A DNA stretch of 64,000 nucleotides from Candidatus Desulfaltia sp. (GTDB lineage Bacteria; Acidobacteriota; Aminicenantia; Aminicenantales; UBA8522). The number at the start of each line of letters is the position of its first letter. Positions within the stretch are counted from its first letter, which is position 1. The notes under the pieces are model-generated. The model saw nothing but the letters and a program-made list of their open reading frames with translations. It had not been told where the DNA came from and searched no databases. The DNA is taken from contig DATKXS010000151.1 in assembly GCA_035528895.1 (NCBI GenBank), forward strand, positions 3,812 to 67,811, read 5' to 3'. Positions 1 to 64,000 of the stretch are shown here, in pieces. A program made the translations under genes and the position numbers.

Positions 1-348
1 GGGGATGTATTTCCGAAGGTCATCGTTCAATGTCAGCTTCCCATCATGGATCAGCCCGGCAACACAATACCCGACGAATTGTTTTGATATGGAGGCCATA
101 TAAAACTTGGTGGAAGGCGTCACCCCGACGGAATGCTCCAGGTCGGCGCAGCCGTAGCCTTTGATGAAGATCAATTCGCTGTCCTTCACGATAGCGATGG
201 CCCCGCCGGGCGAATGAGGAGCGTCCCACTCCTTGAATACGGCATCTATTTTCAATGCCAACGAATCGGTTTCTATGATCGTTTCGGCTCGGCTATAAAA
301 AGAATAAAAGAAAATGCCGCAAAGGATGAAAACGATGGCCCGCTTCAT
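1..348 (-). CDS. Serine hydrolase / beta-lactamase-family protein, N-terminal part (continues beyond window start)
   Basis: The six-frame track does not list this ORF. Manual reverse-complement translation of 1-348 gives MKRAIVFILCGIFFYSFYS (signal peptide), then ...IAIVKDSELIFIKGYGCADLE...FYMASISKQF with an S-x-x-K motif typical of class C beta-lactamase/PBP-like serine hydrolases. The ATG is the complement of 346-348. Confidence 0.5.
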   Translation of the reverse strand, partial: MKRAIVFILCGIFFYSFYSRAETIIETDSLALKIDAVFKEWDAPHSPGGAIAIVKDSELIFIKGYGCADLEHSVGVTPSTKFYMASISKQFVGYCVAGLIHDGKLTLNDDLRKYIP

Positions 349-367
349 GATGCTTCTTCCTTCGATC

Positions 368-637
368 CTAATTTGCATCCTTGACCCAGATGTCCTGATC
401 CCCGGAGCGATTGGAGGCGAAGGCGATCTTCTTCCCGTCCGGCGACCACTTGACATGATAGTCATGGGCCGGATCTTTTGTGATTTGCTTGATAATCCGG
501 CCCGGCGGATGTGCGGCCGGGGGGGATAATTTCGCGCCTGTTCCCGCCGGCATCAAGAAAACAGCCGTCCCCCAAAAGAATAACAAGGTGAATGCTTTCT
601 TCAGCATGTGGAGACTCCATCTTAAGCAGGGTTGCAC
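368..637 (-). CDS. Small secreted protein with a single TolB-like PD40 beta-propeller repeat (possible gene fragment)
   Basis: ORF-track protein has a hydrophobic signal-like N-terminus (MLKKAFTLLFFWGTAVFL) and the motif KWSPDGKKIAFASNRSGDQDIWV, characteristic of PD40/TolB repeats. It is only about 76-89 aa, so it may be a remnant. Confidence 0.3.
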   Translation of the reverse strand: MQPCLRWSLHMLKKAFTLLFFWGTAVFLMPAGTGAKLSPPAAHPPGRIIKQITKDPAHDYHVKWSPDGKKIAFASNRSGDQDIWVKDAN

Positions 638-911
638 GGTTCACTATAAATATATTTACGTCCGGATTCCCTTCCCGTTTTCTAGAAATTGGAGAAATTG
701 AGAATTTGGTGACAGTACGCTCTTTTCCTTTTTTTGAGGCAAGGCGCTGGCTGGAAAGTCGGACCCTTGCCACGGCCTTCCGCATCGGCTTTTCGGCGCC
801 GGTCCTCCGGGCGTCCGCGCTCAAGGCGGCCCCGCTCCGGACGATGGAGGTCGTCACTTCTTCCGGGGCCGGCGTCCTGCTGAGAGATCCTCGAGACGGG
901 AAGACGAAATT

Positions 912-1873
912 TCAGCGCGGCTCGGCCCTCATCTCTTTCCGGAAGCCAAGAGTCAGCGCGGCGCCGCCCGTTATCACGGCCATCAAAAGAAAGGAGGGCT
1001 GAAAGGCGACGAACCCGAGATCCGGCAGGATGTTGACCGAAGTGTGAAGGATGACCGGAACCAGCACCGCGCGGTTGGCTTTCAAGTAAAACCAGGTGAA
1101 GACAATATAGACGGCGATTCCCCAGACAATTCTGGCGAGGACGGTCAAGACCCAGAATCCGCCTCCGCCGAAAATATCGAGTGGCAGATGCCACAATGCA
1201 CAGAAGAAACCCAGATTCCGGCCGGCTTCGAGCGGGGTGCAAAACCGGAGCCAGAGAGGAAGCGCGTAACCGCTCCAGCCGGGTTCTTCTCCCAAGGAGC
1301 CTCCGAGAATGAGGTTCATGGCGAAAACGGTCATCAGGATCTTCAGAAATCCGGCCCATCCATTATGAAAGGACGCGACGTCGAAGGATCCGCCGGAGAG
1401 ACCGACGATCAGCCAACTGAAAAGAAAGAGAGCCGGGAAAGAAATCAGGGCGAGGGCCATCCACCGGCCTTTTGTCGCTCCGTGTTTTTCGGCCGTTGAA
1501 ACATGCAGAAAATATCGATTGAACGGAGAAAGATAGACCACGACGGCCAGAGCCGTGGCCGTCACGACCGCCAGTATCGCTGGAGAGAATTCCCCGATGC
1601 TGGATCTCCTTTCTCGGGCGATGAAGAACGCCAGCAGCAGGACCGCTCCGATGACCAGGGCCAGACGGACGCTGTTTCTGCGATGTCTTGCCGAAAGCCG
1701 TCCGGAAAGAATCAAGGCCGACAATGCGGGAGCGAATACCCCGACCTGGGCGGTCAGCCACTTCGTGTCATAGAAGGACTCCTCCCTGCCCAGAACCCCG
1801 GAGAGAAACCAGAGCGGCCAGGAGAGCAGAAGCGTCAACAGGTAGAACCTCAGCAGCTCATTTTTGGCTTCCA
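912..1873 (-). CDS. CPBP-family (CAAX protease / Abi) intramembrane metalloprotease
   Basis: Multi-TM protein with the three CPBP motifs in order: GEEPGWSG (EExxxR-like), FCALWH (FxxxH) and HTSVN (HxxxN). The track ORF (912-2162) is over-extended; the likely start is MEAKNELLRF near 1873. Confidence 0.55.
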
Positions 1874-2104
1874 TGCGATCTCCCCACAATTTTCCGGCTC
1901 CAAGCGCGGATTCGGAGGATAAGAAATTCGTTTTTCTGCTACCCCGGCGAAATGAGTGTTCGTGCGCAAACTTTGCCTCACCCCATCGTTGGGAATGATA
2001 GATCGCGGCGTGATCGGGTGTCAAGATGAGCGGGACTTGCGATAATATTAGGTGAGGAGCTGGTAGCCGCTCGGCTCGACTTCCTATAAAGACGGAAAAA
2101 ACGC

Positions 2105-2134
2105 TTGACATAGTCCTATACATAAGGTTATAAT
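2105..2134 (+). promoter_or_regulatory. Near-consensus sigma70-type promoter (TTGACA-18 nt-TATAAT) driving a leaderless transcript of the XRE regulator
   Basis: TTGACA at 2105-2110 and TATAAT at 2129-2134 in an AT-rich stretch. The ATG of the downstream ORF at 2141 lies 7 nt after the -10 element, so the predicted TSS coincides with the start codon. Confidence 0.4.
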
Positions 2135-2140
2135 GACGGT

Positions 2141-2338
2141 ATGGACAGAAGAGAGAAAGCAATCAAGGAACTTATGAGGTTCAAGAAGCGGGCGGGCTGG
2201 AGCCAGGATAGGCTGGCCAAGGAGCTGGGCGTTCACAATCAGACCGTGGGTGGCTGGCTCCGGGGGCTTTATAAGCCCAGCCTGCTGGCGCTCCCGCTGA
2301 TCGAGGCCTTTCTGAAGAAGGCAAGGAGGACGAAATGA
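2141..2338 (+). CDS. Small XRE-family helix-turn-helix transcriptional regulator (phage cI/Cro-like)
   Basis: 65 aa; ...AGWSQDRLAKELGVHNQTVGGWLRG... is a classic HTH_XRE signature. Its stop overlaps the start of the integrase gene. Confidence 0.55.
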   Translation: MDRREKAIKELMRFKKRAGWSQDRLAKELGVHNQTVGGWLRGLYKPSLLALPLIEAFLKKARRTK

Positions 2339-3519
2339 GGAAAACACATCCGAACCTGGTCTTTGTCCCGGCGACGAAGGACAAGAGGGGAAGGGAGAAG
2401 CCCGCCCACTACATGACCGAGCTGACGATTAATTACAAGCGGGTGAGACGGAACGCTGGGGCCACCAAGGAGGAGGCGCTGATCTACCTGGGCGAGTTGC
2501 GCAAGGCGGCCAAGGAGGGGAGGCTCGACGATCTCATCCGTCCACCGAAGGCGCTTCCGGGGTCGACGTTTGGGGAGTATGCCCAGGGCCTCCTCGATTC
2601 CGCTGAATGGAAGCAGAAGCGGAGCCGGAGGCGCGATGGTACTTCACTCGATGCCCTCAACAAGGTCTTCAAGAACGTACCGCTGGCCGAGATAACGGCG
2701 GGCGGCGTGCGCACGTACATGATCCGCAGGGTGAACAGTGACGGCCTGCGGCCCGCCACGGCGAATCGGGAGCTTAGCTTCCTGAAGTCGGTCCTCTATG
2801 CGGCCGAGTTCGACGGTATCATCCAGGCGAATCCGATTCGAGGCCGAAGGGTGAAAAGGCTGCAGGAGTGCAACGAGCGGGAGGAACATATACTCGGGCT
2901 GGGCATCACGGACGATAAGCTCCGTCGGCTCGTAGACGCGGGCGGCGAGTGGTTCGGCGTCGTCCTTCGGCTGGCGGTGACGCTGGGCATGCGCCAGGGC
3001 GAGATACTGAAAGCCGAGTGGAGGGACTTCAATCTGGCCCTCCGGACCCTGCGAGTACGGAAAGAGAACGCCAAGAGCAAGGAGGAGCGGACAATCCCGC
3101 TTGGCCCGGAGCTGGCCGTGGCGATTGACACACTCCCGAGAATAGGGCAATATATCTTTTCCCTGCCCGACGGAGAGCGGAGACGGGACGTGCGTAAGCC
3201 CTGGCTGGCCGCATGCAAGGCGGCCGATATCCCGACGAGCCGGGCGAACGGAATCACGTTCCATGATCTCAGGCACTTCGCGGCCTCTCATCTTGTGAAG
3301 GTGACGGACGTGGTGACAGCTCAAAAAATTCTCGGCTGGAAAACACTCGACATGGTGAGGCGGTATGTTCACCCGACGGACGAGGACAAACGGTTGGCAG
3401 TGGAGGCTGTCGAGGCCGGGCTTTTCCGGGTACAAGGACGTCAAAATCCCGTCAATGATAAAAATGACGGGGCAGAAGAGAGGCCGGCTGAATCAACGCA
3501 AATTAAACGCGTTCAATAA
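2335..3519 (+). CDS. Tyrosine-type site-specific recombinase / phage integrase
   Basis: 394 aa. C-terminal catalytic region carries R...HDLRH...RRY (Arg, His-x-x-Arg, Tyr nucleophile in VRRYVH). The N-terminal SAM-like domain is typical of phage integrases. Confidence 0.8.
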   Translation: MRKTHPNLVFVPATKDKRGREKPAHYMTELTINYKRVRRNAGATKEEALIYLGELRKAAKEGRLDDLIRPPKALPGSTFGEYAQGLLDSAEWKQKRSRRRDGTSLDALNKVFKNVPLAEITAGGVRTYMIRRVNSDGLRPATANRELSFLKSVLYAAEFDGIIQANPIRGRRVKRLQECNEREEHILGLGITDDKLRRLVDAGGEWFGVVLRLAVTLGMRQGEILKAEWRDFNLALRTLRVRKENAKSKEERTIPLGPELAVAIDTLPRIGQYIFSLPDGERRRDVRKPWLAACKAADIPTSRANGITFHDLRHFAASHLVKVTDVVTAQKILGWKTLDMVRRYVHPTDEDKRLAVEAVEAGLFRVQGRQNPVNDKNDGAEERPAESTQIKRVQ

Positions 3520-3533
3520 TATTTGGCATATAT

Positions 3534-3606
3534 GGCCCGTTAGCTCAATAGGTAGAGCAGCGGACTCTTAATCCGCAGGTTGGAGGTTCGAGCCCTCCAC
3601 GGGTCA
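3534..3606 (+). tRNA. tRNA-Lys (anticodon CTT)
   Basis: 73-nt cloverleaf read directly. Acceptor stem ggcccgt/acgggtc with one G-U pair; D-arm agctcaataggtagagc; anticodon stem gcgga/tccgc with loop ctCTTaa; T-arm ggttcgagccctcc. No encoded CCA. Confidence 0.85.
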
Positions 3607-3620
3607 TTCGGATCCCTCCG

Positions 3621-3992
3621 ATGAAGATACGGGGCGCGCTGATTGTCTTGCTTCTGGCTATGGTGGTCGTCTATTTTCTCTTTTTCGCCAAGGCCGGGAA
3701 GAAAAGCTATATCGAAGCAACCCTGGATGCCAACACCAGGCTCCGGACCGGGATCACGGAGACCAATATGGCCACCATGGAAAAGGCGATCACCTTCTTC
3801 ACCGCCACCCAAGGCCAGACTCTCGAAAACCTGAAAGAGCTCTTCGCCACCCGCCTCTTCTCCGGAGACCCGTCCGACGGCTGGGGCACGCCCCTCAAGT
3901 ACGAACGGCTCTCGGAGGAGAATTATCGTTTGATTTCCGCCGGGCCGGACCGGACGTTTGACACGGACGACGATATCATCCTGGAGCGCTGA
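3621..3992 (+). CDS. GspG (type II secretion pseudopilin) C-terminal-domain-like protein with an uncleaved signal-anchor
   Basis: 123 aa. The C-terminus DGWGTPLKYERLS...ISAGPDRTFDTDDDI parallels the GspG motif DPWG..Y.....GxDG...DDI. The N-terminus is a plain hydrophobic anchor (MKIRGALIVLLLAMVVVYFLFF) without the G|FTLIE prepilin-peptidase motif. Confidence 0.5.
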   Translation: MKIRGALIVLLLAMVVVYFLFFAKAGKKSYIEATLDANTRLRTGITETNMATMEKAITFFTATQGQTLENLKELFATRLFSGDPSDGWGTPLKYERLSEENYRLISAGPDRTFDTDDDIILER

Positions 3993-3998
3993 TCCGGT

Positions 3999-4670
3999 TC
4001 AGCGGAAGCGGGTGAAAAACGGAGAATCCCGGCCGTCGTCAGAGTCGAGTCCCAGGCACTTGGCATAGCATCTGAGGACCTCAAGGTTCTTTTCTCCGTT
4101 GGAATGGTGATCGGGGGTCTCCTCTTCCAATGATTCCAGCCGGGACGGATCGACCCCGCACTGCTTGGCGATGTCCTCCAGGGACAGCCCCTTTCTCTCC
4201 CTGACCCTTTTGAGGTAGTCGCCGCAATAGGATAAATCGTCGGACAGACGCCGCCAGTGCCTTGCATCCCCATTCTCACCGGGAGTGCGGTTCTTCCGGC
4301 GGCGGCGGACTGGAGCGACGACGGACTTGATCTTGTCCCAGAGGCTGTCTTCCTCCGAGGCATCCTCGATCAGCAGGCGCTCTGTCGACCTGCGGAAGGA
4401 AGCCTTCTGCCGGAACTCCGGATGCCGGTCGCAGACGAGCAAGTCGTAGGCTTTTCTTTTCTCCGGGTCGTGCAGGGTCTGGAACGCGGCCTCGGCCTTG
4501 TTCAGGATGATGGCCCTCTCTTCGTCCAGGAGCACTCCGTAGGACGCCAGACTGTCCTGGTGGTAGGTGGCGATGGCCAGAAGGTAGGAGTTATCGATCT
4601 CTTTCGGGGAGGCGTCGCAGCGCAGGTTCAGGATCTCGTAGTAGTCCAGGTCCTCGATCTTCTTGATCAT
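3999..4670 (-). CDS. J-domain (DnaJ-like) protein with a C-terminal XRE-type HTH domain
   Basis: N-terminal DYYEILNL...AYHQDSL J-domain-like region. C-terminal YLKRVRERKGLSLEDIAKQCGVDPSRLESLE matches HTH_XRE. Translationally coupled to the upstream ParA-like gene (4 nt apart). Confidence 0.55.
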   Translation of the reverse strand: MIKKIEDLDYYEILNLRCDASPKEIDNSYLLAIATYHQDSLASYGVLLDEERAIILNKAEAAFQTLHDPEKRKAYDLLVCDRHPEFRQKASFRRSTERLLIEDASEEDSLWDKIKSVVAPVRRRRKNRTPGENGDARHWRRLSDDLSYCGDYLKRVRERKGLSLEDIAKQCGVDPSRLESLEEETPDHHSNGEKNLEVLRCYAKCLGLDSDDGRDSPFFTRFR

Positions 4671-4673
4671 CGT

Positions 4674-5624
4674 TCAAGCCCGGAGCGAAGACCTCTCTTC
4701 TTCCTTGACGGCCGGCTCGTCCTGGGAGAGGCGCTCCGCCATCGACCGGATCGTCCGGGAAACGGAGCTCTCGGGATATTCGAAGATGAACGGGGAGAAC
4801 TTCTTCAGGCTCCAATGGACCCGCTCGTCGTAGGGGATCGTGCCGAGGAGCTCCAGGTTGATGAGGAAATATTTGCGGACGACGTCGACGATCGAACGGC
4901 CGAGAAGAACGTCCTTTTTGTCCCGGGCCTTGTTGACCACGAGGTAGAGCCGGAGGCTTTTCAGGGCGGCGGTGAGGACCTGGCTGGCCGATCCGTCGCT
5001 GGCCGCCAGGTTCTCCAGAAACGTCCTCAAGGTGGTGGAACGGGATTCGAACTCTTCCTGAACTCTCTTGTCGAAGTCTCGGATCTCGAAATAGCGGGCG
5101 TAAGCCTTGAGGATCCTGAGGGCGCACGACCTCAGGAACAGATAGGTGTTTTCGATCGCCGTCGGCTCGGGTGTGACCACGAGGATTCCGGAACTGGCGA
5201 TGACGAACAGATCGAGGGTGTTGTAGGCGCTTCCCGTCCCCAGGTCGATGATCACTCTTTTCGACGGAAGGCTCTTGATCTGCCGGATAAGCTTCAGCTT
5301 CTTGTAGTGGTTGAGGTTGGCCAGGAAAAGCGTGTTCTCGCTTCCCCGGATAAGCCGCAGTCCGGGGAAGGAGGTGGATATGATGATATCCTCGAGGCGG
5401 TCCACCTGGTTCCTGATGAAATCGCCCAGGTCCCGTCCGCTTTCCCGGACGCCGAGAAGGGTATGCAGGTTGGGGCCTCCCAGGTCGGCGTCGATGGCGA
5501 TGACATCTCCTCGGTCAACGCCGAGGGCGATGGCCAGATTGGCCGAGAGGAAGGTTTTCCCCGTTCCTCCCTTGCCGCCGCCGACCGCCCAGATGACCAG
5601 GGGACGCTTTTTATCTTCGGACAT
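4674..5624 (-). CDS. ParA/MinD-family P-loop ATPase (deviant Walker A)
   Basis: 316 aa. VGGGKGGTGKTFLSANLAIAL is the deviant Walker A KGGxGK[ST] of the ParA/MinD/FlhG family. Other family features present are DADLGGPNL and a hydrophobic beta-strand core. Confidence 0.75.
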   Translation of the reverse strand: MSEDKKRPLVIWAVGGGKGGTGKTFLSANLAIALGVDRGDVIAIDADLGGPNLHTLLGVRESGRDLGDFIRNQVDRLEDIIISTSFPGLRLIRGSENTLFLANLNHYKKLKLIRQIKSLPSKRVIIDLGTGSAYNTLDLFVIASSGILVVTPEPTAIENTYLFLRSCALRILKAYARYFEIRDFDKRVQEEFESRSTTLRTFLENLAASDGSASQVLTAALKSLRLYLVVNKARDKKDVLLGRSIVDVVRKYFLINLELLGTIPYDERVHWSLKKFSPFIFEYPESSVSRTIRSMAERLSQDEPAVKEEERSSLRA

Positions 5625-5778
5625 TGGGATCGACCGTTCTTCGTGTGAATATGAGTTTCTATTCTAACACAGCGTCCCGGGGAAGTGAATATGTTCGAGC
5701 GAAAAATTGAATTCTGCCGCCGTTTCTGCTATCCTACACCCCATCATTCAAGGATCAAAAGAGGAGGAACGAACTTCG

Positions 5779-6177
5779 TTGAAAGACATCGGCAATATCG
5801 ACAGCAAGTACCGATTCGTCATTATCGCCTCCAAAAGGGCGAAAGAGCTTCTCAAGGGCGCCAAAGCCCGGGTCAAGTCCAGGTCCAAAAATCCCATCCG
5901 CATCGCCCAACAGGAAGTCCGGATGGGGCTCGTCGATTTCGAGATCCTGAAAAACAAGAAAGAGGACGCCTCGGATCAGGAGGAAACCGTCTTTCTCGGT
6001 GAGGAGGTCGGCGTCGGGTCAGCGGAGGAAGCAGCCGCCGATGTCGGGCCGGAGATATTCGGAGAAGAGGAAGGGCCCGACGAGGAAGAAGAAGAGGAAG
6101 AAGAGAAAGAGGCCGACTCTCCCGAGGACCCGGATGAGGAGAAGGAAGAGGAGGGGGGAGAAGCGGAGGAGGACTAA
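5779..6177 (+). CDS. rpoZ: DNA-directed RNA polymerase subunit omega (RpoZ) with an unusually long poly-acidic C-terminal tail
   Basis: Core IGNIDSKYRFVIIASKRAKELLKG resembles the RpoZ consensus (..NRF.LV..AA.RARQL). A likely TTG start at 5779 lies 11 nt after an AGGAGG. About 55 C-terminal residues are dominated by E/D (EEEEEEEEKE...). The track ORF starts further upstream at 5707. Confidence 0.5.
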   Translation: MKDIGNIDSKYRFVIIASKRAKELLKGAKARVKSRSKNPIRIAQQEVRMGLVDFEILKNKKEDASDQEETVFLGEEVGVGSAEEAAADVGPEIFGEEEGPDEEEEEEEEKEADSPEDPDEEKEEEGGEAEED

Positions 6178-6689
6178 GCTTTTTTCTCCTGTGCCTGCAA
6201 GATCTGCACGTAGTCCTGTTTGATCAGATCTCCGGAGGAGAATCCCAGGGTGCGGGCATATTTGATGATATCGCTCCGCTCGCCCTCGAATTCGCAGAAG
6301 CAACCGGCCGCCGTTTCATCGATCATGATCCGGATCCGGCCCCGCCGAAAGGTCGTCCTGAACTTCTGATAGCGGAAGACGGCCACGTATCCAAGTGAGC
6401 GCAGGATCCGCCGCAGTTCCTTTTCATCCCTGACTTCGGTTTCGTGCTCCTCGCGGACCTTGAATCGCCGCGATTTCTGGGCCGGACCCTTAAAGGTCAG
6501 AAAGACCTTGCGTCCGGCCCGGCGCACCCGGAGGGCGCATCCCTTCCCGGTCAAGGCCCGCGAAGGAAGGTCGAAGAGGGTGTTCTCCTCGGGATAGCGG
6601 TCCTTCTTGAGCAGCCCGCCGGATTTGAGGATGGCCTGCCGCGTGGCCGCGGCGTCGTTCACCCGGACTTTGATTTCGATCTCGACCAA
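6174..6689 (-). CDS. CYTH-domain protein (class IV adenylate cyclase / triphosphatase-like)
   Basis: 171 aa. The N-terminal MVEIEIKVRV (ExExK) motif and overall size are typical of the CYTH/CyaB-ThTPase fold. Confidence 0.55.
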   Translation of the reverse strand: MVEIEIKVRVNDAAATRQAILKSGGLLKKDRYPEENTLFDLPSRALTGKGCALRVRRAGRKVFLTFKGPAQKSRRFKVREEHETEVRDEKELRRILRSLGYVAVFRYQKFRTTFRRGRIRIMIDETAAGCFCEFEGERSDIIKYARTLGFSSGDLIKQDYVQILQAQEKKA

Positions 6690-6702
6690 GGCGGATCCGT
6701 CT

Positions 6703-7725
6703 CTATGTGCTTCTGGACAGCACGAATTCGGCCAGCAGGCTCAACGCCTCCCGATGAGCCGACTCCGGGAATCGGGAGACGATCTCACGGGCCCGGAGGG
6801 AGAATTCTTCGGCCTTGCGATAAGTATAATCCAGGGCCCCGTTGGCTCTGATGATGGCCAGGATCTCCTCCCTTGATTCCGGGGCCAGCTTCTTTCTTTT
6901 CATCAATGTCCGCAGGCGGCTGCGGTTGGCCGAACCGTCGTTGCGGAGGGTGTAGATGAGCGGCAGGGTGATGCGCCCCTCGCTCAGGTCCGAGAGGATG
7001 GGCTTGCCCAGCGCGTCTTCATCTCCCTGGAAATCGAGCAGGTCGTCGATCACCTGGAAGGTCAGACCCAAGTTTCGGCCGTAGTCAACGAGCAGGCGTT
7101 CCTGCTTCGGCGTCGCCCTGCCCAGGATGGCTCCGATCTGGCAGGCGGCGGCGAAAAGGGATGCCGTTTTCTGGTTGATGATCTCGAGGTAGTCCTGTTC
7201 GGCGGTGTCCAGATGGCCGCTCAGGGTATATTCGGTCAGCTCGCCGTCGATCATCCGTGTCGAGACATCGGTCAGGATGCGGACGACCCCGGGATAGGCG
7301 CTTTCGAGGGAAAGCCCGATGGTCTTGATATAGAGATAGTCACCCAGCAAGACGGAGATGTTCGGGCCCCAGCGGGTATGGACGGAGTCTCTCCCCCTTC
7401 TCCGGTCGGCGTTATCGATGATGTCGTCGTGGATCAGGCTGGCCGTGTGGATGAACTCGACCAGGGCGGCCGTGAAGACATGTTCATCGCCCCGGTAGCG
7501 GAGCAGCTTGGAGCAGAGAATGAGCAGGGCCGGCCGGATGCGCTTGCCTTTTTTTTGGAAGAGATAGCTGCTGATCTCGGAGATCAGCGGATTTGGCGAG
7601 GAGGAGAAGACCTTGAGCCTCTCCTCGACCCTGTCGAGTTCCTCCTGGATATGGTTGTAGACATCGGCGAGGTCACGCCTCTGAGCGAGCAGGTCCCGCG
7701 CTTTCTGAGGGAGGGGTTGTCTCAT
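6703..7725 (-). CDS. Polyprenyl diphosphate synthase (IspB-like trans-prenyltransferase)
   Basis: Two Asp-rich motifs: first DDIIDNADRRRG (DDxxD...RRG) and second DDLLD (FQVIDDLLDF), with spacing typical of long-chain polyprenyl synthases. Confidence 0.85.
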   Translation of the reverse strand: MRQPLPQKARDLLAQRRDLADVYNHIQEELDRVEERLKVFSSSPNPLISEISSYLFQKKGKRIRPALLILCSKLLRYRGDEHVFTAALVEFIHTASLIHDDIIDNADRRRGRDSVHTRWGPNISVLLGDYLYIKTIGLSLESAYPGVVRILTDVSTRMIDGELTEYTLSGHLDTAEQDYLEIINQKTASLFAAACQIGAILGRATPKQERLLVDYGRNLGLTFQVIDDLLDFQGDEDALGKPILSDLSEGRITLPLIYTLRNDGSANRSRLRTLMKRKKLAPESREEILAIIRANGALDYTYRKAEEFSLRAREIVSRFPESAHREALSLLAEFVLSRST

Positions 7726-8213
7726 CGGTAGTTGGCGAATTCCATATGGATACCGAAATCCTGCCCTCTGAGGAAGGCGATCACTTCCTGAAGAGTGTCG
7801 ATCTTCGGCGAAGAGATGCGGACCTGGTCTCCCTGGATGGCCGCCTGGGCTCTGAATTTTTGCTGTTTGATCAGCTTGACGATCTCGCGGGCCTTCTCGA
7901 TGGGGATGCCCGCCTGGAAGTGGACCTCTTGCTTGACCGTCCGGTTGGGCCCGGCCTCGACCTTCTGGTACAGGACGGCCTTGAGGGGGATGCGGCGTTT
8001 GACCATTTTTTGCTCCAGGACCTCGATAAGGCTGCGGAGCTTGATGCCGTCCTCGGCGATCAGGATCAGCCGGTCCTTTTCCTGGACGATCTCGGCCCGG
8101 CTGTGCTTGAAATCGAAGCGGTTGGTGATCTCCTTGAGGGTGATGTGGATGGCGTTCGAAACCTCCTGCCGGTCGATCTTGGAGACGATGTCGAACGAAT
8201 GGTCAGGCATCAT
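7722..8213 (-). CDS. YajQ-family nucleotide-binding protein (UPF0234)
   Basis: 163 aa with N-terminus MPDHSFDIVSKIDRQEV, characteristic of YajQ (MPSFDIVSE.D..E). Confidence 0.75.
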   Translation of the reverse strand: MMPDHSFDIVSKIDRQEVSNAIHITLKEITNRFDFKHSRAEIVQEKDRLILIAEDGIKLRSLIEVLEQKMVKRRIPLKAVLYQKVEAGPNRTVKQEVHFQAGIPIEKAREIVKLIKQQKFRAQAAIQGDQVRISSPKIDTLQEVIAFLRGQDFGIHMEFANYR

Positions 8214-8292
8214 GGGGCTTTATCTTAGCATTGAAGGGCCATTTTTTCAAACCGCCTTTTCTCTTCTTCCTGCCGCTTTTTCAACAGCCCCT

Positions 8293-9558
8293 CTAAAGAT
8301 CCGTTTTGTATCTGAGGCGGAAGTGGGAGGGGGTGATCTTTTCGAGCTTCTTGAAATTCTTGGTGAAGTGGCTCTGGTCGCAATACCCGAGCTCGGCGGC
8401 CAGCTCGGCCAGCGAGATATCGCTGTTCAGGAGAAGGTATTTCGCGTAATCGAGTTTCAGCTTGTTGATATAGCCCGTCAAAGCCATCCCCGTCTCTTGC
8501 CGAAACAAGTGAAGCGCCCGGCTGACGCTGAGCCCGGCTTCCCCGGCGACATCCCGGGCGGTGATCTTGCCGGTGAAGTTCTGCTCGATGAAATCGCGCA
8601 TCCGCTGGCACCGGACCTTCCTCTTTTTCCCTTTGCTCAACGAAACCTTGGCGATGAAATTCTCCAGGACCCGGGTGACCTTGAAGAGCAACTCCTCCAG
8701 GTCCGTCACCTTGCTGAGCTCGGTGAGATAGGAATAGTTGAGCCCGAGGAGCTCCTGGGCTCCGACCCCGGCCTCGATGGCCGCCCGGGAGATGATGACG
8801 ATGAGCTCGATGATCCGGACCTTGATCACCTCGAAGTTCATCCCGCTCTCGAAGAAGATCGAGCCCAGGAATTCGTTCAGGATCTCCCGAGCCCCGGCCC
8901 TGTCCCCCAGCTTCACCTTCTGGATGATCTCGTCCTGTTTGTCCAGGATCTTCCGGGCAATGTCGGGGTTTTCCCTCTTCAGTTTTTCCAGGAAGTTGGC
9001 GATCTTGTATTGCTGAATGTATTTTTCGTTCCGCTCCCTCAGAAAAGCGAGGTCGTTGATCTGGTGTTTTTGGGTCAGGGACATGAGCTGGGAGACGGCC
9101 TCTTTCGCCCTCCTGAGAGAGATATCCCTGACGCCCTGAGCCCTGAGGCCGAGCGGCTTTGCCGCCGCGCCGAATCTGGCCAGGTTGGCGGAGACTTCTT
9201 CGGCAAAATCCTCCTTCATTTCGGCAAAGATGGCGAATCCGCTGATCAACCCGCCCTTGAGCTTCTTGTGCTGGACGATGGGTACCGCGAAGAGAACAAA
9301 TCCCAGCGGGCAGGTTGTGATGTAGCCCTCCCCCCAGCGGAATGATTCCTCGACAGCCTGAGCCATCTTCTGGCGGCAGTTCTTGCCCAGCTTCTCCTCT
9401 CCGCCGGCAACGGCTTTCCGGCAAAAGTCGCAGCCTCCGGAACTGTGGATGATCTTGCCCCCGAGGTCGACCAGGACCAAGTGAAGGCCCGTCTTTTGCC
9501 GGTACTCCGCGGCGAGGGATTTGAACCGGACCGCGGCTATGGTTTTCCCCGTCTCCAT
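8293..9558 (-). CDS. AraC-family transcriptional regulator with N-terminal PocR-type sensory domain
   Basis: The C-terminal 100 aa are a canonical AraC HTH pair (...ARDVAGEAGLSVSRALHLFRQETGMALTGYINKLKLDYAKYLL...DISLAELAAELGYCDQSHFTKNFKKL). The N-terminus (HSSGGCDFCR...ITTCPLGF) matches the PocR ligand-binding domain. The likely start is METGKT (ATG complement at 9556-9558); the track ORF extends to 9591. Confidence 0.75.
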   Translation of the reverse strand: METGKTIAAVRFKSLAAEYRQKTGLHLVLVDLGGKIIHSSGGCDFCRKAVAGGEEKLGKNCRQKMAQAVEESFRWGEGYITTCPLGFVLFAVPIVQHKKLKGGLISGFAIFAEMKEDFAEEVSANLARFGAAAKPLGLRAQGVRDISLRRAKEAVSQLMSLTQKHQINDLAFLRERNEKYIQQYKIANFLEKLKRENPDIARKILDKQDEIIQKVKLGDRAGAREILNEFLGSIFFESGMNFEVIKVRIIELIVIISRAAIEAGVGAQELLGLNYSYLTELSKVTDLEELLFKVTRVLENFIAKVSLSKGKKRKVRCQRMRDFIEQNFTGKITARDVAGEAGLSVSRALHLFRQETGMALTGYINKLKLDYAKYLLLNSDISLAELAAELGYCDQSHFTKNFKKLEKITPSHFRLRYKTDL

Positions 9559-9620
9559 TCTGGTATAATCCCGGAGAGCATTATCTAGCAAAATTATACA
9601 AGAGAAGACCGGAAAAGGCC

Positions 9621-10259
9621 ATGCGGACCCTGACCGAGATCGCGGCGAGTGTCGAGGCCGGGGATTCGGCCAGGGTCAAGGAGCTGACCCGGAAGGCCCT
9701 TTCTCAGGGACACCGCCCGGAAAAAATCCTGGACGACGGCCTAATCCAGGGGATGTCGGCAATCGGGGAGAAGTTCAAGAGCAACGAGGTCTTCATTCCG
9801 GAGGTCCTGATCGCCTCCCGGGCCATGAATGTTGGGCTGGAGATCCTTCGCCCGCTCTTTTCCCCCGAGCGGGAGCATTTCAGGAGGAAAATTGTCCTGG
9901 CCACGGTCAAAGGGGACCTCCACGATATCGGCAAAAAAATCGTCGGGATGATGCTCGAAGGAGCCGGGTATAAGGTCGTGGACCTGGGAATCGATGTCCC
10001 CAAGCGAACGATCGTCCGGGCCGTCAAGATTAATCGGCCGTCCGTCCTCGGGCTGTCCGCCCTTCTCACGACGACCATGTCCTATATGAGGGATGTTGTC
10101 GAGGCCATAGAACACGCTGGGCTCAGACGCCGGGTCCGGATCGTCATCGGAGGTGCTCCCGTAACGCGCTCCTACGCCGACGAGATCGGGGCCGACGGCT
10201 ATGCGCCCGATGCGGCCTCTGCTCTAGAGGTGGTCAAGAGACTGTCGGCCAAGAAATAA
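9621..10259 (+). CDS. Cobalamin-binding corrinoid protein (MtaC/MtbC/MttC-like)
   Basis: 212 aa. Cap helical domain followed by a Rossmann B12-binding domain carrying the DxHxxG motif (GDLHDIGK), SALLTTT and GGAP. Confidence 0.8.
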   Translation: MRTLTEIAASVEAGDSARVKELTRKALSQGHRPEKILDDGLIQGMSAIGEKFKSNEVFIPEVLIASRAMNVGLEILRPLFSPEREHFRRKIVLATVKGDLHDIGKKIVGMMLEGAGYKVVDLGIDVPKRTIVRAVKINRPSVLGLSALLTTTMSYMRDVVEAIEHAGLRRRVRIVIGGAPVTRSYADEIGADGYAPDAASALEVVKRLSAKK

Positions 10260-10269
10260 GGGAGGGAAG

Positions 10270-11055
10270 ATGAAGATTGCGGTGTCCGGGAAAGGAGGAG
10301 TCGGCAAGTCGACGATCGCCGGGATCTTGGCTCATTATTTTGTCCGGAACGGCTACAAGGTCCTGGCCGTCGATGCCGATCCCGACGCCAACTTGGCAGC
10401 CGCTCTCGGGATCCCGAAGTCAGAGACGCAAAGGATCTTGACCATATCTCAGCAGAGGGATCTCATCAAGGAGAGAACGGGCGCTTCTCCCCGGCAATTC
10501 GGCCAACTGTTTAAGATCAACCCCCGGGTCGATGATATCCCCGAGGACTACTCGTTCCCATTTAGGGGCATCCGGCTCTTGGTCATGGGGGCCGTTCGCA
10601 AGGGAGGGGAAGGATGTGCCTGCCCCGAGAATGTCCTGCTCAAGAGTCTGCTCTCTGAGATCATCCTGCGCCGGGATGAAGCCGTCATCGTCGACATGGA
10701 GGCTGGAATTGAACATCTGGGCCGGGCCACGGCGTCGGCCATCCAGGAAATGATCATTGTCGTTGAGCCCGGCTCCCGGAGCGTCGACACGGCTCTGACC
10801 ATCATGAGGCTGTCTCGGGACATCGGCCTTCAGGAGTTCCGGATTATCGGCAATAAAGTCCAGGACGATGACCAGGAGCGCTGGATTCGCTCTCATTTTC
10901 CGCCCGCCCTTATCTTAGGCATGATCCCCTACAGCGAGTCCATCCGGGACGCTGACCGGAGTGAACAGCCGCTCATCGACATTCTGGATGACCGGCTCCG
11001 GACGGAATTCAGGTCGATCTTCTCGGCCCTGATCAGCGGTCGACATCCGGCCTGA
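10270..11055 (+). CDS. cooC: CooC/AcsF-type Ni-insertion accessory ATPase for CODH/ACS
   Basis: Deviant Walker A SGKGGVGKST and the conserved Cys-x-Cys metal-binding motif (GEGCACPEN) typical of CooC. Confidence 0.75.
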   Translation: MKIAVSGKGGVGKSTIAGILAHYFVRNGYKVLAVDADPDANLAAALGIPKSETQRILTISQQRDLIKERTGASPRQFGQLFKINPRVDDIPEDYSFPFRGIRLLVMGAVRKGGEGCACPENVLLKSLLSEIILRRDEAVIVDMEAGIEHLGRATASAIQEMIIVVEPGSRSVDTALTIMRLSRDIGLQEFRIIGNKVQDDDQERWIRSHFPPALILGMIPYSESIRDADRSEQPLIDILDDRLRTEFRSIFSALISGRHPA

Positions 11056-11176
11056 AATTGGCCGGTATTTTTCCGGTAAAAATAGCATGATTATACGAAT
11101 TCTTACCCCCTCATTCCTATATTCCCAGTCGCAAAAAGGATATCCTGGATCCGGGAGATAAAGAGCGAGGTCTATC

Positions 11177-12217
11177 ATGAGCTTCAACCCTCAAGGTTTG
11201 GCCACGGCTATCGGCAGTCTGCCCCATCAGAGCCCCGAGGCGGCCTGCCGGGCCGTCTTGGACAGCATCCCGGAAATCCCGATCTGGCCCCAGCTTCCAG
11301 CTTTGGATTTCCGGGAAAGCATGGAGATTCAATACTCGGAGGGTCTTCCCGGTGTGGTCCTCGATCCCGTCGGCCGGAGGATGCATTTCGATACCGGCGG
11401 GGACATTACCCTGGGGCTGGAGAAGTTCTACGAGAACTATATGGCCGAGAACCTCGAGTACTTCCGGATCTCTCCGGGTTTCAGCCGGGGTATCTACGAG
11501 ATGGAGAGAATGTTGGCCGCGCAGAAACCGGCCGGTCTCCGCTATTTCAAGAACCAGGTGACCGGCCCCATTACCGTCGGCCTCGGCCGCACGGACGAAA
11601 AGAAGCGCTCCATCTATTACAACGAGATGATGAGGGATGTCATAGTCAAGGGCGCCGAGATGAAAGCCCGCTGGATGTTGACCCGGTTCCGGGCGCTCGG
11701 GGTGCCGCAGCTCTGCTTTATCGACGAGCCGATCCTGTCGGCCTTCGGTTCCTCGACCTATGTCAGTGTCCAGCGCTCCGACCTCGTTCAATACCTGCGG
11801 GACGTCATCGCGGCCGTCCACAAAGAGGGCGGCTTGGCCGGAATCCACTGCTGCGGGAATACCGAATGGACGATTCTCGTCGATGCCGGCACGGACGTCA
11901 TCAGCTTTGATGCCTTCGACTATGGGGAGACCATCGCTTACTACCCCGGTCCGATGAAAGACTATCTGGAGAGGGGAGGGGTGCTGGCCTGGGGCATCGT
12001 TCCGACTTCGGCCAAGATCGCCGCGGAAACCCCGGAAACCCTGCTCGGGCGGCTTCGTTCGGCCGTCGAAAACCTGGCCGGCAAGGGGATCCCGAAGAGC
12101 CTGATCTGGGAAAAGTGCCTGGTCACGCCGAGCTGTGGGACCGGTACGCTTCCCGTAGATTTGTCGGAGAAGGTTTTTGCCCAGTTGGGCGAGGTGAGCC
12201 GCCGGTTGCGGGCTTAA
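11177..12217 (+). CDS. URO-D-family zinc methyltransferase (MtaA/MtbA/MtsA-like methylcobamide:thiol methyltransferase)
   Basis: 346 aa. GIHCCGNT near residue 215 and VTPSCGTG near residue 318 mirror the MtaA zinc-ligand pattern (LHICGN ... PGCGI). Size and (beta/alpha)8 organisation are consistent. Confidence 0.55.
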   Translation: MSFNPQGLATAIGSLPHQSPEAACRAVLDSIPEIPIWPQLPALDFRESMEIQYSEGLPGVVLDPVGRRMHFDTGGDITLGLEKFYENYMAENLEYFRISPGFSRGIYEMERMLAAQKPAGLRYFKNQVTGPITVGLGRTDEKKRSIYYNEMMRDVIVKGAEMKARWMLTRFRALGVPQLCFIDEPILSAFGSSTYVSVQRSDLVQYLRDVIAAVHKEGGLAGIHCCGNTEWTILVDAGTDVISFDAFDYGETIAYYPGPMKDYLERGGVLAWGIVPTSAKIAAETPETLLGRLRSAVENLAGKGIPKSLIWEKCLVTPSCGTGTLPVDLSEKVFAQLGEVSRRLRA

Positions 12218-12261
12218 ACACCTGAGCCGGAAAACGGGAGAAATCGTTCGGACAGGAGACA

Positions 12262-14196
12262 ATGTCGAAACCGAAAAGCATAGACAAAACGGTCAACGAG
12301 ATGCTCGAGCAGGCCAAGGCCAAAGGCCTGGAGACGATCTGGGACAGGGCGGACGAGCAGACGCCCCACTGCGGGTTCGGGGAGCAGGGGGTTTGCTGCC
12401 ATGTCTGCTATATGGGGCCCTGCCGGATCAACCCGGCTGGAAAAAAGCCGCAAAAGGGCGTCTGCGGCGCCACTGCCGAAATGATCATCGCCCGGAATTT
12501 CTGCCGGAGGATCGCTGCCGGGACGGCCGCTCATTCCGAACACGGACGGGAGGTGGCCAAGACCCTGCTTTTGGCGGCCACGAACCCCGATTCGGGATAT
12601 GCCATCCGGGATGTCCGGAAGCTCAAAAAGGTCGCTCAGACTTTCGGCGTCTCCATCCAGGACAAACCCAACGACCGGATCGCCCTCGAGGTGGCCGAAC
12701 AGGCTTTGGCCGATTTCGGCCGGCAGGAGGGCGAGATCTCCTTTATCAAAGTGGCCCCCGAGAAGCGGCAGGCTCTCTGGCGTAAGCTGGGCGTCGTGCC
12801 GCGGGGTATCGACCGCGAGGTGGTCGAGATGTTGCATCGGACCACCATGGGAGTGGACCAGGATCACCGCAACATCATGCTCCAGGGTGCCCGGACAGCT
12901 TTGGCCGACGGTTGGGGCGGGTCGATGGTTGCAACTGAGCTCCAGGACATCTTGTTCGGGACGCCGTCCCCGATCCGCGGGCAGGTCAACCTCGGCGTCC
13001 TCTCCAAAACCGATGTCAACATCGTCGTCCACGGACACGAGCCGGTCCTCTCGGAGATGCTCGTCGCGGCTTCCAGGGATAAAGAACTCCAAGCGCTCGC
13101 CAGGTCGGCGGGAGCGACCGGGATCAACCTTGCGGGCATCTGCTGCACGGCTAACGAGATCCTTATCCGCCACGGGCTGCCGATCGCCGGGAACATCCTG
13201 CAGCAGGAGCTGGCCGTGGCCACAGGGGCAGTGGACGCGATGATCGTCGACGTCCAGTGCATTATGCCCTCGCTGCCCCAGATCTGCAAGAACTTCCACA
13301 CGCTGCTCATCACCACTTCGCCCAAGGCCAAGATCGACGGGGCCCGGTCTGTGGATATTCAGGCGGAGAACGCCTATCAGGGGGCCAGGACGATCATCCG
13401 GGAGGCCATCACCAACTACGCTAACCGCGGTGCGGTCGACATCCCCCGGGACAAGATGGACCTCGTCGCCGGTTTTAGTCATGAGGCTATCACTTACATG
13501 CTGGGCGGCTCTTTCCGCGGTTCCTATGTACCCCTTAACGATAACATCATCAACGGCCGGATCAAGGGAGTCGCCGGAGTCGTCGGCTGCTCCAACCCGA
13601 AGACAACCCACGACAAGGGGCACGTCGGCCTGGTCGAAGAGCTCATCGCCAACGATATCCTCGTCGTTCAGACCGGCTGTTCCGCCATCGCCTGCGCTAA
13701 GGCCGGGTTGCTGACTCCGGAATCGGCCATCAAGTACGCGGGTAAAGGCTTGGCCGAGGTCTGCCAAGCTGTCGGCATGCCCCCGGTTCTCCACTCCGGG
13801 TCGTGCGTCGACAACAGCCGCATCCTGATCGCTTTGACCGAGATGGTCAGAGTCGGGGGTTTGGGTCAGGACATCAGCGACCTGCCGGTGGCCGGTGCGG
13901 CTCCGGAGTGGATGAGCGAGAAGGCTATCGCCATCGGGCAGTACTTCGTCGCCTCCGGCGTGTTCACTGTCTTCGGCATCGGGCTCCCGATCACGGGAAG
14001 CGAGCTTTTTTGCCGCCACATCTTTGACGAGTACAAGGACCTTTTCGGCGGCCATTGGGCGGCTCAGCCCGATGGAACCAAGATAGCCGGTATGATCATC
14101 GACCATATCCACGCCAAACGGGAGAAGCTGGGCATCAGCAAGGGCAAGGAAAGGGTGTTGTTCGATATGGAGATGCGGCGTCAACTGGACGTGTGA
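12262..14196 (+). CDS. cooS: Anaerobic carbon monoxide dehydrogenase catalytic subunit (CooS / AcsA, Ni-Fe-S)
   Basis: 644 aa. The N-terminal Cys cluster HCGFGEQGVCCHVCYMGPC...KGVCGA (D- and B-cluster ligands) plus C-cluster region motifs support a CooS-family CODH. Confidence 0.9.
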   Translation: MSKPKSIDKTVNEMLEQAKAKGLETIWDRADEQTPHCGFGEQGVCCHVCYMGPCRINPAGKKPQKGVCGATAEMIIARNFCRRIAAGTAAHSEHGREVAKTLLLAATNPDSGYAIRDVRKLKKVAQTFGVSIQDKPNDRIALEVAEQALADFGRQEGEISFIKVAPEKRQALWRKLGVVPRGIDREVVEMLHRTTMGVDQDHRNIMLQGARTALADGWGGSMVATELQDILFGTPSPIRGQVNLGVLSKTDVNIVVHGHEPVLSEMLVAASRDKELQALARSAGATGINLAGICCTANEILIRHGLPIAGNILQQELAVATGAVDAMIVDVQCIMPSLPQICKNFHTLLITTSPKAKIDGARSVDIQAENAYQGARTIIREAITNYANRGAVDIPRDKMDLVAGFSHEAITYMLGGSFRGSYVPLNDNIINGRIKGVAGVVGCSNPKTTHDKGHVGLVEELIANDILVVQTGCSAIACAKAGLLTPESAIKYAGKGLAEVCQAVGMPPVLHSGSCVDNSRILIALTEMVRVGGLGQDISDLPVAGAAPEWMSEKAIAIGQYFVASGVFTVFGIGLPITGSELFCRHIFDEYKDLFGGHWAAQPDGTKIAGMIIDHIHAKREKLGISKGKERVLFDMEMRRQLDV

Positions 14197-14197
14197 T

Positions 14198-16403
14198 CAT
14201 GTCGAGGATCATAGCCACGCGAGCCATCCGGGGCGCCCACAAGCTGGTGGCCCGGGCCGAACGGGAGCTCCTCCGGGCCATCGAAGAAAAGGGAGCGGAC
14301 GCCCGGGTAGAATTCCCCAACACGGGCTACTATCTTCCCATCTCGCACGGGATTCTCGGGCTGAAGATCGAGACTCTGGGCGGCCTGCGGGAGCTGCTGG
14401 CCGAAGCCCAAGAGCTGCTGCCTCCGGTCCCCTCGGACAATCTCTGGCTCCCCTATCTGGGGAATACGCTCGACGCCGGGATGGCGACACTGTTCGCCGA
14501 TGAGATCATCGAGGCCATCAAGTACACCCAGGACCCTCTCCCATATCTTACCGGGTCCAACCCGAGAGACGGCCGTCTCTGGCTCGGGGCGGCCAACGAT
14601 GTCATTATGCGCGAGCGGGGCATCGAGTTCGTCGACAACACCGCCCCCGGGTTTGCCGCCTGTGTCGGCTGCTGTCCGACGAACGAGATCGCGGTCAGGA
14701 TCGCCAGGGAACTCCAGGAAAAGAACCTCTATGTCTTCATGTCCGCGGCGACGGACGGAAAATCCATGGCGCGGCAACTGGCCGAAGAGGGGATCGAGAT
14801 GGGTTGGGAGACAAGGCTCGTCCCCTTCGGTGATGATGTCACGGCCACCGTTCACGCCCTGGGGTTCTCGACGAGGGTGGCTCTTTCCTTCGGGGGCGCC
14901 CAGCCGGGGGATTACCAGCGTGTCCTTCGCTACAACAAGAACAGGGTTTTCGCCTTCGTATTGGCCCTGGGCCCGGTCGATGACGAAAAGCATGCTCAGG
15001 CGGCCGGGGCCATCAACTACGGGTTCCCGACGATCGCCGACACGGATATCGACAGCATCCTGCCGACGGGCATCTGCACCTACGAGCACGTCGTTTCGCC
15101 CGTTCCCCTGGAAAGGATCGTTTCCAAGGCGATCGAGGTCCGGGGACTCAAGATCACCGTCACCAAGGTTCCGATTCCCGTGCCGTTCGGCCCCGCCTTC
15201 CAGGGAGAGCGGGTCCGGAAAGAGGACATGTATGTGGAGCTGGCCGGGACAGACAAACCGGGCTTCGAATATTTGACCGGCCGGAGCCTGGAGGAGGTCG
15301 AGGACGGGAAGATCGAAGTCATCGGGCCGGAGATCGAGGACATGGAAGAGGGCAGCCAGCTTCCGCTAACCCTCTGGGTGGAAGTCGCGGGCCGCCAGAT
15401 GCAGCCCGATTTCGAGCCGATCCTGGAGCGGCGCCTGCATGATTTCATGAACATGGCCCATGGCGTTTTTCATATGGGGCAGCGGGACATCAACTGGGTC
15501 CGGATCAGCAACGAGGCCAAGGGAGCCGGGTTCCGGTTCCGTCACTTCGGCTCGATCATCCACGCCAAGCTGCACGGCGAGTTCGGCAAGATCGTCGACA
15601 AGGTCCAGGTGCGGATATACACCCGGGAGAAGGAGATCCGGGAGCTCATCGAGACCGCCCGGACAGTCTACCGCCGGCGTGATGAACGGCTGGCCGATCT
15701 GACCGACGAGGCCGTCGAGACCTTCTATTCGTGCACCCTCTGCCAATCCTTTGCCCCGAATCATGTTTGCGTCATCACCCCGGAACGCTCCGGCCTCTGC
15801 GGCGCCTATAACTGGCTCGACGGCAAGGCCGCCCACCAGATCAATCCCACCGGCGCCAACCAGCCCATCTTGAAGGCCCAGGTCATCGACCCGGTCAAGG
15901 GGCAATGGCAGGGGATCAATGAATTCGTCCTCAACGCCTCGCACAAGACGCTCCAGGTCTTCAGCGCTTACAGTATTATCGACAACCCCATGACCTCCTG
16001 CGGCTGCTTCGAATGCATCTCCTGCGTCCTCCCTTCCTGCAACGGGATCATGACGGTCTACCGGAATTTTCCCGGGATGACGCCGAGCGGGATGAAGTTC
16101 TCGACCCTGGCGGGGACGGTCGGGGGAGGCATCCAGACGCCCGGGTTCATCGGCCACAGCAAGCACTATATCAGCAGCCGGAAATTCATCAGCGCGGAGG
16201 GCGGAGCCAGGCGAATCGTCTGGATGAACCGCGAGCTCAAGGAAGAACTGGACTCACAGTTGCGCGAGATCGGCCGGCGCGAAGGGATCGAGAACTTCCC
16301 GGAGATGATCGCCGACGAGACCGTGGCCGTGACCGAGGAAGAAGTGCTTCCCTATATCACCAGGATGAACCATCCGGCGCTGGCCATGCCGCCTTTGTTT
16401 TGA
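14198..16403 (+). CDS. acsB: Acetyl-CoA synthase (AcsB; CODH/ACS alpha subunit, A-cluster)
   Basis: 735 aa from the ATG 1 nt after the cooS stop. A-cluster ligands are present: SCTLCQSF...HVCVITPERSGLCGA and the Cys-Gly-Cys motif (MTSCGCFECISC). The track ORF (14055-) is over-extended upstream. Confidence 0.9.
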
Positions 16404-16418
16404 GAGGGAGACCCGGAC

Positions 16419-17171
16419 ATGAAGACGATCGCCATCGCCGGCAAGGGAGGGACGGGGAAATCGACCCTCGCCGCCCTGGCCGTCCGCCGGCTGAAAGAGA
16501 GGAAAGGCGGGTCAATCCTGGCCGTCGACGCCGACTCCAACGTCAATCTCAACGACCTGCTCGGCGTCCCGCTCAAGGAGACGGTCGGGGCCATCCGGGA
16601 AGAGATGAGAACCCGGATCTCCGAACTTCCCGGAGGGATGACCAAGCAGCAATTCCTTGAATACAAGATCCAGACGAGCCTGGTCGAGGGACCGGATTTC
16701 GACCTCATCGCCATGGGCCGGCCTGAGGGTCCGGGATGCTACTGCTACGCCAACAACCTGCTCCAGGATATCCTTCGAACGCTCTCCGCCAACTATGACT
16801 ACGTGGTGATCGACAACGAAGCCGGGATGGAGCACCTGAGCCGCCGGACCAGCCAGGCCATCGATTGTCTCCTGATCGTCTCCGACGCCACGGCCCGGGG
16901 GATCGCCACGGCCGGGAAAATCAGCCGGCTTCTGACTGAGCTCGAAACCCGCGTCGGCCGGAAATATCTCGTCCTCAACCGCGTCGCCGGGCCTCTGTCG
17001 GACCCCGTCGAAGCCGCCATCCGCGAAGAGAAGTTCACGCTCCTCGAGACGATCCCGGAGGACGATGCGCTCTTGAAGATGGACCGGCAGGGAATCCCCG
17101 TCTATTCGGTTTCCGCCGGCTCCCCGGCCTACCGGTCCGTCAGCCGGATGATGGACAGACTGGACCTCTAA
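16419..17171 (+). CDS. cooC: CooC-type Ni-insertion accessory ATPase (second copy)
   Basis: AGKGGTGKST Walker A and a Cys-x-Cys motif (GPGCYCYANN). It sits between acsB and acsD, as in acetogen acs operons. Confidence 0.8.
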   Translation: MKTIAIAGKGGTGKSTLAALAVRRLKERKGGSILAVDADSNVNLNDLLGVPLKETVGAIREEMRTRISELPGGMTKQQFLEYKIQTSLVEGPDFDLIAMGRPEGPGCYCYANNLLQDILRTLSANYDYVVIDNEAGMEHLSRRTSQAIDCLLIVSDATARGIATAGKISRLLTELETRVGRKYLVLNRVAGPLSDPVEAAIREEKFTLLETIPEDDALLKMDRQGIPVYSVSAGSPAYRSVSRMMDRLDL

Positions 17172-17183
17172 GGGAATCGAAGC

Positions 17184-18182
17184 ATGACCATCGATATTCC
17201 AAGAGAAGCCAACCCGGGCAAGATCATCGAGGTGACGATCGGGGCGACGGCTGACCAGGGCGGGACGCGCTCTCACACCGTGACCCTCGGCGGGAGCACG
17301 GCCCTGCCGTTTCATTTTTTCGAGGGGGACCACCCCCATCGGCCCGTCGTGGCCATGGAAGTCTTCGATTCGGTCCCCGCCAAGTACCCGGATTCCCTGC
17401 GGGATTACACCCATGACGTCCTGGCGAAGCCCGCTGAGATGGCCCGGCGGTGCGTCGCGGAATGGGGGGCGGAGATGATCAGCGTCCGGCTGGAAGGGAC
17501 TCATCCCGAGAAAAGCAATAAAAGCGCCGAAGAGGCCGTCGAGTTGGTCAAGGAAGTCCTGGCCTCGGTCCAGGTCCCGTTGATCATCACCGGACACAGC
17601 CATTTCGAGAAGACGAACGAGGTCATGAAAAAGGTCTGCGAGGCCACGGCAGGAGAGAACTGCCTGATCAACTATGTCGAGACGAACAACTACAAGACGA
17701 TCGCCGCCGCCTGTTTGGCCTATCATCATAGCCTCGTGGCCCAGTCTCCGATCGATGTCAACCTGGCCAAACAGCTGAATATCCTCCTCACCGACATGAA
17801 CTTTCCTCCGGCCAGGCTGGTGCTGGACCCGCTGACCGGAGCCCTCGGCTACGGTCTGGAATATACCTATTCCATCATGGAGAGAATCCGGAATGACGGC
17901 CTGGCCGGCGACCCGATGCTGGCCTTCCCGATGCTCACGACACCGGGCTTCGAATGCGCCAAGGTCAAAGAGGCCCGGGCTCCGGAGAAAGACTATCCTG
18001 GATGGGGTGATGAGAAACGCCGGGGCGCCTATTGGGAGATCGCCACAGCGATGAGCCTGCTCGTCGCCGGCGCGGACCTGTTGATCATGGCCCATCCCGA
18101 GGCCGCCGAGGTCGTCCGCAAGCAGATCGCCGAGATGTCCGATTCCGGAAAGGAGGGAGTCCGTGGCGCTCTCCGGACTTGA
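17184..18182 (+). CDS. acsD: Corrinoid iron-sulfur protein small subunit (AcsD / CdhD-like)
   Basis: 332 aa TIM-barrel-like subunit. Positioned immediately before, and overlapping by 20 nt, the [4Fe-4S]-containing large subunit. Confidence 0.75.
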   Translation: MTIDIPREANPGKIIEVTIGATADQGGTRSHTVTLGGSTALPFHFFEGDHPHRPVVAMEVFDSVPAKYPDSLRDYTHDVLAKPAEMARRCVAEWGAEMISVRLEGTHPEKSNKSAEEAVELVKEVLASVQVPLIITGHSHFEKTNEVMKKVCEATAGENCLINYVETNNYKTIAAACLAYHHSLVAQSPIDVNLAKQLNILLTDMNFPPARLVLDPLTGALGYGLEYTYSIMERIRNDGLAGDPMLAFPMLTTPGFECAKVKEARAPEKDYPGWGDEKRRGAYWEIATAMSLLVAGADLLIMAHPEAAEVVRKQIAEMSDSGKEGVRGALRT

Positions 18183-19500
18183 CATCTTTAAGCTCTTGCC
18201 CAAGACGAACTGCGGCGATTGCGGCGTTCCCACCTGCATGGCCTTCGCCATGAAGATCGCCCAGAAGAAGGCCGAGCTTTCGAGCTGTCCCCATGCTTCC
18301 GAGGAAGCCAAGGCCGTCCTGGGCGCGGCCGGCGAACCTCCGATCCGACTGCTCAAGATCGGCCCTGAGAAGGCTCTGGAGGTGGGTGGGGAAACTGTCC
18401 TCTTCCGGCACGAAAAGACGTTCTTTCACCCGCCCGGGATAGGCCTGGAGCTGCGGACATCCTCAGCCGAGGACAGCATCCGCGCCGCTATTCAGCAGTG
18501 GGAGGATTTTCAGATCGAACGGGTGGGCGAGCTCCTCCAGGCCGACCTCTTTTTCATCTCCCATGATTCGCCGGGAAAATCCGCTTTCCTGAGGACGATC
18601 GCGCTCGTCAAAGCGAATTCGGAAAAAGGAGTAATTGTCGACTGTCCGGACGAGGGATCTTTGAAGGCGGGCCTCGAGCTTCTCCGGAATGACCGGCCGG
18701 CGATCTACCTGCGCCGGCCGGTGACGGACAAGGACATCGGGCTGGCGAAAGCCGCGGGAGCCAGCCTGATCATCTCGGGCTCCTCGCTGGAAGACCTGGC
18801 CGATCAGACGGAGAGGGCCCGGCAAGCCGGTCTGACTGACCTCATCCTGAACGGCCCGGCGGCGGGTTTGGGAGAGGCCATCCGGAACAACACGATCCTG
18901 AGACGGAGCGCCCTCAAGAGGAACTTCAAGCCTTTCGGCTATCCCATTTTGACCCGGATCCAGAGCGAAGACGGGTTCGAGTCGCTGGCCGGGGCGACCG
19001 TCCTCCTCTGCAAGTATGCCTCGATCATCGTCCTGCCCCGGTTTGATAAGGCTCTGCTCTACACCCTTTTTACCCTCCGGCAGAATATCTACACCGACCC
19101 CCAGAAGCCGATCCAGGTCGACCCCAAGGTCTACGCCATCGGCGAGCCCACTCCGGGATCTCCCGTCTTCGTGACGACGAATTTCTCTTTGACCTATTTC
19201 ATCGTCTCGGGGGAGATCGAAAACTCCGGGACGTCCGCTCATCTCGTCGTCTGCGACACCGAGGGGCAGTCCGTTCTCACGGCCTGGGCGGCGGGAAAGT
19301 TCGTCCCGGAAAAGATCGCCAAGTTCATCAAGGACATCAAGCTAGAAGAGATGGTCGAGACCCGAAAACTCGTCATCCCCGGCTTAGTGGCCCAGATCTC
19401 CGGCGAGCTGGAAGAAAAACTTCCCGGCTGGGAGATCATCGTCGGCTGCCAGGATGCGGCCGACATCCCCTCTTTTGTCAAGAGCGTGAATCTGGCCTGA
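18163..19500 (+). CDS. acsC: Corrinoid iron-sulfur protein large subunit (AcsC / CdhE-like)
   Basis: 445 aa with the N-terminal [4Fe-4S] motif KTNCGDCGVPTCMAFAMK characteristic of the CFeSP large subunit. Confidence 0.85.
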   Translation: MALSGLDIFKLLPKTNCGDCGVPTCMAFAMKIAQKKAELSSCPHASEEAKAVLGAAGEPPIRLLKIGPEKALEVGGETVLFRHEKTFFHPPGIGLELRTSSAEDSIRAAIQQWEDFQIERVGELLQADLFFISHDSPGKSAFLRTIALVKANSEKGVIVDCPDEGSLKAGLELLRNDRPAIYLRRPVTDKDIGLAKAAGASLIISGSSLEDLADQTERARQAGLTDLILNGPAAGLGEAIRNNTILRRSALKRNFKPFGYPILTRIQSEDGFESLAGATVLLCKYASIIVLPRFDKALLYTLFTLRQNIYTDPQKPIQVDPKVYAIGEPTPGSPVFVTTNFSLTYFIVSGEIENSGTSAHLVVCDTEGQSVLTAWAAGKFVPEKIAKFIKDIKLEEMVETRKLVIPGLVAQISGELEEKLPGWEIIVGCQDAADIPSFVKSVNLA

Positions 19501-19516
19501 TGAATACGATAGAGTC

Positions 19517-21421
19517 ATGAAGAAGGCTTGCCGAGTCGAATTCCTGCCCTTCCTCAGCCGCCGCGATTATGCTCGCGGGACGAACCTTCTGGATGCGGTG
19601 AGAGAAATCAGCCTGCCACTCAAGTCAACCTGCGGCGGAAAAGGAACCTGCGGCGAATGCCTCGTCCGGATCAAGAGCGGAAAAGCCACGAGCAGGGCAT
19701 CGTCCGGTCTTCCGGAAGATGTCCGGCGGCGGGGATATGCATTGGCCTGCCGGACCGAGATCGAGGATGATCTCACGGTCGAATTGCCGAGATTTGAAGA
19801 GCGATCCGTCCGTGCCCTCGCCGGCTCCCGCTTTTTCGAGGCCCATCCCGACCGGATCTCGGGCGTCTTCGAGGTCAGCCCGGCCGTCAGGAAGCTCCGG
19901 CTCTCCCTGCCGGCTCCGACGCTGGCCGATAACTCCAGCGACCTGCGGCGGGTCCAGCGGCAGATTCAGAAATCAGATGGTCTCCGCTGCCGGCAGGCCG
20001 AATATCATGTTTTGCTCAGGCTGGCCGCCGCGGTGAGGAAACAGGATGGCCAAGTGACCGCCGTCCTTTCTCGCTCCGGCTCCGAATGGCGGCTGGTCGA
20101 TCTCCAGCCCTTCCCGCCGCCCCAAAACGTCTACGGTCTGGCGTGTGACCTGGGGACGACGACGGTCGTCACCGCGATCGTCGACTTGGAGGACGGGAGG
20201 ATCCTGAGCACGACATCGGGCCTCAACCAGCAGCTCCGCTGCGGGGAGGATGTGATCTCGAGGATCGATTATGCCGGGAAACCGGGTCGTTTGCGGGAAC
20301 TCCAGATGCTGGCCGCCCGGACGGTCAATTCCCTACTGGAAAAAGCGTGCCGGGAGGCCGGGATTTCGAGCGCCGATATTTATGATGTCTCCCTGGCCGG
20401 CAACACGACAATGACCCATCTTCTTCTCGGTCTTGACCCGCGCACCATTCGGGAAGAGCCCTATATCCCGACCGTGAACCTGGTGCCGCCGGTCAAAGCC
20501 GTTGACCTGGGATTGGATTTGAATCCCGAGGCCATCGTCCATTGCGCCCCGGCCGTCGGGAGCTACGTCGGAGGCGATATCACCGCCGGTCTTCTCGCCA
20601 CTCCGATCCTCAGGACGGAAGAGGAGACTTCGCTGTTCATCGATGCCGGGACCAATGGAGAATTGGTCATCGGCAACAGAGATTGGCTGGCCGCCTGTGC
20701 CTGCTCGGCCGGCCCGGCCTTCGAAGGGGGCGGGACGAAATGCGGCCTTCCGGCCGGAGACGGCGCCATCGAGTCGGTGACCATTCAGGGAAATGGCCGG
20801 CTCGAATACCGGGTGATCGGAGGAGGGAAGCCCAAGGGGGTGTGCGGCTCCGGCCTGGTCGACCTTCTGGCCGAGCTTTTCGTCCACGGCTTCATCGACC
20901 GCGCTGGGAAGCTAAACGACAGGAAGGCGGGGACGAGGTTCGTCAGGAAGGAGGACGGCGCCGGTTTTCTGATCGAACGCGCTTCTCGATGCGAATGGGG
21001 CAGGGACCTGGTCATCTCCGAGAAGGACATCGCCAACCTAATCCGCACCAAGGGCGCGATCTATTCGGCCTGCGCCGTCCTTCTGAAGAACATCGGCCTG
21101 GCCTTTGACCGGCTGGACGCCGTCTATCTTGCCGGCGGGTTCGGCGAGCATCTCAACATCGAGAACGCCGTCCGGATCGGCCTCCTGCCCGATCTCGAGC
21201 GGGAAAAATTCTGCTACCTGGGAAACACCTCTCTGACCGGCGCCTATCTCGGGCTGGTCTCGGAGAAGAACCGCGAGCTGGTCGAAACCATCGCCGCCAA
21301 GATGACCTACCTCGAGTTGAACGCGGAACCGGGCTACATGAATGAATACACCGGCTCTCTCTTTTTTCCCCATACGGATATCGGACTTTTCCCGACGGTC
21401 AAAAAAATCGTCGAGCCTTGA
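19517..21421 (+). CDS. Reductive activator of corrinoid proteins (RACo-type; [2Fe-2S] ferredoxin + ASKHA ATPase)
   Basis: 634 aa. N-terminal plant-type ferredoxin Cys pattern (CGGKGTCGECLV...C), then a large ASKHA-fold region. Located directly after acsC, as RACo is in acetogens. Confidence 0.7.
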   Translation: MKKACRVEFLPFLSRRDYARGTNLLDAVREISLPLKSTCGGKGTCGECLVRIKSGKATSRASSGLPEDVRRRGYALACRTEIEDDLTVELPRFEERSVRALAGSRFFEAHPDRISGVFEVSPAVRKLRLSLPAPTLADNSSDLRRVQRQIQKSDGLRCRQAEYHVLLRLAAAVRKQDGQVTAVLSRSGSEWRLVDLQPFPPPQNVYGLACDLGTTTVVTAIVDLEDGRILSTTSGLNQQLRCGEDVISRIDYAGKPGRLRELQMLAARTVNSLLEKACREAGISSADIYDVSLAGNTTMTHLLLGLDPRTIREEPYIPTVNLVPPVKAVDLGLDLNPEAIVHCAPAVGSYVGGDITAGLLATPILRTEEETSLFIDAGTNGELVIGNRDWLAACACSAGPAFEGGGTKCGLPAGDGAIESVTIQGNGRLEYRVIGGGKPKGVCGSGLVDLLAELFVHGFIDRAGKLNDRKAGTRFVRKEDGAGFLIERASRCEWGRDLVISEKDIANLIRTKGAIYSACAVLLKNIGLAFDRLDAVYLAGGFGEHLNIENAVRIGLLPDLEREKFCYLGNTSLTGAYLGLVSEKNRELVETIAAKMTYLELNAEPGYMNEYTGSLFFPHTDIGLFPTVKKIVEP

Positions 21422-21463
21422 ACAAAGGCTCGAGGACGGAGATATTTGCAAGGAGGAAGAGCA

Positions 21464-22350
21464 TGTCCGCAGCGATCCTGGAATTGATCCGGAAACGCAG
21501 GGTGCTCCTCGACGGCGGCTTCGGGACCGAGCTCATCCGGCTCGGATTCCCTCAAGGGGCCTGTCCCGAAACCTGGAATGTGGAGAGGCCCGATGTCGTC
21601 AAGGAGATCCACGGGAGCTATTTTGAGGCCGGTTCGGATGCCGTCCTGACCAACAGCTTCGGGGGAAGCGCGATCAAACTGGCCTCTCACGGCCAGGACA
21701 AAAGGTGCTATGAATTGAACAAAGCAGCGGCGACCATCGCCAATGAGGTCAAGCCCGCGGGATGTTTCGTCGGCGGAAGCCTGGGGCCGACGGGGAAGTT
21801 CCTCCAACCGCAGGGCGAGTTCACGGAACGGCAGTTCGAGGATGCCTACGCCGAGCAGGCGAGGGGTCTGGCCGACGGCCTGGCCGATTTTCTGTTGATC
21901 GAGACACAGTACGATCTCAGAGAGGCGCACTGTGCCTTGCGGGCGGCCCGCCGGGTTACGGCCATCCCGGTCTTCGTGACCATGACCTACAACCGGGTTC
22001 CGAGGGGCTTTTTCACGATGATGGGGAACAGCGCCGCCCAGTGCCTCGAAGAGCTCGAAAGGGAAGGAGTCCCCGTCCTGGGAGCCAACTGCACCCTCGA
22101 CAGTGCGGACATGGCCGACCTGGTCAAGGCCATGAGAGAGAAAACCGGGCTTCCGCTGATCGCCCAGGCCAACGCCGGGAAACCCTCTCTTTCCGCGCAA
22201 GGGGAGGTCTCCTACTCGCAGGGATTGGAGGACTATCTTCAGCACATCCCCCGGACGATCGAGAACGGAGCGAACATCATCGGCGGCTGCTGCGGGACGA
22301 ACCCCGAGTATATTCGCCGGATGGCCGCCCTCGTTAAAGAGGAAAGTTGA
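21464..22350 (+). CDS. Homocysteine-binding-domain (MetH N-terminal-like, S-methyltransferase Pfam family) zinc methyltransferase
   Basis: ILELIRKRRVLLDGGFGTEL (MetH-like ILDGAMGT), a first Zn ligand in GANCTL and the terminal GGCCGTNPEYI (MetH GGCCGTTP Zn-ligand pair). Start chosen at the ATG 8 nt after AGGAGG (21464); the track start 21418 overlaps the RACo stop. Confidence 0.7.
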
Positions 22351-22439
22351 AAAGTCCTTCCGTTTGGATATGATAGTGAACTATGTCACGGAAACTGGAT
22401 TCTTTTGGAACCGATCGAACATCGGAGAAAGGAGAGACG

Positions 22440-23090
22440 ATGAGAAAAGAGGAATTATTTGCCCGGATGGAAAAGGCGATCATCGAAGGAGGGAAGGCCG
22501 AAGCGCAAGCCCTGGCCCGCGAGGCGATCAAGGCCAAGCTCGATCTCAACGAGGTCATCGAAAACGGCTATGTGCCGGGGATCCAGAAGGTCGGCGACCT
22601 CTGGGAAAAGGGCGATTACTTCCTGCCCGAGCTGATCACCAGCGCCGAGTGCATGAAGGCTGCCATGGCCGTCCTCCAGCCCGAGCTGGACAAGGCCAAG
22701 ATCAAGACCAAGTCCAAGGGCAAGGTCGTGATCGGCACTATCGAAGGGGACATCCATGACATCGGCAAAAACCTGGTCGCGTCCATGCTCTCGGCCAACG
22801 GGTTCGAGGTCTTTGACCTGGGCGCGGACGTGAAACTGGAGAGGTTCATCCAGAAGGCCGAGGAGACAGAGGCCGATTTCATTTGCCTTTCGGCCCTGCT
22901 GACGACCACAATGCTCGGGCAGAAAAAAGCCATCGAGATGCTCAAGGAGAAGAACCTCTACGGAAAATTCAAGGTCCTGGTCGGCGGAGCGCCGGCCAGT
23001 CAGAAATGGGCCGATGACATCGGGGCCGACGGGTACGCGGAGAACGCCATGCTCGCGGTCAAGGTGGCCAAGCGGCTGATGGGAGCCTGA
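22440..23090 (+). CDS. Cobalamin-binding corrinoid protein (second copy)
   Basis: 216 aa from MRKEELFARMEKAI. B12-binding motifs EGDIHDIGK (DxHxxG), SALLTTTM and GGAP. About 35 % identical by eye to the 9621 corrinoid protein. Confidence 0.8.
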   Translation: MRKEELFARMEKAIIEGGKAEAQALAREAIKAKLDLNEVIENGYVPGIQKVGDLWEKGDYFLPELITSAECMKAAMAVLQPELDKAKIKTKSKGKVVIGTIEGDIHDIGKNLVASMLSANGFEVFDLGADVKLERFIQKAEETEADFICLSALLTTTMLGQKKAIEMLKEKNLYGKFKVLVGGAPASQKWADDIGADGYAENAMLAVKVAKRLMGA

Positions 23091-23137
23091 AGCCGCGACC
23101 GACGTCCTAGCGTCAGAACGGAAAGGAAGGAAGACAG

Positions 23138-24604
23138 ATGATCAAAACAATCCGACCGAAACTGGAATTGTTGAGCCGCCGGTTCATCGAAAAAATCATC
23201 GATGAGGCCTATGAGATCCTGGACAAGCAGGGGATCTTCGTCGAGAACAAGAACGCCCTGAAGCTCTTCGAGCAAGCGGCAATGAAGGTCGACAAGAAAT
23301 CCCAGCGTGTCCATCTCAAGCGTCGGCTCGTGGAGAAATGCCTGGCCACGGCGCCGTCCGTCGTCCATCTTTACGACCGCGCCGGAAAAAGGGAATACGC
23401 GGTCGGCGGCGACGAGGTCCATTTCGACCCAGGGTCTGCGGCCGTGACCATTCTCGACCACAAAACAGGGGAAGAGAGAAAGCCGGACACCGGCGACCTG
23501 GTCCGCTTCTACAGGTTGACCGAATGCCTGGAGAACATCCATTTCCAGAGCACCGGCCTGATCAGCTCCGATGTCCCCCCTGCGATCGCGGATATCTACC
23601 GGCTCTACCTCGGACTGCTGTATTCCAACAAGCCCTTTGTCACGGGCACCTTCCGGGTGGAGTCCTTCCGGCCGATGAAGGACCTCCTGGTGGCGGTCCG
23701 GGGAAGCGAGAAGGAACTGGCCAGGAAGCCCCTGGCCATCTTCGATGCCTGTCCCTCTCCTCCTCTCAAATGGAGCAACCTGACGACCCAGAGCCTGATC
23801 GATGCGGCCCGGGCGGGGATCCCCTCCGAGCTCATCTCGATGGGCATGACGGGCGCCACCTCTCTGGTGACGATCGCCGGCACCCTGGTCCAGCATGTCG
23901 CTGAGAACCTCTGCGGCGTCGTCATCGTCCAGCTCGCCAAACCGGGCGCGGCGGTGATCTTCGGCGGCTCCCCCTCCAGCTTTGATATGAGGCGCGGAAC
24001 GACGCCGATGGGCGCGATCGAGACGATGATGATCGATGTCGGCTACAGCCAGATCGGGAAATATCTGAACCTGCCGACCCACGCCTACATGGGTTTGAGC
24101 GACGCCAAGACTAACGATGCCCAGGCCGGGCTGGAGACAGGGCTCGGGGCGGTGCTGGGAGCTCTGGCCGGCGTCAATGTCATCAGCGGACCCGGGATGC
24201 TCGACTTCGAGAGCTGTCAGAGCCTGGAGAAGCTGGTCATCGACGATGAAATCTGCGGCATGGCTTATCGGCTGATCGCCGGCATTGCCCAGCGCGAGGA
24301 CCCCATCGCCGCGGACAAATTCGTTGGTTTCACTCCGGAAACGCAGTTCCTCACCCTGCCCCATACCAAGAAATGGTACAGGATGGAGCATTCCTACCCC
24401 GTGATCGCGGACAGGGACACCTACGACGCCTGGGTGGCCCTGGGGAAAAAGCCGATAGCGGAGAGGGCTTCAGAACAGCTGGAGGAAATCCTGCGGTCCA
24501 ACCCGCCCGCTCTTGCGGAGAAGCATGTCCGGAGCGATCTTACAAAAGTCATGATCGCCCTCGCCAAAGCCAATGGGATAGCCACCCTGCCCGAACTGCC
24601 GTAG
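23138..24604 (+). CDS. MttB-superfamily methyltransferase, non-pyrrolysine type (quaternary-amine:corrinoid methyltransferase-like)
   Basis: 488 aa, uninterrupted by an in-frame amber codon. Size and TIM-barrel-like composition match non-Pyl MttB homologues such as the glycine-betaine methyltransferase MtgB. Confidence 0.75.
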   Translation: MIKTIRPKLELLSRRFIEKIIDEAYEILDKQGIFVENKNALKLFEQAAMKVDKKSQRVHLKRRLVEKCLATAPSVVHLYDRAGKREYAVGGDEVHFDPGSAAVTILDHKTGEERKPDTGDLVRFYRLTECLENIHFQSTGLISSDVPPAIADIYRLYLGLLYSNKPFVTGTFRVESFRPMKDLLVAVRGSEKELARKPLAIFDACPSPPLKWSNLTTQSLIDAARAGIPSELISMGMTGATSLVTIAGTLVQHVAENLCGVVIVQLAKPGAAVIFGGSPSSFDMRRGTTPMGAIETMMIDVGYSQIGKYLNLPTHAYMGLSDAKTNDAQAGLETGLGAVLGALAGVNVISGPGMLDFESCQSLEKLVIDDEICGMAYRLIAGIAQREDPIAADKFVGFTPETQFLTLPHTKKWYRMEHSYPVIADRDTYDAWVALGKKPIAERASEQLEEILRSNPPALAEKHVRSDLTKVMIALAKANGIATLPELP

Positions 24605-24670
24605 ACGAGCTTCTGAAGAGCGGATACGTCTTCGTTTTCTTGGCTGGATATCCCGGAAAGGAGCGCGACG

Positions 24671-26119
24671 GTGAGCGAGATGATCAAGTCCATCGCCAAT
24701 CCACGCCTGAGTTTGAACATTCTCAGCCCTGAGGATATAGAGAAGATCCACCGCTCGAGCCTGCGGGTGATCGAATCGGCGGGCGTGAGATTCCCTTCGA
24801 AGAAGGCGCTCGATATCTGGCGGTCCCACGGCGCCGCGGTCGACGAGGGTTCGATGGTCGTCAAAGCCCCGGGGCGACTGATCGAGGAGGCGATTCGCCA
24901 GGCTCCTCCCGTCTATACGTTGGCGGCCGGAAATCCGGCCCTCGACCTTCTCCTGGACGGCAACCACGTCTATGTCGGCACGGACGGCTGCGGCGTCGAG
25001 ATCATCGACATCCGGACGGGAGAACGGCGGAGATCGATCCTCCAGGACGTCGCCGACATCGCCCGGGTCGCCGACGGTCTCGATGAGATCGGCTTTCACT
25101 GGGTTCCTGTCTCCGCCCAGGACTGCCCGCCGCAGTCGCGCGGACTTCATGAACTCCTGGCCATCTGGAAGAATTCCACGAAACATGTCCAGACGGAAAG
25201 CATCTATACGGAGACCGAAGCCCGCGCCGCCGTGGAGATGGCGGCTCTGCTTGCGGGGGGAAAAGAAGCCCTGAGGAAGCGCCCCCTGCTTTCGATCATG
25301 GAGTGCACGGTCTCTCCTCTAGCCCATGAAAAAGGGAGCCTGGAAGCCGCCCTGGTCGGAGCGGAATCCGGCCTCCCAGTCGGTTTCATGAGCATGGCCT
25401 CGTGCGCCTCGTCCGGACCGGCCACACTCGCCGGGAACCTCGTCGTCGCCAACGCGGAAGTGCTGAGCGGTCTGGCTCTCGTCCAGCTGGCTTATCCCGG
25501 AGCGCCCGTTTTCTATGCCGCGGCCCAGACGGTGATGGACCTCAGGACAGGCGCCTACACGGGAGGGGGCCCGGAGGATTTTCTTTTCGGCGCGGCCAGC
25601 AACAGACTGGCCGACTTCTACAGCGTTCCGCTCTCGATGGGATCCTTCGCCACCGGCGCTAAGGAGCCGAACTGGCAGGCGGGTCTGGAGAACGCCCTGT
25701 CCACTTTCATGGCCTCGGCGGCGATCTCGGACATGCTCCTGGGCGTCGGGCTTCTCAACGGGAGCACGGTCTGGTCTTTCGCCCAGATGCTCATGGACTG
25801 CGAGATCTTCGGCATCGTCGCGAAAATGATGGAGGGAATCCCGGTGGATGAAGAGACCCTGGCCGTCGAGGCCATCCGGGATGTCGGGCCGGGGGGGACG
25901 TTCCTGACCCATCCCCACACCAAGCGGCATCTCCGCGGGCTCTGGCTGAATTCCTTTCTCGACCGCCGGCCCTACGGCGTCTGGGAAGAAAAAAAGGACG
26001 GCGCGCCCGACTGGGCCCTGGAAAAAGCCAGGCGAATCCTCGCGGGTCATCAGTCTGCTCCGCTGGAGCCTCGACTCGAAACGGAGCTCGGCCGGATCAT
26101 CAAAACCATGGAAAGATAA
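24671..26119 (+). CDS. MttB-superfamily methyltransferase, non-pyrrolysine type (second paralogue)
   Basis: 482 aa, clearly paralogous to the preceding ORF (shared blocks such as ...PGAPVFYAAAQ/ PGAAVIFGGSP..., GGTFLTHPHTKRH / TQFLTLPHTKKW). No in-frame TAG. Confidence 0.75.
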   Translation: MSEMIKSIANPRLSLNILSPEDIEKIHRSSLRVIESAGVRFPSKKALDIWRSHGAAVDEGSMVVKAPGRLIEEAIRQAPPVYTLAAGNPALDLLLDGNHVYVGTDGCGVEIIDIRTGERRRSILQDVADIARVADGLDEIGFHWVPVSAQDCPPQSRGLHELLAIWKNSTKHVQTESIYTETEARAAVEMAALLAGGKEALRKRPLLSIMECTVSPLAHEKGSLEAALVGAESGLPVGFMSMASCASSGPATLAGNLVVANAEVLSGLALVQLAYPGAPVFYAAAQTVMDLRTGAYTGGGPEDFLFGAASNRLADFYSVPLSMGSFATGAKEPNWQAGLENALSTFMASAAISDMLLGVGLLNGSTVWSFAQMLMDCEIFGIVAKMMEGIPVDEETLAVEAIRDVGPGGTFLTHPHTKRHLRGLWLNSFLDRRPYGVWEEKKDGAPDWALEKARRILAGHQSAPLEPRLETELGRIIKTMER

Positions 26120-26213
26120 AATAGCAGGGAATTTATTACTTTTCATTTCATGAATAATCCAGGATAAATCATCCTTTAAAAAATATGGGGGATGGACGGG
26201 CTTGTCCTCGGCT

Positions 26214-27005
26214 TCAGGATGGAGAGCCGTTCTTGAAAACAAGCGAGCGATAATTGCTCCCGGTGACGGCGGCCACTTCTTCCAGGGAGACCTGTTTGAT
26301 TTCAGCCAGGACCCTGGCCGTCTCGATAACAAAAAGGGGCTCGTTTCGCTTCCATTTGTCCCGCAATTTCTGGGGAACAAGATAGGGCGAGTCAGTTTCG
26401 ACGAGGAGTTTTTCCAGGGGAAGAGCGGCGGCGATCTCCCGCAGGCCGGACGCGTTCCGGTAGGTCAGGATGCCCGAGAAAGAAATCAGGAAGCCCAGGC
26501 CGATCATCCGCTCGGCGGTCTCCCGGTCCTCGGTGAAACAGTGGAGCACGCCTCCGCGGCTGAACCCTTCTTCCTCAACCGCGGCCAGGATCTCCTTTCC
26601 CGCCTCCCGGCTGTGGATGATGACGGGAAGCTCCAACTCCTGGGCCAGTCGAAGCTGAGCTCGAAAGACCTCGGCCTGGACCGGGGCAGGGGAGTAGTTA
26701 TAGTGGTGGTCGATCCCTATCTCCCCGACCGCCGAGATTTTCCCGGCCCTCGCTAGTCCGCGAATCGCTTCGAGATGGGACGGGGAAGAATCCTTGGCCT
26801 GGTGGGGATGGATTCCTACCGCGGCCGAGATCCATGGAAATTCCTGCCTGAGGTCGAGAATTCGGGACAGGCTCTCCGGAGCAGTCAGGTCGATAGGGCA
26901 GAGCAGGTGCTTGACGCCGCCGGTCCAAGCCCGCCGCACGACCTCCTCGCGGTCCGGGTCGAACTCGGCCATATCCAGATGAGCGTGGGAGTCGGCGATT
27001 TCCAT
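26214..27005 (-). CDS. TatD-family metal-dependent hydrolase/DNase
   Basis: Starts MEIADSHAHLDM (HxH motif). VGEIGIDHHYN, HSREA and VETDSPYL are hallmark TatD motifs. Confidence 0.85.
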   Translation of the reverse strand: MEIADSHAHLDMAEFDPDREEVVRRAWTGGVKHLLCPIDLTAPESLSRILDLRQEFPWISAAVGIHPHQAKDSSPSHLEAIRGLARAGKISAVGEIGIDHHYNYSPAPVQAEVFRAQLRLAQELELPVIIHSREAGKEILAAVEEEGFSRGGVLHCFTEDRETAERMIGLGFLISFSGILTYRNASGLREIAAALPLEKLLVETDSPYLVPQKLRDKWKRNEPLFVIETARVLAEIKQVSLEEVAAVTGSNYRSLVFKNGSPS

Positions 27006-27066
27006 GAGGAAACGGTCTTTCTTCCCGGAGATCGAGGCCGATCTCCGGCGAGTCGGAGCTGTCCTA

Positions 27067-28842
27067 TTACTGGGTGAGCTTGGCCTTCAGATGGCGGATG
27101 GGCAGCGCCCCGTAGCTTAACAGCTTCTGCAGGAACTCCTTCTGGCTGAACGCTTCGCCCTTCATCTTTTTGTAGTCCTTCTCCATATCCAAGATCTCTT
27201 GGTAGCCGATGTAGGCATAGGCCGCATCGCAGGGCTTTAGCAAGATCCGGTTCCATTTCCATTCCGCTTCGGCTGGGGTTTGAAAGCCTCCGGCCGTCAT
27301 ATACTGGATCGCCTGTTCCTTGGTCATTCCGCCCTGGTGAATGTTGAGCTCCAGATTAAAGTCCATGACCATCTTGAGCTGGCTTTTCAGCTGGTTCAGC
27401 CGGAGTCGGAGGTCGTAATTGCCGAATCCTTCGAAAACCAGCATCTCCTCCAGACAAACAGGCCAGCCCTTGATGAGCGGCATGTTGGGATACAACTTCT
27501 CCAGCAGGGAACTGGATTTCTGGGTGAAGAACGTGGGGACGAACCAACCCGGAAAGATCTGCCGGACCGTCCACCAGGGGAAATAGAGGATGTTGTACTC
27601 TTCCAAAAGGGATACAGCCTGGTCGGCCGACAGGTCCTCAGGAATCGGAGAAACCTGGACGGTATAAGATCCTCCGGTTTCGTAGGGACCGGGGCTCAGC
27701 AGGCGAGTCCAGCAGATTCCTTGTTCGGCCGTCGGCATCGGCTCGATGGCCAGCTCGACATCAGGCAGGGTGATGAGCCCTTTCTTGGAAATAAATGATT
27801 GGATGGATTCTACGCTCGCCCTGGCCTGGTCGACGAAGTCTTCCTTGGTGGGATGGTCCTCTTTTATTTTGTCGAAGACGCCCTTGATAAAAATGTTCCT
27901 GAGCTGTTCTTCGTTGTACTGGGTCGAGAGCTGCTCCATGCTGATATTGGGATACATGATCCTGTAGAAAGGCATGGAGACAATGGCCATCTCCCGGCGG
28001 ATGTTGTTGTAATCGGCCTTGGCCCGGGCCACCAGCTCCGCTCCCGGGATGCTGAACTCGCCGGTGAGGGTGAGGAGCCGCGAATGGGCCTGTTCGCCTA
28101 GCCGGAAGTTGCCCGTGGACTTGGGAAGGAGCTGGGTCTGGAGGAACGACTGGTAGTCTTCCAGCGCAGGGATGATCTTGGCCCATTCGGCCTGGAACTT
28201 GGTCTTCATCTCGGGCGAGGCCGGCTCGATGAGCGTGGGGACCTCGACTTTGTAGAAATCCATGATCCCGGGGAATTGTTTGATGGCCGTTTCGGTGTAG
28301 ATTTGGGGCGGGGTCTGGAGGTTCTCCTTGGCTTTCTTGATGAGGTTGGGGAGATTCTTGGCCCTTTCGACGGCGCTCTTCATCCGGGAGTCCAGAGGAG
28401 CGAATTCCCTGGTCAGGAGGCTCCGGATGCTGTTCAAGAAGAGCTGGTTGTAGAAGATGGGGTTGTATTGCCAGGGGAGGATGTTCTCATGGCGGATTAT
28501 CTCCAGGTCGATGGCGTTCCTCATGATATTGTAATCGATCTGGGCATCGTCGCCGAGTTTGGCCTTGTCCGTTTTGGCCACCAGTTCCTGGCTGAACGCG
28601 TCCAGCTCGTCGTGGTGCTTCTCGATATTCTTATCGCTCAGGTCCTCGAGCTTGTCATCGTATTTGTGAAAGCCGGCCAGGGTCGCGGCCGTCGGGTAGA
28701 ATTTCCAGTAGGCGTCGAGATAGTTGTCCATCGTCTTCTGGAACTTGGCCTCTTCCTGGTTTTGCGAGGAGAGCAAAAAACTCAGGCCCAAGAGTGAAAA
28801 AACGAAGACAAAAAGGATCAAGGGAACGGTCCGTTTTCTCAT
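27067..28842 (-). CDS. Secreted hypothetical protein (about 590 aa; possibly DUF885-like)
   Basis: N-terminal signal peptide MRKRTVPLILFVFVFSLLGLSFLLS. The mature protein is a mixed alpha/beta protein without recognisable catalytic motifs. The DUF885 assignment is a weak recollection only. The track ORF is over-extended to 28947. Confidence 0.35.
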   Translation of the reverse strand: MRKRTVPLILFVFVFSLLGLSFLLSSQNQEEAKFQKTMDNYLDAYWKFYPTAATLAGFHKYDDKLEDLSDKNIEKHHDELDAFSQELVAKTDKAKLGDDAQIDYNIMRNAIDLEIIRHENILPWQYNPIFYNQLFLNSIRSLLTREFAPLDSRMKSAVERAKNLPNLIKKAKENLQTPPQIYTETAIKQFPGIMDFYKVEVPTLIEPASPEMKTKFQAEWAKIIPALEDYQSFLQTQLLPKSTGNFRLGEQAHSRLLTLTGEFSIPGAELVARAKADYNNIRREMAIVSMPFYRIMYPNISMEQLSTQYNEEQLRNIFIKGVFDKIKEDHPTKEDFVDQARASVESIQSFISKKGLITLPDVELAIEPMPTAEQGICWTRLLSPGPYETGGSYTVQVSPIPEDLSADQAVSLLEEYNILYFPWWTVRQIFPGWFVPTFFTQKSSSLLEKLYPNMPLIKGWPVCLEEMLVFEGFGNYDLRLRLNQLKSQLKMVMDFNLELNIHQGGMTKEQAIQYMTAGGFQTPAEAEWKWNRILLKPCDAAYAYIGYQEILDMEKDYKKMKGEAFSQKEFLQKLLSYGALPIRHLKAKLTQ

Positions 28843-28940
28843 CGAAACCTCCTTCATTATATGTACAAAACTCGGCCGGAAAAATTCCTCGCAGAGAATC
28901 CTACCATAAAAAGACGGGTGAATCCAAGAAGGTTTTTTGT

Positions 28941-29942
28941 TCACCATCGCAGGAGTGCGGACGCCCAGGTATAGCCGGAGCCGAAGGCCGTCAGCGCGAC
29001 CACGTCACCGGGCTTGATACGGCCTTCCTGAACGGCCTCGTCGAGAGCGATGGGGATGGACGCGGCCGTCGTGTTGCCGTACTTGTGGATGTTGCGCATG
29101 ACTTTGTCCAAGGGGATTTTGAGGCTATGGGCCACCATCTGGCTGATCCGGTCATTGGCCTGGTGGGGGATGAGCAGGGCGATATCCTCCACCGTGAGGC
29201 CGTTGTGCCGGAGGGCCACTCGGACGGCTTCCGGCATCTTGGCCGAGGCGTTCTTGAAAACGTTCTTGCCGTCCATATAGGGAAAGAACTTTTTGGCCCG
29301 GGCCATCTCTTCCGTGACGCAGGGCTTGTCCAAGCAGCTGGGCTTTTCCAGCCAAAGGTCGGTCAGGTGGCGGCCGTCGGCAAAAAGATGGGTGGAGAGG
29401 ATACCCCTTCCATCATCCCGGCCATTCGGCTCGAGGATGACGGCCGCCGCGCCATCCCCGAAAAGGACGGCCATGTCCCGGCCTTCGTCCGCATAATTGA
29501 GGTTGGTCGATTGGACTTCGGCGGCCACCAGCAAGATTTTTTTATAAGTTCCCGTCCGGATATACTGGTCGGCGACCGAAAGGGCGTAGATGAAACCCGA
29601 GCACTGGTTCCGGATATCGACGGCCCCGATCGGGGCCAGATCCAGCTTGGCCTGAACCAGGACGCCGATGCCGGGAAAATAGTGGTCGGGAGAAAGAGTG
29701 GCGGCGATGATCAGGTCGATCTCCGACTTGTCGGTGCCGGAGCCGGCGATCGCTCGCCGGGCGGCTTCAGCGGCCAGGTCCGAGGTCCCGACTCCGGGGT
29801 CGACATGATGCCTTTCGATGATTCCCGTCCGCTGGCGGATCCATTCATCGGAGGTGTCCATCAGCTTTTCAAGGTCGAAGTTGGTGACCACTCGGGGAGG
29901 GACATAGTGGGCGATTCCCGTGATGATGGCTCTTTTGTTCAT
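28941..29942 (-). CDS. fabH: 3-oxoacyl-[ACP] synthase III (FabH)
   Basis: MNKRAIITGIAHYVP start. Active-site Cys in NQCSGFIYAL, plus His/Asn regions (LIPHQANDRI, GNTTAASIP). Confidence 0.85.
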   Translation of the reverse strand: MNKRAIITGIAHYVPPRVVTNFDLEKLMDTSDEWIRQRTGIIERHHVDPGVGTSDLAAEAARRAIAGSGTDKSEIDLIIAATLSPDHYFPGIGVLVQAKLDLAPIGAVDIRNQCSGFIYALSVADQYIRTGTYKKILLVAAEVQSTNLNYADEGRDMAVLFGDGAAAVILEPNGRDDGRGILSTHLFADGRHLTDLWLEKPSCLDKPCVTEEMARAKKFFPYMDGKNVFKNASAKMPEAVRVALRHNGLTVEDIALLIPHQANDRISQMVAHSLKIPLDKVMRNIHKYGNTTAASIPIALDEAVQEGRIKPGDVVALTAFGSGYTWASALLRW

Positions 29943-30153
29943 CCGTGCGGCCACCATTATAATGGATGAATTTTTAAAAATAAAGGAGATTATTGCGGCC
30001 GCAAGAGCGGCTCCCCTCGAAAAACGCCTCGGGAAGGCTAAACCTTCGAGGTCGCTTCTCCATTCCCAAGTTATTCATCACATAAAGGGAAATGCTTACG
30101 ATTTATTAGGTTCCGCTTGACGGACGGCCTTCCCAGAGGTAGGATAATTTTCA

Positions 30154-30663
30154 GTGGAGACGCAGGCGAAGAGAATGTGGATGAAAAAGCGGCGTTTTCT
30201 GTGGCCTTCTGTCCTCTGCCTGGCGCTGCTCGGCCTTCTCGGCGCTCAGGAGGATTTCCTCAGGGTCGAGGCCTCCATCGTTCCCCGCAAACTCTCCCGG
30301 GGGGAAGAAGGGGCGGTCATCCTGAAGCTGAGCCTCCAGGCGGGGATCATGGTCAGCCCGAAGCCTGATTTCACCATCGAGTTCAAGCCCTGCCCCGAGC
30401 TCGTCTTTCCCAAAAATTTTTACAACGCGACCGACCTGGAAATCGAGATTGAAGAGCAGGATGGACAGGAATCGCTCGACCTCCAGAAGGCCATCCGCGT
30501 CCCCTTCACCGTGAGTGAAGAAGCGGGAAAGGGAAGCCATATCCTGGAAGGACGGATCAAATATTTCGCTCGGTCTCAAGAAGAGGATTGGTGTGTCAAA
30601 ACCAGCGCCAAGTTCTTCGTGCCTTTCTTCACCCGCTCGACTTCGGTCAAGAAAAAAGCCTGA
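30154..30663 (+). CDS. Secreted hypothetical protein
   Basis: Signal peptide (MKKRRFLWPSVLCLALLGLLGAQ) followed by a beta-rich 140-aa domain. No family recognised. Confidence 0.35.
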   Translation: METQAKRMWMKKRRFLWPSVLCLALLGLLGAQEDFLRVEASIVPRKLSRGEEGAVILKLSLQAGIMVSPKPDFTIEFKPCPELVFPKNFYNATDLEIEIEEQDGQESLDLQKAIRVPFTVSEEAGKGSHILEGRIKYFARSQEEDWCVKTSAKFFVPFFTRSTSVKKKA

Positions 30664-30669
30664 GATCCT

Positions 30670-31636
30670 TCATATCCATTTCCGGGCGATATACCAGGCC
30701 ATGGTTTCTTCCACCCCCTGCTCCAGCGTATAGCGGGGTTTGAAGGAGAGGATCTCGGTGGCTTTCCTGACGTCTACCAGCCATCCCGGCTGGATGAAGT
30801 CGCGGTACTTATCACGGTTAAAAAGCCCGGGGTTGCGGGTCAGATGGTAGCCGGCCTCAGACAAAAGGGTGAAAAGATAGATCAGGCCATAGGGAATCCT
30901 GATCCTCCGGCATTTCTTTCCCAGCGCCGCCGCGGCCGCCCTGCCCAGGTCTTCCCAGGTACAGGGCTCGGCATTGGCGATGTTGAAGATCTCTCCGCTC
31001 GGCGATGATGTCTGCCCGCAGAGGTAGAGGGCTTCAACCAGATCCTGAACGTAGATGATACTCGCCTCTTTCCTTTCCTTGAAGCTGAGGAAGATTCCTC
31101 GCGCCGCCATCTTGAAAAAGCCGAGGAAGTCCCGGTCCAGGGGCCCGAAAACCGCGCTCGCCCTGACGATGGTGAGGGGAAACTGGTCCTTGAAGTTGAG
31201 GGCTTCCTCCTCGCCGTGTAGCTTGCTCCTGCCATAATGGGTGATCGGTCGCGGCCGGTCGCCCTCCAGGACGGCTCGACGGCCGTCCGACGGGCCGGCC
31301 GCAGCCTGGCTGCTGAGAATGACGACCTTGGGGCGTTCTTTGAGGCTCCGGAGGGAGCGGAACAGACTTGCCGTGCCTTGCCGGTTTACAGTATAATAAT
31401 CAGCCGCTTTCAGGGATCGTGTTTTGCCGGCGAGGTGGAACACGAAGTCGAGGCCGGCCGGAAGCGCAGGGATAGAGAAGAGGTCCCCCCTCAGCACTCG
31501 GGCCTTCTTTTCAAGGAGGGCCGGTTCTTTTTCCGGGTTCCGGACGAGGACGAAGACCTCCACATCCCTGGCCAGGAGGAGATCGACGAGATGGCTTCCG
31601 ACGAAGCCGGTTCCACCGGTGAGAAAGGCCCTCATC
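30670..31636 (-). CDS. NAD-dependent epimerase/dehydratase (SDR family)
   Basis: MRAFLTGGTGFVGSHLV Rossmann motif (TGGTGFxG) and a YxxxK region (HYGRSK). The track ORF extends upstream to 31785. Confidence 0.7.
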
Positions 31637-31707
31637 GTCCCGATTCTATGAAATTTATCTGTCCCGGTCAATGGCGACCGAAGCGGAGGAGACGAACAAT
31701 TAAGCAC

Positions 31708-33498
31708 ATGGCAGCGCTCATCGTCATCATGGGGATATTTTTCGGCCTTGTTCAGGCGTCCACCCTGACTATGCCTCTGGAGCAAGTGAAGCCGGGCATG
31801 AAGGGGAAGGGCAAGACCGTTTTATTGGGCGGTGACATCAAGGAATTCGACGCCGAGATCCTGGGCATCATCGAGAACAACCAGCCCAAAAGGAGCATCA
31901 TCCTGGCCAAGCTCTCCGGCCAGGGCCTGGAGAACACCGGGATCATCCAGGGCATGAGCGGAAGCCCCATCTACATCGAAGGCAAGCTCATCGGAGCGGT
32001 CGCCTACTCCTTTCCCTTCGCCAAGGAACCGATCGCCGGGATCACGCCGATCGCTGAAATGCTGGCCATTTCCGAACAGCCCGTTCAGGGCAAGCCTTCC
32101 GCCGTATCGTCTCTTCCCTTCCGCGCGAGTCTGTCATTGGCCGACCTCATGGCCTTCCACAAGGACCTCGCGACTGCGCGTCCGTCCCTGCTCTCCCAGG
32201 GGCAAACGATGGCTCCGATCGGCGTTCCGCTTGTCTTCGGGGGGTTTACTCCGGCGATCATCGAGGAGACCAGGCCGCTGTTCACCCGTTCGGGATTCAA
32301 CCCAATGAGCTTGGGCTCTGCGGCCCAGACTGCAGCCGCTGTGCCTGAGGCCGGAACGACCCTGCGGGAAGGGGACCCGGTGGCCGTCGAGCTGGTCGGC
32401 GGTGACCTGAGTGCGGCCGCAATCGGGACGGTGACGCATGTCGACGGGGAGCGGGTCCTGGCTTTTGGTCATCCTCTTTATAATCTGGGCAAGGTTGACT
32501 ATGCGATGGCCAAGGCGAACGTCCTAGGCGTGATCCCGAGCCTCCAGAACTCGTTCAAACTGGCTGCGGTGGGCGTCCGGTTGGGACGGTTCTCTCAGGA
32601 CCGGACGGCCGGCCTGCTGGGCGAGCTGGGCAAGATGCCTCAGTCTGTGCCGTTGGGAATCCGCCTCCTCGAGACCACCGGCCGGGCTAAGGAATTTAAG
32701 GTCGAACTGGCCAATGATAGGATCCTGACTCCGCTGCTGGTGAACATGACGGTGGCTTCCCTTCTGTCGAGCGAAGAGCGCTCTCTGGGCGACCTTTCCT
32801 TTGCCCTCGACGGCGATGTCTATCTGGACAACGGCGCCAGCGTCCATCTCGAGGACCTTTTCTCCGGAAACCTCGACACGGCCACGACGGGCCTCAGCGG
32901 CCTGCTCACCGCCGTCGTCTACTACCTGACCAACAATGAGTTCCAGGCGCTCGGGATTCATCGTCTCACGCTGACCATCCGTGCCCTGGAAGAGGCCAAG
33001 TTCTGCGCCCTGGAACGGGTCTGGTTGGATAAGTACGAGGTCTCGGCGGGCGAACGCATCCAGGTGAAGATCTATTGCCGGGCCTTCGGCGGACAGAACT
33101 TCGAGGAGGAGATCACGGTCGAAGCCCCGCCCCTTCCGGCCGGATCGGAATTCAATCTGATCATTGCCGATGCCGCCTCCGTTCAGCAGGTGGAGACCCT
33201 CCAGTATCGGAGCCAGGATTTCGTGCCTCGCAGCCTGGGCCAGCTGATCCGCATCCTCAACAATCTGCGCAAGCATAACCGGGTCTACTTCAAGATGATG
33301 GCCTCCAAGCCGGGCCTCTTCGTCAAGGGGGAGGAGATGCCGAACCTGCCGCCCTCGATGAAATCCCTGTTTGCCTCCCCGCGGGCGGCCGCCTCTCTGC
33401 CCACCGAATTGACGCGATCCACACTCCGGGAATACCAGCTTCCCATTCCCTATGTCTTTCGCGGGATGGTCTCGATTCCCGTCAAGATCAAAAAATAG
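31708..33498 (+). CDS. Peptidase S55 (SpoIVB-like) domain protein, secreted
   Basis: The signal peptide MAALIVIMGIFFGLVQAS and the motif GIIQGMSGSPIYIEGKLIGAV closely match the SpoIVB catalytic-serine block (GIVQGMSGSPII). No His lies N-terminal to the Ser, so the catalytic arrangement is uncertain. An alternative start exists at 31648. Confidence 0.45.
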   Translation: MAALIVIMGIFFGLVQASTLTMPLEQVKPGMKGKGKTVLLGGDIKEFDAEILGIIENNQPKRSIILAKLSGQGLENTGIIQGMSGSPIYIEGKLIGAVAYSFPFAKEPIAGITPIAEMLAISEQPVQGKPSAVSSLPFRASLSLADLMAFHKDLATARPSLLSQGQTMAPIGVPLVFGGFTPAIIEETRPLFTRSGFNPMSLGSAAQTAAAVPEAGTTLREGDPVAVELVGGDLSAAAIGTVTHVDGERVLAFGHPLYNLGKVDYAMAKANVLGVIPSLQNSFKLAAVGVRLGRFSQDRTAGLLGELGKMPQSVPLGIRLLETTGRAKEFKVELANDRILTPLLVNMTVASLLSSEERSLGDLSFALDGDVYLDNGASVHLEDLFSGNLDTATTGLSGLLTAVVYYLTNNEFQALGIHRLTLTIRALEEAKFCALERVWLDKYEVSAGERIQVKIYCRAFGGQNFEEEITVEAPPLPAGSEFNLIIADAASVQQVETLQYRSQDFVPRSLGQLIRILNNLRKHNRVYFKMMASKPGLFVKGEEMPNLPPSMKSLFASPRAAASLPTELTRSTLREYQLPIPYVFRGMVSIPVKIKK

Positions 33499-33509
33499 GA
33501 GAGCCGGGA

Positions 33510-35680
33510 TGAGAAAGTACCGAAGCCTGATAATTATAGTTTTTATCGGAATAGTCGGAATGACGCTGCCGCTCGAGGCCGTGGTCCCCCGCAAATGGGA
33601 AATCCGGACCAAGGACGATTTCCTCAAGGGCAAGCTGGACGGCCTCTCCGTGACTTTCGAGGGGGTCATCTCCCTGGCCCCTGAGGAAGGCAAGCTGGAC
33701 GGACCGGCGGAGGACTTCTATCTCTCCTTTCTTCCCCGACCGGACGGCACCGGATTTCTCGGCACCGGACACGGCGGCAGGGTCTACAGTATCGGCAAGG
33801 ACGGTAAGGTCGAGCTCTATTTCCAGGCCCAGGAGATGGATGTCACCTGTCTGGCCATGGACTCCAAGGGCATGCTGTTCGCGGGAACTTCCCCCAACGG
33901 CAAGGTCTACAAGATCACCGGAAAAGACCAGGCCGCCGCGTTTTTCAACCCCGGGGAGAAATATATCTGGGACCTGGTATTTGCTGACGACGGCTCTCTG
34001 ATGGCCGCGGTCGGGGAAGCGGGAGGAATCTACAGGATCAGTCCGGAGGGAGAGGGCCAGCGGGTCCTCAAGGCTGAGGAAAACCATATCCTCTGTCTCC
34101 ACAAGGGCGGCCAGGGAGATTTCCTGGCTGGAAGCGGCGGCGTCGGCGTCGTCTATCGTCTCAGCGCCGCTGGCCGCGCCACGGTCCTGTTCGAATCCTC
34201 CTACGAGGAGATCAAGAGCCTGGCCGTTGACGGGGACGGAAACATCTACGCGGCCTGCGGCGGGACGCCGACACGGACAAAAAAAGAGGAACCTTCTGAC
34301 TTGCCCGTCCGGATCTCCACGGAAGTGACCGTATCGGCCGGCGCTCCGGCCCCGACCGGAGTGCGTTCGCCGGCAGGCTCGAGCTCAACAGCGAAGGAGC
34401 CGGGCGCACTCTTCCGGGTCCGGCCCGACGGCATCGCCAAGAAGCTGTGGGAGTCCGAGGACGAGCTCATTTACTCTTTGCTCTGGAAAGAAAAGGAAAA
34501 GAGGCTCCTTTTCGGGACAGGAGACCAGGGTCGCATCTACACCGTCGACCGGGAAGAAAAAATCTCGCTCCTTCTCCAGGGCAACTCCGAGCAGATGTAT
34601 GCGCTCGAACCCGTCGACACCAAAATTTGCGTACTGGCCGATAATCCCGCCCGGTTGCTGATCCTTTCCGCCGAACAGAGGTTCAACGGAGAGTATATCA
34701 GCGATGTCCTGGATGCCCGGACCATGTCCTCCTGGGGACGGCTGGAATTCGACGGGCTGATTCCCGCAGGCACAACCATCCAGATCCAGACGCGGAGCGG
34801 CAACTCCTTCGAACCGAACAGCATGTGGAGCGACTGGTCCCCGCCCATCCAGAAAAAAGAAGAGCAGATCCTGAGCCCCAAGGCCCGGTATCTCCAGTTC
34901 AAGGCCCTGCTCAAAACCCAGTCCGGCAATGCCTCGCCCCAGTTGCAACGGGTCTCGCTTTTCTACCTCCAGACGAATATCGCCCCTCTCGTCCAAAGCC
35001 TGACCCTGCTGCCTCCCAATGAGGTCTACCTCAAGCCTCCCGACCAGGAAGAGGTCATCTGGGGAGCGGAAGAATCCGCGGCCGGCGGGGAAGAAAAGAA
35101 AAAGGATGACCGCTCCGTCTTTATGGGCAAAAAGGTCGAGCGCAAAGGGTTTCAAACCATGACCTGGGAGGTGACCGACGAGAACGGGGACCGACTTCTC
35201 TACACGATTTCGATCAAAAAAGAAGGAGAGACGGCCTGGCGGGTGGTCAAGGACGCCTGGACGGAGTCCCTGATCGCCATCGACACACTGTCCTATCCCG
35301 ACGGTGTCTATTTCCTTAAGCTCGAAGCCGGCGACTTGGGCTCCAATCCTCCGGGTTCAGAGCTCAGGGCGGAAAAGATCAGTCCCCCTCTGGTCATCGA
35401 TAATTCCCTTCCGGTGGTCAAGAACTTCACCGCCACCCGAGCGGGGAATGCGCTCGACGTCGCCTTTCAAGTGGAGGATTCCTTTTCCTCGATCCAGGAG
35501 GTCGAGTATCTCGTCCGGCCAGGTGACTGGCGGGTGGTCTTTCCGGTCGACGGGATTTGTGATTCCAAGGTTGAGACCTTCAAGTTCCGGGTATCTCTGC
35601 CGCCCAACGCCGAGAATCTGGTCACCGTCCGGGTGACCGACCGCCATCACAACATCGGAGTCTACAGGCAGACCTTTTGA
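33510..35680 (+). CDS. Secreted beta-propeller repeat protein (about 720 aa)
   Basis: Signal peptide MRKYRSLIIIVFIGIVGMTL. Repeated G-x-GG-x-VYR/I blocks (GHGGRVYSI, PNGKVYKI, AGGIYRI, GVGVVYRL, DQGRIYTV) indicate a beta-propeller. The C-terminal region is beta-sandwich-like. It starts 12 nt after the S55-like gene. Confidence 0.4.
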
Positions 35681-35683
35681 TCT

Positions 35684-36250
35684 TCAGCCGCTCTTAGCCC
35701 GCTCGAGGTACTTGTCCTCCCGGGTGTCGATCCGGACGACGTCCCCCTCGTTGATGAACTGCGGGACGGTGACGACGAGTCCCGTCTCCAGAGTGGCGGG
35801 CTTGCTGCTGGCCGACTGGGTCGCGCCCTTGAGGAAAGGTTCGGTTCCAACCACCTTCAGTTCGACGGTCAGGGGAGGCCGGACGGCCACGGGCTTGCCC
35901 TCATAGAGCGCAATGGTAAAGACGATGTTGGGGACGAGATAGCGGACGCCGTCGCCGATGATCTCGGGAGAAAGACGGATCTGTTCATAGTTCTCCAAGT
36001 TCATGAAGACGCTGTCCTCGCCGGCTTTGTACAAGAACTCCATCTCCGCCTCTTCAAGAAAGGCCTGCTCCACCCGGTCCTCGGAGCGGAACCGGAAATT
36101 GAGCAGGCTTCCGTCCTTGAGGTGGCGGAGCTTCGTCTGCATCATCGCCTTCCATCGTCCCGGCGTGACATGGGTGGCCTCGAGCACGCGGTAGAGCTGG
36201 CCTTCCAGGATGATGAGCATCCCCCTGCGGATCTGGGTCGCGTTAATCAT
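35684..36250 (-). CDS. efp: Elongation factor P
   Basis: 188 aa. MINATQIRRGMLIILEGQLYRVLE...KPATLETG... are canonical EF-P motifs, including the conserved loop with the modification-site Lys/Arg region. Confidence 0.9.
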   Translation of the reverse strand: MINATQIRRGMLIILEGQLYRVLEATHVTPGRWKAMMQTKLRHLKDGSLLNFRFRSEDRVEQAFLEEAEMEFLYKAGEDSVFMNLENYEQIRLSPEIIGDGVRYLVPNIVFTIALYEGKPVAVRPPLTVELKVVGTEPFLKGATQSASSKPATLETGLVVTVPQFINEGDVVRIDTREDKYLERAKSG

Positions 36251-36436
36251 CCGTCCTCCTCACAGCGTCATCCGTCGAGCAACACCCTCCTTTTTTAGCC
36301 GAACCACTCGCAGCTGTCAACCTCACGGCGGCGGCGCTCCCCGTTTTCCCTTGCTGACCCCACTTTTCGTTATAAAGTTGGCGGCGGTTGATTTTCGGGG
36401 CCGTTTCTCATTTAATAGGCTCTTCTGCCGGACACC

Positions 36437-37213
36437 ATGGCTGAAATTCATTTCCTGGGAACAGGTGGTTCAGTGACCACGCCTCAAAGGGACAATACCT
36501 CCGTGCTTCTTCGGACCGGAAGCGAGCTCATCCTCATCGACTGCCCCGGAAGCGTCGCCGCCAAGATCAGGAAGTTGGGATTCGAGCCGGGCCAGATCAC
36601 GACCGTCATTCTGACCCATATCCATCCGGACCATATCTATGGCCTGCCCTCGTTGGTCCATAGTCAGATGCTCATCGCCGGAGAGATCCGGGTCATGGGA
36701 TCGGAGGCGACCGTCGCCTTCAGCCGGCGTCTGCTCGATCTCTTCGGTTTGCGGCGCCGCAAGATAAGAACACGGGTCCGCTTCCGGGTCCTGCGGCCGG
36801 GTCAAACGGTCCGCCTCGAGGGGCCTTGTTCTGTCAGGACGCTCCCGGTGCCGCATCATCACTCTTCTCTGGCCTGCCATTTTTATCTGGAAGGTGAGGG
36901 GCGGGAGATCCTCTTTTCGGGTGATACGCCGGTCCATGAGCCGCTCTTTGCGGACGCCCGGGGAGTCGATTGCCTTGTTCATGATGCGAGCGCTCCTTCC
37001 CGCTATTTCAGGAGGTATCCCGCGCTGTCCCGCCTCCATACATCTTTTCTCGCCCTCGGCCGGTGGAGCCAGGAGGCGGGCGTGCGCTGTCTCGTCCCCT
37101 GCCATTTCCTGGCGGAGGCATCATGCTCCGCGGTCGAGGTGCGGCGCGAGATCCGGCGCCATTTCAAGGGACGGTTGATCGTGCCGCGGGATCTTCAGAG
37201 TATCCGGCTGTGA
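36437..37213 (+). CDS. MBL-fold metallo-hydrolase (RNase Z/ElaC-like)
   Basis: MAEIHFLGTGGS... and the HxHxDH motif (LTHIHPDHIYG). Confidence 0.7.
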   Translation: MAEIHFLGTGGSVTTPQRDNTSVLLRTGSELILIDCPGSVAAKIRKLGFEPGQITTVILTHIHPDHIYGLPSLVHSQMLIAGEIRVMGSEATVAFSRRLLDLFGLRRRKIRTRVRFRVLRPGQTVRLEGPCSVRTLPVPHHHSSLACHFYLEGEGREILFSGDTPVHEPLFADARGVDCLVHDASAPSRYFRRYPALSRLHTSFLALGRWSQEAGVRCLVPCHFLAEASCSAVEVRREIRRHFKGRLIVPRDLQSIRL

Positions 37214-37261
37214 CAAAGAGAGATGGATCGACCTTATGTCTTATCAAGGCAGGAGACAACC

Positions 37262-38941
37262 ATGAAAAAACGAACGCCGGTCCTGCTGGCCTTTCTGGCC
37301 GCGGCAGCGGCCCTAACGGCCTGTCACGGGGCGAGAGCCATGGCTGACCTCGTCCTGAAGGACGGCCGGGTGTGGACGGGTGAGAGCCCGCGCCCCTGGG
37401 CCGAGTCGATTGCCGTACGAGGCGAGAGAATCGTCGCGGTCGGGAGTTCCAAGGAAATCGGTCGGCTGATCGGTCGAGACACCCGCGTTCTTGATCTCGC
37501 GGGGAACCTCGTTCTCCCGGGGTTCATCGACAGTCACACCCATTTCCTCGACGGCGGACTGGCTCTGCTCAACATCCGGCTGCGGGAGGCCAAGAGCCGG
37601 GAGGAGTTTGTGGCCCGGGTTCGGGACAAGGCCAAGGAGTTGCCCAAGGGAGAGTGGATCCTCAACGGCGACTGGGACCAGCAGCAGTTCGACCCCCCGG
37701 AACTTCCGCGGCGGGAGTGGATCGACGAGGTGACTCCCGGCCATCCTGTTTGTGTAAACCGGCATGACGGCCATATGGTCCTGGTCAACTCCCTGGCCTT
37801 AAAAATCGCCGGAATCACCGCCGTCACACCCTCTCCTCCAGGGGGGGAGATCGTTAAGGATTCGAGGACGGGAGAGCCGACGGGCATCCTCAAGGACGCG
37901 GCCATAGAGCTCGTGACCAAATATATTCCCGCACCGAGTTCCGAAACCCGGCTGAAGGCGGCTGAAGCGGCCCTCCGCCTCGCCGCCGAGAATGGCGTCA
38001 CTTCGACACATGACATGGCCTATGACACCGGCCATTTTGCTGTTTATCAGGAGCTGCTCAAGGCGGGCAAGCTCACCTGCCGGATCTTTCTGTATATTCC
38101 GATCAGCGAAGTGGCCATCTATTCGCGACTCTCCCTGAAGACGCCTTTCGGGAACGACTACCTGAAGATCGGCGGGCTCAAGGGATTCGTCGACGGTTCG
38201 CTGGGTTCATCGACGGCGCTCTTCTTTGAACCGTACGCCGATAATCCGCAGACTTCGGGGCTGTTCCACTCCGACATGTTTCCCCCGGGCGTCATGGAAC
38301 AGAGGTTCCAGGCCGCGGACGCGGCGGGTCTCCAGGTGGCCGTCCATGCCATCGGGGACAGGGCCAATGCGATCCTCCTCGATCTCTACGAAAAGACGAT
38401 CACCCGGAACGGGCCGAGGGACAGGCGCTGGCGGGTCGAGCATGCCCAGCACCTGCGGCCCCAGGACATGGAGCGGATGGCGAGACTGGGTGTCATCGCC
38501 TCCGTCCAGCCCTATCATGCGATCGATGACGGCCGCTGGGCCGAGCGCAAGATCGGGCCGGACCGCTGCCGGACCACCTATGCATTCCGTTCGCTTCTCG
38601 ACCAGGGGGTGAAGCTGGCCGCTGGATCCGATTGGACGGTCGCTCCCCTCGACCCCCTGGCCGGGATCTATGCCGCCGTCACCCGGCGGACAACCGATGG
38701 GAAGCACCCCGAGGGCTGGTATCCGGAACAGAAAATTTCCCTCGAGGAGGCCCTCCGAACCTACACAACGAACGGCGCATTCGCCGAGTTCGCCGAAACG
38801 GTAAAAGGAAAGATCAGCGTGGGCTACCTGGCCGATCTCGTCGTCCTGGACCGGAATATATTCGAGATACCTCCGCAAGAGATCATCGAGGCGCGGGTCC
38901 GGACGACGATCGTCGGCGGCCGGATCGTCTATCAGGATTGA
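37262..38941 (+). CDS. Amidohydrolase-family (Amidohydro_3-like) metal-dependent hydrolase, lipoprotein
   Basis: Lipoprotein-type signal (LLAFLAAAAALTAC). N-terminal beta-sandwich VLKDGRVWTG...ERIVAVG, then an HxH metal site (FIDSHTHF), and further down HAIGD... and AAGSDW (metal-ligating Asp region). Confidence 0.75.
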   Translation: MKKRTPVLLAFLAAAAALTACHGARAMADLVLKDGRVWTGESPRPWAESIAVRGERIVAVGSSKEIGRLIGRDTRVLDLAGNLVLPGFIDSHTHFLDGGLALLNIRLREAKSREEFVARVRDKAKELPKGEWILNGDWDQQQFDPPELPRREWIDEVTPGHPVCVNRHDGHMVLVNSLALKIAGITAVTPSPPGGEIVKDSRTGEPTGILKDAAIELVTKYIPAPSSETRLKAAEAALRLAAENGVTSTHDMAYDTGHFAVYQELLKAGKLTCRIFLYIPISEVAIYSRLSLKTPFGNDYLKIGGLKGFVDGSLGSSTALFFEPYADNPQTSGLFHSDMFPPGVMEQRFQAADAAGLQVAVHAIGDRANAILLDLYEKTITRNGPRDRRWRVEHAQHLRPQDMERMARLGVIASVQPYHAIDDGRWAERKIGPDRCRTTYAFRSLLDQGVKLAAGSDWTVAPLDPLAGIYAAVTRRTTDGKHPEGWYPEQKISLEEALRTYTTNGAFAEFAETVKGKISVGYLADLVVLDRNIFEIPPQEIIEARVRTTIVGGRIVYQD

Positions 38942-38976
38942 GAGGAATATTTTTTAAATATATGATCTTTTTCATG

Positions 38977-39093
38977 AGCGCAGGGGGCCGCCCTGAAGCC
39001 CCCGTAGCGGAGGGGGGACCCATCGGCTTCTCCGATGGGGGGAACCGACGGGACTGGTTCCCGGGGTGCGGGGGCCGAGGGCGGCCCCCTGCG
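38977..39093. repeat. 117-bp GC-rich element bounded by perfect 16-bp inverted repeats with two internal hairpins
   Basis: gcgcagggggccgccc (38977-38992) is the exact reverse complement of gggcggccccctgcgc (39078-39093). Inside are cccatcgg-cttct-ccgatggg (39018-39038) and ggaacc-gacgggact-ggttcc (39040-39060). It lies in the 256-bp gap between the amidohydrolase gene and ald. Confidence 0.5.
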
Positions 39094-39197
39094 CCCATCG
39101 GGATCACCCAAACGGGAAGACTTGCGCCAGGAGATGAGTTGTTGTCCAAAGAATTCTATTCTGGTAATATATCTTCTTTTTTTTCGAGGAGGATGCG

Positions 39198-40310
39198 ATG
39201 AATATCGGCGTGATCAACGAAAGTGCGAAAATTGAGAACCGGGTCGGCCTGAACCCGAGCGGTGTGTCCTTTCTCCTGGAGAAAAAACACACGGTCTACG
39301 TCCAGGCCGGAGCAGGACTGAAAGCGGGGTACACCAACGAGGATTACACGGCTCAGGGGGCGAACATCGTCTTCACCAAAGAGGAAGTCTTCGGGCGGTC
39401 CGATATCGTCATCAATATCTCTCCCCTCAGCCAGGAGGAGTGCCGGCTGGTCAAGGCCGATCAGATCCTGCTCGGCTTTCATCATCTGGCCATCGCCAGG
39501 AAGGCGATCGTCGAAGAGCTCCTCCAAAAAAACGTTTGCATGATCGGCTACGAGATCATCCAGGACGAGGACGATGTCCTGCCGTTCTATGAGACCTTGA
39601 GCGAGATCGCCGGGCAGATGTGCCTGGCGATCGCCGGCCACTACCTCCAGACCAACCAGGGCGGCCGGGGGATGATCCTGGGCGGTGTCGTCAGCGTTCC
39701 GCCGGCGACGGTGGTGATCATCGGCAGCGGCGTCCTGGCCCGGAGCGCCACCCGGGCGATGCTCGGTGCCGGCGCCCAGACGATCGTCGTCGGCCACAAC
39801 ATGGAGAGGCTGAGAAAGATCGAAGAGATGACCGCCGGGCGCGTCATCACCCTGATGGGGAGCAAATACAACCTGGCCCGGATGACCAAGGTCGCCGATA
39901 TCCTCATCGGCGCCGTTCTCCGTCCGGGGGAGCGAGCCCCCGTCATGATCACGCGCGAGATGGTCAAGACAATGAGGAAGGGTTCGGTCATCATCGACAT
40001 GGCCATCGATAACGGCGGCTGCATCGAGTCCAGCCGATTGACCACCCTCGAGCATCCGACCTACGTTGACGAGGGAGTGATCCACTACTGTGTCCCCAAC
40101 ATCACTTCCTCGGTCAGCCGCACATCCACGAAAGTCCTCTCCAACCTCGCCGTCCACTACCTGCATGCCATCGGCGAGCTCGGGATCGATCAGGCCATCA
40201 AGACCAATCCCACCCTGGCCCGGGGCGTTTACATGTGCCGGGGCCATATCGCCAAAAAGAATATTGCTGAACGTTTCGGGCTGAGCTATCGAGACGTTTT
40301 CTTGGCTTGA
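39198..40310 (+). CDS. ald: Alanine dehydrogenase
   Basis: 370 aa. AlaDH/PNT N-terminal and NAD-binding domains (VVIIGSGVLARSA = GxGxxG/A). Overall length and motifs match Ald. Confidence 0.8.
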   Translation: MNIGVINESAKIENRVGLNPSGVSFLLEKKHTVYVQAGAGLKAGYTNEDYTAQGANIVFTKEEVFGRSDIVINISPLSQEECRLVKADQILLGFHHLAIARKAIVEELLQKNVCMIGYEIIQDEDDVLPFYETLSEIAGQMCLAIAGHYLQTNQGGRGMILGGVVSVPPATVVIIGSGVLARSATRAMLGAGAQTIVVGHNMERLRKIEEMTAGRVITLMGSKYNLARMTKVADILIGAVLRPGERAPVMITREMVKTMRKGSVIIDMAIDNGGCIESSRLTTLEHPTYVDEGVIHYCVPNITSSVSRTSTKVLSNLAVHYLHAIGELGIDQAIKTNPTLARGVYMCRGHIAKKNIAERFGLSYRDVFLA

Positions 40311-40332
40311 AGAACGCCGGAGCGGGCAGGAA

Positions 40333-40779
40333 ATGGACGAGCTGTTGAGGGAATTCGGTCGGGAACAGAAAGACCTGATCCATATCCTTCACAAGGTGCA
40401 GGCCGAATACGGCTACATCCCTGCTCCGGCCATCCGGCGGATCGCCGAACATCTGAGCATCACCGCGAGTGATGTTTTCGGAGTGCTGACGTTCTATAAG
40501 GCCTTTCGGCTGCAGCCCCCCGGCAAATACACGGTGACGGCTTGCCAGGGTACGTCCTGCTATGTCCGCGGCGGCGACGCGGTCTTCGCCGAGATCAAGA
40601 CGCAGCTCGGGATCGAGGCCGGCGAGACCACGGCCGACCGGATGTTCTCGCTGGAGACGGTCAATTGCTTCGGCTGTTGCGCCGTCGGGCCGACCGTGGT
40701 CGTCAACGGCACCTACCATTCCCAGGTCCAGGTTGCTGGTGTGTGTCCCCTCCTGGCCGGATACAGGAGTCGGAAGTAG
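40333..40779 (+). CDS. NuoE-like [2Fe-2S] thioredoxin-fold subunit (24-kDa family; HndA/HydC-like)
   Basis: Cys motif CQGTSCYVRG...VNCFGCCAVGP typical of NuoE/HoxF N-terminal [2Fe-2S]. Confidence 0.8.
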   Translation: MDELLREFGREQKDLIHILHKVQAEYGYIPAPAIRRIAEHLSITASDVFGVLTFYKAFRLQPPGKYTVTACQGTSCYVRGGDAVFAEIKTQLGIEAGETTADRMFSLETVNCFGCCAVGPTVVVNGTYHSQVQVAGVCPLLAGYRSRK

Positions 40780-40785
40780 GGTGTC

Positions 40786-42507
40786 ATGAAGAGGCTCACC
40801 GATCCTTCCCAGCTGGCGGCCTGGAAAGCGCATCTGGGCGAGGAACGCCCCGCCCGCCGGAAAACCGTTGTCGTTTCCAACGGGACCTGCGGCCAGGCCA
40901 GCGGGTCGCCGGCCATCATCGAAGCCTTCGGCCGGGAGATCGGAAAGCGAGGCCTCCAAGCGACCGTCGGGTTGGAGGTCACGGGGTGTCATGGATTCTG
41001 CGAGCGCGAACCCAACGTCGTCATCTCTCCCGACGGGATCTTCTATGGTCCGCTTGAACCCGGCGATATCCCCAAGATCGTGGACCAGACCATTCTCAAG
41101 AACAGGGTGATCGACGCCCTCGTCTACAAAGATCCCAAGACCGGCCGCACCTTCGGGCTCCAGAAGGAGATCCCCTTTTATCGAAAGCAGATGCGGCTGC
41201 TGACCGGGGACAACCAGCGTCTCAACCCCACCCGGATTGAGGACTATATTCTCGCGGATGGGTATCAGGCTTTGACCAAGGCCCTCTTCGATATGACGGC
41301 CGAGGAGGTCATCCACGAGATCGACGCCTCCGGTCTGCGGGGCAGGGGAGGGGCCGGTTTTCCCACCGGGAAGAAATGGCAGTTCTGTCGCAATGAGATC
41401 GCCGACCGCCGCTATATTATCTGCAATGCCGATGAAGGGAATCCGGGGACCTACATGGACCGCAGCATCCTGGTCGCCAATCCCCACAGTGTTATCGAGG
41501 GGATGATCATCGGCGCCTATGCCATCGGCGCGGCCGAAGGCTACATCTATGTCCGGATGGAAGCGCCGCATGCCGTCAAGCACGTGACCATCGCCCGAGA
41601 CCTGGCCAGGAAGCACGGCCTGCTCGGGAAGTCCATCCTTGGGTCGGAGTTTCACTTCGACCTCCATATCGTCGAGGGAGCGGGTGCCTTTGTCTGCGGG
41701 GAGGAAACTTCGTTGATGACCTCGATCGAGGGTTATCGAGCCGTCTCCCGGCAGCGCCCCCCGTTCCCGGCCCAGTCCGGCCTGTGGGGCAAGCCGACCA
41801 ACATCAACAATGTCGAGACCTGGGCCAACGTTCCCCTGATCATCAAGCAGGGCGCCGAGTGGTACAGCCGGATCGGCACGGCCAAAAGCAAGGGCACGAA
41901 AATCTTTTCCCTCGTGGGCAAGATCAGGAACGGCGGCCAGGTCGAAGTGCCCATGGGCATCACGCTGCGCGAGATCATCTATGATATCGGCGGCGGTATC
42001 AAGGACAGGAAAAAATTCAAGGCCGTCCAAACAGGCGGTCCGGCAGGAGGATTCCTGCCCGCCGAGTTTCTAGACCTGGCCATCGACTACGACAGCCTCG
42101 TCCAGGCGGGGTCCACCATGGGCTCGGGAGGGATGATCGTCCTGGACGAGACGACCTGTATGGTCGACCTTGCCCGTCATTACATGCACTTCACTCAAGA
42201 GGAGTCCTGCGGGAAGTGCGTGCCCTGCCGGGTGGGGAATAAACAGATCCACGATATCCTGGTCCGGATCACGCGCGGAGAGGGAGAAGAGGAGGACCTT
42301 GGGCAGCTCGAAGAACTGGCCGAGGCCGTCAAGGAAGCCTCGCTCTGCGGGCTCGGGCAGTCGGCTCCCAATCCCGTGCTTTCCACACTCCGCCATTTCC
42401 GGGACGAGTACCTCGAGCACATCAAACACAAAAGGTGCCCCGCTCAGGTCTGCCGGGAACTCGTCTCATCGTCCCATCAGGAGGCCCGGAAGCGAAAACA
42501 TGGTTAA
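40786..42507 (+). CDS. NuoF-like NAD(H)-binding FMN/[4Fe-4S] subunit with N-terminal thioredoxin-like extension (HndC/HydB-like)
   Basis: GRGGAGFPTGKKW (NADH/FMN site), a C-terminal 4Fe-4S Cys cluster (ESCGKCVPCR...C), and an N-terminal extra [2Fe-2S]-type domain (NGTCGQASGS). Confidence 0.85.
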   Translation: MKRLTDPSQLAAWKAHLGEERPARRKTVVVSNGTCGQASGSPAIIEAFGREIGKRGLQATVGLEVTGCHGFCEREPNVVISPDGIFYGPLEPGDIPKIVDQTILKNRVIDALVYKDPKTGRTFGLQKEIPFYRKQMRLLTGDNQRLNPTRIEDYILADGYQALTKALFDMTAEEVIHEIDASGLRGRGGAGFPTGKKWQFCRNEIADRRYIICNADEGNPGTYMDRSILVANPHSVIEGMIIGAYAIGAAEGYIYVRMEAPHAVKHVTIARDLARKHGLLGKSILGSEFHFDLHIVEGAGAFVCGEETSLMTSIEGYRAVSRQRPPFPAQSGLWGKPTNINNVETWANVPLIIKQGAEWYSRIGTAKSKGTKIFSLVGKIRNGGQVEVPMGITLREIIYDIGGGIKDRKKFKAVQTGGPAGGFLPAEFLDLAIDYDSLVQAGSTMGSGGMIVLDETTCMVDLARHYMHFTQEESCGKCVPCRVGNKQIHDILVRITRGEGEEEDLGQLEELAEAVKEASLCGLGQSAPNPVLSTLRHFRDEYLEHIKHKRCPAQVCRELVSSSHQEARKRKHG

Positions 42508-44848
42508 GTTAAAGATCAACGGCCGGGATATCGCCGCCGCCCCCGGCTCGACCGTGCTCGAAGCGGCTCAAGCCCACGGGATTAGAATCCCCAACCTGTG
42601 TGCTTCCAAGGGCCTGACTTCCTATGGAGGGTGCCGGCTCTGCCTCGTCGAGATCAAGGGCAAGAGGGGCTATCTCCCGGCCTGCTGCACCGTAGTCGAG
42701 GAGGGCCTCGAGGTCACGACCGAAACACCCCGGCTGCAATCGCTCCGCCGACAAACCTTGGAGCTCATCCTCTCGGAACACCCTCACGCCTGTTTGATCT
42801 GTTCGGAGAAGAAAGACTGCGAGGAATACAAATCCACCATCCGCAAGGTCGGAGAGGTGACGGGATGCGTGCTCTGTTCGGAGAACGGCCGCTGTGAGCT
42901 TCAGGATGTCGTCACCGAGCTCAAGGTCGAGAGGGTTCGCTGGCCGGCCTCGTACCGGGATTTCGAGGTGCGCCGGGAAGATCCTTTTTTCGACCGGAAC
43001 TATAATCTGTGCATTCTCTGCGCGCGCTGCGTGAGGGTATGCAGCGAGGTGAGAGGAGCGGCGGCGATATCGGTCGTCTTTCGCGGCCCTGGGGCGGTCG
43101 TCGGAACGTCCCTGGACCGGCCGCTCGTCGATTCCGGCTGTCAGTTCTGCGGGGCCTGCGTCGATGTCTGCCCGACCGGTTCCCTCACCGAGCGCGGCTT
43201 GAAGGGCGAAGGCCTCCCCGACGAGAGCCGCGAGACCGTCTGTCCCCTCTGCAGCCTCGGGTGTGCTCTCGAGGTCGACCTGAAGAACGGACGGATCGTC
43301 AGCTCTCGTCCTCAAGAGGACGCTCCGGTCAACGGCGGACAGGCCTGTGTCAAGGGGCGGTTTGTCGTCCGGGACACTGTCCATGCTCCGAAGCGGATTC
43401 TCCGGCCGATGGTCCGCCGACAGGGGAAGCTTGTCGAGGTGGGCTGGGACGAGGCCCTGGACTTTGTCGCCCTGAGGCTGAAGAAAGAAATAGATAAAGA
43501 GCCCGCCATGGTCGTCTCTTCTCAGCTGGCTCTGGAAGACCAATACATCGCTCAGAAGTTCGCCCGTGAGGTCCTGCGAACCGACCCGTGGGTCGATTTC
43601 CCACGGCTATCAGTGCCGTCGCTTTTCCGGGCGGAACTTCAAAAACAGGAGATATCTCTTCCTCTCAATTTTGAAGCGAGGGCCCTCTCCGCAGCCGGGA
43701 CCATCATGATCGCCGGCGCCGATATCGTCCTGTCCCATCCGATCCTCTGGCTCGAGGTCCTCAAAGCCGTCCGCCAAGGCGCCAGGCTCCTTGTCTGGAA
43801 TTCTGCGGTGACGGTCCTCGGCCGCAGGGCGACAGTCTCTCTGCGGACGAAACCGGGAAGTGAACTGGCGGTCCTTGTCTATCTCTGCCGCCAGCTTCTT
43901 GAGCAACGGCCGTTGGACAAGTGGTCAGCCATCCCCGCTGGGGAAGAGTTGAAAACTTCCCTGGAGAGCGCCGGCCAGGCGATCCTCACTTCCTCCGTCG
44001 GACTCGAAACAGAAGAGCTCCTCTCCGCAGTCCGTCTTCTCAAGGAGGCTGGGCCCGCGGTCTTTCTGATCGGACCCGGGCTGGTCCAGGGGCCGGAGGC
44101 TCCCCGCCTCGTCCAAATGCTCTGGAATCTCGCCCTTCTGGGCGAGGCCAGAGTCATTCCACTGGCCGCCGAGAACAACGAACGAGGTGTCATCGAGCTC
44201 TGGCCGTCGGGGTCTTTGAACGGAGCGTTCAGGGCCCGGGTCATCGACGGCCTCGAAAAGGGCCGGAGCCGGGCTCTCTACCTGGCCGGAAATCTTCCTG
44301 AGCTGGGACAAACGAAGGCCCCGGACTTCTTGATCGTCCAGGGCTGCTACCAGGGCGCCGCCGGCGAGCCGGCCGAAGTCCTCTTGCCTGCCGTCACCTG
44401 GGCCGAGACCGATGGTACCTTCATCAATGCCGAAGGGCGAATCCAGAGATTCAGGAGGCTGATCGATCCCCTCGGAGAGTCCAGGCAGGATTGGTGGATT
44501 TTCTGCCGTCTTGCCGAGAAGATGGGAAACAAGGATTTCCCTTTTCAGAGCCCGGCCGAGATCGCCGAGGAAATAAGTCAGGCCAGACCGTCGCTCCACG
44601 AAGTCTCAACCCATCATCTCAAGAGAGGACGGCCGGCTTTCGTTGTCGAAGACAGCCAATCCTCTCCCCGGTTCATTCCTCTCACCTCCGCAGAGGGAAA
44701 AACCGAAATCTCTGAGGGGATTCCCGTGTCAGCGGAGCTGGAGGATGTCCCGGATTATTACCGCGGTCTGGACCTCCGTGAGGAGGTCAAGGGCCTCAAG
44801 ATACTGAGAGAGAGAGACAAGGCCCGGGACGAAAAACAGGAGAAATAG
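42500..44848 (+). CDS. NuoG-like Fe-S/molybdopterin-oxidoreductase-fold subunit (N-terminal [2Fe-2S] and [4Fe-4S] clusters plus a shortened Mo-bisPGD-type domain)
   Basis: MVKLKINGRDI...GGCRLC (2Fe-2S), HPHACLICSEKKDCE, CQFCGACVDVCPTG (4Fe-4S), then CPLCSLGCAL...GGQACVKGRF (the MopB N-terminal cluster). No [FeFe]-hydrogenase H-cluster motifs and no in-frame TGA. The start overlaps the NuoF-like stop by 8 nt. Confidence 0.65.
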   Translation: MVKLKINGRDIAAAPGSTVLEAAQAHGIRIPNLCASKGLTSYGGCRLCLVEIKGKRGYLPACCTVVEEGLEVTTETPRLQSLRRQTLELILSEHPHACLICSEKKDCEEYKSTIRKVGEVTGCVLCSENGRCELQDVVTELKVERVRWPASYRDFEVRREDPFFDRNYNLCILCARCVRVCSEVRGAAAISVVFRGPGAVVGTSLDRPLVDSGCQFCGACVDVCPTGSLTERGLKGEGLPDESRETVCPLCSLGCALEVDLKNGRIVSSRPQEDAPVNGGQACVKGRFVVRDTVHAPKRILRPMVRRQGKLVEVGWDEALDFVALRLKKEIDKEPAMVVSSQLALEDQYIAQKFAREVLRTDPWVDFPRLSVPSLFRAELQKQEISLPLNFEARALSAAGTIMIAGADIVLSHPILWLEVLKAVRQGARLLVWNSAVTVLGRRATVSLRTKPGSELAVLVYLCRQLLEQRPLDKWSAIPAGEELKTSLESAGQAILTSSVGLETEELLSAVRLLKEAGPAVFLIGPGLVQGPEAPRLVQMLWNLALLGEARVIPLAAENNERGVIELWPSGSLNGAFRARVIDGLEKGRSRALYLAGNLPELGQTKAPDFLIVQGCYQGAAGEPAEVLLPAVTWAETDGTFINAEGRIQRFRRLIDPLGESRQDWWIFCRLAEKMGNKDFPFQSPAEIAEEISQARPSLHEVSTHHLKRGRPAFVVEDSQSSPRFIPLTSAEGKTEISEGIPVSAELEDVPDYYRGLDLREEVKGLKILRERDKARDEKQEK

Positions 44849-44861
44849 CGAGAGAGTCATC

Positions 44862-45695
44862 ATGGCCAAGATACTGCGCCGAGAGCGGCTGGTGCCCAAT
44901 ATCCATCTGCTCGAAGTCCACGCTCCAGAAGTAGCCCGCAAGAGCCGCCCCGGCCAATTCGTCATCGTCATGCCCGATGAACGCGGAGAGAGGATCCCGC
45001 TGACGATTGCAGACTGGGATACGAAGCGGGGATCGGTCACTTCGGTCTTCATGCTGGTCGGCACGAGCACCCAGAAATTGTCGCTGCTCAAGGCCGGCGA
45101 CGATATCCCCGTTTATGTCGGTCCGCTCGGCCGGTCTTCAGAGATCCAGAATTTCGGGACCGTGGTTTGCGCGGGCGGGTGCTTCGGCATCGCGGCCATC
45201 TATCCTATCGCCCGGGCCCTGAAGCAAGCCGGGAACCGCGTGCTCACCCTGATCGATGTCAAGGCCAGCTATCTCTTCTACTGGGAGGACAAGCTCAGGA
45301 AGGTCAGCGACGAGCTCTTCGTCTCGGCGCGGGACAAACACTATGACTCCAAAGAATACATCCCGTATAAGCTCGATGCTCTGCTCAAGGAGGAAAAGAA
45401 GGTCGCCCGTGTCGTGGCCATCGGCTGTACCTATCTGATGTACCGCTGCGCCGAGGCGACCCGGGCGGCCGGCGTGAAGACCATGGTCAGCCTCAACCCG
45501 ATCATGGTCGACGGGACGGGGATGTGCGGGGCCTGCCGTGTGACCGCGGGAGGAAAAACCAAATTTGCCTGCGTGGATGGCCCGGATTTCGATGGACACA
45601 CCATCGACTGGCAGGAGCTCTTCTCCCGCCGCAAATCCTATTTTGACGATGAGGTGAGGTCGCTGTGCGCTTGGGAAAAGGAGCGCTTTTCATGA
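44862..45695 (+). CDS. NfnA/SudB-like FAD-[2Fe-2S] oxidoreductase subunit (PyrK-family)
   Basis: 277 aa. FAD/NAD-binding ferredoxin-reductase fold, with a C-terminal Cys cluster (MCGACRV...FACVDGP) as in NfnA and the sulfide dehydrogenase beta subunit. Confidence 0.7.
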   Translation: MAKILRRERLVPNIHLLEVHAPEVARKSRPGQFVIVMPDERGERIPLTIADWDTKRGSVTSVFMLVGTSTQKLSLLKAGDDIPVYVGPLGRSSEIQNFGTVVCAGGCFGIAAIYPIARALKQAGNRVLTLIDVKASYLFYWEDKLRKVSDELFVSARDKHYDSKEYIPYKLDALLKEEKKVARVVAIGCTYLMYRCAEATRAAGVKTMVSLNPIMVDGTGMCGACRVTAGGKTKFACVDGPDFDGHTIDWQELFSRRKSYFDDEVRSLCAWEKERFS

Positions 45696-45723
45696 GCGGG
45701 ACCGAGCGCGCTGAGAGTGGGAG

Positions 45724-47226
45724 ATGACGGAAAAATCGGTGATCGCGCCCGAGCTCAAGCAAAGGCTCAAGGCCGAGTATGACAAGGACTGGCGGAAAGA
45801 GTTACGGAAGTCTGTGCCGGTCAAGGAAAGGATGAAGATCCTCCGGCAGAAAATGCCCGAGCGCGAAGCCGGGGAGAGGAACTGCGACTTCGGCGAGGTC
45901 AACAAGGGATTGGAATTCGAGGCGGCCGTCCGTGAGGCCCAGCGGTGCTGGGACTGCGCCAATCCCGGGTGTGTGGCCGGCTGTCCGGTGTCCATCGACA
46001 TCCCCAGCTTCATCAAGCTCATCGAGAAGCGCAACCTCTCGGCCAGCATCCGGAAGATCAAGGAGACCAACAGCCTGCCGGCCATCTGCGGCCGGGTCTG
46101 TCCTCAGGAGACTCAGTGCGAGGCCGTCTGCAACCTCAAGAAGGCCACCGGCGTTCCGGTCGCCATCGGCAACCTGGAGAGGTTCATTTCGGATTTCGAG
46201 CGCCGGGAAGGAGAGGTGTTCATCCCCGATCTCCCTGCTTCGACGAGAAAGAAGGTCGCCGTCATCGGCGCCGGCCCGGCCGGCCTGACGGCCGCCGGCG
46301 AATTGGTCAAGAAGGGCCACGGGGTCACCATTTTCGAAGCGCTCCACATCCCCGGCGGTGTGCTCGTTTACGGGATACCCGAGTTCCGGCTTCCCAAGAA
46401 CATTCTTAAAGCGGAGGTCGATTATCTGCAGAAACTGGGCGTCGAGCTGAGGCTGAACTTCGTCGTCGGCAAGACGGCCACGCTGGAAGACTTGAAGAAG
46501 GACGGCTATGACGCCTTTTTCATCGGGACCGGGGCCGGCCTGCCGAACTTCATGCGCATCCCAGGTGAGAATCTGGTCGGCGTCTACTCGGCCAACGAGT
46601 ACTTGACCCGGGTGAACCTGATGCGGGCCTATGATTTTCCCGCCTACGACACTCCCGTCGTCCGGGGCAAGCGCGCGGCCGTTATCGGCGGCGGCAACGT
46701 GGCCATGGACTCCGTCCGGACGGCCAAACGCCTCGGGGCGGAATCGGCGGCCATCATCTATCGCCGCTCCCGCCAGGAGATGCCGGCCCGGGAGGAGGAG
46801 GTCAAGCACGCCGAGGAAGAGGGCATCGAATTCCATCTGCTGACGACACCGGTCCGTTACCTCGGCGACGAGAACGGCCGGGTCAAGGCCATGGAGTGCC
46901 TGAAGATGGAGTTGGGCGAGCCGGACTCTTCGGGGCGGCGCAAGCCGATTCCCGTCCCCGGCTCGGAGTTCGTCACCGAGGTGGACCTGGTCGTTGTGGC
47001 CATCGGCCAAAGCCCTAATCCCCTGATGGCCCAGACGACACCCGAGCTTCGTGTCGGCAAGTGGGGTAACCTGGAAGTGGACTGGCAGACAATGGCCACG
47101 ACCATCTCCGGGGTGTTCGCGGGGGGAGATATCGTCCGGGGCGGGGCGACGGTCATCCTGGCAATGGGCGATGGCCGGCTGGCCGCCGAAGCGATCGATC
47201 ACTACCTGAGAAACGGCCAAAAATAG
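45724..47226 (+). CDS. NfnB/GltD-like NADPH-dependent FAD/[4Fe-4S] oxidoreductase subunit
   Basis: 500 aa. N-terminal Cys clusters (CWDCANPGCVAGCP, CGRVCPQETQCEAVC), two Rossmann motifs (VAVIGAGPAGL, AAVIGGGNVAMD) and the GltD-like C-terminus GDIVRG. Confidence 0.8.
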   Translation: MTEKSVIAPELKQRLKAEYDKDWRKELRKSVPVKERMKILRQKMPEREAGERNCDFGEVNKGLEFEAAVREAQRCWDCANPGCVAGCPVSIDIPSFIKLIEKRNLSASIRKIKETNSLPAICGRVCPQETQCEAVCNLKKATGVPVAIGNLERFISDFERREGEVFIPDLPASTRKKVAVIGAGPAGLTAAGELVKKGHGVTIFEALHIPGGVLVYGIPEFRLPKNILKAEVDYLQKLGVELRLNFVVGKTATLEDLKKDGYDAFFIGTGAGLPNFMRIPGENLVGVYSANEYLTRVNLMRAYDFPAYDTPVVRGKRAAVIGGGNVAMDSVRTAKRLGAESAAIIYRRSRQEMPAREEEVKHAEEEGIEFHLLTTPVRYLGDENGRVKAMECLKMELGEPDSSGRRKPIPVPGSEFVTEVDLVVVAIGQSPNPLMAQTTPELRVGKWGNLEVDWQTMATTISGVFAGGDIVRGGATVILAMGDGRLAAEAIDHYLRNGQK

Positions 47227-47259
47227 GACCTTTGGATTTGGAGCGAACGGAGGAATCAG

Positions 47260-48558
47260 ATGAGTTGGGTCGATGATTACAAAAAGAAACTGGTGAGCGC
47301 TGAAGAGGCCGTCTCCGTCGTCAAGAGCGGAGACCGTGTTTACATCAGCGGAAACGCCGCCACGCCTTATGTCCTGATGAAGGCGTTGGCGGCGCGGAAG
47401 GATGAGCTCATGGACGTGGAGCTCGTCCACGTTCTTCTCCTGGGTGATGACCCCCTTTCGAAACCGGATATGGAAGGGCATTTCCGCCACAATTCCCTGT
47501 TCGTCGGTCCGGCCGACCGCAAGGCCATCAACGAAGGAAGAGCCGACTACGTGCCGATTTTTCTCCATCAGATCCCCTCTCTGTTCACCTCGGGGCAGAT
47601 GTCCCTGGACGCGGCCATTCTCCATGTCTCCCCCCCCGACGAGCACGGGTTCATGAGCCTGGGGGTCGAGGTTTTGGCCTCCAAGGCGGCCGCCGAGACG
47701 GCCAAGCTCGTCATCGCCCAGGTCAACGACCGGATGCCGCGCGTCCTGGGCGACTCTTTCCTCCATGTTTCCCGCTTCCAAAAGATCGTCGAGACCTCCG
47801 AGCCGCTGCCCCAGCTCGAGAAGAGTCCGATCAGCGACGTCGAGCGGCTGATCGGCAAGTACATCGCCGACCTGATCGAGGACGGATCGACCCTGCAGCT
47901 CGGGATCGGGGGCATTCCAGATGCGGTTCTGGCGGCGCTGTCGGGCCGGCGCGACCTGGGGATCCACACCGAGATGGTCTCGGACGGAGTGATGGAGGCG
48001 ATCGAGGCCGGAATCGTCACCGGAGCGAAGAAGACCTTTCATCCTTACAAGGTCGTGATCACTTTCGCCCTCGGCAGCGACCGGCTTTACGATTTCATCG
48101 ATAACAACCCGGTGATCGAGGCCCACCCGACCGACTACGTCAATCATCCCTTCAATGTCGCCCGCAACGACAACATGGTCGCTATCAACTCGGCCATCGA
48201 GGTCGATATCACCGGGCAGGTTTGCTCGGACTCCATCGGGACCTTCATCTACAGCGGCTTCGGCGGCCAGGTCGATTTCATCCGCGGCGCGGCCCACTCC
48301 AAGGGCGGGAAGCCGATCATCGCCCTGCCCTCGACGGCCAAGGACGGGGAGATGACCAGGATCGTCCCCTTTCTCAAGAAGGGCGCCGGTGTCGTGACGA
48401 CCCGGGCCGATGTTCGCTGCATCGTAACCGAATACGGAGTCGCCTACCTCTGGGGTAAAAACCTCCTGGAGAGGACGACGGCGCTGATCAATATCGCTCA
48501 CCCCAAGTTCCGGCCGGACCTCATCCGGGAGGCCAAGGCCAGGAATCTTCTCAAGTAG
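47260..48558 (+). CDS. Acetyl-CoA hydrolase/transferase-family CoA-transferase (Cat1/Cat2/4-hydroxybutyrate CoA-transferase-like)
   Basis: 432 aa. Family motifs include GGIPDAVL, the catalytic Glu region EMVSDG and GGQVDF. Confidence 0.8.
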   Translation: MSWVDDYKKKLVSAEEAVSVVKSGDRVYISGNAATPYVLMKALAARKDELMDVELVHVLLLGDDPLSKPDMEGHFRHNSLFVGPADRKAINEGRADYVPIFLHQIPSLFTSGQMSLDAAILHVSPPDEHGFMSLGVEVLASKAAAETAKLVIAQVNDRMPRVLGDSFLHVSRFQKIVETSEPLPQLEKSPISDVERLIGKYIADLIEDGSTLQLGIGGIPDAVLAALSGRRDLGIHTEMVSDGVMEAIEAGIVTGAKKTFHPYKVVITFALGSDRLYDFIDNNPVIEAHPTDYVNHPFNVARNDNMVAINSAIEVDITGQVCSDSIGTFIYSGFGGQVDFIRGAAHSKGGKPIIALPSTAKDGEMTRIVPFLKKGAGVVTTRADVRCIVTEYGVAYLWGKNLLERTTALINIAHPKFRPDLIREAKARNLLK

Positions 48559-48562
48559 CTGT

Positions 48563-49240
48563 TTGGTCGCAGCGATGGAACAGCCCGAGCTTTTTCCCCC
48601 CGAGAAGGGCCATATCGGTACGGACGAATCAGGAAAGGGAGATTATTTCGGCCCCGTCGTCATCGCCGGTGTTTTTCTCCCGGAAGGCCAGGAAGACGTC
48701 CTCAGAGAGTTCGGAGTCAAGGACAGCAAGCGGACGTCCGACGGCCGGGTCCGGGAGCTGGCCGAGATCATCAAAAGGGGCTATACGCATTCCGTTGTCA
48801 GCATCGGGCCGGAGCGCTACAACGAGCTCTACGTGAAGCTCAGGAACCTGAATCGGATCCTGGCCTGGGGGCATTCCCGGGCGATCGAGAACATCCTCGA
48901 GAAAGTTCCCTGCCGTTTGGCCATAACCGACCAGTTCGGCGACAAGGCTTTCGTCATGAATGCCTTGATGAAAAAAGGGAAGCGCCTTGAGCTCATCCAG
49001 AGGCCGAAGGCGGAGGAGGATCTGGCTGTGGCCGCCGCCTCTCTGCTGGCCCGGGCGGAATTCCTGAAACGTCTTCACTTTCTCTCCCAAGACGTCGGGA
49101 TCGACTTGCCCAAAGGGGCTTCGTCCATGGTCGAAGAAGCCGGAGCCAGGCTCGTCCGGCTCCGCGGCGCCCAGATCCTTGATAAAGTGGCTAAGAAGCA
49201 TTTTAAGATCACCGAGCGGGTCCTCAATCTGGCGTCATGA
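48563..49240 (+). CDS. RNase H type-2 family protein with RNase HIII-type catalytic motif but no N-terminal substrate-binding domain
   Basis: GTDESGKGDYFGPVVIAGV near residue 18 resembles the RNase HIII signature (DESGKGDYFGP). The protein is only 225 aa and begins 5 nt after the upstream stop, so no TBP-like N-domain is encoded. Confidence 0.5.
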   Translation: MVAAMEQPELFPPEKGHIGTDESGKGDYFGPVVIAGVFLPEGQEDVLREFGVKDSKRTSDGRVRELAEIIKRGYTHSVVSIGPERYNELYVKLRNLNRILAWGHSRAIENILEKVPCRLAITDQFGDKAFVMNALMKKGKRLELIQRPKAEEDLAVAAASLLARAEFLKRLHFLSQDVGIDLPKGASSMVEEAGARLVRLRGAQILDKVAKKHFKITERVLNLAS

Positions 49241-50457
49241 CGGGGAGAGCGATGGTGACGAGAAGACTCTATTTCGAAGATGCCTATCAGCGGGAATTCG
49301 CCGGACGTGTCCTGGAGCAGTTCGTTCACCAGGGGAAGCCGGCCGTCGTCCTCGACGAGACCTGCTTCTATCCCGAGTCCGGAGGCCAGCCGGCCGACCG
49401 GGGGAGTCTGGAGGAGGCCGAGGTCAGCCACGTCTTCGAGGACGGGGATCGGATCGTCCACCTTCTCGACCGGGAGTTGAGCCGGACGGAAGTCCGGGGA
49501 ATCATCGCCTGGGACCGTCGTTTCGACCACATGCAGCAGCATTCCGGTCAACACATCCTTTCCCAGTGCTTTATCGAGATCTTGCAGGGAGAGACCCGGT
49601 CCTTTCATCTAGGAGAACAGGTCGCGACTCTGGAGATCGGGACAAGCGCGATTTCGGACGAAGACCTGGAGAGGATTGAGGCCAGGGCCAACGAGATCGT
49701 CTTCGAGAACCGGGAGATCAAGACTTATTTTGTGGACACGGAAGCGGTCGATAAGGTACCGCTTCGGCGGCCCCCCAAGAAGGAAGGCACGATCCGTGTC
49801 GTCGAGGTGAACGGATTCGATTTTTCCGCCTGCGGCGGCACTCACTGCCGGAGGACAGGAGAGATCGGACTGATCAAGGTCATCCGCTGGGACAAGATCA
49901 GGAACAATCTGCGTTTCGAATTCCTCTGCGGGCGCCGGGCCCGGCATGACTATGCGCAGAAGAACCGGTCTCTCCTGGAAATCAGCCAGAAGCTCTCGGT
50001 CCGGGAAAGTGACGCGGCCGCAGCCGTCGAGAAGACAATCCAGGAAGCCAAACACTTTCGCAAGAGGCAGAGACAATTGCATGAAGCTTTGGCCGCCTAC
50101 CAGGCCGAAGAGGCCGTCAAGACGGCGAAAGGCCTCCTGATTAAAGCGATCTGGACAGTTAAGACCGCCGAGGAAGCCAAACTCCTGGCGCTCAGCATCA
50201 TCAAGCTGGCCGACCTGGCTGTCCTGTTCGCCGTCAGGGGTGAAGAGAGGGATCACCTTGTCTTCGCCTGCTCAGACAAGCTTCCCTTGAACATGAGGGA
50301 GCTGGTGCCGATCTTAGCGTCCCTGGTTAAGGCGAAGGGCGGAGGGAGCGCCTCGCTCGTCGAACTGGTCGCCGAAAAGGGTTCGGATCTCGAAGGGGCC
50401 CTCAACGCTGCCGAGGCATATCTCAAGGGAAAACTGGCCTCCCCGGCCAAGGAATAA
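49237..50457 (+). CDS. AlaX-type alanyl-tRNA editing protein (tRNA-SAD + DHHA1-like C-terminus)
   Basis: Zn-binding editing motifs HSGQH (HxxxH) and CGGTHC (CxxxH), as in the AlaRS editing domain / AlaX-L. Confidence 0.7.
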   Translation: MTGRAMVTRRLYFEDAYQREFAGRVLEQFVHQGKPAVVLDETCFYPESGGQPADRGSLEEAEVSHVFEDGDRIVHLLDRELSRTEVRGIIAWDRRFDHMQQHSGQHILSQCFIEILQGETRSFHLGEQVATLEIGTSAISDEDLERIEARANEIVFENREIKTYFVDTEAVDKVPLRRPPKKEGTIRVVEVNGFDFSACGGTHCRRTGEIGLIKVIRWDKIRNNLRFEFLCGRRARHDYAQKNRSLLEISQKLSVRESDAAAAVEKTIQEAKHFRKRQRQLHEALAAYQAEEAVKTAKGLLIKAIWTVKTAEEAKLLALSIIKLADLAVLFAVRGEERDHLVFACSDKLPLNMRELVPILASLVKAKGGGSASLVELVAEKGSDLEGALNAAEAYLKGKLASPAKE

Positions 50458-50512
50458 GGGTTTCCTGGTTTCGGTAGGGAAGCGGCCGGGCTGACGAACC
50501 CTAAGCCCGAGC

Positions 50513-51760
50513 CTACTCGTAGCGGAGGGAGACGATGGGCTCGAGCCGGGCCGCTTTGCGGGCGGGGAAGATCCCGAAGAACAGCCCCACCGATACCGCC
50601 ACCAGGAATCCCAGGACGACCGACCAGGGTGTGACCGAAGCCGGCAGGGGAGTGGCCGCCTTGACCAGCGCGGCGATCAAGTAGCCGATGATGATGCCCA
50701 GGATGCCGCCCGTCCCGGTCAGGAACACGGCCTCGAAAAGGAACTGTTTGAGGATGTCCGCCGAGCGCGCGCCGATGGCCTTGCGGATCCCGATCTCCCG
50801 CGTCCTCTCCTTCACCGAGACGAGCATGATGTTCATGACCCCGATGCCGCCGACCAGCAGACCGATCGAAGAGATGACGATCATCACCAGGTAGGCGGCG
50901 CCGGTGATCTGGTTGTACAGGCCGACAATCGCGTCCTGGGTGAAGACCGCGAAGTCGTTCGGCTTGCCGAACCCGACCTTGTGCCTTTTGCGGAGAATAT
51001 TGGTAATGTCCTCGATGGTCTCTGGGATAGAGCCGTGCTTTTTCGGCGTGACGATGACTTGGATCTGTTCCGGGTTATAGGGGAAATATTTCATCAGTGT
51101 GGAGATGGGAATGCCCGCGAAATTATCCCGGCTCTGGCCGAACATCGCCCCCCTCTTCTTGAGGACGCCGACGACCTGGAATGATTCGGGGCCGATGCGG
51201 ATTTCTTTGCCTAAAGGATTGGTGTGGGGGAAGAGGATCTCAGCCAGATCGGCCCCCAGCACACAGACCCTGGCGCTGTGCCGGACATCGGATTCACTCA
51301 GGAAGCGGCCCAGGAGGGGCTGATAGACCGAGAGGACCTGAGGATACTGCTCGTTCATCCCCAGGATGAGGGATTCCTCGCTCTTGATGTTCTGGTGCTT
51401 GATGGGGATGCCCTGGAAAATATCGGCCACGAGCTGGACGGCGACGGCTTTGACCAGCGGGCTTTCCTGTTCGAGGGCCAGGGCATCATCGAAGGTCAGG
51501 TCTTTTCGCTGCCGATCTTCCTCTGAGCTTCTCTCAAACTGGATGCCCGGCTCGAACTTGGAGACGATTATGAGGTCGGAACCGACCGACTCGAGCTCCT
51601 GCAGGACGGACCGGTTCAGTCCCTGGATGATGGAAACCATAGCGATTACCGTCATGACCCCGATGACGATCCCCAGGATCGTCAGAAAAGAGCGCATCTT
51701 ATGACTTTTCAGGGAATCGACCGCCATGTGCACGATCTCACCCAGGATGCCCGCTCTCAT
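50513..51760 (-). CDS. ABC transporter permease, FtsX/MacB-LolCE type
   Basis: 415 aa. N-terminal TM segment, large periplasmic domain, then three C-terminal TM helices with the FtsX-family block (MLVSVKERTREIGIRKAIGA). Confidence 0.8.
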   Translation of the reverse strand: MRAGILGEIVHMAVDSLKSHKMRSFLTILGIVIGVMTVIAMVSIIQGLNRSVLQELESVGSDLIIVSKFEPGIQFERSSEEDRQRKDLTFDDALALEQESPLVKAVAVQLVADIFQGIPIKHQNIKSEESLILGMNEQYPQVLSVYQPLLGRFLSESDVRHSARVCVLGADLAEILFPHTNPLGKEIRIGPESFQVVGVLKKRGAMFGQSRDNFAGIPISTLMKYFPYNPEQIQVIVTPKKHGSIPETIEDITNILRKRHKVGFGKPNDFAVFTQDAIVGLYNQITGAAYLVMIVISSIGLLVGGIGVMNIMLVSVKERTREIGIRKAIGARSADILKQFLFEAVFLTGTGGILGIIIGYLIAALVKAATPLPASVTPWSVVLGFLVAVSVGLFFGIFPARKAARLEPIVSLRYE

Positions 51761-52992
51761 GGCTCCGACCTAAGCGCTTCGACGGGATTCAGCTTGGCCG
51801 CTTTGTTGGCCGGGTAGATGCCGAAAAAGAGGCCGATGCAGGTAGACATGGCAATGGCCATAATGATGGATACCGGGTCGACGGACGAAGGCAGGGAAGT
51901 GGCGGCCGAGACGATCTTGGCAAGGGCAAGACCGAGTAGGATGCCGATCAGCCCCCCCGTTCCCGAGAGGACCGCCGACTCGATCAGGAATTGGAAGAGG
52001 ATGTCCTGCCGCCGCGCGCCAACCGCCATGCGGATGCCGATTTCCTTGGTCCTCTCGGAGACCGAGACGAGCATGATGTTCATAACCACGATCCCGCCGA
52101 CCAGAAGGGCGATGGAAGAGACGGCGATCATGGCGAAGTAGATCCCCGAGGTGACCCTTTTATAGAGCTGGATGAAGGACTCCGAAGTCCGGAAGGAAAA
52201 GTCATCTTGGTCATCGAAGGAGCGATGGCGGGCGGACCGGAGGAGCGTCCTCACCTCTTCTTGAGCATCCTTCATTTGTTCCTGGGAAGTCGTATGGACG
52301 TTGATATCGATGCTTTGGCGCGAGCCGTAGATCTTCCCGAAGGTCGTGATCGGGATGTTAACGTAGTTGTCCTGGCTGAAGCCTAGGAGTTTGCCTTTCT
52401 TTTTGCCCAAGCCAACAACCAGGAAATTGTCGGCGCCGACCTTGATCCATTTGCCTACCGGGTCGGTATAGGGGAAGAGCTTCTCCTTGATATCGAACCC
52501 GACGATGCAGATCAGGCGGGAGTGGGTCTCATCCTCCCTCCGGAGCTGGCGGCCGGCCTCGAGCTCCAGGACCGAGCCGATGTTGTAATCGAGGTGGGTG
52601 ACGCCGCGGATCTCGATATTCCTCAGCGATTGGCTGCCGGCCTTGACCGTCCGACTCGTCTCCATGCTGGCCCCAACGAGTTCGCAGCTGCGGCATTCCC
52701 GGCGCAGGAGTTCCATCTCGTTCAGAGTGAGGTCTTTCCGTTTCATCTGTTCCGTGAAATCCTTGAGCGATATCCCGAACAGCGAAAATTTGGTAACTGA
52801 GAAATCGTTGGTGCCGTAAAAGGACATCTTGGTGTAGACGTATTTATTGAGCCCCTGGATCACCGAAACGACGGCGATGATGGTGAGCACTCCGATGATG
52901 ATGCCGAGCAGGGTCAAGAAGGTCCGCAGCTTGTTAGCCCAGAGAGATCCCATCGACATGGAGAATGATTCACCGAGGTTGAGGCGGGCCAT
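51757..52992 (-). CDS. ABC transporter permease, FtsX/MacB-LolCE type (tandem paralogue)
   Basis: 411 aa with the same architecture and the block MLVSVSERTKEIGIRMAVGA. Overlaps the downstream permease by 4 nt. Confidence 0.8.
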   Translation of the reverse strand: MARLNLGESFSMSMGSLWANKLRTFLTLLGIIIGVLTIIAVVSVIQGLNKYVYTKMSFYGTNDFSVTKFSLFGISLKDFTEQMKRKDLTLNEMELLRRECRSCELVGASMETSRTVKAGSQSLRNIEIRGVTHLDYNIGSVLELEAGRQLRREDETHSRLICIVGFDIKEKLFPYTDPVGKWIKVGADNFLVVGLGKKKGKLLGFSQDNYVNIPITTFGKIYGSRQSIDINVHTTSQEQMKDAQEEVRTLLRSARHRSFDDQDDFSFRTSESFIQLYKRVTSGIYFAMIAVSSIALLVGGIVVMNIMLVSVSERTKEIGIRMAVGARRQDILFQFLIESAVLSGTGGLIGILLGLALAKIVSAATSLPSSVDPVSIIMAIAMSTCIGLFFGIYPANKAAKLNPVEALRSEP

Positions 52993-53044
52993 ATTATCCT
53001 GTTCTTATTGTATATTAAAATATACGGAAGAGAGAAGTTGAGGT

Positions 53045-53713
53045 TTGGCGCGCCTTGACAAAAACAGGGGGCAGAGGCAGAATGACGCTGAGCTCATGCC
53101 TTTGAAAAAAACGGCGGCCAAGGGAAAAAAGAAGGGCGGAGATCTGCTCGTCCCCTGCCTGTACTTCGATAGGCCGGGGCCGCAGAACACCCTTCGGACA
53201 CTTCAGATCGCCGCCGCCCGCGCCGAGGAGTCGGGCATCGGCAATATCGTCGTGGCCTCGAGCTCCGGAAAAACAGGGGTCCAGGCGGCGGCGTTCTTCC
53301 CCGCCAAAAACCTGGTCGTGGTCACGCATTCGACCGGCTTCCTAAAACCCGATTTCCAGGAGCTCAGGCCGGCTCTGCGCCGGAAAATCGAGGCCCTCGG
53401 CGGGAAGATCCTCACCTGCCAGCATGCTTTCGGCGGAGTGAACCGCTCCGTCAGGAAGAAACTTGCGACCTACGAGCTCGACGAGATCATCGCTTACACG
53501 CTCCGCACCCTCGGAGAAGGGGCCAAAGTGGCCATCGAGATCAGCCTCATGGCGGCCGATGCGGGCCTGATCTCCATCCAAGAGCCTTGTATCGCTATCG
53601 GAGGGTCGAGCTGGGGGGCCGATACCGCGCTCCTCTTGCGGCCCGCCAACGCCCAGACTTTCTTTGACCTGAGGATCCTCGAGGTCCTGGCGAAGCCTCA
53701 TTTCTTCGACTAA
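53045..53713 (+). CDS. Pyruvate-kinase C-terminal (alpha/beta) domain-like protein (start uncertain)
   Basis: IVVASSSGKTGVQAAAFFPAKNLVVVTHS parallels the PK C-domain block (IVVLTESGRSA...PIIAVT). Assigned by recollection only. The N-terminal 20-30 aa of the track ORF may not be translated. Confidence 0.35.
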   Translation: MARLDKNRGQRQNDAELMPLKKTAAKGKKKGGDLLVPCLYFDRPGPQNTLRTLQIAAARAEESGIGNIVVASSSGKTGVQAAAFFPAKNLVVVTHSTGFLKPDFQELRPALRRKIEALGGKILTCQHAFGGVNRSVRKKLATYELDEIIAYTLRTLGEGAKVAIEISLMAADAGLISIQEPCIAIGGSSWGADTALLLRPANAQTFFDLRILEVLAKPHFFD

Positions 53714-53740
53714 ATGAGTGTCGATGAGCTGGAGGAAACA

Positions 53741-54298
53741 ATGAAAAAAAACTTTTTTCGTTCGGCCTTCTGCGGTGTCCTTTTCCTGGCCTTCCTTTCC
53801 GCTCCAGCGAGGGCGCAGTTCTACCTTGGCATCCGGGGCGGCCTCTCCAACCAGAATGCGCGAGCGGATCAACTCAAATTCGATAAAAACTCGGCCTTCC
53901 TCTACGGAGCCCAGGTCGGGATCAAGTTTCTTGGGCTGGCCGTGGAAGGGCAGTTTTATCGTGCCGATCACAATCTCCTGGCTGAGACTGAAGCGATGGT
54001 TAAGGTCGAGCAGGAGATGGATTATTATTATCTCGGCATCAGTGGCAAACTTGGGATCCCCCTGGCGATCGTCTATCCCTATGTCACGGTCGGCTACGGA
54101 ACCTATTCCGTGGACCTGAAGGGCCTCGGCAAGAAATCGGACCGCGCCTTCAACGTCGGCGCCGGCGCCGAGGTGAAACTGGGCAAGGTCGGGATTTTCG
54201 GCGAGCTCCGGTATACCGACTTTGGCCTGGACATCAAGGACATAGCCTGGGACTTCGGCGGAGTGGACCTCCATTTCGGCCTGAACATCCACTTCTGA
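53741..54298 (+). CDS. Outer-membrane beta-barrel protein (OmpA/OmpW-like small barrel)
   Basis: Signal peptide MKKNFFRSAFCGVLFLAFLSAPARA. Alternating hydrophobic beta-strands, C-terminal ...LNIHF ending in Phe. Length is consistent with an 8-10 stranded barrel. Confidence 0.6.
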   Translation: MKKNFFRSAFCGVLFLAFLSAPARAQFYLGIRGGLSNQNARADQLKFDKNSAFLYGAQVGIKFLGLAVEGQFYRADHNLLAETEAMVKVEQEMDYYYLGISGKLGIPLAIVYPYVTVGYGTYSVDLKGLGKKSDRAFNVGAGAEVKLGKVGIFGELRYTDFGLDIKDIAWDFGGVDLHFGLNIHF

Positions 54299-54309
54299 CC
54301 CACCGGGAA

Positions 54310-55035
54310 TTGAAGGTCCGGCTCAATAAATACCTCTCCGAGGCCGGAGTGGCCTCGCGCCGCGAGGCCGACCGTTGGATTCTTGAAGGCCGCATCTCGG
54401 TCAACCGCAAGATCGTCGACGAGCTCGGCGTCAAGGTGGATGAAGATCAGGATGTCGTCCAGGTCGACGGCAAAACTGTTAGGAAGGAGAGCCGGTTTCT
54501 GTATGTTCTGCTGAATAAGCCCGCCGGCTATCTGGTCACCCTCAAGGACCCTTTTCATCGTCCCACGGTCAGGGACCTGATACCAACCTCACTGGGGAGG
54601 GTCTTCCCCGTGGGGCGTCTGGATTTCGAGAGTGAGGGAGCCCTGCTCCTGACCAACGACGGCGAACTGGCCTACCGGCTGACCCACCCCCGCTTCGAGG
54701 TCCGCAAGGTCTATGTCGCGAAGGTTCGCGGAGAGCCGGACGAAAAGGCCCTCCGCCGGCTGGGAAGGGGCGTTTTGCTGGAGGGAAAAAGGACCGCTCC
54801 GGCCAAAGCGGCTCTTCTCACAGCCCACCCGAAATCGAGCCGGCTCCGGATCGAGCTCTCTGAAGGCCGCAAAAGAGAGGTCCGGGAGATGTGTCGGGCC
54901 GTCGGCCATCCTGTCTTGGAGCTCCGTCGGATCGAGTTTGCCGGCCTGGGGTTGAAACCCCTGAAACGGGGCCAGTGGAGGCATCTCGAACTCCGGGAGG
55001 TTCGCCGGCTCAAGAGGCTGGTCGACCTCGCTTGA
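54310..55035 (+). CDS. Pseudouridine synthase, RsuA/RluB family (S4 domain + catalytic domain)
   Basis: S4 RNA-binding N-terminus (VRLNKYLSEAGVASRREADRWI), catalytic motif VGRLDFESEGALLLTNDGELA (GRLD, Asp nucleophile) and KVYVAKV. Confidence 0.8.
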   Translation: MKVRLNKYLSEAGVASRREADRWILEGRISVNRKIVDELGVKVDEDQDVVQVDGKTVRKESRFLYVLLNKPAGYLVTLKDPFHRPTVRDLIPTSLGRVFPVGRLDFESEGALLLTNDGELAYRLTHPRFEVRKVYVAKVRGEPDEKALRRLGRGVLLEGKRTAPAKAALLTAHPKSSRLRIELSEGRKREVREMCRAVGHPVLELRRIEFAGLGLKPLKRGQWRHLELREVRRLKRLVDLA

Positions 55036-55036
55036 A

Positions 55037-57472
55037 TCACTTTTCCCTGTCCGCCGGACCGGCGAATGTCTTCCAGGAGGCGGCCAGCCGCTCGAACTCC
55101 TGGGCGACGAGGAAATTCACCGTGCCCTCGTCGAAGGAACCGTCCTCCCTTATCGTGCCGGCCTCGACCCCGGTCAGGATCTCCATCCCCTCATCGACAC
55201 TCTTGATCGGATAGATGTGAAATTGGCCGGCGGCAACGGCCTCGATCAGGTCCTGGCGGAGCATCAGGTTCTGGACGTTCTGATGGGGGATGATGACGCC
55301 CTGGGTGCCGGTCAGCCCCTTGGCCCGGCAGACGTCGAAGAAGCCCTCGATCTTTTCGTTCACTCCTCCGATGGGCTGGATCTCACCCTTCTGGTTGATG
55401 GACCCGGTGACGGCGATGTCCTGGCGGAGAGGCAGCTTGGAGAGACTGGAAAGGATGGCATAGACTTCGGTCGAAGAAGCGCTGTCCCCGTCGATTCCTG
55501 AATAAGACTGTTCGAAAGCGATGCTGGCGGAGAGGGAGAAAGGCGTTCTCTGGGCGTACTTGCCCCTCAAATAGCCGCCCAGGATGAGGACCCCCTTGTT
55601 GTGGGTGGGCCCGCTCAGGTCGGCCTCCCGCTCGATGTTGATGACGCCGGCTCGGCCGACGGCCGTCTTGGCCGTGATGCGGATGGGCTTGCCGAAGGCG
55701 AATTGTCCCATGTCGTAGACCGACAGGCCGTTCACCTGGCCGACCTCCCGACCCTGGGTGTCGATCAGGATCGTCCCTTCCTCGATCATCTCCTGGATCT
55801 TGTCCTCGACCAGGCTAACGCGCTCGAAACGTTCCCGAACGGCCTTCTCCACGTGCTCCCGGCCGATGATCTTCTTCTGATCCATTTTCGCCCAGTAGTT
55901 GGCCTCACGGGTCACGTCGGCCAGGACGTGAAACCTCGTTGATACCTTTTTTTGCCGTCCGGCGATCCGCGTGCCGTACTCGATGATCGCCGCGATCCCG
56001 CCCTTGTCCACAGGGAAGAGACCGTCCTCCGTGCAGATCTTTTTGATGAAGCGGGCGTAATCCCGGATCGTCCGCTCGTCCTTGTTCGTCTCGGAATCGA
56101 ACTCGGCCTTGATCTTGAAAATCTTTTTGAAATCCTCGTCCAGGAAATACAGCAGGCTGTAAACAGAGGTATCCCCGATCATGACCACCTTGACATCGCA
56201 TTTGATGGGCTGGGGCTTGAGCCGGCTCGTGGATATCAGGTAGAAAGCAAGGTAGTTCTGGATCTCGAAGATTTGGTAGCGAAGGGTTCTCTTGAGAGTG
56301 GGCCAGACGCCCGGCTCGATCAGGGCGTCCAGGGCATTGATGACCAGGTAGCCGCCGTTGGCCTTCAGAAAGGAGCCCGCCTTGATCTTGGTGAAATCCG
56401 TCTGCCAGGCGCCCATTCGGGTGACCGCGGACTCGATCGTCCCGAACAGGTTGACGTAGTTGGGATTCGTCTCCATGACGACGGGTGCCCTCTTGACCTC
56501 CGAGTTGTCGACCAGCAGGTTCACCCTGTACTCCAGGAAAGCATCGGGGAGCTCCCTAGTCCTATCCTCTCTTTCGTCCTTCTTCTGGGTCTTGAAAAGG
56601 TCGATGTTGTTGATCAGGTTCTCCTCGACGAGGTTGAGGTAATCGGCGATCTGGACCTGGGTAAACCTTTCCCGCAGACCGGCGATGCCGCCTCTGATGA
56701 TGGGCGTGATGGCCTCGGCATCCCAGTTCTTGAGCTCCGTACGCGTCTCTTCATCGATCTCCTGCAGGCTTTCGAATATCCCCTCCAGCTCGGAGGTCAG
56801 CCGCTCGTACTTTTTCTTGAGGTCGTCCAGGTCCTTCTGCTCGAATTTCTTCTCCTTGACCATCGTCTCGAGCTCGCGGAAGGATACGCTCCGGTCCTCG
56901 ATCACCGGGACGAGGTCGGGCTTGATGAACAAGCCCATCTGGACCTGGACCACCGAGAATCCCTGCTGCGCCGCCCTTTCCTCGAAACTCTGGAGGATCT
57001 CCTTTTGCTTCTTCTGCCGGCTATCGGTGATGATTTCCTTTCTCTCCGTGTAGTACTTGCTCTTGAGCAGCATGGGGATATTGACCTTGAGCATGTCGAT
57101 GAGGGCGGCCATGCCGTCCTTGAAAAGACGTCCTTGTCCGGAAGGAAGAATGATCAGAGTGGGCTCATCGGGGTTCTTGAAATTGTTGACGTAGAGGATG
57201 TCATCGGGCGTTTTTTCTTCCTTTTCCAGCCTCTCCAGGAGCTGCTTGATCGTCGTCGTCCGGCCGGTGCCCACCAAGCCGGTGATAAAGATGTTGTAGC
57301 CGAGACTCTTGATATCGAGACCGGTCAGGATGGCCTTGAGGGCCCGGTCCTGGCCGATGATCTCATCGCAGGGCTTGCATTCATCGGTCGAGGCGAAGGG
57401 GATGGCCTCAGGCTCCAGATGCCAGCGAAGCTTCTCGGGAGGAAGTTCTTCGAACACTGCCTTTTCTCTCAT
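55037..57472 (-). CDS. Lon-like AAA+/S16 protease (COG1067 / LonC-BrxL-like family)
   Basis: About 810 aa. P-loop GLVGTGRTTT (Arg in place of the usual Lys) and a C-terminal S16 domain with the serine motif DGDSASS plus a downstream Lys (NQKGEIQPIGG). The likely start is MREKAV; the track ORF extends to 57595. Confidence 0.65.
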   Translation of the reverse strand: MREKAVFEELPPEKLRWHLEPEAIPFASTDECKPCDEIIGQDRALKAILTGLDIKSLGYNIFITGLVGTGRTTTIKQLLERLEKEEKTPDDILYVNNFKNPDEPTLIILPSGQGRLFKDGMAALIDMLKVNIPMLLKSKYYTERKEIITDSRQKKQKEILQSFEERAAQQGFSVVQVQMGLFIKPDLVPVIEDRSVSFRELETMVKEKKFEQKDLDDLKKKYERLTSELEGIFESLQEIDEETRTELKNWDAEAITPIIRGGIAGLRERFTQVQIADYLNLVEENLINNIDLFKTQKKDEREDRTRELPDAFLEYRVNLLVDNSEVKRAPVVMETNPNYVNLFGTIESAVTRMGAWQTDFTKIKAGSFLKANGGYLVINALDALIEPGVWPTLKRTLRYQIFEIQNYLAFYLISTSRLKPQPIKCDVKVVMIGDTSVYSLLYFLDEDFKKIFKIKAEFDSETNKDERTIRDYARFIKKICTEDGLFPVDKGGIAAIIEYGTRIAGRQKKVSTRFHVLADVTREANYWAKMDQKKIIGREHVEKAVRERFERVSLVEDKIQEMIEEGTILIDTQGREVGQVNGLSVYDMGQFAFGKPIRITAKTAVGRAGVINIEREADLSGPTHNKGVLILGGYLRGKYAQRTPFSLSASIAFEQSYSGIDGDSASSTEVYAILSSLSKLPLRQDIAVTGSINQKGEIQPIGGVNEKIEGFFDVCRAKGLTGTQGVIIPHQNVQNLMLRQDLIEAVAAGQFHIYPIKSVDEGMEILTGVEAGTIREDGSFDEGTVNFLVAQEFERLAASWKTFAGPADREK

Positions 57473-57703
57473 CCGCAGACTCCTTGTCGGTCGTGGCCGG
57501 ACGATCGTTTTCCCTACATACCACAAAATCGTTGAGGAGACAATCCTTCTGAGCCTTCGGGGGACGTTCCCCAAAGAGACACCCTTCGGCAGCATGCCCT
57601 TTTACTAACCAAGGGTGTCCCTTTGGGGAACGTCCCCTAAAAAGATGATGAAAAAAACTTCCTGATTTGCTAGAATAGGGGAAAATCCGTGAGGGAGCAA
57701 ACG

Positions 57704-58486
57704 ATGAATTTTAAGAACCTGTTGACCAGGAAAAGCGACGGGATCGGTTGGATCACGATCAACCGTCCCGACAAGCTCAACGCTATGAATATCGAGACCA
57801 TCGAGGAGCTCAGGACCGCTTTCCGGGAGTTCGGCGACGATCCCGAGGTCAAGGCGGTCATTTTTACAGGGGCGGGGGAGAAGGCCTTCATAGCGGGCGC
57901 CGACATCAGCGAGTTCATCCACCTCGATGCCGAGAAGGGCCGGGAGTACGCCCGCCGCGGCCAGGAGTTGACCAAGACGATCGAGGATTTTCCCAAGCCG
58001 GTGATCGCGGCGATCAACGGCTACGCTCTCGGCGGCGGCACCGAGTTCGCCCTCGCCTGTCACATCCGGCTGGCTTCCGAGAATGCCAAGCTGGGGCAAC
58101 CCGAGGTCAAGCTGGGAATCATCCCCGGATACGGAGGGACCCAGCGGCTGGCCCGGCTGGTCGGGAAAGGCAAGGCCATGGAGATGATCCTTTCCGGACG
58201 CATTATCGAGGCCGGCGAAGCCTGCGAGATCGGACTCGTCAACAAAGTCGTTCCGGCGGCGGAGCTCTTGTCCGCGGCGGAAGCCATGGCCAAAGAAATA
58301 ATCAGGAATGCCCCCCTTGCCTTGGCCTATTCCATCGAAGCGATCAACCACGGGCTGGACAGGACTCTGGCAGAGGGGCTGGAGCTCGAGGCCGAAATCT
58401 TCGGCCGCTCCTGCGCGACCGAGGACTTTCGCGAGGGAGCCAAGGCCTTTATCGAAAAAAGGAAACCGGATTTTCGCGGTCGATGA
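57704..58486 (+). CDS. Enoyl-CoA hydratase/isomerase (crotonase family)
   Basis: ITINRPDKLNAMN, FTGAGEKAFIAGADI and AAINGYALGGGTEFALACH are the canonical crotonase oxyanion-hole motifs. Confidence 0.85.
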   Translation: MNFKNLLTRKSDGIGWITINRPDKLNAMNIETIEELRTAFREFGDDPEVKAVIFTGAGEKAFIAGADISEFIHLDAEKGREYARRGQELTKTIEDFPKPVIAAINGYALGGGTEFALACHIRLASENAKLGQPEVKLGIIPGYGGTQRLARLVGKGKAMEMILSGRIIEAGEACEIGLVNKVVPAAELLSAAEAMAKEIIRNAPLALAYSIEAINHGLDRTLAEGLELEAEIFGRSCATEDFREGAKAFIEKRKPDFRGR

Positions 58487-58498
58487 AAGAGGTGTGAT

Positions 58499-58969
58499 AT
58501 GGAGACATACCAGGGTAAACTGCAGGCCAAAGGGTTCAAAATCGGCATCGTGGTCAGCCGCTTCAACAATTTCGTTTCCGAACGGCTCCTCGAGGGAGCT
58601 TTGGACGCCCTGACCAAGCTGGGCGCAGCCGAGACGGACATCACCGTTTTCAAGGTTCCGGGCTCGTTCGAGGTCCCTTTCCTGGTGAAGAAGCTGGCCC
58701 GGTCGAAAAAGGTGGACGGCATCATCTGCCTGGGCGCGCTCATCCGGGGCGATACCCCTCATTTCGATTACTTGAGCGCCGAGGTGACCAAGGGGATCGC
58801 CCAGATCGCCATGGACGAGGGGATCCCCTGCTCTTTCGGTATCCTGACGGTCGAGACGATCGAGCAGGGCATCGAGCGGGCCGGCGCAAAATCCGGCAAC
58901 AAGGGGTGGGACGCCGCTCTTTCCGTCGTCGAGATGCTGAACCTGGTCAAGACCGCCAAGCTGGGCTGA
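58499..58969 (+). CDS. ribH: 6,7-dimethyl-8-ribityllumazine synthase
   Basis: 156 aa. [20 protein letters not shown](V)P and GVLIRG-type motifs typical of RibH. Confidence 0.9.
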
Positions 58970-58981
58970 GGCTCGTGTCCC

Positions 58982-59437
58982 ATGGGCCAGAGACGGAAAG
59001 CCCGGGAAAGCGCTCTCCAGATCCTCTACCAGCTGGAGTTCGATGAGACCGGGGCCCGGAAGGCGGTCGATTCCTTCTGGAGGAAGAAGAAGGCGCCGGC
59101 CGAGACAAAGGACTACTGCCGCTGGCTGGTCGAAGGGATCCTGGCCGATCGGGGCGAGATCGACGAAGCCATCCAGTCCATTTCCGAACACTGGCGCATC
59201 GCCCGCATGGCGCTCGTCGACCGGAACATCCTGCGTTTGGCGGCCTTTGAGCTTCTCCGCGCCGACCCCATCGCTCCGGCGATCGTCATCAACGAGGCCA
59301 TTGAGATCGCCAAAAAATACAGCGGCCCGGAGGCGGCCACCTTTGTCAACGGGATCCTGGATGCCCTGAGAAAGAAGATTCAAGCTGGAGCCAAGCCCGA
59401 GCGCGAGGTCAAACATGTCCGAAAAGACAGACAATAA
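58982..59437 (+). CDS. nusB: Transcription antitermination factor NusB
   Basis: 151 aa all-helical protein. RRKARESALQILYQLEF and ...RNILRLAAFELL... are characteristic NusB blocks. Confidence 0.85.
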   Translation: MGQRRKARESALQILYQLEFDETGARKAVDSFWRKKKAPAETKDYCRWLVEGILADRGEIDEAIQSISEHWRIARMALVDRNILRLAAFELLRADPIAPAIVINEAIEIAKKYSGPEAATFVNGILDALRKKIQAGAKPEREVKHVRKDRQ

Positions 59438-60935
59438 GGAAAAACCAAGCCCCACCGAAGAGCCCAAAAAGACTGACCAGGACATCTCCCGGGAAGAAAA
59501 GATCGTCAAGCTGGCCGAAGCAGGAGTCGATCTCTTTCCCCACCGGGCGGAGAGAACGCACTCCGTGTTCGAGGTCGTCGGGGACTTCGCGGCCTTGAAG
59601 CCGGAAGAGCTCGAGAAGAAGAAGGTCGAGGTCGTCGTCCCGGGCCGGATCCTGTCGATCCGCAAGATGGGCCGGGCGACCTTCGCCACGGTCTCCGATA
59701 GCCGGGCCAAGCTCCAGATCTATCTCCGGGAGGACCGCATCGGCGAGAAGGCCTACAGGCTTTGGCAGCTTCTGGACATCGGCGACTTCGTCAACATCCG
59801 GGGAACCCTCTTCAAGACCAGGACCGGGGAGTTGACCGTCCTGGTTCAGGCCTACACGTTGCTGGCCAAATGTCTGCACCCATTGCCGGAGAAATGGCAT
59901 GGCCTCCAGGACGTTGAATTGCGCTACCGCCGCCGGTATCTGGACCTCATCATGAACCCGGAGGTCGGCGAAGTCTTCCGGCTGCGCAGCCGGATGATCG
60001 CCGAGATCCGCCGGTTCTTCGACAGCCGTGGCTATATAGAGGTCGAAACGCCGATGATGCAGCCTATCCCGGGGGGGGCGTTGGCCCGGCCGTTCAAGAC
60101 GTTCCACAACGCCCTTGGGATCGACCTCTATCTGCGGATCGCGCCCGAACTCTACCTGAAGCGCCTCACCGTGGGCGGGATGGAGAAAGTCTACGAGATC
60201 AACCGGAATTTCCGCAACGAAGGCATCTCCTCGGAGCACAACCCGGAATTCACCATGCTCGAGTTCTACGAAGCCTACAGTGATTATCATGACATGATGA
60301 ACCTGACCGAAGAGCTGCTCCATTCCCTCTCCTTGATGCTTCTCAATAAGGAGGACTTCCCCTATGGGGACGAGATCATTTCCTTCCGGAAACCGTTCGC
60401 CCGCTTGAAGTACAGGGATGCGGTCGTAGCCCATAGCGGCCTGGCGCCCGGCCGATTCGAAAGCCCCCAGGAGGTGATCTCTTTCGCCGCCGGCCTGGCC
60501 GCAGAAAACCAGCCTCTCTCTCATGCAAAAGCTCTTGATCTCATTTTCGATAAGCTGGTCAAACCCAGGATCGTCCAGCCGACCTTCGTCACCAACATCC
60601 CTAAGGAAATCTCTCCCCTGGCCAAGGCCTCCCGCGACAATCCCGAGGAGACGGAGCGCTTCGAGCTCATCGTGGCCGGGATGGAGATCGCCAATGCGTT
60701 CAGCGAGCTCTCCGACCCTCAGGAGCAGCGGCGGCGCTTCGAGCAGCAGGCCGAGGAGAAAAAGAAAGGGGATGAGGAATCCCATTGGATCGACCTGGAT
60801 TACGTCCAGGCTCTCGAGTACGGCCTCCCGCCCACGGGAGGGGAGGGGATCGGGATCGACCGCCTGACCATGCTCCTGGCCAACCGGAGATCGATCCGCG
60901 AGGTCATCCTTTTTCCGCTGTTGAGACCGAAATAG
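59415..60935 (+). CDS. lysS: Lysine--tRNA ligase (class II)
   Basis: 506 aa. N-terminal OB-fold anticodon-binding domain, then class II motifs (FRNEG, GGMEIANAFSELSDP, GLPPTGGEGIGIDRL). Confidence 0.9.
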   Translation: MSEKTDNKEKPSPTEEPKKTDQDISREEKIVKLAEAGVDLFPHRAERTHSVFEVVGDFAALKPEELEKKKVEVVVPGRILSIRKMGRATFATVSDSRAKLQIYLREDRIGEKAYRLWQLLDIGDFVNIRGTLFKTRTGELTVLVQAYTLLAKCLHPLPEKWHGLQDVELRYRRRYLDLIMNPEVGEVFRLRSRMIAEIRRFFDSRGYIEVETPMMQPIPGGALARPFKTFHNALGIDLYLRIAPELYLKRLTVGGMEKVYEINRNFRNEGISSEHNPEFTMLEFYEAYSDYHDMMNLTEELLHSLSLMLLNKEDFPYGDEIISFRKPFARLKYRDAVVAHSGLAPGRFESPQEVISFAAGLAAENQPLSHAKALDLIFDKLVKPRIVQPTFVTNIPKEISPLAKASRDNPEETERFELIVAGMEIANAFSELSDPQEQRRRFEQQAEEKKKGDEESHWIDLDYVQALEYGLPPTGGEGIGIDRLTMLLANRRSIREVILFPLLRPK

Positions 60936-60945
60936 CCAGGGTCTG

Positions 60946-62163
60946 ATGAGCTACGAGTTCTTTATTGCTTCACGCTACCTCAAGGCGAAAAGGAGGCAGG
61001 CTTTTGTCTCGGTGATCACCCTCATCTCGACTCTGGGGATTGCCATCGGGGTCATGGCCCTGGTCATCGCTCTGGCTCTGATTACCGGGTTCCAGGAGGA
61101 CGTCCAGGACAAGATTCTGGGCGCAACCTCTCATATCATGGTCTCCGATCTGAGCGGAGAAGGGCTGGCCGGCTACGAAGAGCTGATCGACAAGGTGCGC
61201 GGCGTCAAAGGCGTCCGGGTAGTGTCGCCCATCATCTATGACATGGTGCTTATCAGCGGGCCATACAAGAGCAAGGGAGGGATGCTCAAGGGGGTCGATT
61301 TCGAGCTCGATAAGAAAAGTTATAGTTGGCTGGAAAACCTGGATCAGGGTGAACTGCCCACCGATTCACCGCAGGAGGGCATCCTCCTCGGCCGGGATCT
61401 CGCTTTCTCCACCGGCGCGAACATCGGGGACGTGGTCATCGTGCTGACCTCCTCATCCCGGCTTTCTCCCCTGGGGCCGATTCCCAAGCAGAAGAAGTTC
61501 GTGGTCACCGGTATCTTCTCCACCGGCCTCTACGAATTCGACTCCGCGACGGCCCTCATCTCGCTGCGCTCGGCTCAGAGATTTTTCAACCTGGAAGGGA
61601 GGATTAACCATCTCCAGCTCAAGATCGCCGACATCTTCCGGGCTCCCGAGGTCGCTGAGGAACTGCGGCATGTTTTGCCGCCGACGACCTACGTGACCAC
61701 CTGGATGGAGCTCAACCGCTCCCTGTTCTCGGCTCTGAAATTGGAAAAGAACATCATGTTCCTAACCATCACCCTGATCGTGATCGTGGCCGCCCTGAAC
61801 ATCATCGCGACACTCATCCTGATGGTCATGGAGAAGACGCGGGACATCGGCATCCTGTTGGCCATCGGCTCCACCTCCAGGAGCGTCCGAAAGATCTTCT
61901 TCCTCCAAGGAGCGATGATCGGAGTCATCGGGACGAGCGCCGGCGTCGTCCTCGGACTCCTCTGCTGCTGGTTGGCCAATACCTTCAAGTTGATCAAAGT
62001 CCCGGTCGACATCTACCAGATAACCTACGTCCCTTTTCATATCAAACCGACCGATCTGTTGATCATTATCGGGGTCAGCCTCTCCATCAGTCTCCTCTCG
62101 ACTCTGTTCCCCTCGCACCGCGCTTCCAAGGTCGACCCCGTAGTGGCTTTGAAATATGGATAA
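60946..62163 (+). CDS. Lipoprotein-releasing system permease (LolC/LolE family, FtsX-type)
   Basis: 405 aa. MSYEFFIASRYLKAKRRQAFVS is the hallmark LolC/E N-terminus. Four TM helices with a periplasmic domain. Followed by LolD. Confidence 0.8.
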   Translation: MSYEFFIASRYLKAKRRQAFVSVITLISTLGIAIGVMALVIALALITGFQEDVQDKILGATSHIMVSDLSGEGLAGYEELIDKVRGVKGVRVVSPIIYDMVLISGPYKSKGGMLKGVDFELDKKSYSWLENLDQGELPTDSPQEGILLGRDLAFSTGANIGDVVIVLTSSSRLSPLGPIPKQKKFVVTGIFSTGLYEFDSATALISLRSAQRFFNLEGRINHLQLKIADIFRAPEVAEELRHVLPPTTYVTTWMELNRSLFSALKLEKNIMFLTITLIVIVAALNIIATLILMVMEKTRDIGILLAIGSTSRSVRKIFFLQGAMIGVIGTSAGVVLGLLCCWLANTFKLIKVPVDIYQITYVPFHIKPTDLLIIIGVSLSISLLSTLFPSHRASKVDPVVALKYG

Positions 62164-62833
62164 TCTAATCGTCGCCGAGAAAGTCGGCAAGACGTACCCT
62201 CTGCCCAGGGGTGTGCTCCGGGTGTTCGAGGGACTTGATTTCAGGCTCGAGCAGGGTGACCTGGTGGCCGTCATGGGGGCATCCGGAGTCGGGAAGACGA
62301 CCTTCCTCAACCTGCTCGGCGCCCTGGACAGGCCGACCGAGGGGACGATCTATCTGGAAGGCGAGGATATCCAGGCCAAAGACGATAAGGAGCGGGCCCG
62401 CCTGCGCAATGAGAAGATCGGGTTCGTCTTTCAATTCTACCATCTGCTGCCCGAATTCACGGCCCTGGAGAACGTCTTTCTTCCGCTTCTGATAAAAGGG
62501 ACGGACGGGCGCCAGGCCGTTCTCCGGGCCAGGGCGATCCTGAAAGAGGTTTTTCTCGAAGACAAAACAGAGCAGAAGCCCAGCCGGCTCTCGGGAGGAG
62601 AGCAACAGCGCGTGGCCATCGCCCGCGCCCTGGTCAACGAGCCCAGGCTTCTCCTGGCCGACGAGCCTACCGGCAACCTGGACTGGAGGAGCGGGGAGGC
62701 CATTATGGCCTTGATCCAAGACCTGCATGCCAGGAAGGGCCTTTCCTCGATCATCGTCACCCATAATGAGAAGATCGCCGCCTACTGCCGGAAGGTCTAT
62801 ATGATGGAGGCCGGGCAGTTGAAACGCATTTGA
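62156..62833 (+). CDS. lolD: Lipoprotein-releasing system ATP-binding protein LolD
   Basis: Walker A GASGVGKTT, ABC signature LSGGEQQRVAIARAL, Walker B LLLADEPTGNLD, H-loop. Confidence 0.85.
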   Translation: MDNLIVAEKVGKTYPLPRGVLRVFEGLDFRLEQGDLVAVMGASGVGKTTFLNLLGALDRPTEGTIYLEGEDIQAKDDKERARLRNEKIGFVFQFYHLLPEFTALENVFLPLLIKGTDGRQAVLRARAILKEVFLEDKTEQKPSRLSGGEQQRVAIARALVNEPRLLLADEPTGNLDWRSGEAIMALIQDLHARKGLSSIIVTHNEKIAAYCRKVYMMEAGQLKRI

Positions 62834-62930
62834 CCCGCCTGTCGTTATAAAAATTTGGAAAGGCCGGGAAGCCGACCCCTCTCCGCTGGAGCTTGGAAAA
62901 ATCGCGACGATATGGTATAAGGATAAGGAA

Positions 62931-64000
62931 ATGAAGAAGTTAGTCTGGCTTTTGATCCCTCTTTTTTTCCCCCTGGCCCTGCCCGGCCAGGAGCGTGTAG
63001 AAAAGATTGATATCGTCGGCAACGAGCGCGTCAGCCGGGAGACAATTCTCTATTACCTGACCTCCCGAGAGGGGGATTATTTCAGCGAGGACTCGCTGCG
63101 GAAGGATTTCCGGGTTCTCTGGTCGACGGGATTCTTCTCCGACATCCGGATCGAAGAGCAGAACGGGACAACGGGGAAGGTCGTCAAGATCTTCGTCGAG
63201 GAGAACCCGGTGATCAAGGCGATCAATTACAAGACGGGAAAGAAGGTTAAAGAGGACGATATCGTCAACAAACTCAAGGAGAAAGACGATTATATCCTGC
63301 CTTATTCCTACTATAGCTCTGCCAAGGTCCAGAAAGTCAAGGATACCATCATGGACCTCCTTCTGGAGAAGGGGCTCTATGCCGCCAAGGTCGATGTGCA
63401 GACGGACCGGAAGGGCCAGAACGAGGTGGAGGTGCTCTTCAAGATCGATGAGGGGCCCAAGGTCCGGGTCGGCGAAGTCCTCTTCGTCGGCCTGCCGAAA
63501 GTCCCCCAGAGCGAGCTCCAGCTGGCCATGGACTCGAACCGGCCTCACAGCCTCATCTCCTGGGTCGGCGGAAAGGATGTCTACAAAGAGAACCGGCTCC
63601 GGGAAGAGATCGACAATATCAAGGCCAAGTTTCAGGAGCTCGGCTACATGGAGGCCACCGTCGACGAGCCCCGCATCGAGGAGATGACCAAGACGACGGT
63701 CTTTCTTAAAAAGCAGAAGATGATCAAGATCATCTTCCCGGTGAACGCCGGCTATCGGTATTCCGTGGGTGAAGTGGCCGTGGACGGCAACAAGGCCATC
63801 TCCACGGATTACCTCCGCAGTCTGATCAAGTTCGAGAAGGGCGACATCTACAGCACCAAGGTCAGGGAGAAAAGCGTCGAGGATATCGGCGAGGCCTATC
63901 GCAACATCGGCTTTCTCTATGCCCAGGTCCAGCCTGTCGAGAGCCTCGACCCCAAGAACAAACGCGTCAACGTGACCTATACTGTCTATGAAGGGGAAGT
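62931..64000 (+). CDS. bamA: Outer membrane protein assembly factor BamA (N-terminal POTRA region; continues past window end)
   Basis: Signal peptide MKKLVWLLIPLFFPLAL, then repeated POTRA-like units (IEKIDIVGNERVSRETIL..., VGEVLFVGLPKV..., SVGEVAVDGNKAIS...). Confidence 0.8.
   Translation, partial: MKKLVWLLIPLFFPLALPGQERVEKIDIVGNERVSRETILYYLTSREGDYFSEDSLRKDFRVLWSTGFFSDIRIEEQNGTTGKVVKIFVEENPVIKAINYKTGKKVKEDDIVNKLKEKDDYILPYSYYSSAKVQKVKDTIMDLLLEKGLYAAKVDVQTDRKGQNEVEVLFKIDEGPKVRVGEVLFVGLPKVPQSELQLAMDSNRPHSLISWVGGKDVYKENRLREEIDNIKAKFQELGYMEATVDEPRIEEMTKTTVFLKKQKMIKIIFPVNAGYRYSVGEVAVDGNKAISTDYLRSLIKFEKGDIYSTKVREKSVEDIGEAYRNIGFLYAQVQPVESLDPKNKRVNVTYTVYEGE

Follow-up and report, generated by a model that had tools for sequence, protein, structure and literature searches.

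A CODH/ACS gene cluster in which AcsE is probably replaced by two Zn, homocysteine-type methyltransferases

Our analysis covers a 64-kb window of an uncultured Aminicenantes bacterium, by which we mean the whole stretch of DNA under study, and centers on thirteen same-strand genes at 9621-26119 that are spaced by -20 to 121 nt. Both the genes and their order agree with the original prediction according to Pfam/NCBIfam assignments and the gene calls of the identical public contig. The predicted cluster start at 8293 has to be corrected, because this position belongs to a divergent minus-strand regulator that lies outside the thirteen genes. The features are as follows:

8293..9558, minus strand: PocR-sensor/AraC-type regulator, divergent from the cluster (PF10114, PF12833, PF00165; 421 aa in the gene call of the public contig)
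9586..9599, plus strand: conserved motif TAGCA[A/T][A/G]AT[T/C][A/G]TAC, copy 1, 22 nt upstream of CorA
9621..10259, plus strand: CorA, small MtgC-like corrinoid protein (PF02607, B12-binding_2; PF02310, B12-binding)
10270..11055, plus strand: CooC1, Ni-insertion ATPase (PF01656 and related families)
11047..11065, plus strand: terminator-like hairpin at the end of CooC1 (consensus scan only; weak)
11083..11096, plus strand: the same conserved motif, copy 2, 81 nt upstream of MesL
11177..12217, plus strand: MesL, 346-aa single-barrel MetE-fold Zn methyltransferase, core-methionine-synthase-like by prediction
12262..14196, plus strand: CooS, Ni-CODH catalytic subunit (PF03063, E 1.7e-168; TIGR01702, 667 bits)
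14199..16403, plus strand: AcsB, acetyl-CoA synthase (PF18537, PF03598, PF19436; NF040764, 1035 bits; 734 aa in the gene call of the public contig)
16419..17171, plus strand: CooC2 / AcsF-like ATPase (Pfam/NCBIfam)
17184..18182, plus strand: AcsD, CFeSP small subunit (PF03599)
18163..19500, plus strand: AcsC, CFeSP large subunit (PF04060, PF03599)
19517..21421, plus strand: RACo, reductive activator of corrinoid proteins (PF00111, PF17650, PF17651, PF14574)
21463..22350, plus strand: HcyMT, stand-alone MetH-type homocysteine-binding module (PF02574, E 3e-66)
22347-22374: sigma-70-like match upstream of CorB (consensus scan; no more than chance)
22440..23090 (alternative start 22383), plus strand: CorB, second MtgC-like corrinoid protein
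23138..24604, plus strand: MttB1, non-pyrrolysine MttB-family methyltransferase (PF06253, 287 bits)
24671..26119, plus strand: MttB2, non-pyrrolysine MttB-family methyltransferase (PF06253, 291 bits)

The bacterial CODH/ACS set is complete: CooS, AcsB with the CGC A-cluster motif, AcsC with its Fe-S domain, AcsD and a four-domain RACo are all present. AcsC aligns to the C. hydrogenoformans CFeSP (2H9A) with 375 bits and 43% identity, and a motif check found no DxHxxG in it. The methyltransferase AcsE is missing, as had been predicted. The pterin-binding family PF00809 is absent from all called genes of the window, and tblastn queries with M. thermoacetica AcsE (checked to be the same sequence as PDB 2E7F_A) and with the pterin domain of E. 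coli MetH found no match, be it in the window or among 84 loci. Nor does the cluster hide a pterin-binding AcsE in a missed ORF: a six-frame hmmsearch of the window with an AcsE HMM, built from M. thermoacetica AcsE and 42 AcsE segments of control loci, gave no match at E<=10. The same methods do recover AcsE in 34 of 40 control acs clusters, which were retrieved by canonical AcsC.

The methyltransferase in the middle of the cluster was originally taken for an MtaA/MtsA-like enzyme. Neither the UroD/MtaA models nor the closest fold point to MtaA/MtsA (UroD family, PF01208), and the protein is MetE/MesB-like instead. No Pfam model matches MesL; PF01717 (Meth_synt_2) is without a match at E<=10, and one relative reaches 18.6 bits to this model, below the cutoff of 21. 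Despite this, the fold is MetE-like, and the KGxxTGP, DEP, HxC, D/E and C elements all align with the C-terminal domain of E. coli MetE in hhalign. The alignment equates the MesL Zn ligands H224, C226, D245 and C320 with MetE H641, C643, E665 and C726, and D183 of the DEP motif with D599; S14, in an N-terminal IGS motif outside the hhalign region, was matched by eye to MetE IGS 431-433. Among 40 diverse family members the MetE-like residues, including the Zn ligands, S14 and D183, are invariant or at least 90% conserved. The Zn pattern HCDC has a spacing of 2/19/75, compared with 2/19/76 in the characterised D. mccartyi core-MetE (H215/C217/D236/C312; PMC7005905). MesB has S433, D599 and HCDC as conserved features and is tied to CFeSP (Price 2021, PMC7857596), and the cluster-linked members of the MesL family adjoin acsCD in 46 loci. 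In that study the operational cutoff for MesB is set at 130 bits or more against the D. mccartyi protein (A0A0V8M4G6); MesL scores 218 bits to a protein cluster (P0264) that holds the NCBI-named 'methionine synthase [Thermoplasmata archaeon]'. By its Zn and homocysteine residues, MesL would be core-methionine-synthase-like, of the MesB/core-MetE type.

The second thiol-type enzyme, HcyMT, is 295 aa long from 21463, the length that all homologues have too, and scores 225 bits to PF02574. Its closest solved structure is the Hcy module of T. maritima MetH (151 bits, versus 68 for BHMT and 55 for HMT), and its Zn cysteines C225, C291 and C292 (numbered in the 310-aa ORF beginning at 21418) correspond to MetH C247, C310 and C311. 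The first of these is kept in 32 of 32 aligned cluster-linked homologues and the other two in 31 of 32. HcyMT is a Hcy module of the MetH type, and its Zn cysteines are intact. The CFeSP is thus accompanied by Zn thiol-type methyltransferases, as expected, one being MetE-like and the other MetH-type. CorA and CorB carry the His-on motifs D99xHxxG and D123xHxxG (the latter numbered in the 235-aa ORF from 22383), and the NCBIfam MtgC models give them 244 (CorA, MtgC_2) and 232 bits, below the cutoffs of 370 and 310. They appear to be generic methyltransferase corrinoid proteins with His-on, MtgC/MetH-like B12 domains. MttB1 and MttB2 cover positions 26-489 and 21-493 of the 500 in the PF06253 profile, and both ORFs are uninterrupted, with no in-frame amber (TAG) codon inside. 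They are 27% identical to each other, and each is equidistant from MttB (7XCL) and MtgB (2QNE).

The comparison of gene neighbourhoods bears out the conservation of the MesL-acs arrangement. MesL adjoins acs or cooC genes in 70 of 80 GTDB species loci. In 46 species-level loci it is accompanied by a CFeSP gene, standing beside CooS-AcsB-AcsD-AcsC-RACo; HcyMT is present in 21 of these and AcsE in none, whereas a MesL-like gene occurs in 1 of the 40 control clusters. The mutual exclusion of the MesL-type core and AcsE is pronounced (0/46 versus 34/40, Fisher p = 4e-18). Record titles, on which the phylum spread rests, name at least ten phyla for the 46 loci. CooC1 is kept beside MesL across loci. 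The conserved core comprises MesL, CooC, CooS, AcsB, CooC, AcsD, AcsC and RACo, often joined by a Hcy module of the MetH type, and it forms a class of its own among bacterial CODH/ACS clusters. The modules with small corrinoid proteins and MttB are additions of particular lineages: the CorB-MttB module is apart from the acs genes, or missing, in two other Aminicenantes loci (L088, L089), and in nearly all other loci it is not beside the cluster.

This distribution, together with promoter-region features, speaks against the idea that the thirteen genes form one conserved unit. The motif found upstream of CorA and MesL has only these two matches in the 64-kb window and occurs at the same two positions in 4 other Aminicenantes loci (5 lineages altogether), with 2 matches across 1.1 Mb of other loci. 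The conserved motif and the terminator-like hairpin indicate that the cluster would be read as at least two transcription units. The PocR/AraC regulator, whose position is kept in Aminicenantes loci L001, L005, L007, L010 and L089, is likely to act through the common motif on two or more promoters, those ahead of CorA and MesL; which protein binds the motif is what we infer.

Taken together, these data suggest that AcsE is probably replaced by two Zn, homocysteine-type methyltransferases, and that the ACS methyl group is linked to methionine and not to folate. For the MesL-type core as a class, there is about an even chance that the methyl partner of CFeSP is a Zn thiol methyltransferase in place of the methyl-THF enzyme. 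Our main reading, to which we give a probability of roughly 0.5, is a folate-independent methyl hub where homocysteine receives methyl groups both from CH3-CFeSP, formed when acetyl-CoA is cleaved, and from corrinoid proteins charged by MttB. AcsB would cleave acetyl-CoA, the methyl group would pass to Co(I)-CFeSP (AcsCD) and CooS would oxidise the CO to CO2. From CH3-Co(III)-CFeSP, MesL would then pass the methyl group on to homocysteine activated by Zn, yielding methionine, and RACo would repair cobalt oxidised to Co(II). In this Aminicenantes lineage a second input may exist: the two non-pyrrolysine MttB enzymes would load methyl groups of quaternary or methylated amines onto CorA and CorB, and HcyMT would hand them to homocysteine, the whole resembling a split MetH with MttB standing in for the folate module. 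The substrates, the flux direction and the pairing of corrinoid proteins with methyltransferases are the conjectural elements of this scheme.

Since methyl groups move exergonically from CH3-Co(III) to a thiolate, the methionine-forming direction should be favoured. Methyl groups had originally been proposed either to enter acetyl-CoA synthesis or to be drawn from it; of the two, the draw-off to methionine is favoured on thermodynamic grounds and by the precedent of Dehalococcoides. One would argue against the hub that HcyMT and MesL look redundant in the many loci where they lie side by side with CFeSP as the sole nearby corrinoid protein. Additionally, it is costly to supply biosynthetic methyl groups by a Ni/Co machine of nine genes, CooS and two CooCs among them, and MesL lacks the H122xxG motif of Dehalococcoidia core-MetE. 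No SAM or methionine riboswitch was found upstream of the cluster, whether in the window or in 7 further loci, thus no regulatory tie to methionine was found.

A doubtful alternative is that the Wood-Ljungdahl pathway is of the ordinary kind, with the genes for AcsE, MetF, Fhs and FolD lying in other parts of the genome; MesL and HcyMT would then simply be methionine synthases that tap corrinoid proteins and are co-located for that reason. Our survey covers 64 kb of the genome and 10 kb either side in relatives, which leaves room for such genes, and the window holds an NAD-linked formate-dehydrogenase-like NuoE/NuoF/molybdopterin set with NfnAB-like genes at 40333-47226. Aminicenantes E29_bin47, the MAG supplying locus L007, was inferred to be an acetogenic heterotroph (Dong 2019), and one canonical cluster (L167) carries both AcsE and a MesL-like gene. 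Yet AcsE lies beside acsCD in 34 of 40 controls and in none of the 46 MesL-type clusters; its systematic displacement in every MesL-bearing lineage would be a strange coincidence, and no recurrent methyl-branch gene family was found in the flanks of the loci.

Unlikely, too, is a thiol relay into acetyl-CoA synthesis, i.e. folate-independent methylotrophic acetogenesis. Methyl groups would pass from MttB to CorA/CorB and via HcyMT to homocysteine; MesL, running in reverse, would transfer them from methionine or another thioether to Co(I)-CFeSP, and AcsB would join them with CO made by CooS. Homocysteine/methionine would thus replace THF/methyl-THF as a carrier between two corrinoid proteins. 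The relay makes each gene non-redundant and explains why two Zn thiol methyltransferases occur with two kinds of corrinoid protein. It agrees with the systematic lack of AcsE in the 46 clusters and with the upstream motif common to CorA and MesL, which is consistent with co-expression of both halves. Outside Aminicenantes, three loci (L020, L023, L059) have corrinoid or MttB genes in the vicinity of a MesL-type acs cluster, and Zn methyltransferases such as MtsA run thioether-to-cobalt transfers. However, methyl transfer from a thioether to Co(I) is uphill by about 20-30 kJ/mol, as in the methanogen MtaA and Mtr reactions, which would leave little thermodynamic room for net flux to acetyl-CoA. 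In lineages other than Aminicenantes, neither a small corrinoid protein nor MttB lies within 10 kb of most MesL-type clusters, L088 and L089 have the MttB module detached, and we know of no experimental precedent for such a relay.

Highly improbable is a corrinoid-mediated thioether/sulfonium transmethylase, in which MesL and HcyMT would be MetH-like donor and acceptor barrels (e.g. from a methylated sulfur compound to homocysteine) with ACS as an overflow or alternative methyl source: HcyMT is directly adjacent to MesL in about 20-30 loci, paralleling the rigid Hcy and Fol barrel pair of MetH, and the Zn sites of both are intact, but MesL keeps the homocysteine/methionine-binding Ser and Asp of MetE and therefore looks like a second homocysteine/methionine site and not a site for another donor, and the flanks hold no recurrent transporter or catabolic genes for sulfur compounds.

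The original view that this is not a described system stands in part. No description of a conserved AcsE-less acs cluster class was found in the literature, and the linkage of MesL to acs genes in the 46 loci is new, but the parts had been proposed earlier (PMC7005905, PMC7857596, PMC9324843). Core methionine synthases drawing on CFeSP were put forward before (Deobald 2020, PMC7005905; Price 2021, PMC7857596), and according to labelling as cited in these two papers, D. mccartyi, which has neither AcsE nor MetF, takes the methyl group of its methionine from acetate. Its incomplete Wood-Ljungdahl pathway (Zhuang 2014; PMC7005905; PMC7857596) resembles the hub in that AcsB and CFeSP occur with no AcsE, in its single-barrel MetE-like Zn enzyme, whose HCDC ligands have nearly identical spacing, and in the proposed flow from acetyl-CoA over CH3-CFeSP to methionine. 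Contrastingly, CooS and two CooCs are present here, so that CO oxidation would be possible, the MetE-like gene belongs to the acs operon itself, there is in addition a Hcy module of the MetH type, MesL has neither the PF01717 match nor the Dehalococcoidia HxxG motif, and genomes whose labels name many phyla carry the arrangement.

The methanogen mesB-acsC-acsD operons (Price 2021, Fig 3B) likewise cluster a core methionine synthase gene with CFeSP genes, but they are archaeal and hold acsCD only, not the full bacterial CooS-AcsB-AcsD-AcsC-RACo set with AcsE excluded. A cluster of non-pyrrolysine MttB, Hcy S-methyltransferase, corrinoid protein and activation protein, for which MetH-like methionine synthesis from an unspecified methylated amine was proposed (Williams 2022, PMC9324843), shares the component set of 21463-26119 plus RACo. 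Here the activator is an ASKHA-type RACo common to CFeSP and not a MetH AdoMet-binding activation domain, and the module is fused to the acs operon with two deeply diverged MttB paralogues. The three-part split MetH of Phaeobacter inhibens (bmt/cbp/PGA1_c16040; PMC12366255; Price 2020-21) also has a stand-alone PF02574 module and a B12-binding protein, but its pterin-binding (PF00809) component lacks a counterpart in the window and in all related loci. The methanogen MT1/MT2 systems (MtaABC, MtsAB) similarly pair a substrate methyltransferase with a Zn thiol methyltransferase (UroD/MetE superfamily) and shuttle corrinoid proteins between the two; the thiol methyltransferases here are MetE- and MetH-type with homocysteine-binding residues, unlike the UroD-family MtaA, and CoM-related genes are absent. 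Finally, CooS, AcsB, AcsC, AcsD, CooC and RACo are orthologous to those of the canonical Moorella/Carboxydothermus acs operon with AcsE/MeTr, whereas here AcsE is missing, MesL is present with or without HcyMT, and the gene order is AcsB-(CooC)-AcsD-AcsC-RACo instead of AcsB-AcsC-RACo-CooC-AcsD-AcsE.

The cluster consists of 13 consecutive genes on the plus strand, and their order, assigned with Pfam and NCBIfam, is exactly the one originally proposed: CorA-CooC-MesL-CooS-AcsB-CooC-AcsD-AcsC-RACo-HcyMT-CorB-MttB-MttB. Position 8293, which had been taken as the first coordinate of the array, belongs to a divergent minus-strand PocR/AraC regulator; a convergent TatD gene marks the array's end, and the spacing between its genes is -20 to 121 nt. 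Seven of the members are:

9621-10259, plus strand, CorA, small corrinoid protein
11177-12217, plus strand, MesL, 346-aa single-barrel MetE-fold protein
19517-21421, plus strand, RACo
21463-22350, plus strand, HcyMT, PF02574 protein
22440-23090, plus strand, CorB, small corrinoid protein
23138-24604, plus strand, MttB1
24671-26119, plus strand, MttB2

The window comes from a metagenome contig; an identical MesL protein is also encoded on ENA contigs of 71-75 kb, and the nearest genome relatives by MesL are Candidatus Aminicenantes MAGs (90-94% identity). CooS was missed by the ORF caller, and an odd composition was considered as the cause and rejected: the miss was an overlap artefact (GC3 = 0.81, neighbours alike).

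The absence of AcsE, the folate-linked methyltransferase usual in acs clusters, was confirmed by Pfam, tblastn and six-frame HMM searches. None of the called genes of the 64-kb window carries a PF00809 domain, and MetF, Fhs and FolD are likewise missing among them. The tblastn searches with the M. thermoacetica AcsE (identical to PDB 2E7F_A) and the pterin domain of E. coli MetH gave no significant match, either in the window or across 84 related loci (1.36 Mb); as a positive control, the MetH pterin domain retrieves AcsE structures at E about 1e-13. An HMM built from the M. thermoacetica AcsE and 42 AcsE segments of control loci found nothing at E<=10 in the six-frame translation of the window, and in the related loci it gave weak matches only (at most 25 bits, true AcsE genes scoring 72-369 bits). 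The stronger of these, where mapped, fell on ORFs of AcsC or AcsD, proteins with barrels distantly related to AcsE, with one exception in the Elusimicrobia locus L082. There, a plus-strand 271-aa ORF from 16732 has the best score among the weak matches (24.7 bits, E 1e-5); it resembles none of the cluster proteins, MesL in this locus is followed only by a CooC, and the ORF could be a very divergent pterin-binding-like barrel.

Comparison across genomes indicates that this absence is the rule for clusters of this kind. A family-alignment pattern scan of GTDB species genomes gave 80 loci, which were then searched by tblastn with 14 window proteins. MesL adjoins acs or cooC genes in 70 of them; of the ten exceptions, five are short contigs and five are the homologues most distant from MesL (identity <=44%). 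The recurrent order is HcyMT (PF02574, not always present)-MesL-CooC-CooC-CooS-AcsB-AcsD-AcsC-RACo. By the submitters' labels in the record titles, the loci come from Aminicenantes, Acidobacteriota, NC10, Phycisphaerae/Planctomycetota, Spirochaetes/Treponema, Victivallales/Lentisphaeria, Hydrogenedentota, Verrucomicrobiota, Clostridia (Christensenellaceae, Oscillospiraceae), Syntrophales, Bacteroidales and Desulfovibrionaceae. Among the 46 loci that have both MesL and a CFeSP (AcsC or AcsD) gene, AcsE occurs in none and HcyMT in 21. As a control, metagenome contigs were scanned with an alignment that has the canonical C. hydrogenoformans AcsC as its first sequence, and the scan gave 40 loci of at least 8 kb: AcsE lies next to acsCD in 34 of these, AcsC is near the contig end in most of the six others, and a MesL-like gene is present in only one. 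The difference in AcsE between the two sets is significant (Fisher exact p = 4e-18). Therefore, MesL-type and AcsE-type acs clusters are two nearly exclusive classes. One would argue that the pathway is canonical and that AcsE is simply encoded elsewhere in the genome; the contrast of 0/46 with 34/40 speaks against this and leaves it an unlikely explanation. The single control locus with a MesL-like gene (L167, 40% identity) has AcsE after AcsC as well (positions 13162 and 15139), and could represent an intermediate, or else a normal Wood-Ljungdahl pathway tapped by a MesB-type enzyme. When 345 flanking ORFs were clustered in search of methyl-branch genes and transporters, no family was found in more than four loci. 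Two loci show variations of the core genes. In L001, on the closed Aminicenantes genome CP070825.1, a second RACo-like gene (1401-3155) lies 7 kb upstream of the cluster, and the in-cluster RACo (18530-20488) is called as two ORFs of 218 and 300 aa, possibly because of a frameshift or a split; in L039, a Victivallales chromosome, two tandem HcyMT copies (7967 and 9085) stand directly upstream of MesL.

The label 'MtaA-like', given to MesL in the original prediction, holds for the superfamily and fails for the family, which is MetE-like. Pfam gives no match to MesL even at E<=10, and the sole NCBIfam match is a weak one to PRK00957, an archaeal short methionine synthase model. The family is large, with 2119 clusters (50% identity) at E<=1e-3 and 436 at E<=1e-30. 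A search for domain fusions among longer MesL relatives found no Pfam domain in any of them. In a profile alignment to the C-terminal domain of E. coli MetE, the MesL motif KGQxTGP is aligned with KGMLTGP, D183-E-P pairs with D599-E-P, and H224/C226, D245 and C320 pair with H641/C643, E665 and C726; I12-G13-S14, N-terminal and outside the aligned region, corresponds by eye to I431-G432-S433. Among 40 diverse family members, each of these MesL residues is either invariant or conserved in at least 90%. The characterised core-MetE of D. mccartyi has the ligands H215/C217/D236/C312 (PMC7005905), and MesL has the same HCDC set with matching spacing (2/19/75). Price et al. gave S433, D599 and HCDC as what is conserved in MesB, and the E484 region as variable (PMC7857596); the conserved residues listed are exactly those found in MesL. 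The same authors predicted CFeSP to be the source of the methyl groups that MesB uses (PMC7857596).

The closest match of HcyMT is the MetH Hcy module (151 bits, compared with 68 for BHMT and 55 for HMT), and HcyMT keeps all three Zn cysteines; in the aligned cluster-linked homologues C247 is present in 32/32 sequences, and C310 and C311 in 31/32. The DxHxxG motif of His-on B12 proteins is present in CorA and CorB, which are related to MtgC and the MetH cobalamin domain, and absent from AcsC. Stand-alone Hcy and B12 modules are also found in split MetH (PMC12366255). MttB1 and MttB2 share 27% identity, are full-length with no internal amber codon, and are each equidistant from the MttB and MtgB structures. 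MttB1 stops with TAG, and 66 nt further on MttB2 begins in the same frame (window 24602-24671). In pyrrolysine-using MttB enzymes the pyrrolysine lies inside the domain, not at its C-terminal end, and no pyl genes were seen in the window. Read-through joining the two genes was rejected: each encodes a complete MttB domain, thus amber read-through or pyrrolysine is unlikely. A cluster of HcyMT, corrinoid protein, MttB and activator has been described in diverse bacteria by Williams et al. 2022, who proposed that it is a MetH-like methionine synthase with an unknown methyl donor (PMC9324843).

The small corrinoid proteins and the MttB genes are outside the conserved core. Beyond Aminicenantes such genes occur near the cluster only in three loci (L020, L023 and L059). 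Within Aminicenantes, the divergent PocR and CorA-CooC-MesL-...-RACo-HcyMT are kept down to 60-68% identity and the corrinoid-MttB pair is variable: in L088 three opposite-strand genes lie between HcyMT and the pair, and in L089 HcyMT is located elsewhere, followed by a DUF3786 gene (L089 10949-11503).

The array had been described as a single compact unit. A 14-nt motif, TAGCA[A/T][A/G]AT[T/C][A/G]TAC, occurs exactly twice in the window. Four other Aminicenantes loci (making five lineages in all) also have it ahead of their CorA and MesL homologues, and in other loci totalling 1.1 Mb there are just two matches. The positions are:

window 9586-9599, copy 1, 22 nt upstream of CorA
window 11083-11096, copy 2, 81 nt upstream of MesL
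L001, positions 8233 and 9902
L005, positions 8410 and 9907
L007, positions 6894 and 8620
L089, positions 14584 and 16412

Two transcription starts are predicted after TAGCAWRATYRTAC motifs, and a terminator-like hairpin lies at the end of CooC1; the consensus scans for both promoters and terminators perform at chance level and were used only jointly with the conserved motif. The motif upstream of both CorA and MesL, together with the hairpin, argues against one transcript and for at least two co-regulated transcription units, plausibly under PocR/AraC control. The motif could be an operator bound by the divergent regulator or else part of a promoter. At Rfam gathering thresholds the window yields a tRNA only and no riboswitch; across seven other loci, one AdoCbl riboswitch was detected, in L059, and none of the SAM or THF type.

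The reading with the best support, to which we give a probability of about one half, is a folate-independent methyl hub with homocysteine as the sink. Acetyl-CoA cleavage would give CH3-CFeSP, from which MesL would draw off methyl groups; CO removal would fall to CooS and corrinoid reactivation to RACo. CorA/CorB charged by MttB would be an additional methyl source for HcyMT in this lineage. Methyl transfer from methyl-Co(III) to a thiolate is thermodynamically favoured in the methionine-forming direction. Acetyl-CoA cleavage to methionine has a labelling-based precedent in D. mccartyi, in the form summarised in PMC7857596 and PMC7005905. Against the hub, a pair of adjacent homocysteine-type enzymes seems redundant, a biosynthetic role would come at a high cost in machinery, and no methionine- or SAM-linked regulation was found in the window and seven other loci. 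If homocysteine/methionine relayed amine-derived methyl groups to ACS, every gene would have a role, but the MesL step would be thermodynamically uphill, and we regard such a relay as rather improbable. Doubtful to a greater degree is folate-free methylotrophic acetogenesis, of which the cluster would be the signature in many phyla, with homocysteine/methionine replacing folate as the diffusible carrier between two corrinoid systems: MttB would strip quaternary amines, the methyl groups would pass through CorA/CorB and HcyMT to methionine, MesL would shift them onto CFeSP, and ACS would join them with CO2-derived CO to acetyl-CoA. That the cluster encodes a thioether transmethylase is very improbable.

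The arrangement was originally thought not to be a described system, which is correct for the cluster class and not for its parts: these, CFeSP-dependent methionine synthesis and the MttB-Hcy-corrinoid cluster have all been published as predictions. In the open-access literature searched, we found nothing on a conserved bacterial acs class whose AcsE is replaced by a MesB-like protein, be it alone or alongside a MetH Hcy module, nor on the near-perfect mutual exclusion of MesL and AcsE, nor on the version seen in Aminicenantes, to which CorA, CorB, MttB and a shared candidate operator are added. Metagenome studies widely take CODH/ACS genes as markers of acetogenesis or autotrophy. In practice the finding matters because the presence of acsB and cooS is routinely interpreted as folate-dependent acetogenesis: if a large multi-phylum acs class exchanges methyl groups with a thiol and not with folate, many such calls would be wrong. 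Among the genomes concerned are ones labelled Victivallales, Christensenellaceae, Treponema, Phycisphaerae, Acidobacteriota and Aminicenantes, and these organisms may use ACS to obtain methionine methyl groups from acetyl-CoA, or for methyl capture free of the folate branch. MesL is a concrete, testable candidate partner of CFeSP, the single-organism precedent of Dehalococcoides would be extended to a general gene-cluster type, and the question bears on how C1 metabolism was coupled to methionine synthesis before folate-dependent routes.

About 13 kb downstream of the cluster lies a run of redox genes (window 39198-48558), which could be a source of formate and reductant for C1 metabolism and in which no Fhs, FolD or MetF is present:

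within 39198-48558, alanine dehydrogenase and NuoE-like genes
40786-42507, NuoF-like gene
about 42510-44848, molybdopterin formate-dehydrogenase-like subunit with a NuoG-type N-terminus
within 39198-48558, NfnAB-like pair and acetyl-CoA hydrolase/transferase

A second group of genes lies near the start of the window (2141-3607):

2141-2338, HTH gene
2335-3519, phage-type integrase
3533-3607, tRNA-Lys(CTT) gene

Locus L002, whose MesL is identical to that of the window and whose other cluster proteins are 99-100% identical, has RmuC and TrkA-type genes at the integrase site instead, which suggests that a mobile element at the tRNA gene is polymorphic in its insertion.

Follow-up and report, generated by a model that had tools for sequence, protein, structure and literature searches.

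A CODH/ACS operon of Candidatus Desulfaltia sp. carries, directly in front of cooS, a gene for a 346-aa protein with a Zn-binding motif, and the question raised by this locus is which methyl transfer the protein would serve there. The initial annotation had placed a corrinoid protein (Corr1), a CooC (CooC1) and the Zn-motif protein in a row upstream of cooS/acsA. It took the third gene for a methyltransferase of the URO-D (MtaA/MtbA/MtsA) family that might demethylate dimethylsulfide (DMS), methanethiol or MMPA or, alternatively, act as a thiol-methylating outlet. Our analysis is based on family membership, conserved catalytic residues, fold and synteny. From these, the gene probably encodes a MesB-type methionine synthase, which would transfer a methyl group from a methyl-corrinoid protein, namely the corrinoid Fe-S protein (CoFeSP) and/or Corr1, to homocysteine. 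The methyl donor in vivo and the direction of the flux are inferred.

Gene organization of the locus

An ORF check of the window (the whole stretch of 64,000 nucleotides analysed) found the three genes as co-oriented ORFs exactly at the coordinates first annotated (Table 1), with a gap of 44 bp between the end of the 346-aa gene and the start of cooS. An ORF at 11117-12262 covers the 346-aa gene on the opposite strand. More than 4,900 homologues were found for the plus-strand ORF, as against no homologues and no domains for the opposite-strand ORF, and therefore the plus-strand gene call is right. The opposite-strand ORF, with its domain-free, low-complexity translation rich in Arg, Gly and Pro, was dropped as a gene. 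The stretch 8000-27000 showed no riboswitch of the SAM, B12 or any other type, and 9300-12400 no sigma-70-like promoter. A terminator-like hairpin with a T-run overlaps the CooC1 stop codon. The region has two sites of this kind, where shuffled sequence would give 2.8, and the site alone is not significant.

CooC1 is a P-loop ATPase of the CbiA/MinD type. It has the features of CooC, namely a deviant Walker A motif (GKGGVGKS at residue 7), the Ni-binding C-x-C motif (CAC at residue 116) and a position beside cooS, and it is 33% identical to the second CooC/AcsF-like protein. It would act only in the Ni maturation of CooS and would take no part in the methyl-transfer chemistry. The PF02574 protein farther downstream is 28% identical to the homocysteine domain of E. 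coli MetH (tblastn, E 7e-26).

Table 1. Features of the CODH/ACS locus, in positions of the window.
Feature	Position	Strand	Evidence
PocR-sensor/AraC-HTH transcriptional regulator, divergent from Corr1	8293..9591	-	Pfam PocR 1e-17, HTH_18 2e-20
Corr1, 212-aa small corrinoid (B12-binding) protein, candidate dedicated methyl carrier	9621..10259	+	B12-binding_2 and B12-binding domains
CooC1, CooC-type Ni-insertion P-loop ATPase	10270..11055	+	CbiA/AAA_31 domains, GKGGVGKS, CAC
Terminator-like GC hairpin and T-run over the CooC1 stop codon	11047..11065	+	weak
Predicted MesB-family core methionine synthase, 346 aa	11177..12217	+	Dehalococcoides core-MetE match, Zn ligands, fold
CooS/AcsA, Ni-CODH catalytic subunit	12262..14196	+	TIGR01702, 667 bits, above cutoff
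AcsB, acetyl-CoA synthase	14226..16403 (start approximate; ORF opens at 14055)	+	NF040764, 1035 bits, aligned from ORF residue 58
Second CooC/AcsF-like maturation ATPase	16419..17171	+	GKGGTGKS and CYC motifs
AcsD, small subunit of CoFeSP	17184..18182	+	NF003376, 403 bits
AcsC, large corrinoid-binding subunit of CoFeSP, proposed MesB methyl donor	18163..19500	+	NF003195, 493 bits
RACo/AcsV, reductive activase of corrinoid proteins	19517..21421	+	Pfam RACo_C_ter, Raco_middle, RACo_linker, Fer2
PF02574 homocysteine-S-methyltransferase-domain protein (MetH N-terminal/MtgE-like)	21418..22350	+	S-methyl_trans 3e-66
Corr2, second small corrinoid protein	22383..23090	+	TIGR02370, 231.5 bits, above cutoff of 215
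Two non-pyrrolysine MttB-family methyltransferases	23138-24604, 24671-26119	+	PF06253 2e-85 and 1e-86; uninterrupted ORFs

Family assignment of the 346-aa protein

The 346-aa protein had no Pfam or NCBIfam match at E<=0.001 and no Pfam match, PF01208 (URO-D) included, even at E<=10. Its match to NF002119 ('methionine synthase') was weak (E 0.011), and authentic MesB gives the same weak match. Among 67 diverse relatives, PF01717 (MetE catalytic domain) was touched by 15 (best E 3e-4), and PF01208 by only 6, all below threshold (best E 4e-3). The MtbA model was touched by a single distant relative (E 0.032). We rejected the reading of the blank search as a new family, because authentic MesB likewise has no Pfam match. 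The two-barrel arrangement of MetE (PF01717 plus PF08267) was not found in the protein, which has a single barrel and matches neither Meth_synt_1 nor Meth_synt_2. Searches of the PDB by sequence, whether by the protein itself or by two profiles, gave chance matches only (a PPR repeat protein, XaxB and a sulfur oxygenase).

The core-MetE orthologue of Dehalococcoides, recovered via a match to the published cbdbA481 primers, was used as the reference MesB. At the 3' primer site, the recovered gene and CBDB1 disagree in one base or more. The recovered protein carries H215/C217/D236/C312, S15, W69 and H122, as published (PMC7005905, PMC7857596). A second primer match (locus L091) was a chance match in the gene of an unrelated membrane protein. 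Against the reference, the 346-aa protein showed 34% identity over 327 aa in BLASTP (223 bits, E 6e-75) and 225.6 bits in phmmer (E 2e-68), where at least 130 bits (about 29% identity) to a characterised MesB marks membership (PMC7857596). The presence of a CoFeSP in the organism is a further mark of MesB, and both of its subunits, AcsD and AcsC, are encoded in the same operon. From these sequence comparisons, the 346-aa gene is assigned to the MesB-type (Dehalococcoides-type 'core-MetE') family and not to the URO-D family in which it had first been placed.

The MesB of Dehalococcoides mccartyi (cbdbA481, DET0516; PMC7005905, PMC7857596) is likewise a single barrel of about 345 aa. The two proteins have identical Zn ligands at the same spacing (H-x-C-x18-D-x74/75-C), with Asp in place of the Glu of MetE, and have in common the blocks IGS(L/M)PH, WPQLP, DEP, HCCGNT(E/D)W, WGIVPT and TP(S/A)CG. 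AcsB, AcsC and AcsD are present in both organisms. The surroundings are different: mesB lies here in the acs operon between cooC and cooS, whereas the Dehalococcoides gene lies with SAM-cycle genes; CooS is present here and absent in Dehalococcoides; and only here are a dedicated small corrinoid protein and a PocR/AraC regulator encoded upstream.

Catalytic residues and predicted fold

The H-x-C...C pattern noted at first was found as H224, C226 and C320. Together with D245, these residues align with the Dehalococcoides Zn ligands H215, C217, D236 and C312 and are kept in 66-68 of 68 sequences. The homocysteine-binding residues are kept as well, S14 in 65 and D183 in 64 of the 68. A census of 67 representatives, 30-50% identical, showed S14, Q52, D183, H224, C226, D245 and C320 in at least 90% of them. 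In hhalign, D183, H224, C226, D245 and C320 pair with D599, H641, C643, E665 and C726 of E. coli MetE, and the equivalence of S14 to MetE S433 is based on the motif match IGSLPH/IGSMPH. Q52 lies at the presumed equivalent of MetE Glu484, where Gln is also reported for MesA and MesC.

The AF2 model of the protein is a single barrel (pLDDT 83.9, pTM 0.87). The best solved folds in Foldseek were T. maritima MetE (E 8e-8), UroD (5e-5) and MesD (3RPD, 1e-4), in line with the fold common to MetE and MesA/MesC/MesD, and no MtaA structure was among the top 50 matches. No similarity to the N-terminal half of E. coli MetE was found. The protein would thus be one (beta/alpha)8 barrel that corresponds to the catalytic, C-terminal half of MetE, without the folate-binding N-terminal half. 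The sub-threshold sequence similarity and the Asp as fourth ligand are further differences from MetE. The initial view of a Zn-thiolate methyltransferase in the UROD/MetE-like fold superfamily is borne out, and the characterised relative uses methylcobalamin as the methyl donor.

The protein has in common with MtaA/MtbA/MtsA the barrel superfamily, the Zn-thiolate chemistry, the HxCxnC motif, a methyl-corrinoid protein as the predicted donor and a cognate small corrinoid protein encoded nearby. However, the motif is equally characteristic of MetE-type enzymes and therefore does not discriminate between the families, and the protein differs in its methionine-synthase-type acceptor residues, in the absence of CoM-related genes and in an organism that is not a methanogen. 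We consider it very unlikely that the protein is a methylthiol:corrinoid methyltransferase like MtsA or MtaA, passing methyl groups of thioethers via Corr1 to acetyl-CoA synthesis. Such a role would suit the Zn motif with its adjoining corrinoid protein and the place in a catabolic CODH/ACS operon instead of a Met/SAM operon, and another methyl entry would be useful where no AcsE-type enzyme is found (see below). It conflicts with the lack of a PF01208 match, with the one marginal MtbA match in a distant relative, with the lead of MetE in Foldseek, with the retention of S14 and D183, the residues by which MetE-type enzymes hold homocysteine at its alpha-amino and carboxyl groups, and with clear membership in MesB, of which the characterised member makes methionine (PMC7005905). 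The demethylation of DMS, methanethiol or MMPA is thus not supported, and the alternative of a thiol-methylating outlet is essentially right, with homocysteine as the thiol in the best explanation. A MetE-like enzyme had been named as the outcome that would speak against the initial annotation. To the letter this is what was found, yet in vitro the core MetE enzymes depend on a corrinoid (PMC7005905), and the pairing with a B12 protein is therefore still sensible.

Conservation of the gene neighbourhood

Synteny was compared in loci of species-level genomes from Aminicenantes, Acidobacteriota, Armatimonadota, Latescibacterota, KSB1, Eisenbacteria and others. The MesB gene has cooC within 600 bp upstream in 49 of 61 loci and cooS within 3 kb downstream in 49 of 57, with a CooF-type ferredoxin or an FNOR-type oxidoreductase as inserts between mesB and cooS. 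Corr1 is present in 16 of 47 informative loci, mainly in Aminicenantes-type genomes, and in 4 of 25 distant acs-linked loci. The unit kept across phyla is CooC-MesB-CooS, and Corr1 with the PocR/AraC regulator is a narrower addition. The proposed synteny with acs genes in relatives holds, but for the corrinoid protein only in part. In an unbiased ORF census, the only recurrent neighbours of the MesB gene were CODH/ACS genes, RACo, Corr1, PocR and PF02574. The loci in which the MesB gene does not lie beside cooS gave no information: one is a fragmented duplicate (L007), and L029, L030, L048 and L071 have unrelated neighbours. More distant relatives of the gene in Omnitrophota also lie in unrelated contexts. 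Since these relatives and the Dehalococcoides gene are found elsewhere, the acs linkage is clade-specific and could reflect a modified role.

The position between a Ni-insertion ATPase and CooS in 49 of 61 loci, together with a conserved His/Cys/Asp/Cys metal site, might suggest that the 346-aa protein is a non-enzymatic Zn- or Ni-binding chaperone for the maturation of the CODH/ACS metal clusters. This is hardly credible, as all the substrate-binding residues typical of methionine synthases are kept, the same residues are found in family members from genomes or contexts without CODH, and the characterised family member is an enzyme (PMC7005905).

No AcsE-type pterin methyltransferase was found in the 64-kb window or, in 80 loci, within 10 kb on either side. 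A tblastn search with the pterin domain of E. coli MetH also gave no match in the window or in about 90 loci, which is weak negative evidence because this probe is distant. A literature search on Aminicenantes turned up no work on acs clusters or on the methyl branch. The occurrence of mesB within a CODH/ACS operon is an informative context that is apparently undescribed.

Corr1 as a candidate methyl carrier

The pairing of the 346-aa protein with a corrinoid protein of its own, as first annotated, stands for this locus. Corr1 has both B12-binding domains (B12-binding_2, E 6e-21; B12-binding, E 2e-28) and the base-off His-on motif DxHxxG/SxL/GG, with DLHDIG at residue 99. This combination of a cap and a Rossmann domain with the motif is that of the small corrinoid proteins that serve methyltransferases (MtgC/MtbC/MtaC type). 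Its best NCBIfam match is MtgC_2 (244 bits, cutoff 370), and no substrate can be assigned, because the scores for all substrate-specific NCBIfam models are under their cutoffs. Corr1 is 32% identical to Corr2. In three reciprocal look-ups, its relatives at 59-63% identity were all inside the same cluster type, and the PocR/AraC regulator accompanied Corr1 in 3 of 3 look-ups and in 20 loci.

These observations bear on the possibility that Corr1, and not CoFeSP, is the physiological donor and is methylated by the MttB enzymes, in a quaternary-amine:homocysteine system like MtgB/MtgC/MtgE. We regard this as possible but rather unlikely. In its favour, the Corr1 clade is seen only in this cluster, Corr1 and MesB stay adjacent in some loci that lack CooC or acs genes (L018, L027, L028, L030 and L038), and a second RACo-type activase adjoins Corr1 in many relatives. 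The closest NCBIfam models are glycine-betaine corrinoid proteins, and the modular Mtg systems are a precedent (PMC12478193). On the other hand, Corr1 is missing from 21 of the 25 distant acs-linked loci and so cannot be the universal donor for MesB, the MttB genes come with Corr2 and a PF02574 partner of their own, and no MT1 gene adjoins Corr1.

In the Mtg system of Ruegeria pomeroyi (MtgB/MtgC/MtgD/MtgE), one small corrinoid protein serves both the methyl-donor and the homocysteine-methylating modules, and the PF02574-corrinoid-MttB block here is made of the same module types (PMC12478193). In contrast to this locus, the homocysteine module there is PF02574 (MtgE) and not MesB, the pterin module MtgD is essential, and the organism is aerobic and has no CODH/ACS (PMC12478193).

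Discussion

In the proposed reaction, Zn held by H224, C226, D245 and C320 would bind and deprotonate the homocysteine thiol, while S14 and D183 would hold the carboxyl and amino groups. Attack of this thiolate on the methyl group that a corrinoid protein carries as methyl-Co(III) would then yield methionine and leave Co(I). The methylated CoFeSP (AcsC/AcsD) of the same operon is the most likely donor. In the Aminicenantes-type clade, the dedicated Corr1 may serve additionally or instead, kept active by a RACo-type activase and expressed under the PocR/AraC regulator. In vitro, the core-MetE family takes the methyl group from methylcob(III)alamin, not from 5-methyl-THF, with homocysteine as the acceptor, and has a high Km for free methylcobalamin (PMC7005905). 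The use of CoFeSP or any other corrinoid protein as methyl donor is putative for every member of the family. Two points speak against the proposed explanation: Gln127 lies at the site of Dehalococcoides MesB His122, the proposed lower Co ligand, and an acs linkage is not found for the Dehalococcoides gene. A biosynthetic MesB also looks redundant here, because a further candidate homocysteine methylase, the PF02574 protein, is encoded in the cluster along with a corrinoid protein of its own.

A more far-reaching version would have MesB replace AcsE as the sole link between CoFeSP and C1 metabolism, either as a folate-independent homocysteine/methionine methyl shuttle or in acetyl-CoA cleavage with methionine as the sole methyl sink. 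In the shuttle, methyl groups would pass from MttB via Corr2 and the PF02574 enzyme to methionine, and by reversed MesB to CoFeSP/Corr1 and acetyl-CoA. We judge this version improbable, although no pterin-binding module was found in the window or in any locus, and a single cluster combines two Zn-thiol methyltransferases with two corrinoid proteins and two MttB genes. The absence of AcsE refers to the local loci searched with a distant probe. Moreover, the demethylation of methionine onto Co(I) is thermodynamically unfavourable, as in the MetH reaction. Dehalococcoides, without AcsE and MetF, is a precedent, for which acetyl-CoA cleavage feeding methionine as the sole methyl sink was proposed, but the Wood-Ljungdahl pathway is complete in many organisms with MesB (PMC7857596).

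There is a slim chance that the acs-embedded MesB, and not a folate-dependent AcsE, is the gateway from CoFeSP to cellular methyl metabolism in these uncultured lineages. If so, CODH/ACS would largely supply the methyl groups of methionine from acetyl-CoA, or homocysteine/methionine would be a folate-independent methyl shuttle, and the shuttle would link the MttB/corrinoid/PF02574 module to acetyl-CoA synthesis via MesB and Corr1.

The family of the 346-aa gene is already known, and the operon context is an informative addition in support of the putative methyl source. The annotation is corrected for a large family, with over 2,000 clusters at 50% identity, no Pfam model and mostly 'hypothetical' labels. 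The evidence so far for a corrinoid protein as the methyl source of MesB is co-occurrence, together with operons known from a few methanogens (PMC7857596). In dozens of species-level genomes, which represent at least 8 phyla, mesB is one of the genes within the CODH/ACS operon, and this is much tighter comparative evidence for the idea. In the Aminicenantes-type clade there is also a small corrinoid protein specific to the cluster, often accompanied by an activase of its own, and MesB, Corr1, AcsCD and RACo form the set of proteins with which the question of the donor can be addressed.

Gene organization around the 346-aa protein

The window was mapped by ORF listing and profile scans (see the table), and therefore the initial annotation was right in the coordinates and the order of the genes for a corrinoid protein (Corr1), CooC and the 346-aa protein (X346) in front of CooS. 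Motif checks found DxHxxG / SxL / GG in Corr1 and GKGGVGKS with C-x-C in the CooC-type ATPase (CooC1). The intergenic gaps are 10 bp for Corr1-CooC1, 121 bp for CooC1-X346 and 44 bp for X346-CooS. A terminator-like hairpin, of a kind no commoner here than in shuffled sequence, overlaps the CooC1 stop codon and hints that the X346 gene is perhaps the first of the acs transcript. A riboswitch search of the cluster region found none.

Features mapped in the window
Feature	Position	Strand	Basis
Phage-type integrase gene	2335-3519
tRNA-Lys(CTT)	3533-3607
Long ORF without Pfam match (463 aa)	4257-5648
PocR-sensor/AraC regulator	8293-9591	-	ORF listing, profile scan
Corr1, 212-aa corrinoid protein	9621-10259	+	B12-binding_2, B12-binding
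CooC1, CooC-type P-loop ATPase	10270-11055	+	ORF listing, profile scan
X346, 346-aa protein	11177-12217	+	ORF listing
CooS/AcsA	12262-14196	+	ORF listing, profile scan
AcsB	about 14226-16403	+	ORF listing, profile scan
Second CooC/AcsF-like ATPase	16419-17171	+	ORF listing, profile scan
AcsD	17184-18182	+	ORF listing, profile scan
AcsC	18163-19500	+	ORF listing, profile scan
RACo/AcsV activase	19517-21421	+	ORF listing, profile scan
PF02574 homocysteine-S-methyltransferase-domain protein	21418-22350	+	ORF listing, profile scan
Corr2, second corrinoid protein	22383-23090	+	ORF listing, profile scan
Two non-pyrrolysine MttB-family genes	23138-24604 and 24671-26119	+	ORF listing, profile scan
Rfam PYLIS_3 match (mttB pyrrolysine insertion sequence)	24095-24194	+
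Long ORF without Pfam match (391 aa)	28794-29969
NuoF-like flavoprotein, molybdopterin formate-dehydrogenase-like protein with NuoG-type Fe-S domains, NfnAB/GltD-like pair	40786-47226
Long ORF without Pfam match (701 aa)	57605-59710

The integrase gene directly adjoins tRNA-Lys (2335-3607), a typical integration site and possibly a mobile-element edge upstream of the cluster. The genes at 40786-47226 may form a formate dehydrogenase / electron-bifurcation module for the same pathway as the CODH/ACS cluster. The first two of the three long ORFs overlap annotated genes on the opposite strand and may be spurious. There are conflicting taxonomic labels, or a binning problem, around Corr1 and its neighbours: an NCBI protein with 100% identity to Corr1 comes from a MAG labelled 'Candidatus Desulfaltia sp.' (Desulfobacterales), the neighbouring genes have close relatives in Aminicenantes MAGs only, and 'uncultured Eubacteriales' is the label of several GTDB records.

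Assignment of X346 to the MesB family

X346 had been read as a URO-D-family (PF01208) methyltransferase, which no profile supports: at standard thresholds neither Pfam nor NCBIfam matches it, and with the cut-off relaxed to E ≤ 10 Pfam still finds nothing. The antisense ORF opposite it has no Pfam match either. More than 4,900 homologues, chiefly from Candidatus Aminicenantes MAGs, were found by a homologue search, some with the JGI label 'methionine synthase II (cobalamin-independent)', and an exhaustive search resolved the family into 2,119 clusters at 50% identity. Among 67 representatives (30–50% identical) used for the conservation and Pfam comparisons, 15 touched PF01717 (best E 3e-4) and 6 touched PF01208 (best E 4e-3), and the residues kept at ≥90% include S14, Q52, D183-E184-P185, H224, C226, D245 and C320.

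The 'core' methionine synthases were defined as four families by Price et al. (PMC7857596). The type member of MesB is the Dehalococcoides core-MetE characterised by Deobald et al., a 343-aa protein with the Zn ligands H215/C217/D236/C312, whose methyl donor is methylcob(III)alamin, not 5-methyl-THF (PMC7005905). For reference, a metagenome collection was scanned with the gene-specific part of primer A481_fw (Deobald supplement). One match, on a 465-kb contig, gave a 343-aa protein that starts with MTKTDF and ends with KHGTV, as both primers demand, and carries H215, C217, D236, C312, S15, W69 and H122 exactly as in the published protein. Across 327 aligned residues X346 was 34% identical to it (223 bits, E 6e-75), and its phmmer score of 225.6 bits lies above the delimiting threshold of 130 bits for MesB. 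All 388 collected sequences (387 relatives and X346) scored at least 102 bits against the Dehalococcoides protein, which falls within the diversity of the X346 family (30–49% identity to representatives). Authentic MesB likewise has no Pfam match at E ≤ 10, and NF002119 'methionine synthase' gave the same sub-threshold match for authentic MesB, X346 and its relatives. The identity, the phmmer score and this common profile behaviour assign X346, by sequence, to the MesB family, and it is predicted to work like the family. Since authentic MesB also has no Pfam match, the missing domain in X346 is a trait of the family.

His122 of Dehalococcoides MesB, the proposed lower axial ligand for cobalamin, is Gln in X346 (Q127, window 11555-11557). 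Of 68 family sequences, 50 have Gln at this position and 17 have His, which suggests that most members bind corrinoid in another mode than Dehalococcoides MesB.

Predicted fold and conserved residues

An AlphaFold2 model of X346 was built from 40 homologues (pLDDT 83.9, pTM 0.87). Foldseek matched it in the PDB to MetE enzymes of T. maritima, Candida, Neurospora and S. mutans (E 8e-8 to 2e-5), human UroD (E 5e-5) and the core synthase MesD (3RPD; E 1e-4), and MtaA structures were absent among the top 50 PDB matches. When the family profile was compared by hhalign with E. coli MetE's C-terminal half (E 2.2e-4, probability 45%), D183/H224/C226/D245/C320 of X346 were paired with D599/H641/C643/E665/C726, of which D599 is an amino-group ligand of homocysteine and the others are Zn ligands (PMC7857596).

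X346 and MtaA/MtsA share a fold superfamily and Zn-thiolate chemistry, but X346 does not pass the URO-D profile test. The earlier proposal of an MtsA-like thioether demethylase, acting on methylthiols, is at odds with the assignment to MesB and with the conservation of the residues that bind the amino acid. It is also unlikely that X346 serves as a maturation chaperone, because the substrate-binding constellation is conserved.

Gene order in other genomes

One genome per species was scanned, and the best 80 of 532 loci with X346 relatives (52–91% identity) were probed with the window's own proteins and by unbiased ORF clustering. With frequencies that describe the X346 clade and not MesB overall, as the loci were chosen by likeness to X346 and several lie on short contigs, the MesB gene had cooS ≤3 kb downstream in 49 of 57 loci (22/25 at ≥64% identity, 27/32 at <64%), cooC ≤600 bp upstream in 49 of 61 (23/28 and 26/33), and a small corrinoid protein ≤4 kb upstream in 16 of 47 (12/22 and 4/25). 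Of the trio in front of cooS, the linkage of cooC and cooS thus holds in relatives, and the corrinoid protein is missing in most. The record labels of the loci name Aminicenantes, Acidobacteriota, Armatimonadota, Latescibacterota, KSB1, Eisenbacteria, Calditrichaeota, Thermodesulfobacteriota and one archaeon. In the best 80 loci, recurrent neighbours were limited to CODH/ACS genes, RACo (the reductive activase of corrinoid proteins), Corr1, the PocR regulator and the PF02574 gene; a CooF-type ferredoxin and an FNOR-type oxidoreductase occur inserted between MesB and cooS.

In many relatives a second RACo-type activase of 518–585 aa, with about 30% identity to the RACo of the window, lies between Corr1 and CooC (L006, L013, L016, L017, L019, L021, L024, L082, L093); in the window, Corr1 is directly followed by CooC. 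Corr1 and MesB stay adjacent in loci that lack CooC or the acs genes (L018, L027, L028, L030, L038), and in the reciprocal test all Corr1 relatives (59–63% identity) lay in the order PocR, Corr1, (activase), CooC, MesB, CooS. The more distant Omnitrophota MesB relatives have unrelated gene contexts and the Dehalococcoides MesB gene neighbours SAM-cycle genes (PMC7005905), and therefore the acs linkage is specific to the X346 clade.

A DUF3786 protein, mostly with a PF02574 gene, lies just past the PocR regulator in some relatives (L082 1324-2934; L094 1327-2829; L095 3214-3849), and tblastn found none in the window. One Aminicenantes chromosome has a second, fragmented cluster copy (L007 8365-12227, CP070825.1), in which the MesB gene is intact and accompanied by CooC, the C-terminal piece of a RACo and a truncated CooS.

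Methyl branch and proposed function

AcsE, MetF, Fhs and FolD were not found in the 64-kb window; the methyl branch is encoded elsewhere or absent. A more radical reading, in which MesB replaces AcsE with a homocysteine/methionine methyl shuttle, would agree with the lack of a pterin-binding module in the window or ≤10 kb on either side of the MesB gene in L001-L080, and with the cluster's additional homocysteine-type methylase (PF02574), which comes with Corr2 and a pair of MttB genes; the AcsE search was local and used a distant probe, and we regard this replacement as quite improbable. The block at 21418-26119, in which both MttB-family genes are uninterrupted (non-Pyl), has the same module set as MtgE/MtgC/MtgB (PMC12478193), but without the pterin module. 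It could methylate homocysteine from quaternary amines, and if so, MesB would look redundant. The PYLIS_3 match scores 28.9 bits, below the gathering score of 38. It falls within MttB1 near codon 319, in an ORF without in-frame UAG, and probably reflects coding-sequence homology.

The best-supported reading is that X346 acts as a methyl-corrinoid:homocysteine methyltransferase, in which Zn on H224, C226, D245 and C320 would activate the homocysteine thiol and a methyl-Co(III) protein would donate the methyl group. The cross-phylum operon linkage points to the corrinoid Fe-S protein CoFeSP (AcsCD) as this donor, as already hypothesised (PMC7005905, PMC7857596). In the Aminicenantes-type clade there is a second candidate donor, Corr1, which is specific to the cluster and often has an activase of its own. 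CooC is the Ni-insertion ATPase for CooS, bracketed by Corr1 and X346 only because of the gene order.

In our literature search, the only operon linkage of mesB to Wood-Ljungdahl genes reported was with acsC/acsD, in some methanogens (PMC7857596), and nothing turned up on a mesB gene flanked by cooC and cooS, or on a dedicated corrinoid protein with a PocR regulator beside it. The MesB family is already known, and the operon context of X346 is informative and apparently undescribed: with this cluster, the long-standing question of which donor core methionine synthases use can be put to a direct test.

Follow-up and report, generated by a model that had tools for sequence, protein, structure and literature searches.

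The idea that methionine synthase activity may be distributed over separate proteins encoded in one gene cluster is not new. For Electryoneota and other bacteria, Williams et al. (2022, PMC9324843) hypothesised that a cluster of matching type makes methionine in a corrinoid-dependent manner from an unknown methyl donor, and the MtgBCDE system of the Rhodobacterales is a genetically tested relative. R. pomeroyi needs MtgC and MtgD both to demethylate glycine betaine and to synthesise methionine, and the proposed model places MtgC as the connection between MtgB, MtgD and MtgE (Mausz et al. 2025, PMC12478193). Another precedent is core-MetE of Dehalococcoides mccartyi, a small homocysteine methyltransferase that depends on Zn and accepts methyl from a methylcorrinoid; as this organism has no acsE, CoFeSP was proposed as the direct methyl source (Deobald et al. 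2020, PMC7005905). Here we analysed a 64,000-nucleotide stretch of DNA (the window) from an uncultured Aminicenantes bacterium, in which a group of five genes lies at the end of a CODH/ACS operon. A preliminary description had listed a RACo, a homocysteine methyltransferase (HcyMT), a corrinoid protein (CP2) and two MttB genes, and open reading frames and Pfam recovered all five at the described positions on the + strand.

A five-gene group at the end of the acs operon

The operon runs on the + strand in the order MetE-like gene, CODH, ACS, CooC, AcsD, AcsC and RACo, with RACo last. Its core (12262-19500) consists of CODH (12262-14196; Pfam Prismane), ACS (about 14199-16403; CdhC/ACS_CODH_B_C), CooC (16419-17171; CbiA), AcsD (17184-18182; CdhD) and AcsC (18163-19500; FeS plus CdhD), and the acs gene order is identical in L001 and about 20 further loci. 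The operon head (9621-12217, +) holds a corrinoid protein, CP1 (9621-10259), a CooC-like ATPase (10270-11055) and a MetE-like (core-MetE-like) TIM barrel (11177-12217), which is a candidate Zn-thiol methyltransferase. In the latter, H224-C225-C226 and C320 are invariant; its JGI name is ‘methionine synthase II (cobalamin-independent)’ and the top Foldseek matches of its AF2 model (pLDDT 82) are MetE structures (E about 1e-8). HcyMT had been taken for the only methyl-acceptor enzyme of this sub-cluster, which is correct within 19517-26119 but not for the operon, where this MetE-like candidate and a second corrinoid protein are also found. No pterin-binding gene (AcsE/MtgA; PF00809-type) was detected by Pfam among the open reading frames of the window, a tblastn search with the pterin module of E. 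coli MetH (residues 354-649) had no match in the 1.33 Mb of the window and related loci, and tblastn found no acsE-like gene in any acs locus examined.

RACo (19517-21421, +) is identified by Pfam and NCBIfam as a RACo/AcsV-type ATP-dependent reductive activase of corrinoid proteins. The Pfam domains Fer2, RACo_linker, Raco_middle and RACo_C_ter are all present, giving the 2Fe-2S ferredoxin, linker, middle and ASKHA domains, and the top NCBIfam model is AcsV (636 bits). The gene lies in the acs cluster near acsC/acsD and follows acsC in every acs-type locus examined, a context absent from the preliminary description. RACo had been regarded as keeping the corrinoids of the sub-cluster in the Co(I) state; here it is a gene of the acs operon, of AcsV type, and no dedicated activase of the HcyMT cassette. 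It does lie upstream of HcyMT, but the 4-nt overlap described between the two genes came from a mechanical start call at TTG 21418. We rejected this start in favour of ATG 21463, which is supported by the lengths of HcyMT homologues (292-297 aa) and preceded by AAGGAGG at 21450-21456, and the two genes are then spaced by 41 nt.

HcyMT (21463-22350, +; 295 aa) is a single-domain, MetH-like homocysteine-binding Zn barrel (PF02574, E 3e-66). The intact Zn ligand set noted earlier for this barrel is indeed present in the motifs LGANCT and GGCCGT, and C210/C276/C277 align with the Zn ligands C247/C310/C311 of E. coli MetH. Among 12 family members with 69-89% identity to the window protein, DGGxGT, TNSF, IET, GANC and GGCCGT are invariant. 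HcyMT scores 151 bits with MetH Hcy domains versus 65-69 bits with BHMT and 55 bits with MmuM, and its top PDB matches are MetH Hcy modules. We propose that it acts as a methylcorrinoid:homocysteine methyltransferase. Downstream, the corrinoid protein CP2 (22440-23090, +) combines a B12-binding cap and a Rossmann domain (PF02607 and PF02310) and carries the DxHxxG motif as GDIHDIGKN. It scores 231 bits with TIGR02370, over the cutoff, and 232 bits with the MtgC model, under the cutoff. Its start is most likely ATG 22440, which follows AGGAG, rather than 22383.

The last two genes encode MttB1 (23138-24604, +; 488 aa; PF06253, E 2e-85) and MttB2 (24671-26119, +; 482 aa; PF06253, E 1e-86), the latter with a GTG start preceded by GGAAAGGAG. 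Both cover the whole PF06253 MTTB profile with no internal stop and they are only 26% identical to each other, bearing out their description as two divergent non-pyrrolysine paralogues. We considered pyrrolysine-dependent MttB proteins and rejected this assignment: the position that holds pyrrolysine in M. barkeri MttB shows no in-frame UAG and reads Leu in MttB1 and Ala in MttB2. Both also score under the cutoff of TIGR02369, the model of the pyrrolysine-dependent trimethylamine methyltransferase MttB. Identity to D. hafniense MtgB is 30-32% for the two proteins, and MttB1 is about 30% identical to both this protein and M. barkeri MttB. The glycine-betaine-binding residues of D. hafniense MtgB are Y97/R312/H348/F356 (PMC13080624), and the aligned positions read S/H/S/E in MttB1 and G/S/L/S in MttB2. 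In MttB1 orthologues three of these positions are kept in 38-40 of 40 sequences and the fourth in 33 of 40. Judging from this alignment, MttB1 and MttB2 probably do not bind glycine betaine as D. hafniense MtgB does. MttB1 is the conserved partner of CP2, lying beside it in 35 loci, and is proposed to be a substrate:corrinoid methyltransferase.

Conservation of the cassette across Aminicenantes

We compared the loci of 80 species-level Aminicenantes genomes, 60 of which were informative in having at least 3 kb downstream of HcyMT. HcyMT-CP-MttB1 forms a recurrent tight cassette in these genomes: CP and MttB1 directly follow HcyMT in 28 of the 60 informative loci and lie inside the locus in 35, with a median gap of 11 nt between HcyMT and CP and overlaps as far as -43 nt. 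This recurrence supports the view, put forward in the preliminary description, of a methionine-synthase analogue. MttB2 is accessory: about 7 of the 80 loci have it, and in several of these its neighbour is an APC amino-acid permease. The cassette is preceded either by the acs RACo or by its own RACo paralogue, which has 33% identity and all four RACo domains. The paralogue lies upstream of HcyMT-CP-MttB1 in all 16 loci that have no acs genes, and the four genes are therefore a unit kept independently of acs. An open reading frame resembling the MetH activation domain (PF02965) is found inside or beside CP-MttB1 in 9-10 loci; a gene for such a SAM-binding activation domain had no tblastn match in the window, where RACo is present instead.

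The linkage is not universal. HcyMT has neither RACo nor CP/MttB nearby in 18 of the 53 loci having both flanks, and CP-MttB1 is also found without HcyMT within 10 kb. Elsewhere HcyMT is acs-linked with no CP/MttB directly adjoining, stands alone or lies beside an amino-acid permease, and hence its methyl groups may come from more than one donor. The neighbours of the cassette in four related genomes are a pyrrolysine cassette and a pyrrolysine-containing MtbB, a setting that looks catabolic rather than anabolic.

A putative split MetH-like methyltransferase and its alternatives

Domain content, motifs and gene linkage point to HcyMT, CP2 and MttB1 as a split MetH-like cobalamin-dependent methyltransferase, to which MttB2 would add an accessory donor module and in which an MttB barrel may replace the methyl-tetrahydrofolate-binding module. 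We give this reading roughly even odds (about 0.5). The donor, the acceptor, each methyl-transfer step and the sharing of RACo are what we infer for such a system. MttB1 or MttB2 would take an N-methylated compound as donor and pass one methyl group to Co(I)-CP2. With homocysteine activated at its Zn(Cys)3 site, HcyMT would then draw the methyl group from CH3-Co(III)-CP2, giving methionine and Co(I). Occasional oxidation to Co(II) could be mended by the ATP-dependent RACo encoded just upstream which, as the acs-operon (CFeSP) activase in this genome, would need to be shared with CP2. Such activation is not assured, because the RACo of C. hydrogenoformans is described as partner-selective (‘redox-selective partner recognition’ in the title of Hennig 2014). 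The MetH-like character of HcyMT agrees with the methionine-synthase analogue proposed earlier; its quaternary-amine donor is not borne out by the residues at the glycine-betaine positions. Against the split MetH-like reading, a methionine sink cannot carry catabolic flux, yet the surroundings of the pyrrolysine-containing MtbB look catabolic; HcyMT is not invariably accompanied by CP-MttB1; and no SAM or cobalamin riboswitch that would mark the operon as a methionine gene set was found. If the reading were correct, the cassette would be an anabolic route by which methyl groups are scavenged into methionine and SAM without methyl-THF.

It is possible, if somewhat doubtful, that two systems merely adjoin. 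CP2 with MttB1/MttB2 would be a catabolic methylamine or quaternary-amine demethylase, with the methyl group leaving through an MT2 elsewhere (a pterin-binding MtgA/MtqA-type protein or the MetE-like protein) into the Wood-Ljungdahl pathway. HcyMT would instead belong to the acs operon, contribute the Hcy module to a distributed methionine synthase and be supplied by methyl-CFeSP (AcsCD), as in the core-MetE proposal for Dehalococcoides, or by another corrinoid/pterin pair. The acs operon does end with RACo and HcyMT, its loci have no acsE-like gene, and direct transfer from CoFeSP to homocysteine has already been hypothesised (PMC7005905). In L013, L017 and L074 HcyMT closes the operon (acs-RACo-HcyMT) and unrelated genes follow on the opposite strand, while in L047 it is the first gene of the acs cluster. 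In L001/L011 opposite-strand genes follow the acs operon and CP-MttB1 is 5 kb away, and in CP070825.1 it is about 19 kb away. The MtbB cassettes adjoining the region in four genomes fit such a demethylase as well. What speaks against two separate systems is the tight and frequently overlapping arrangement of the RACo paralogue, HcyMT, CP and MttB1 genes in 16 or more genomes without acs genes in the locus; HcyMT is the sole MT2 in these acs-free cassettes, and some CP-MttB1 cassettes include a MetH-type activation domain.

We consider it unlikely that HcyMT is a cofactor-independent BHMT/MmuM-type enzyme which uses a betaine, a sulfonium compound (S-methylmethionine, DMSP) or a donor of similar kind directly, leaving CP2 and MttB to strip further methyl groups from that substrate family, for example from the dimethylated product. 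HcyMT alone or right after an APC permease in several loci recalls mmuP-mmuM, and Bmt, the homologous Hcy module of the split MetH of P. inhibens, converts DMSP or betaine directly to methionine in vitro (PMC12366255). The NCBIfam model ‘betaine-homocysteine S-methyltransferase’ (PRK07534) scores 206 bits on HcyMT, but this is under the model cutoff of 338, and the S. meliloti protein annotated Bhmt was reinterpreted by Mausz et al. as an MtgE-type module (PMC12478193). HcyMT also resembles solved BHMT or MmuM far less than it does MetH Hcy modules, and where it is part of a cassette its gene is flanked by those of a corrinoid activase and a corrinoid protein, at distances of 5-40 nt. Still more improbable is a thiol acting as methyl carrier, in which HcyMT would methylate homocysteine or a related thiol from CH3-CP2 and the MetE-like enzyme would hand the methyl group to CP1 or CFeSP, resulting in a folate-free route from methylamines to acetyl-CoA. 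Two distinct Zn-thiol methyltransferase folds do flank an acs operon without acsE, and methylamine systems including the pyrrolysine-containing MtbB cluster nearby, where no pterin MT2 was found. Yet moving a methyl group from a thioether onto Co(I) runs thermodynamically uphill, the conserved amino-acid-binding motifs of HcyMT indicate that the thiol is homocysteine itself, acsE may simply lie in another part of the genome, and the proposal is purely inferential.

Relation to described systems

Like the cluster type of Williams et al. (PMC9324843), the window holds the same three core genes together: a stand-alone PF02574 barrel with a Zn Cys3 site, a separate corrinoid protein and a linked non-pyrrolysine PF06253 protein. 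The MetH-type activation gene of that cluster has its counterpart in the 9-10 related Aminicenantes loci. The window differs in having the ATP-dependent RACo upstream in place of an activation-domain gene, in having its cassette appended to an acs operon and in its second MttB paralogue. The MtgB/MtgC/MtgA proteins of D. hafniense and MtpB/MtcB/MtyB of E. limosum likewise comprise a non-pyrrolysine MT1 of the MttB superfamily, its cognate corrinoid protein and a reductive activase. Those systems are catabolic and their MT2 is a pterin-binding methylcorrinoid:THF methyltransferase, which sets them apart from the window; MttB1 and MttB2, moreover, are only about 30% identical to D. hafniense MtgB and lack its Y97/R312/H348/F356. 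The acs-RACo-HcyMT arrangement and the MetE-like gene recall core-MetE of Dehalococcoides mccartyi, although the fold is that of MetE in core-MetE and that of MetH/BHMT (PF02574) in HcyMT, and Dehalococcoides has no CODH whereas the window does.

MtgBCDE, the split MetH found in Rhodobacterales and in S. meliloti (Price 2018, cited in PMC12478193), differs in that its pterin-binding MtgD is essential for both functions while none was found in the window, and in that it is aerobic with glycine betaine as donor while the MttB proteins of the window lack the glycine-betaine-binding residues. Across the marine bacteria surveyed, mtgE usually lies apart from mtgBCD, whereas MtgBCDE of S. meliloti is colocalised (PMC12478193) and HcyMT of the window is a clustered partner as well. 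The two share separate Hcy-binding (MtgE/Bmt), corrinoid (MtgC) and MttB-family (MtgB) proteins and a reductive activase, of RamA type in MtgBCDE. In MtgBCDE a single corrinoid protein is common to methionine synthesis and N-methyl demethylation, as we propose for the window cassette.

Five genes at the end of an acs operon

ORF calls combined with Pfam and NCBIfam searches placed five genes in one direction in 19517-26119, and the RACo, the homocysteine methyltransferase, the corrinoid protein and the two MttB genes of the preliminary description are all present by their domains. The RACo gene (19517-21421, + strand) encodes a protein with the full set of four RACo domains, which among NCBIfam models scores best against the acs-associated AcsV. 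HcyMT, a single-domain MetH-like homocysteine barrel (21463-22350, + strand), starts at the ATG at 21463 and consists of one homocysteine S-methyltransferase domain (PF02574) carrying the LGANCT and GGCCGT motifs. Its C210, C276 and C277 align with C247, C310 and C311 of E. coli MetH, which from established MetH biochemistry we take to be the Zn ligands, and the ligand set is in this sense intact, as had been claimed. The corrinoid protein CP2 (to 23090, + strand), whose most likely start is 22440, has B12 cap and Rossmann domains and a GDIHDIGKN motif. MttB1 (23138-24604) and MttB2 (24671-26119) each match the full PF06253 profile with no stop codon and hold Leu and Ala, respectively, in the column where M. 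barkeri MttB has pyrrolysine, in agreement with their description as a non-Pyl pair. The two paralogues are as divergent as proposed (26% identity) and share 30-33% identity with D. hafniense MtgB and M. barkeri MttB, the proteins taken into the comparison from PDB alignments; by the tests made, their sequences indicate that they are neither MtgB nor Pyl-MttB.

The 4-nt overlap reported between RACo and HcyMT proved to be an artefact of an upstream TTG, since HcyMT homologues are 292-297 aa long and start at the position matching the ATG at 21463, which lies seven bases past an AAGGAGG; the actual spacer is 41 nt. The RACo stop codon falls within a perfect 9-bp hairpin, TCGAGCCTT-GAACA-AAGGCTCGA (21411-21433), just before the HcyMT ribosome-binding site. 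The hairpin has no T-run after it on the + strand and could serve in processing or attenuation at the junction of the acs genes with the methyltransferase cassette. Promoter and terminator counts did not exceed those of shuffled sequence and were uninformative. The search for a SAM or B12 riboswitch or leader gave no hit in seven cassette loci and, in the window, a tRNA as its sole hit, and so decides among no readings. Beyond MttB2, an ORF of 184 aa (26202-26756, + strand) was not accepted as a gene, since a strongly supported TatD gene (26214-27005, - strand) lies opposite it.

The five genes form the tail of a long + strand operon that reads CP1, a corrinoid protein (9621-10259), a CooC-like ATPase (10270-11055), a 346-aa ORF (11177-12217), CODH, ACS, CooC, AcsD, AcsC, RACo, HcyMT, CP2, MttB1 and MttB2. 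RACo stands at the end of the acs genes and is therefore the acs-operon activase. The proposal that a RACo overlapping HcyMT keeps the corrinoids in the Co(I) state thus holds for the upstream position of the gene, but not for the overlap or for an activase belonging to the methyltransferase genes. A PocR-sensor/AraC-type regulator (8293-9591, - strand) is divergent from CP1 and the acs operon, a pairing also seen in L022, one of the Aminicenantes loci around HcyMT homologues. The mechanical ACS ORF from a TTG at 14055 (+ strand) runs into CODH, and 734-aa homologues point to a start near 14199. Elsewhere in the window a phage-type integrase gene (2335-3519) lies directly beside a tRNA gene (3534-3606), and this pair at 2335-3606 may mark the border of an integrated element. 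At 40786-48558 (+ strand) NuoF-like, molybdopterin/NuoG-like (formate dehydrogenase-type), NfnAB-like paired and acetyl-CoA hydrolase/transferase genes are clustered, which fits an organism with C1 and electron-bifurcating metabolism.

Domain searches and tblastn found no AcsE/MtgA-type pterin-binding methyltransferase encoded in the 64-kb window, and the E. coli MetH pterin module used as tblastn query had zero matches in 1.33 Mb of the window and related loci. Within 10 kb of Aminicenantes acs clusters (CODH, ACS, CooC, AcsD, AcsC, RACo; 9621-21421 in the window, and L001-L083) no acsE-like pterin-binding methyltransferase was found either, and these acsE-less clusters are flanked by Zn-thiol methyltransferase genes. 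At the head of the operon this concerns the 346-aa ORF, for which sequence searches of Pfam, NCBIfam and PDB gave no match, also when run with a six-sequence profile, and which carries the JGI name "methionine synthase II (cobalamin-independent)". Its AF2 model is a barrel (pLDDT 82) whose best Foldseek matches are MetE structures (E about 1e-8), and only by this route was the fold recognised. An invariant HCC...C motif corresponds to H224-C225-C226 and C320. About 4,900 homologues were found, and the ORF is kept at this operon position in about 19 Aminicenantes loci. The model identifies it as a predicted MetE-like (core-MetE-like) barrel and, with CP1 alongside, as a candidate second corrinoid-dependent thiol methyltransferase of the operon.

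Linkage of HcyMT in Aminicenantes

HcyMT homologues (53-96% identity) came nearly all from Candidatus Aminicenantes MAGs. A survey of 10 kb on each side of a HcyMT match in one genome per species confirmed 116 loci, and 80 of them were retained. In arrangement A, which includes the window, the acs operon is followed by RACo, HcyMT, CP, MttB1 and at times MttB2. Arrangement B shares the acs operon, RACo and HcyMT and continues with unrelated genes (L013, L017, L074), CP-MttB1 lying 5 kb farther along in L001 and L011. Arrangement C runs from an amino-acid permease through a second RACo paralogue (33% identical, four of four RACo domains) to HcyMT, CP and MttB1 in loci free of acs genes, and in arrangement D HcyMT stands by itself or straight after a permease. 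Among the 60 loci with at least 3 kb downstream, CP and MttB1 are directly 3' of HcyMT in 28 and somewhere in the locus in 35; they follow HcyMT in every locus with the alternative RACo (16/16). Spacing is tight, with a median of 11 nt between HcyMT and CP (overlaps to -43) and of 23 nt between the alternative RACo and HcyMT. HcyMT was also found at the head of the acs cluster (L047) and 3 kb from it (L022). These arrangements across the 80 loci give HcyMT two recurrent independent linkages, to CP-MttB1 and to the acs cluster.

MttB2 is rare (about 7 loci of the survey) and several times has a permease as neighbour. In the closed genome CP070825.1 the locus is of type B, and about 19 kb separate HcyMT from CP-MttB1. 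The stretch between them holds, on the opposite strand (L085 1-4558), genes for a 477-aa MttB homologue, a sodium symporter of the SNF family, a corrinoid protein and a further protein that is MetH-activation-like; such genomes carry several MttB systems in one region. CP070757.1 has a trio of CP, activation domain and MttB1 without HcyMT within 10 kb. A pterin-binding methylcorrinoid-using methyltransferase (MT2) was sought beside stand-alone HcyMT, where the conserved neighbours are unrelated housekeeping genes (OCD, amidohydrolases, M16 peptidase, QueH, LarA, galactokinase).

Several accessory genes recur in the related loci. A 200-aa ORF with a weak match (22-28 bits) to PF02965, the MetH SAM-binding activation domain, lies inside or beside CP-MttB1 in 9-10 loci (for example L054 19734-20336, L003 3945-4547 and L086 9379-9990). 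A class I SAM-dependent methyltransferase of 276 aa stands between HcyMT and CP in 8 loci, and a DUF3786 gene comes next after HcyMT in L022. An APC-family amino-acid permease (PF13520) is linked in L059 (6745-8163) and 28 other loci, and also in L007 (14348-15793) and L018 (16321-17769). The permease gene precedes the alternative RACo or, directly, a stand-alone HcyMT, or else stands between the two MttB genes; none is encoded in the window. Such a permease may transport the methyl donor, and its linkage hints at an amino-acid-like or cationic substrate. In L015 (14028-20724), and also in L019, L040 and L042, a pyrrolysine cassette directly follows HcyMT, a SAM-dependent methyltransferase, CP and MttB1, and the acs operon adjoins. 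It comprises a PylS-like class II aaRS core, PylB, PylC, PylD, a second corrinoid protein and the dimethylamine methyltransferase MtbB, whose gene has an in-frame TAG (codon 20383-20385 in L015).

A proposed split MetH-like system and its alternatives

The best-supported reading of these sequences is that HcyMT, CP2 and MttB would form a split MetH-like system. MttB1 or MttB2 would load a methyl group onto Co(I)-CP2, HcyMT would pass it from CP2 to homocysteine, and a RACo-type activase would bring Co(II) corrinoid back to Co(I). We favour it because BHMT and MmuM are far more distant from HcyMT than MetH Hcy modules are and the substrate and metal motifs of HcyMT are invariant among the family members aligned, because in tight cassettes a corrinoid activase precedes HcyMT and a corrinoid protein follows it, with no further MT2, and because relatives recruit a MetH-type activation domain. 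The donor is a separate matter. D. hafniense MtgB binds glycine betaine by Y97, R312, H348 and F356 (PMC13080624), and these positions align with S/H/S/E in MttB1, three of them kept in 38-40 and the fourth in 33 of 40 MttB1 orthologues, and with G/S/L/S in MttB2. Since the betaine-binding residues are replaced in both proteins, a quaternary-amine donor is plausible by family membership only. The betaine:homocysteine system first suggested is thus retained as a split MetH-like system but not, with the same confidence, as one fed by betaine.

The same cassettes could be read as two juxtaposed systems, in which a catabolic CP2/MttB drains via an MT2 encoded elsewhere and HcyMT, as part of the acs operon, takes its methyl from CFeSP, the AcsCD corrinoid protein. 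Arrangement B favours this reading, as do the four genomes in which pylS, pylB, pylC, pylD and an amber-containing mtbB lie next to the cassette, a neighbourhood that looks catabolic, and methyl transfer from CFeSP has been proposed for the core-MetE of Dehalococcoides (PMC7005905). The tight cassettes that lack a further MT2 are what the split MetH-like reading draws on here. HcyMT could also be a direct BHMT/MmuM-like enzyme, for which the permease-HcyMT pairs and the activity that P. inhibens Bmt shows in vitro (PMC12366255) speak; the sequence comparison places HcyMT nearer to MetH. We consider it unlikely that HcyMT is a hub acceptor receiving methyl from the acs-operon CFeSP as well as from MttB-loaded CP2, or that it belongs to a folate-free methyl route, which if true would give Aminicenantes a folate-independent link of the acetyl-CoA pathway, methylamine demethylation and methionine. 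At the extreme, and speculatively, a thiol methyl shuttle into ACS would operate in this lineage, whose acs clusters carry no acsE: homocysteine/methionine would replace tetrahydrofolate as methyl shuttle into acetyl-CoA synthase with the MetE-like enzyme (11177-12217) working in reverse.

Significance and relation to known systems

Should the cassette function as proposed, a phylum widespread in sediments and the subsurface would draw on N-methyl compounds of its environment to make methionine, and with it SAM, via cobalamin without methyl-tetrahydrofolate. The recently recognised link between methylamine/betaine demethylation and methionine would then reach anaerobes, beyond aerobic marine Proteobacteria, and one more MttB subfamily would be added. 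HcyMT and the MetE-like gene, recurring at the two ends of acsE-less acs operons, also make the published idea of direct CoFeSP-to-homocysteine transfer testable in a second lineage. As the core idea is already in the literature, the value of the cassette is that of a well-defined conserved test case, with no new concept.

Williams et al. described the cluster type in Electryoneota and diverse bacteria and hypothesized corrinoid-dependent methionine synthesis from an unknown donor (PMC9324843). Genetics in R. pomeroyi showed that betaine demethylation and methionine synthesis both need MtgC and MtgD, and in the model of Mausz et al. (2025) MtgC connects MtgB, MtgD and the Hcy module MtgE (PMC12478193). 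Judged by its sequence, the window cassette appears to be a variant of this known and still uncharacterised cluster type. It differs from these systems in that the pterin module is absent from the window, RACo takes the place of the MetH-type activation domain, the MttB proteins are without the betaine-binding residues and the cassette is joined to an acs operon.
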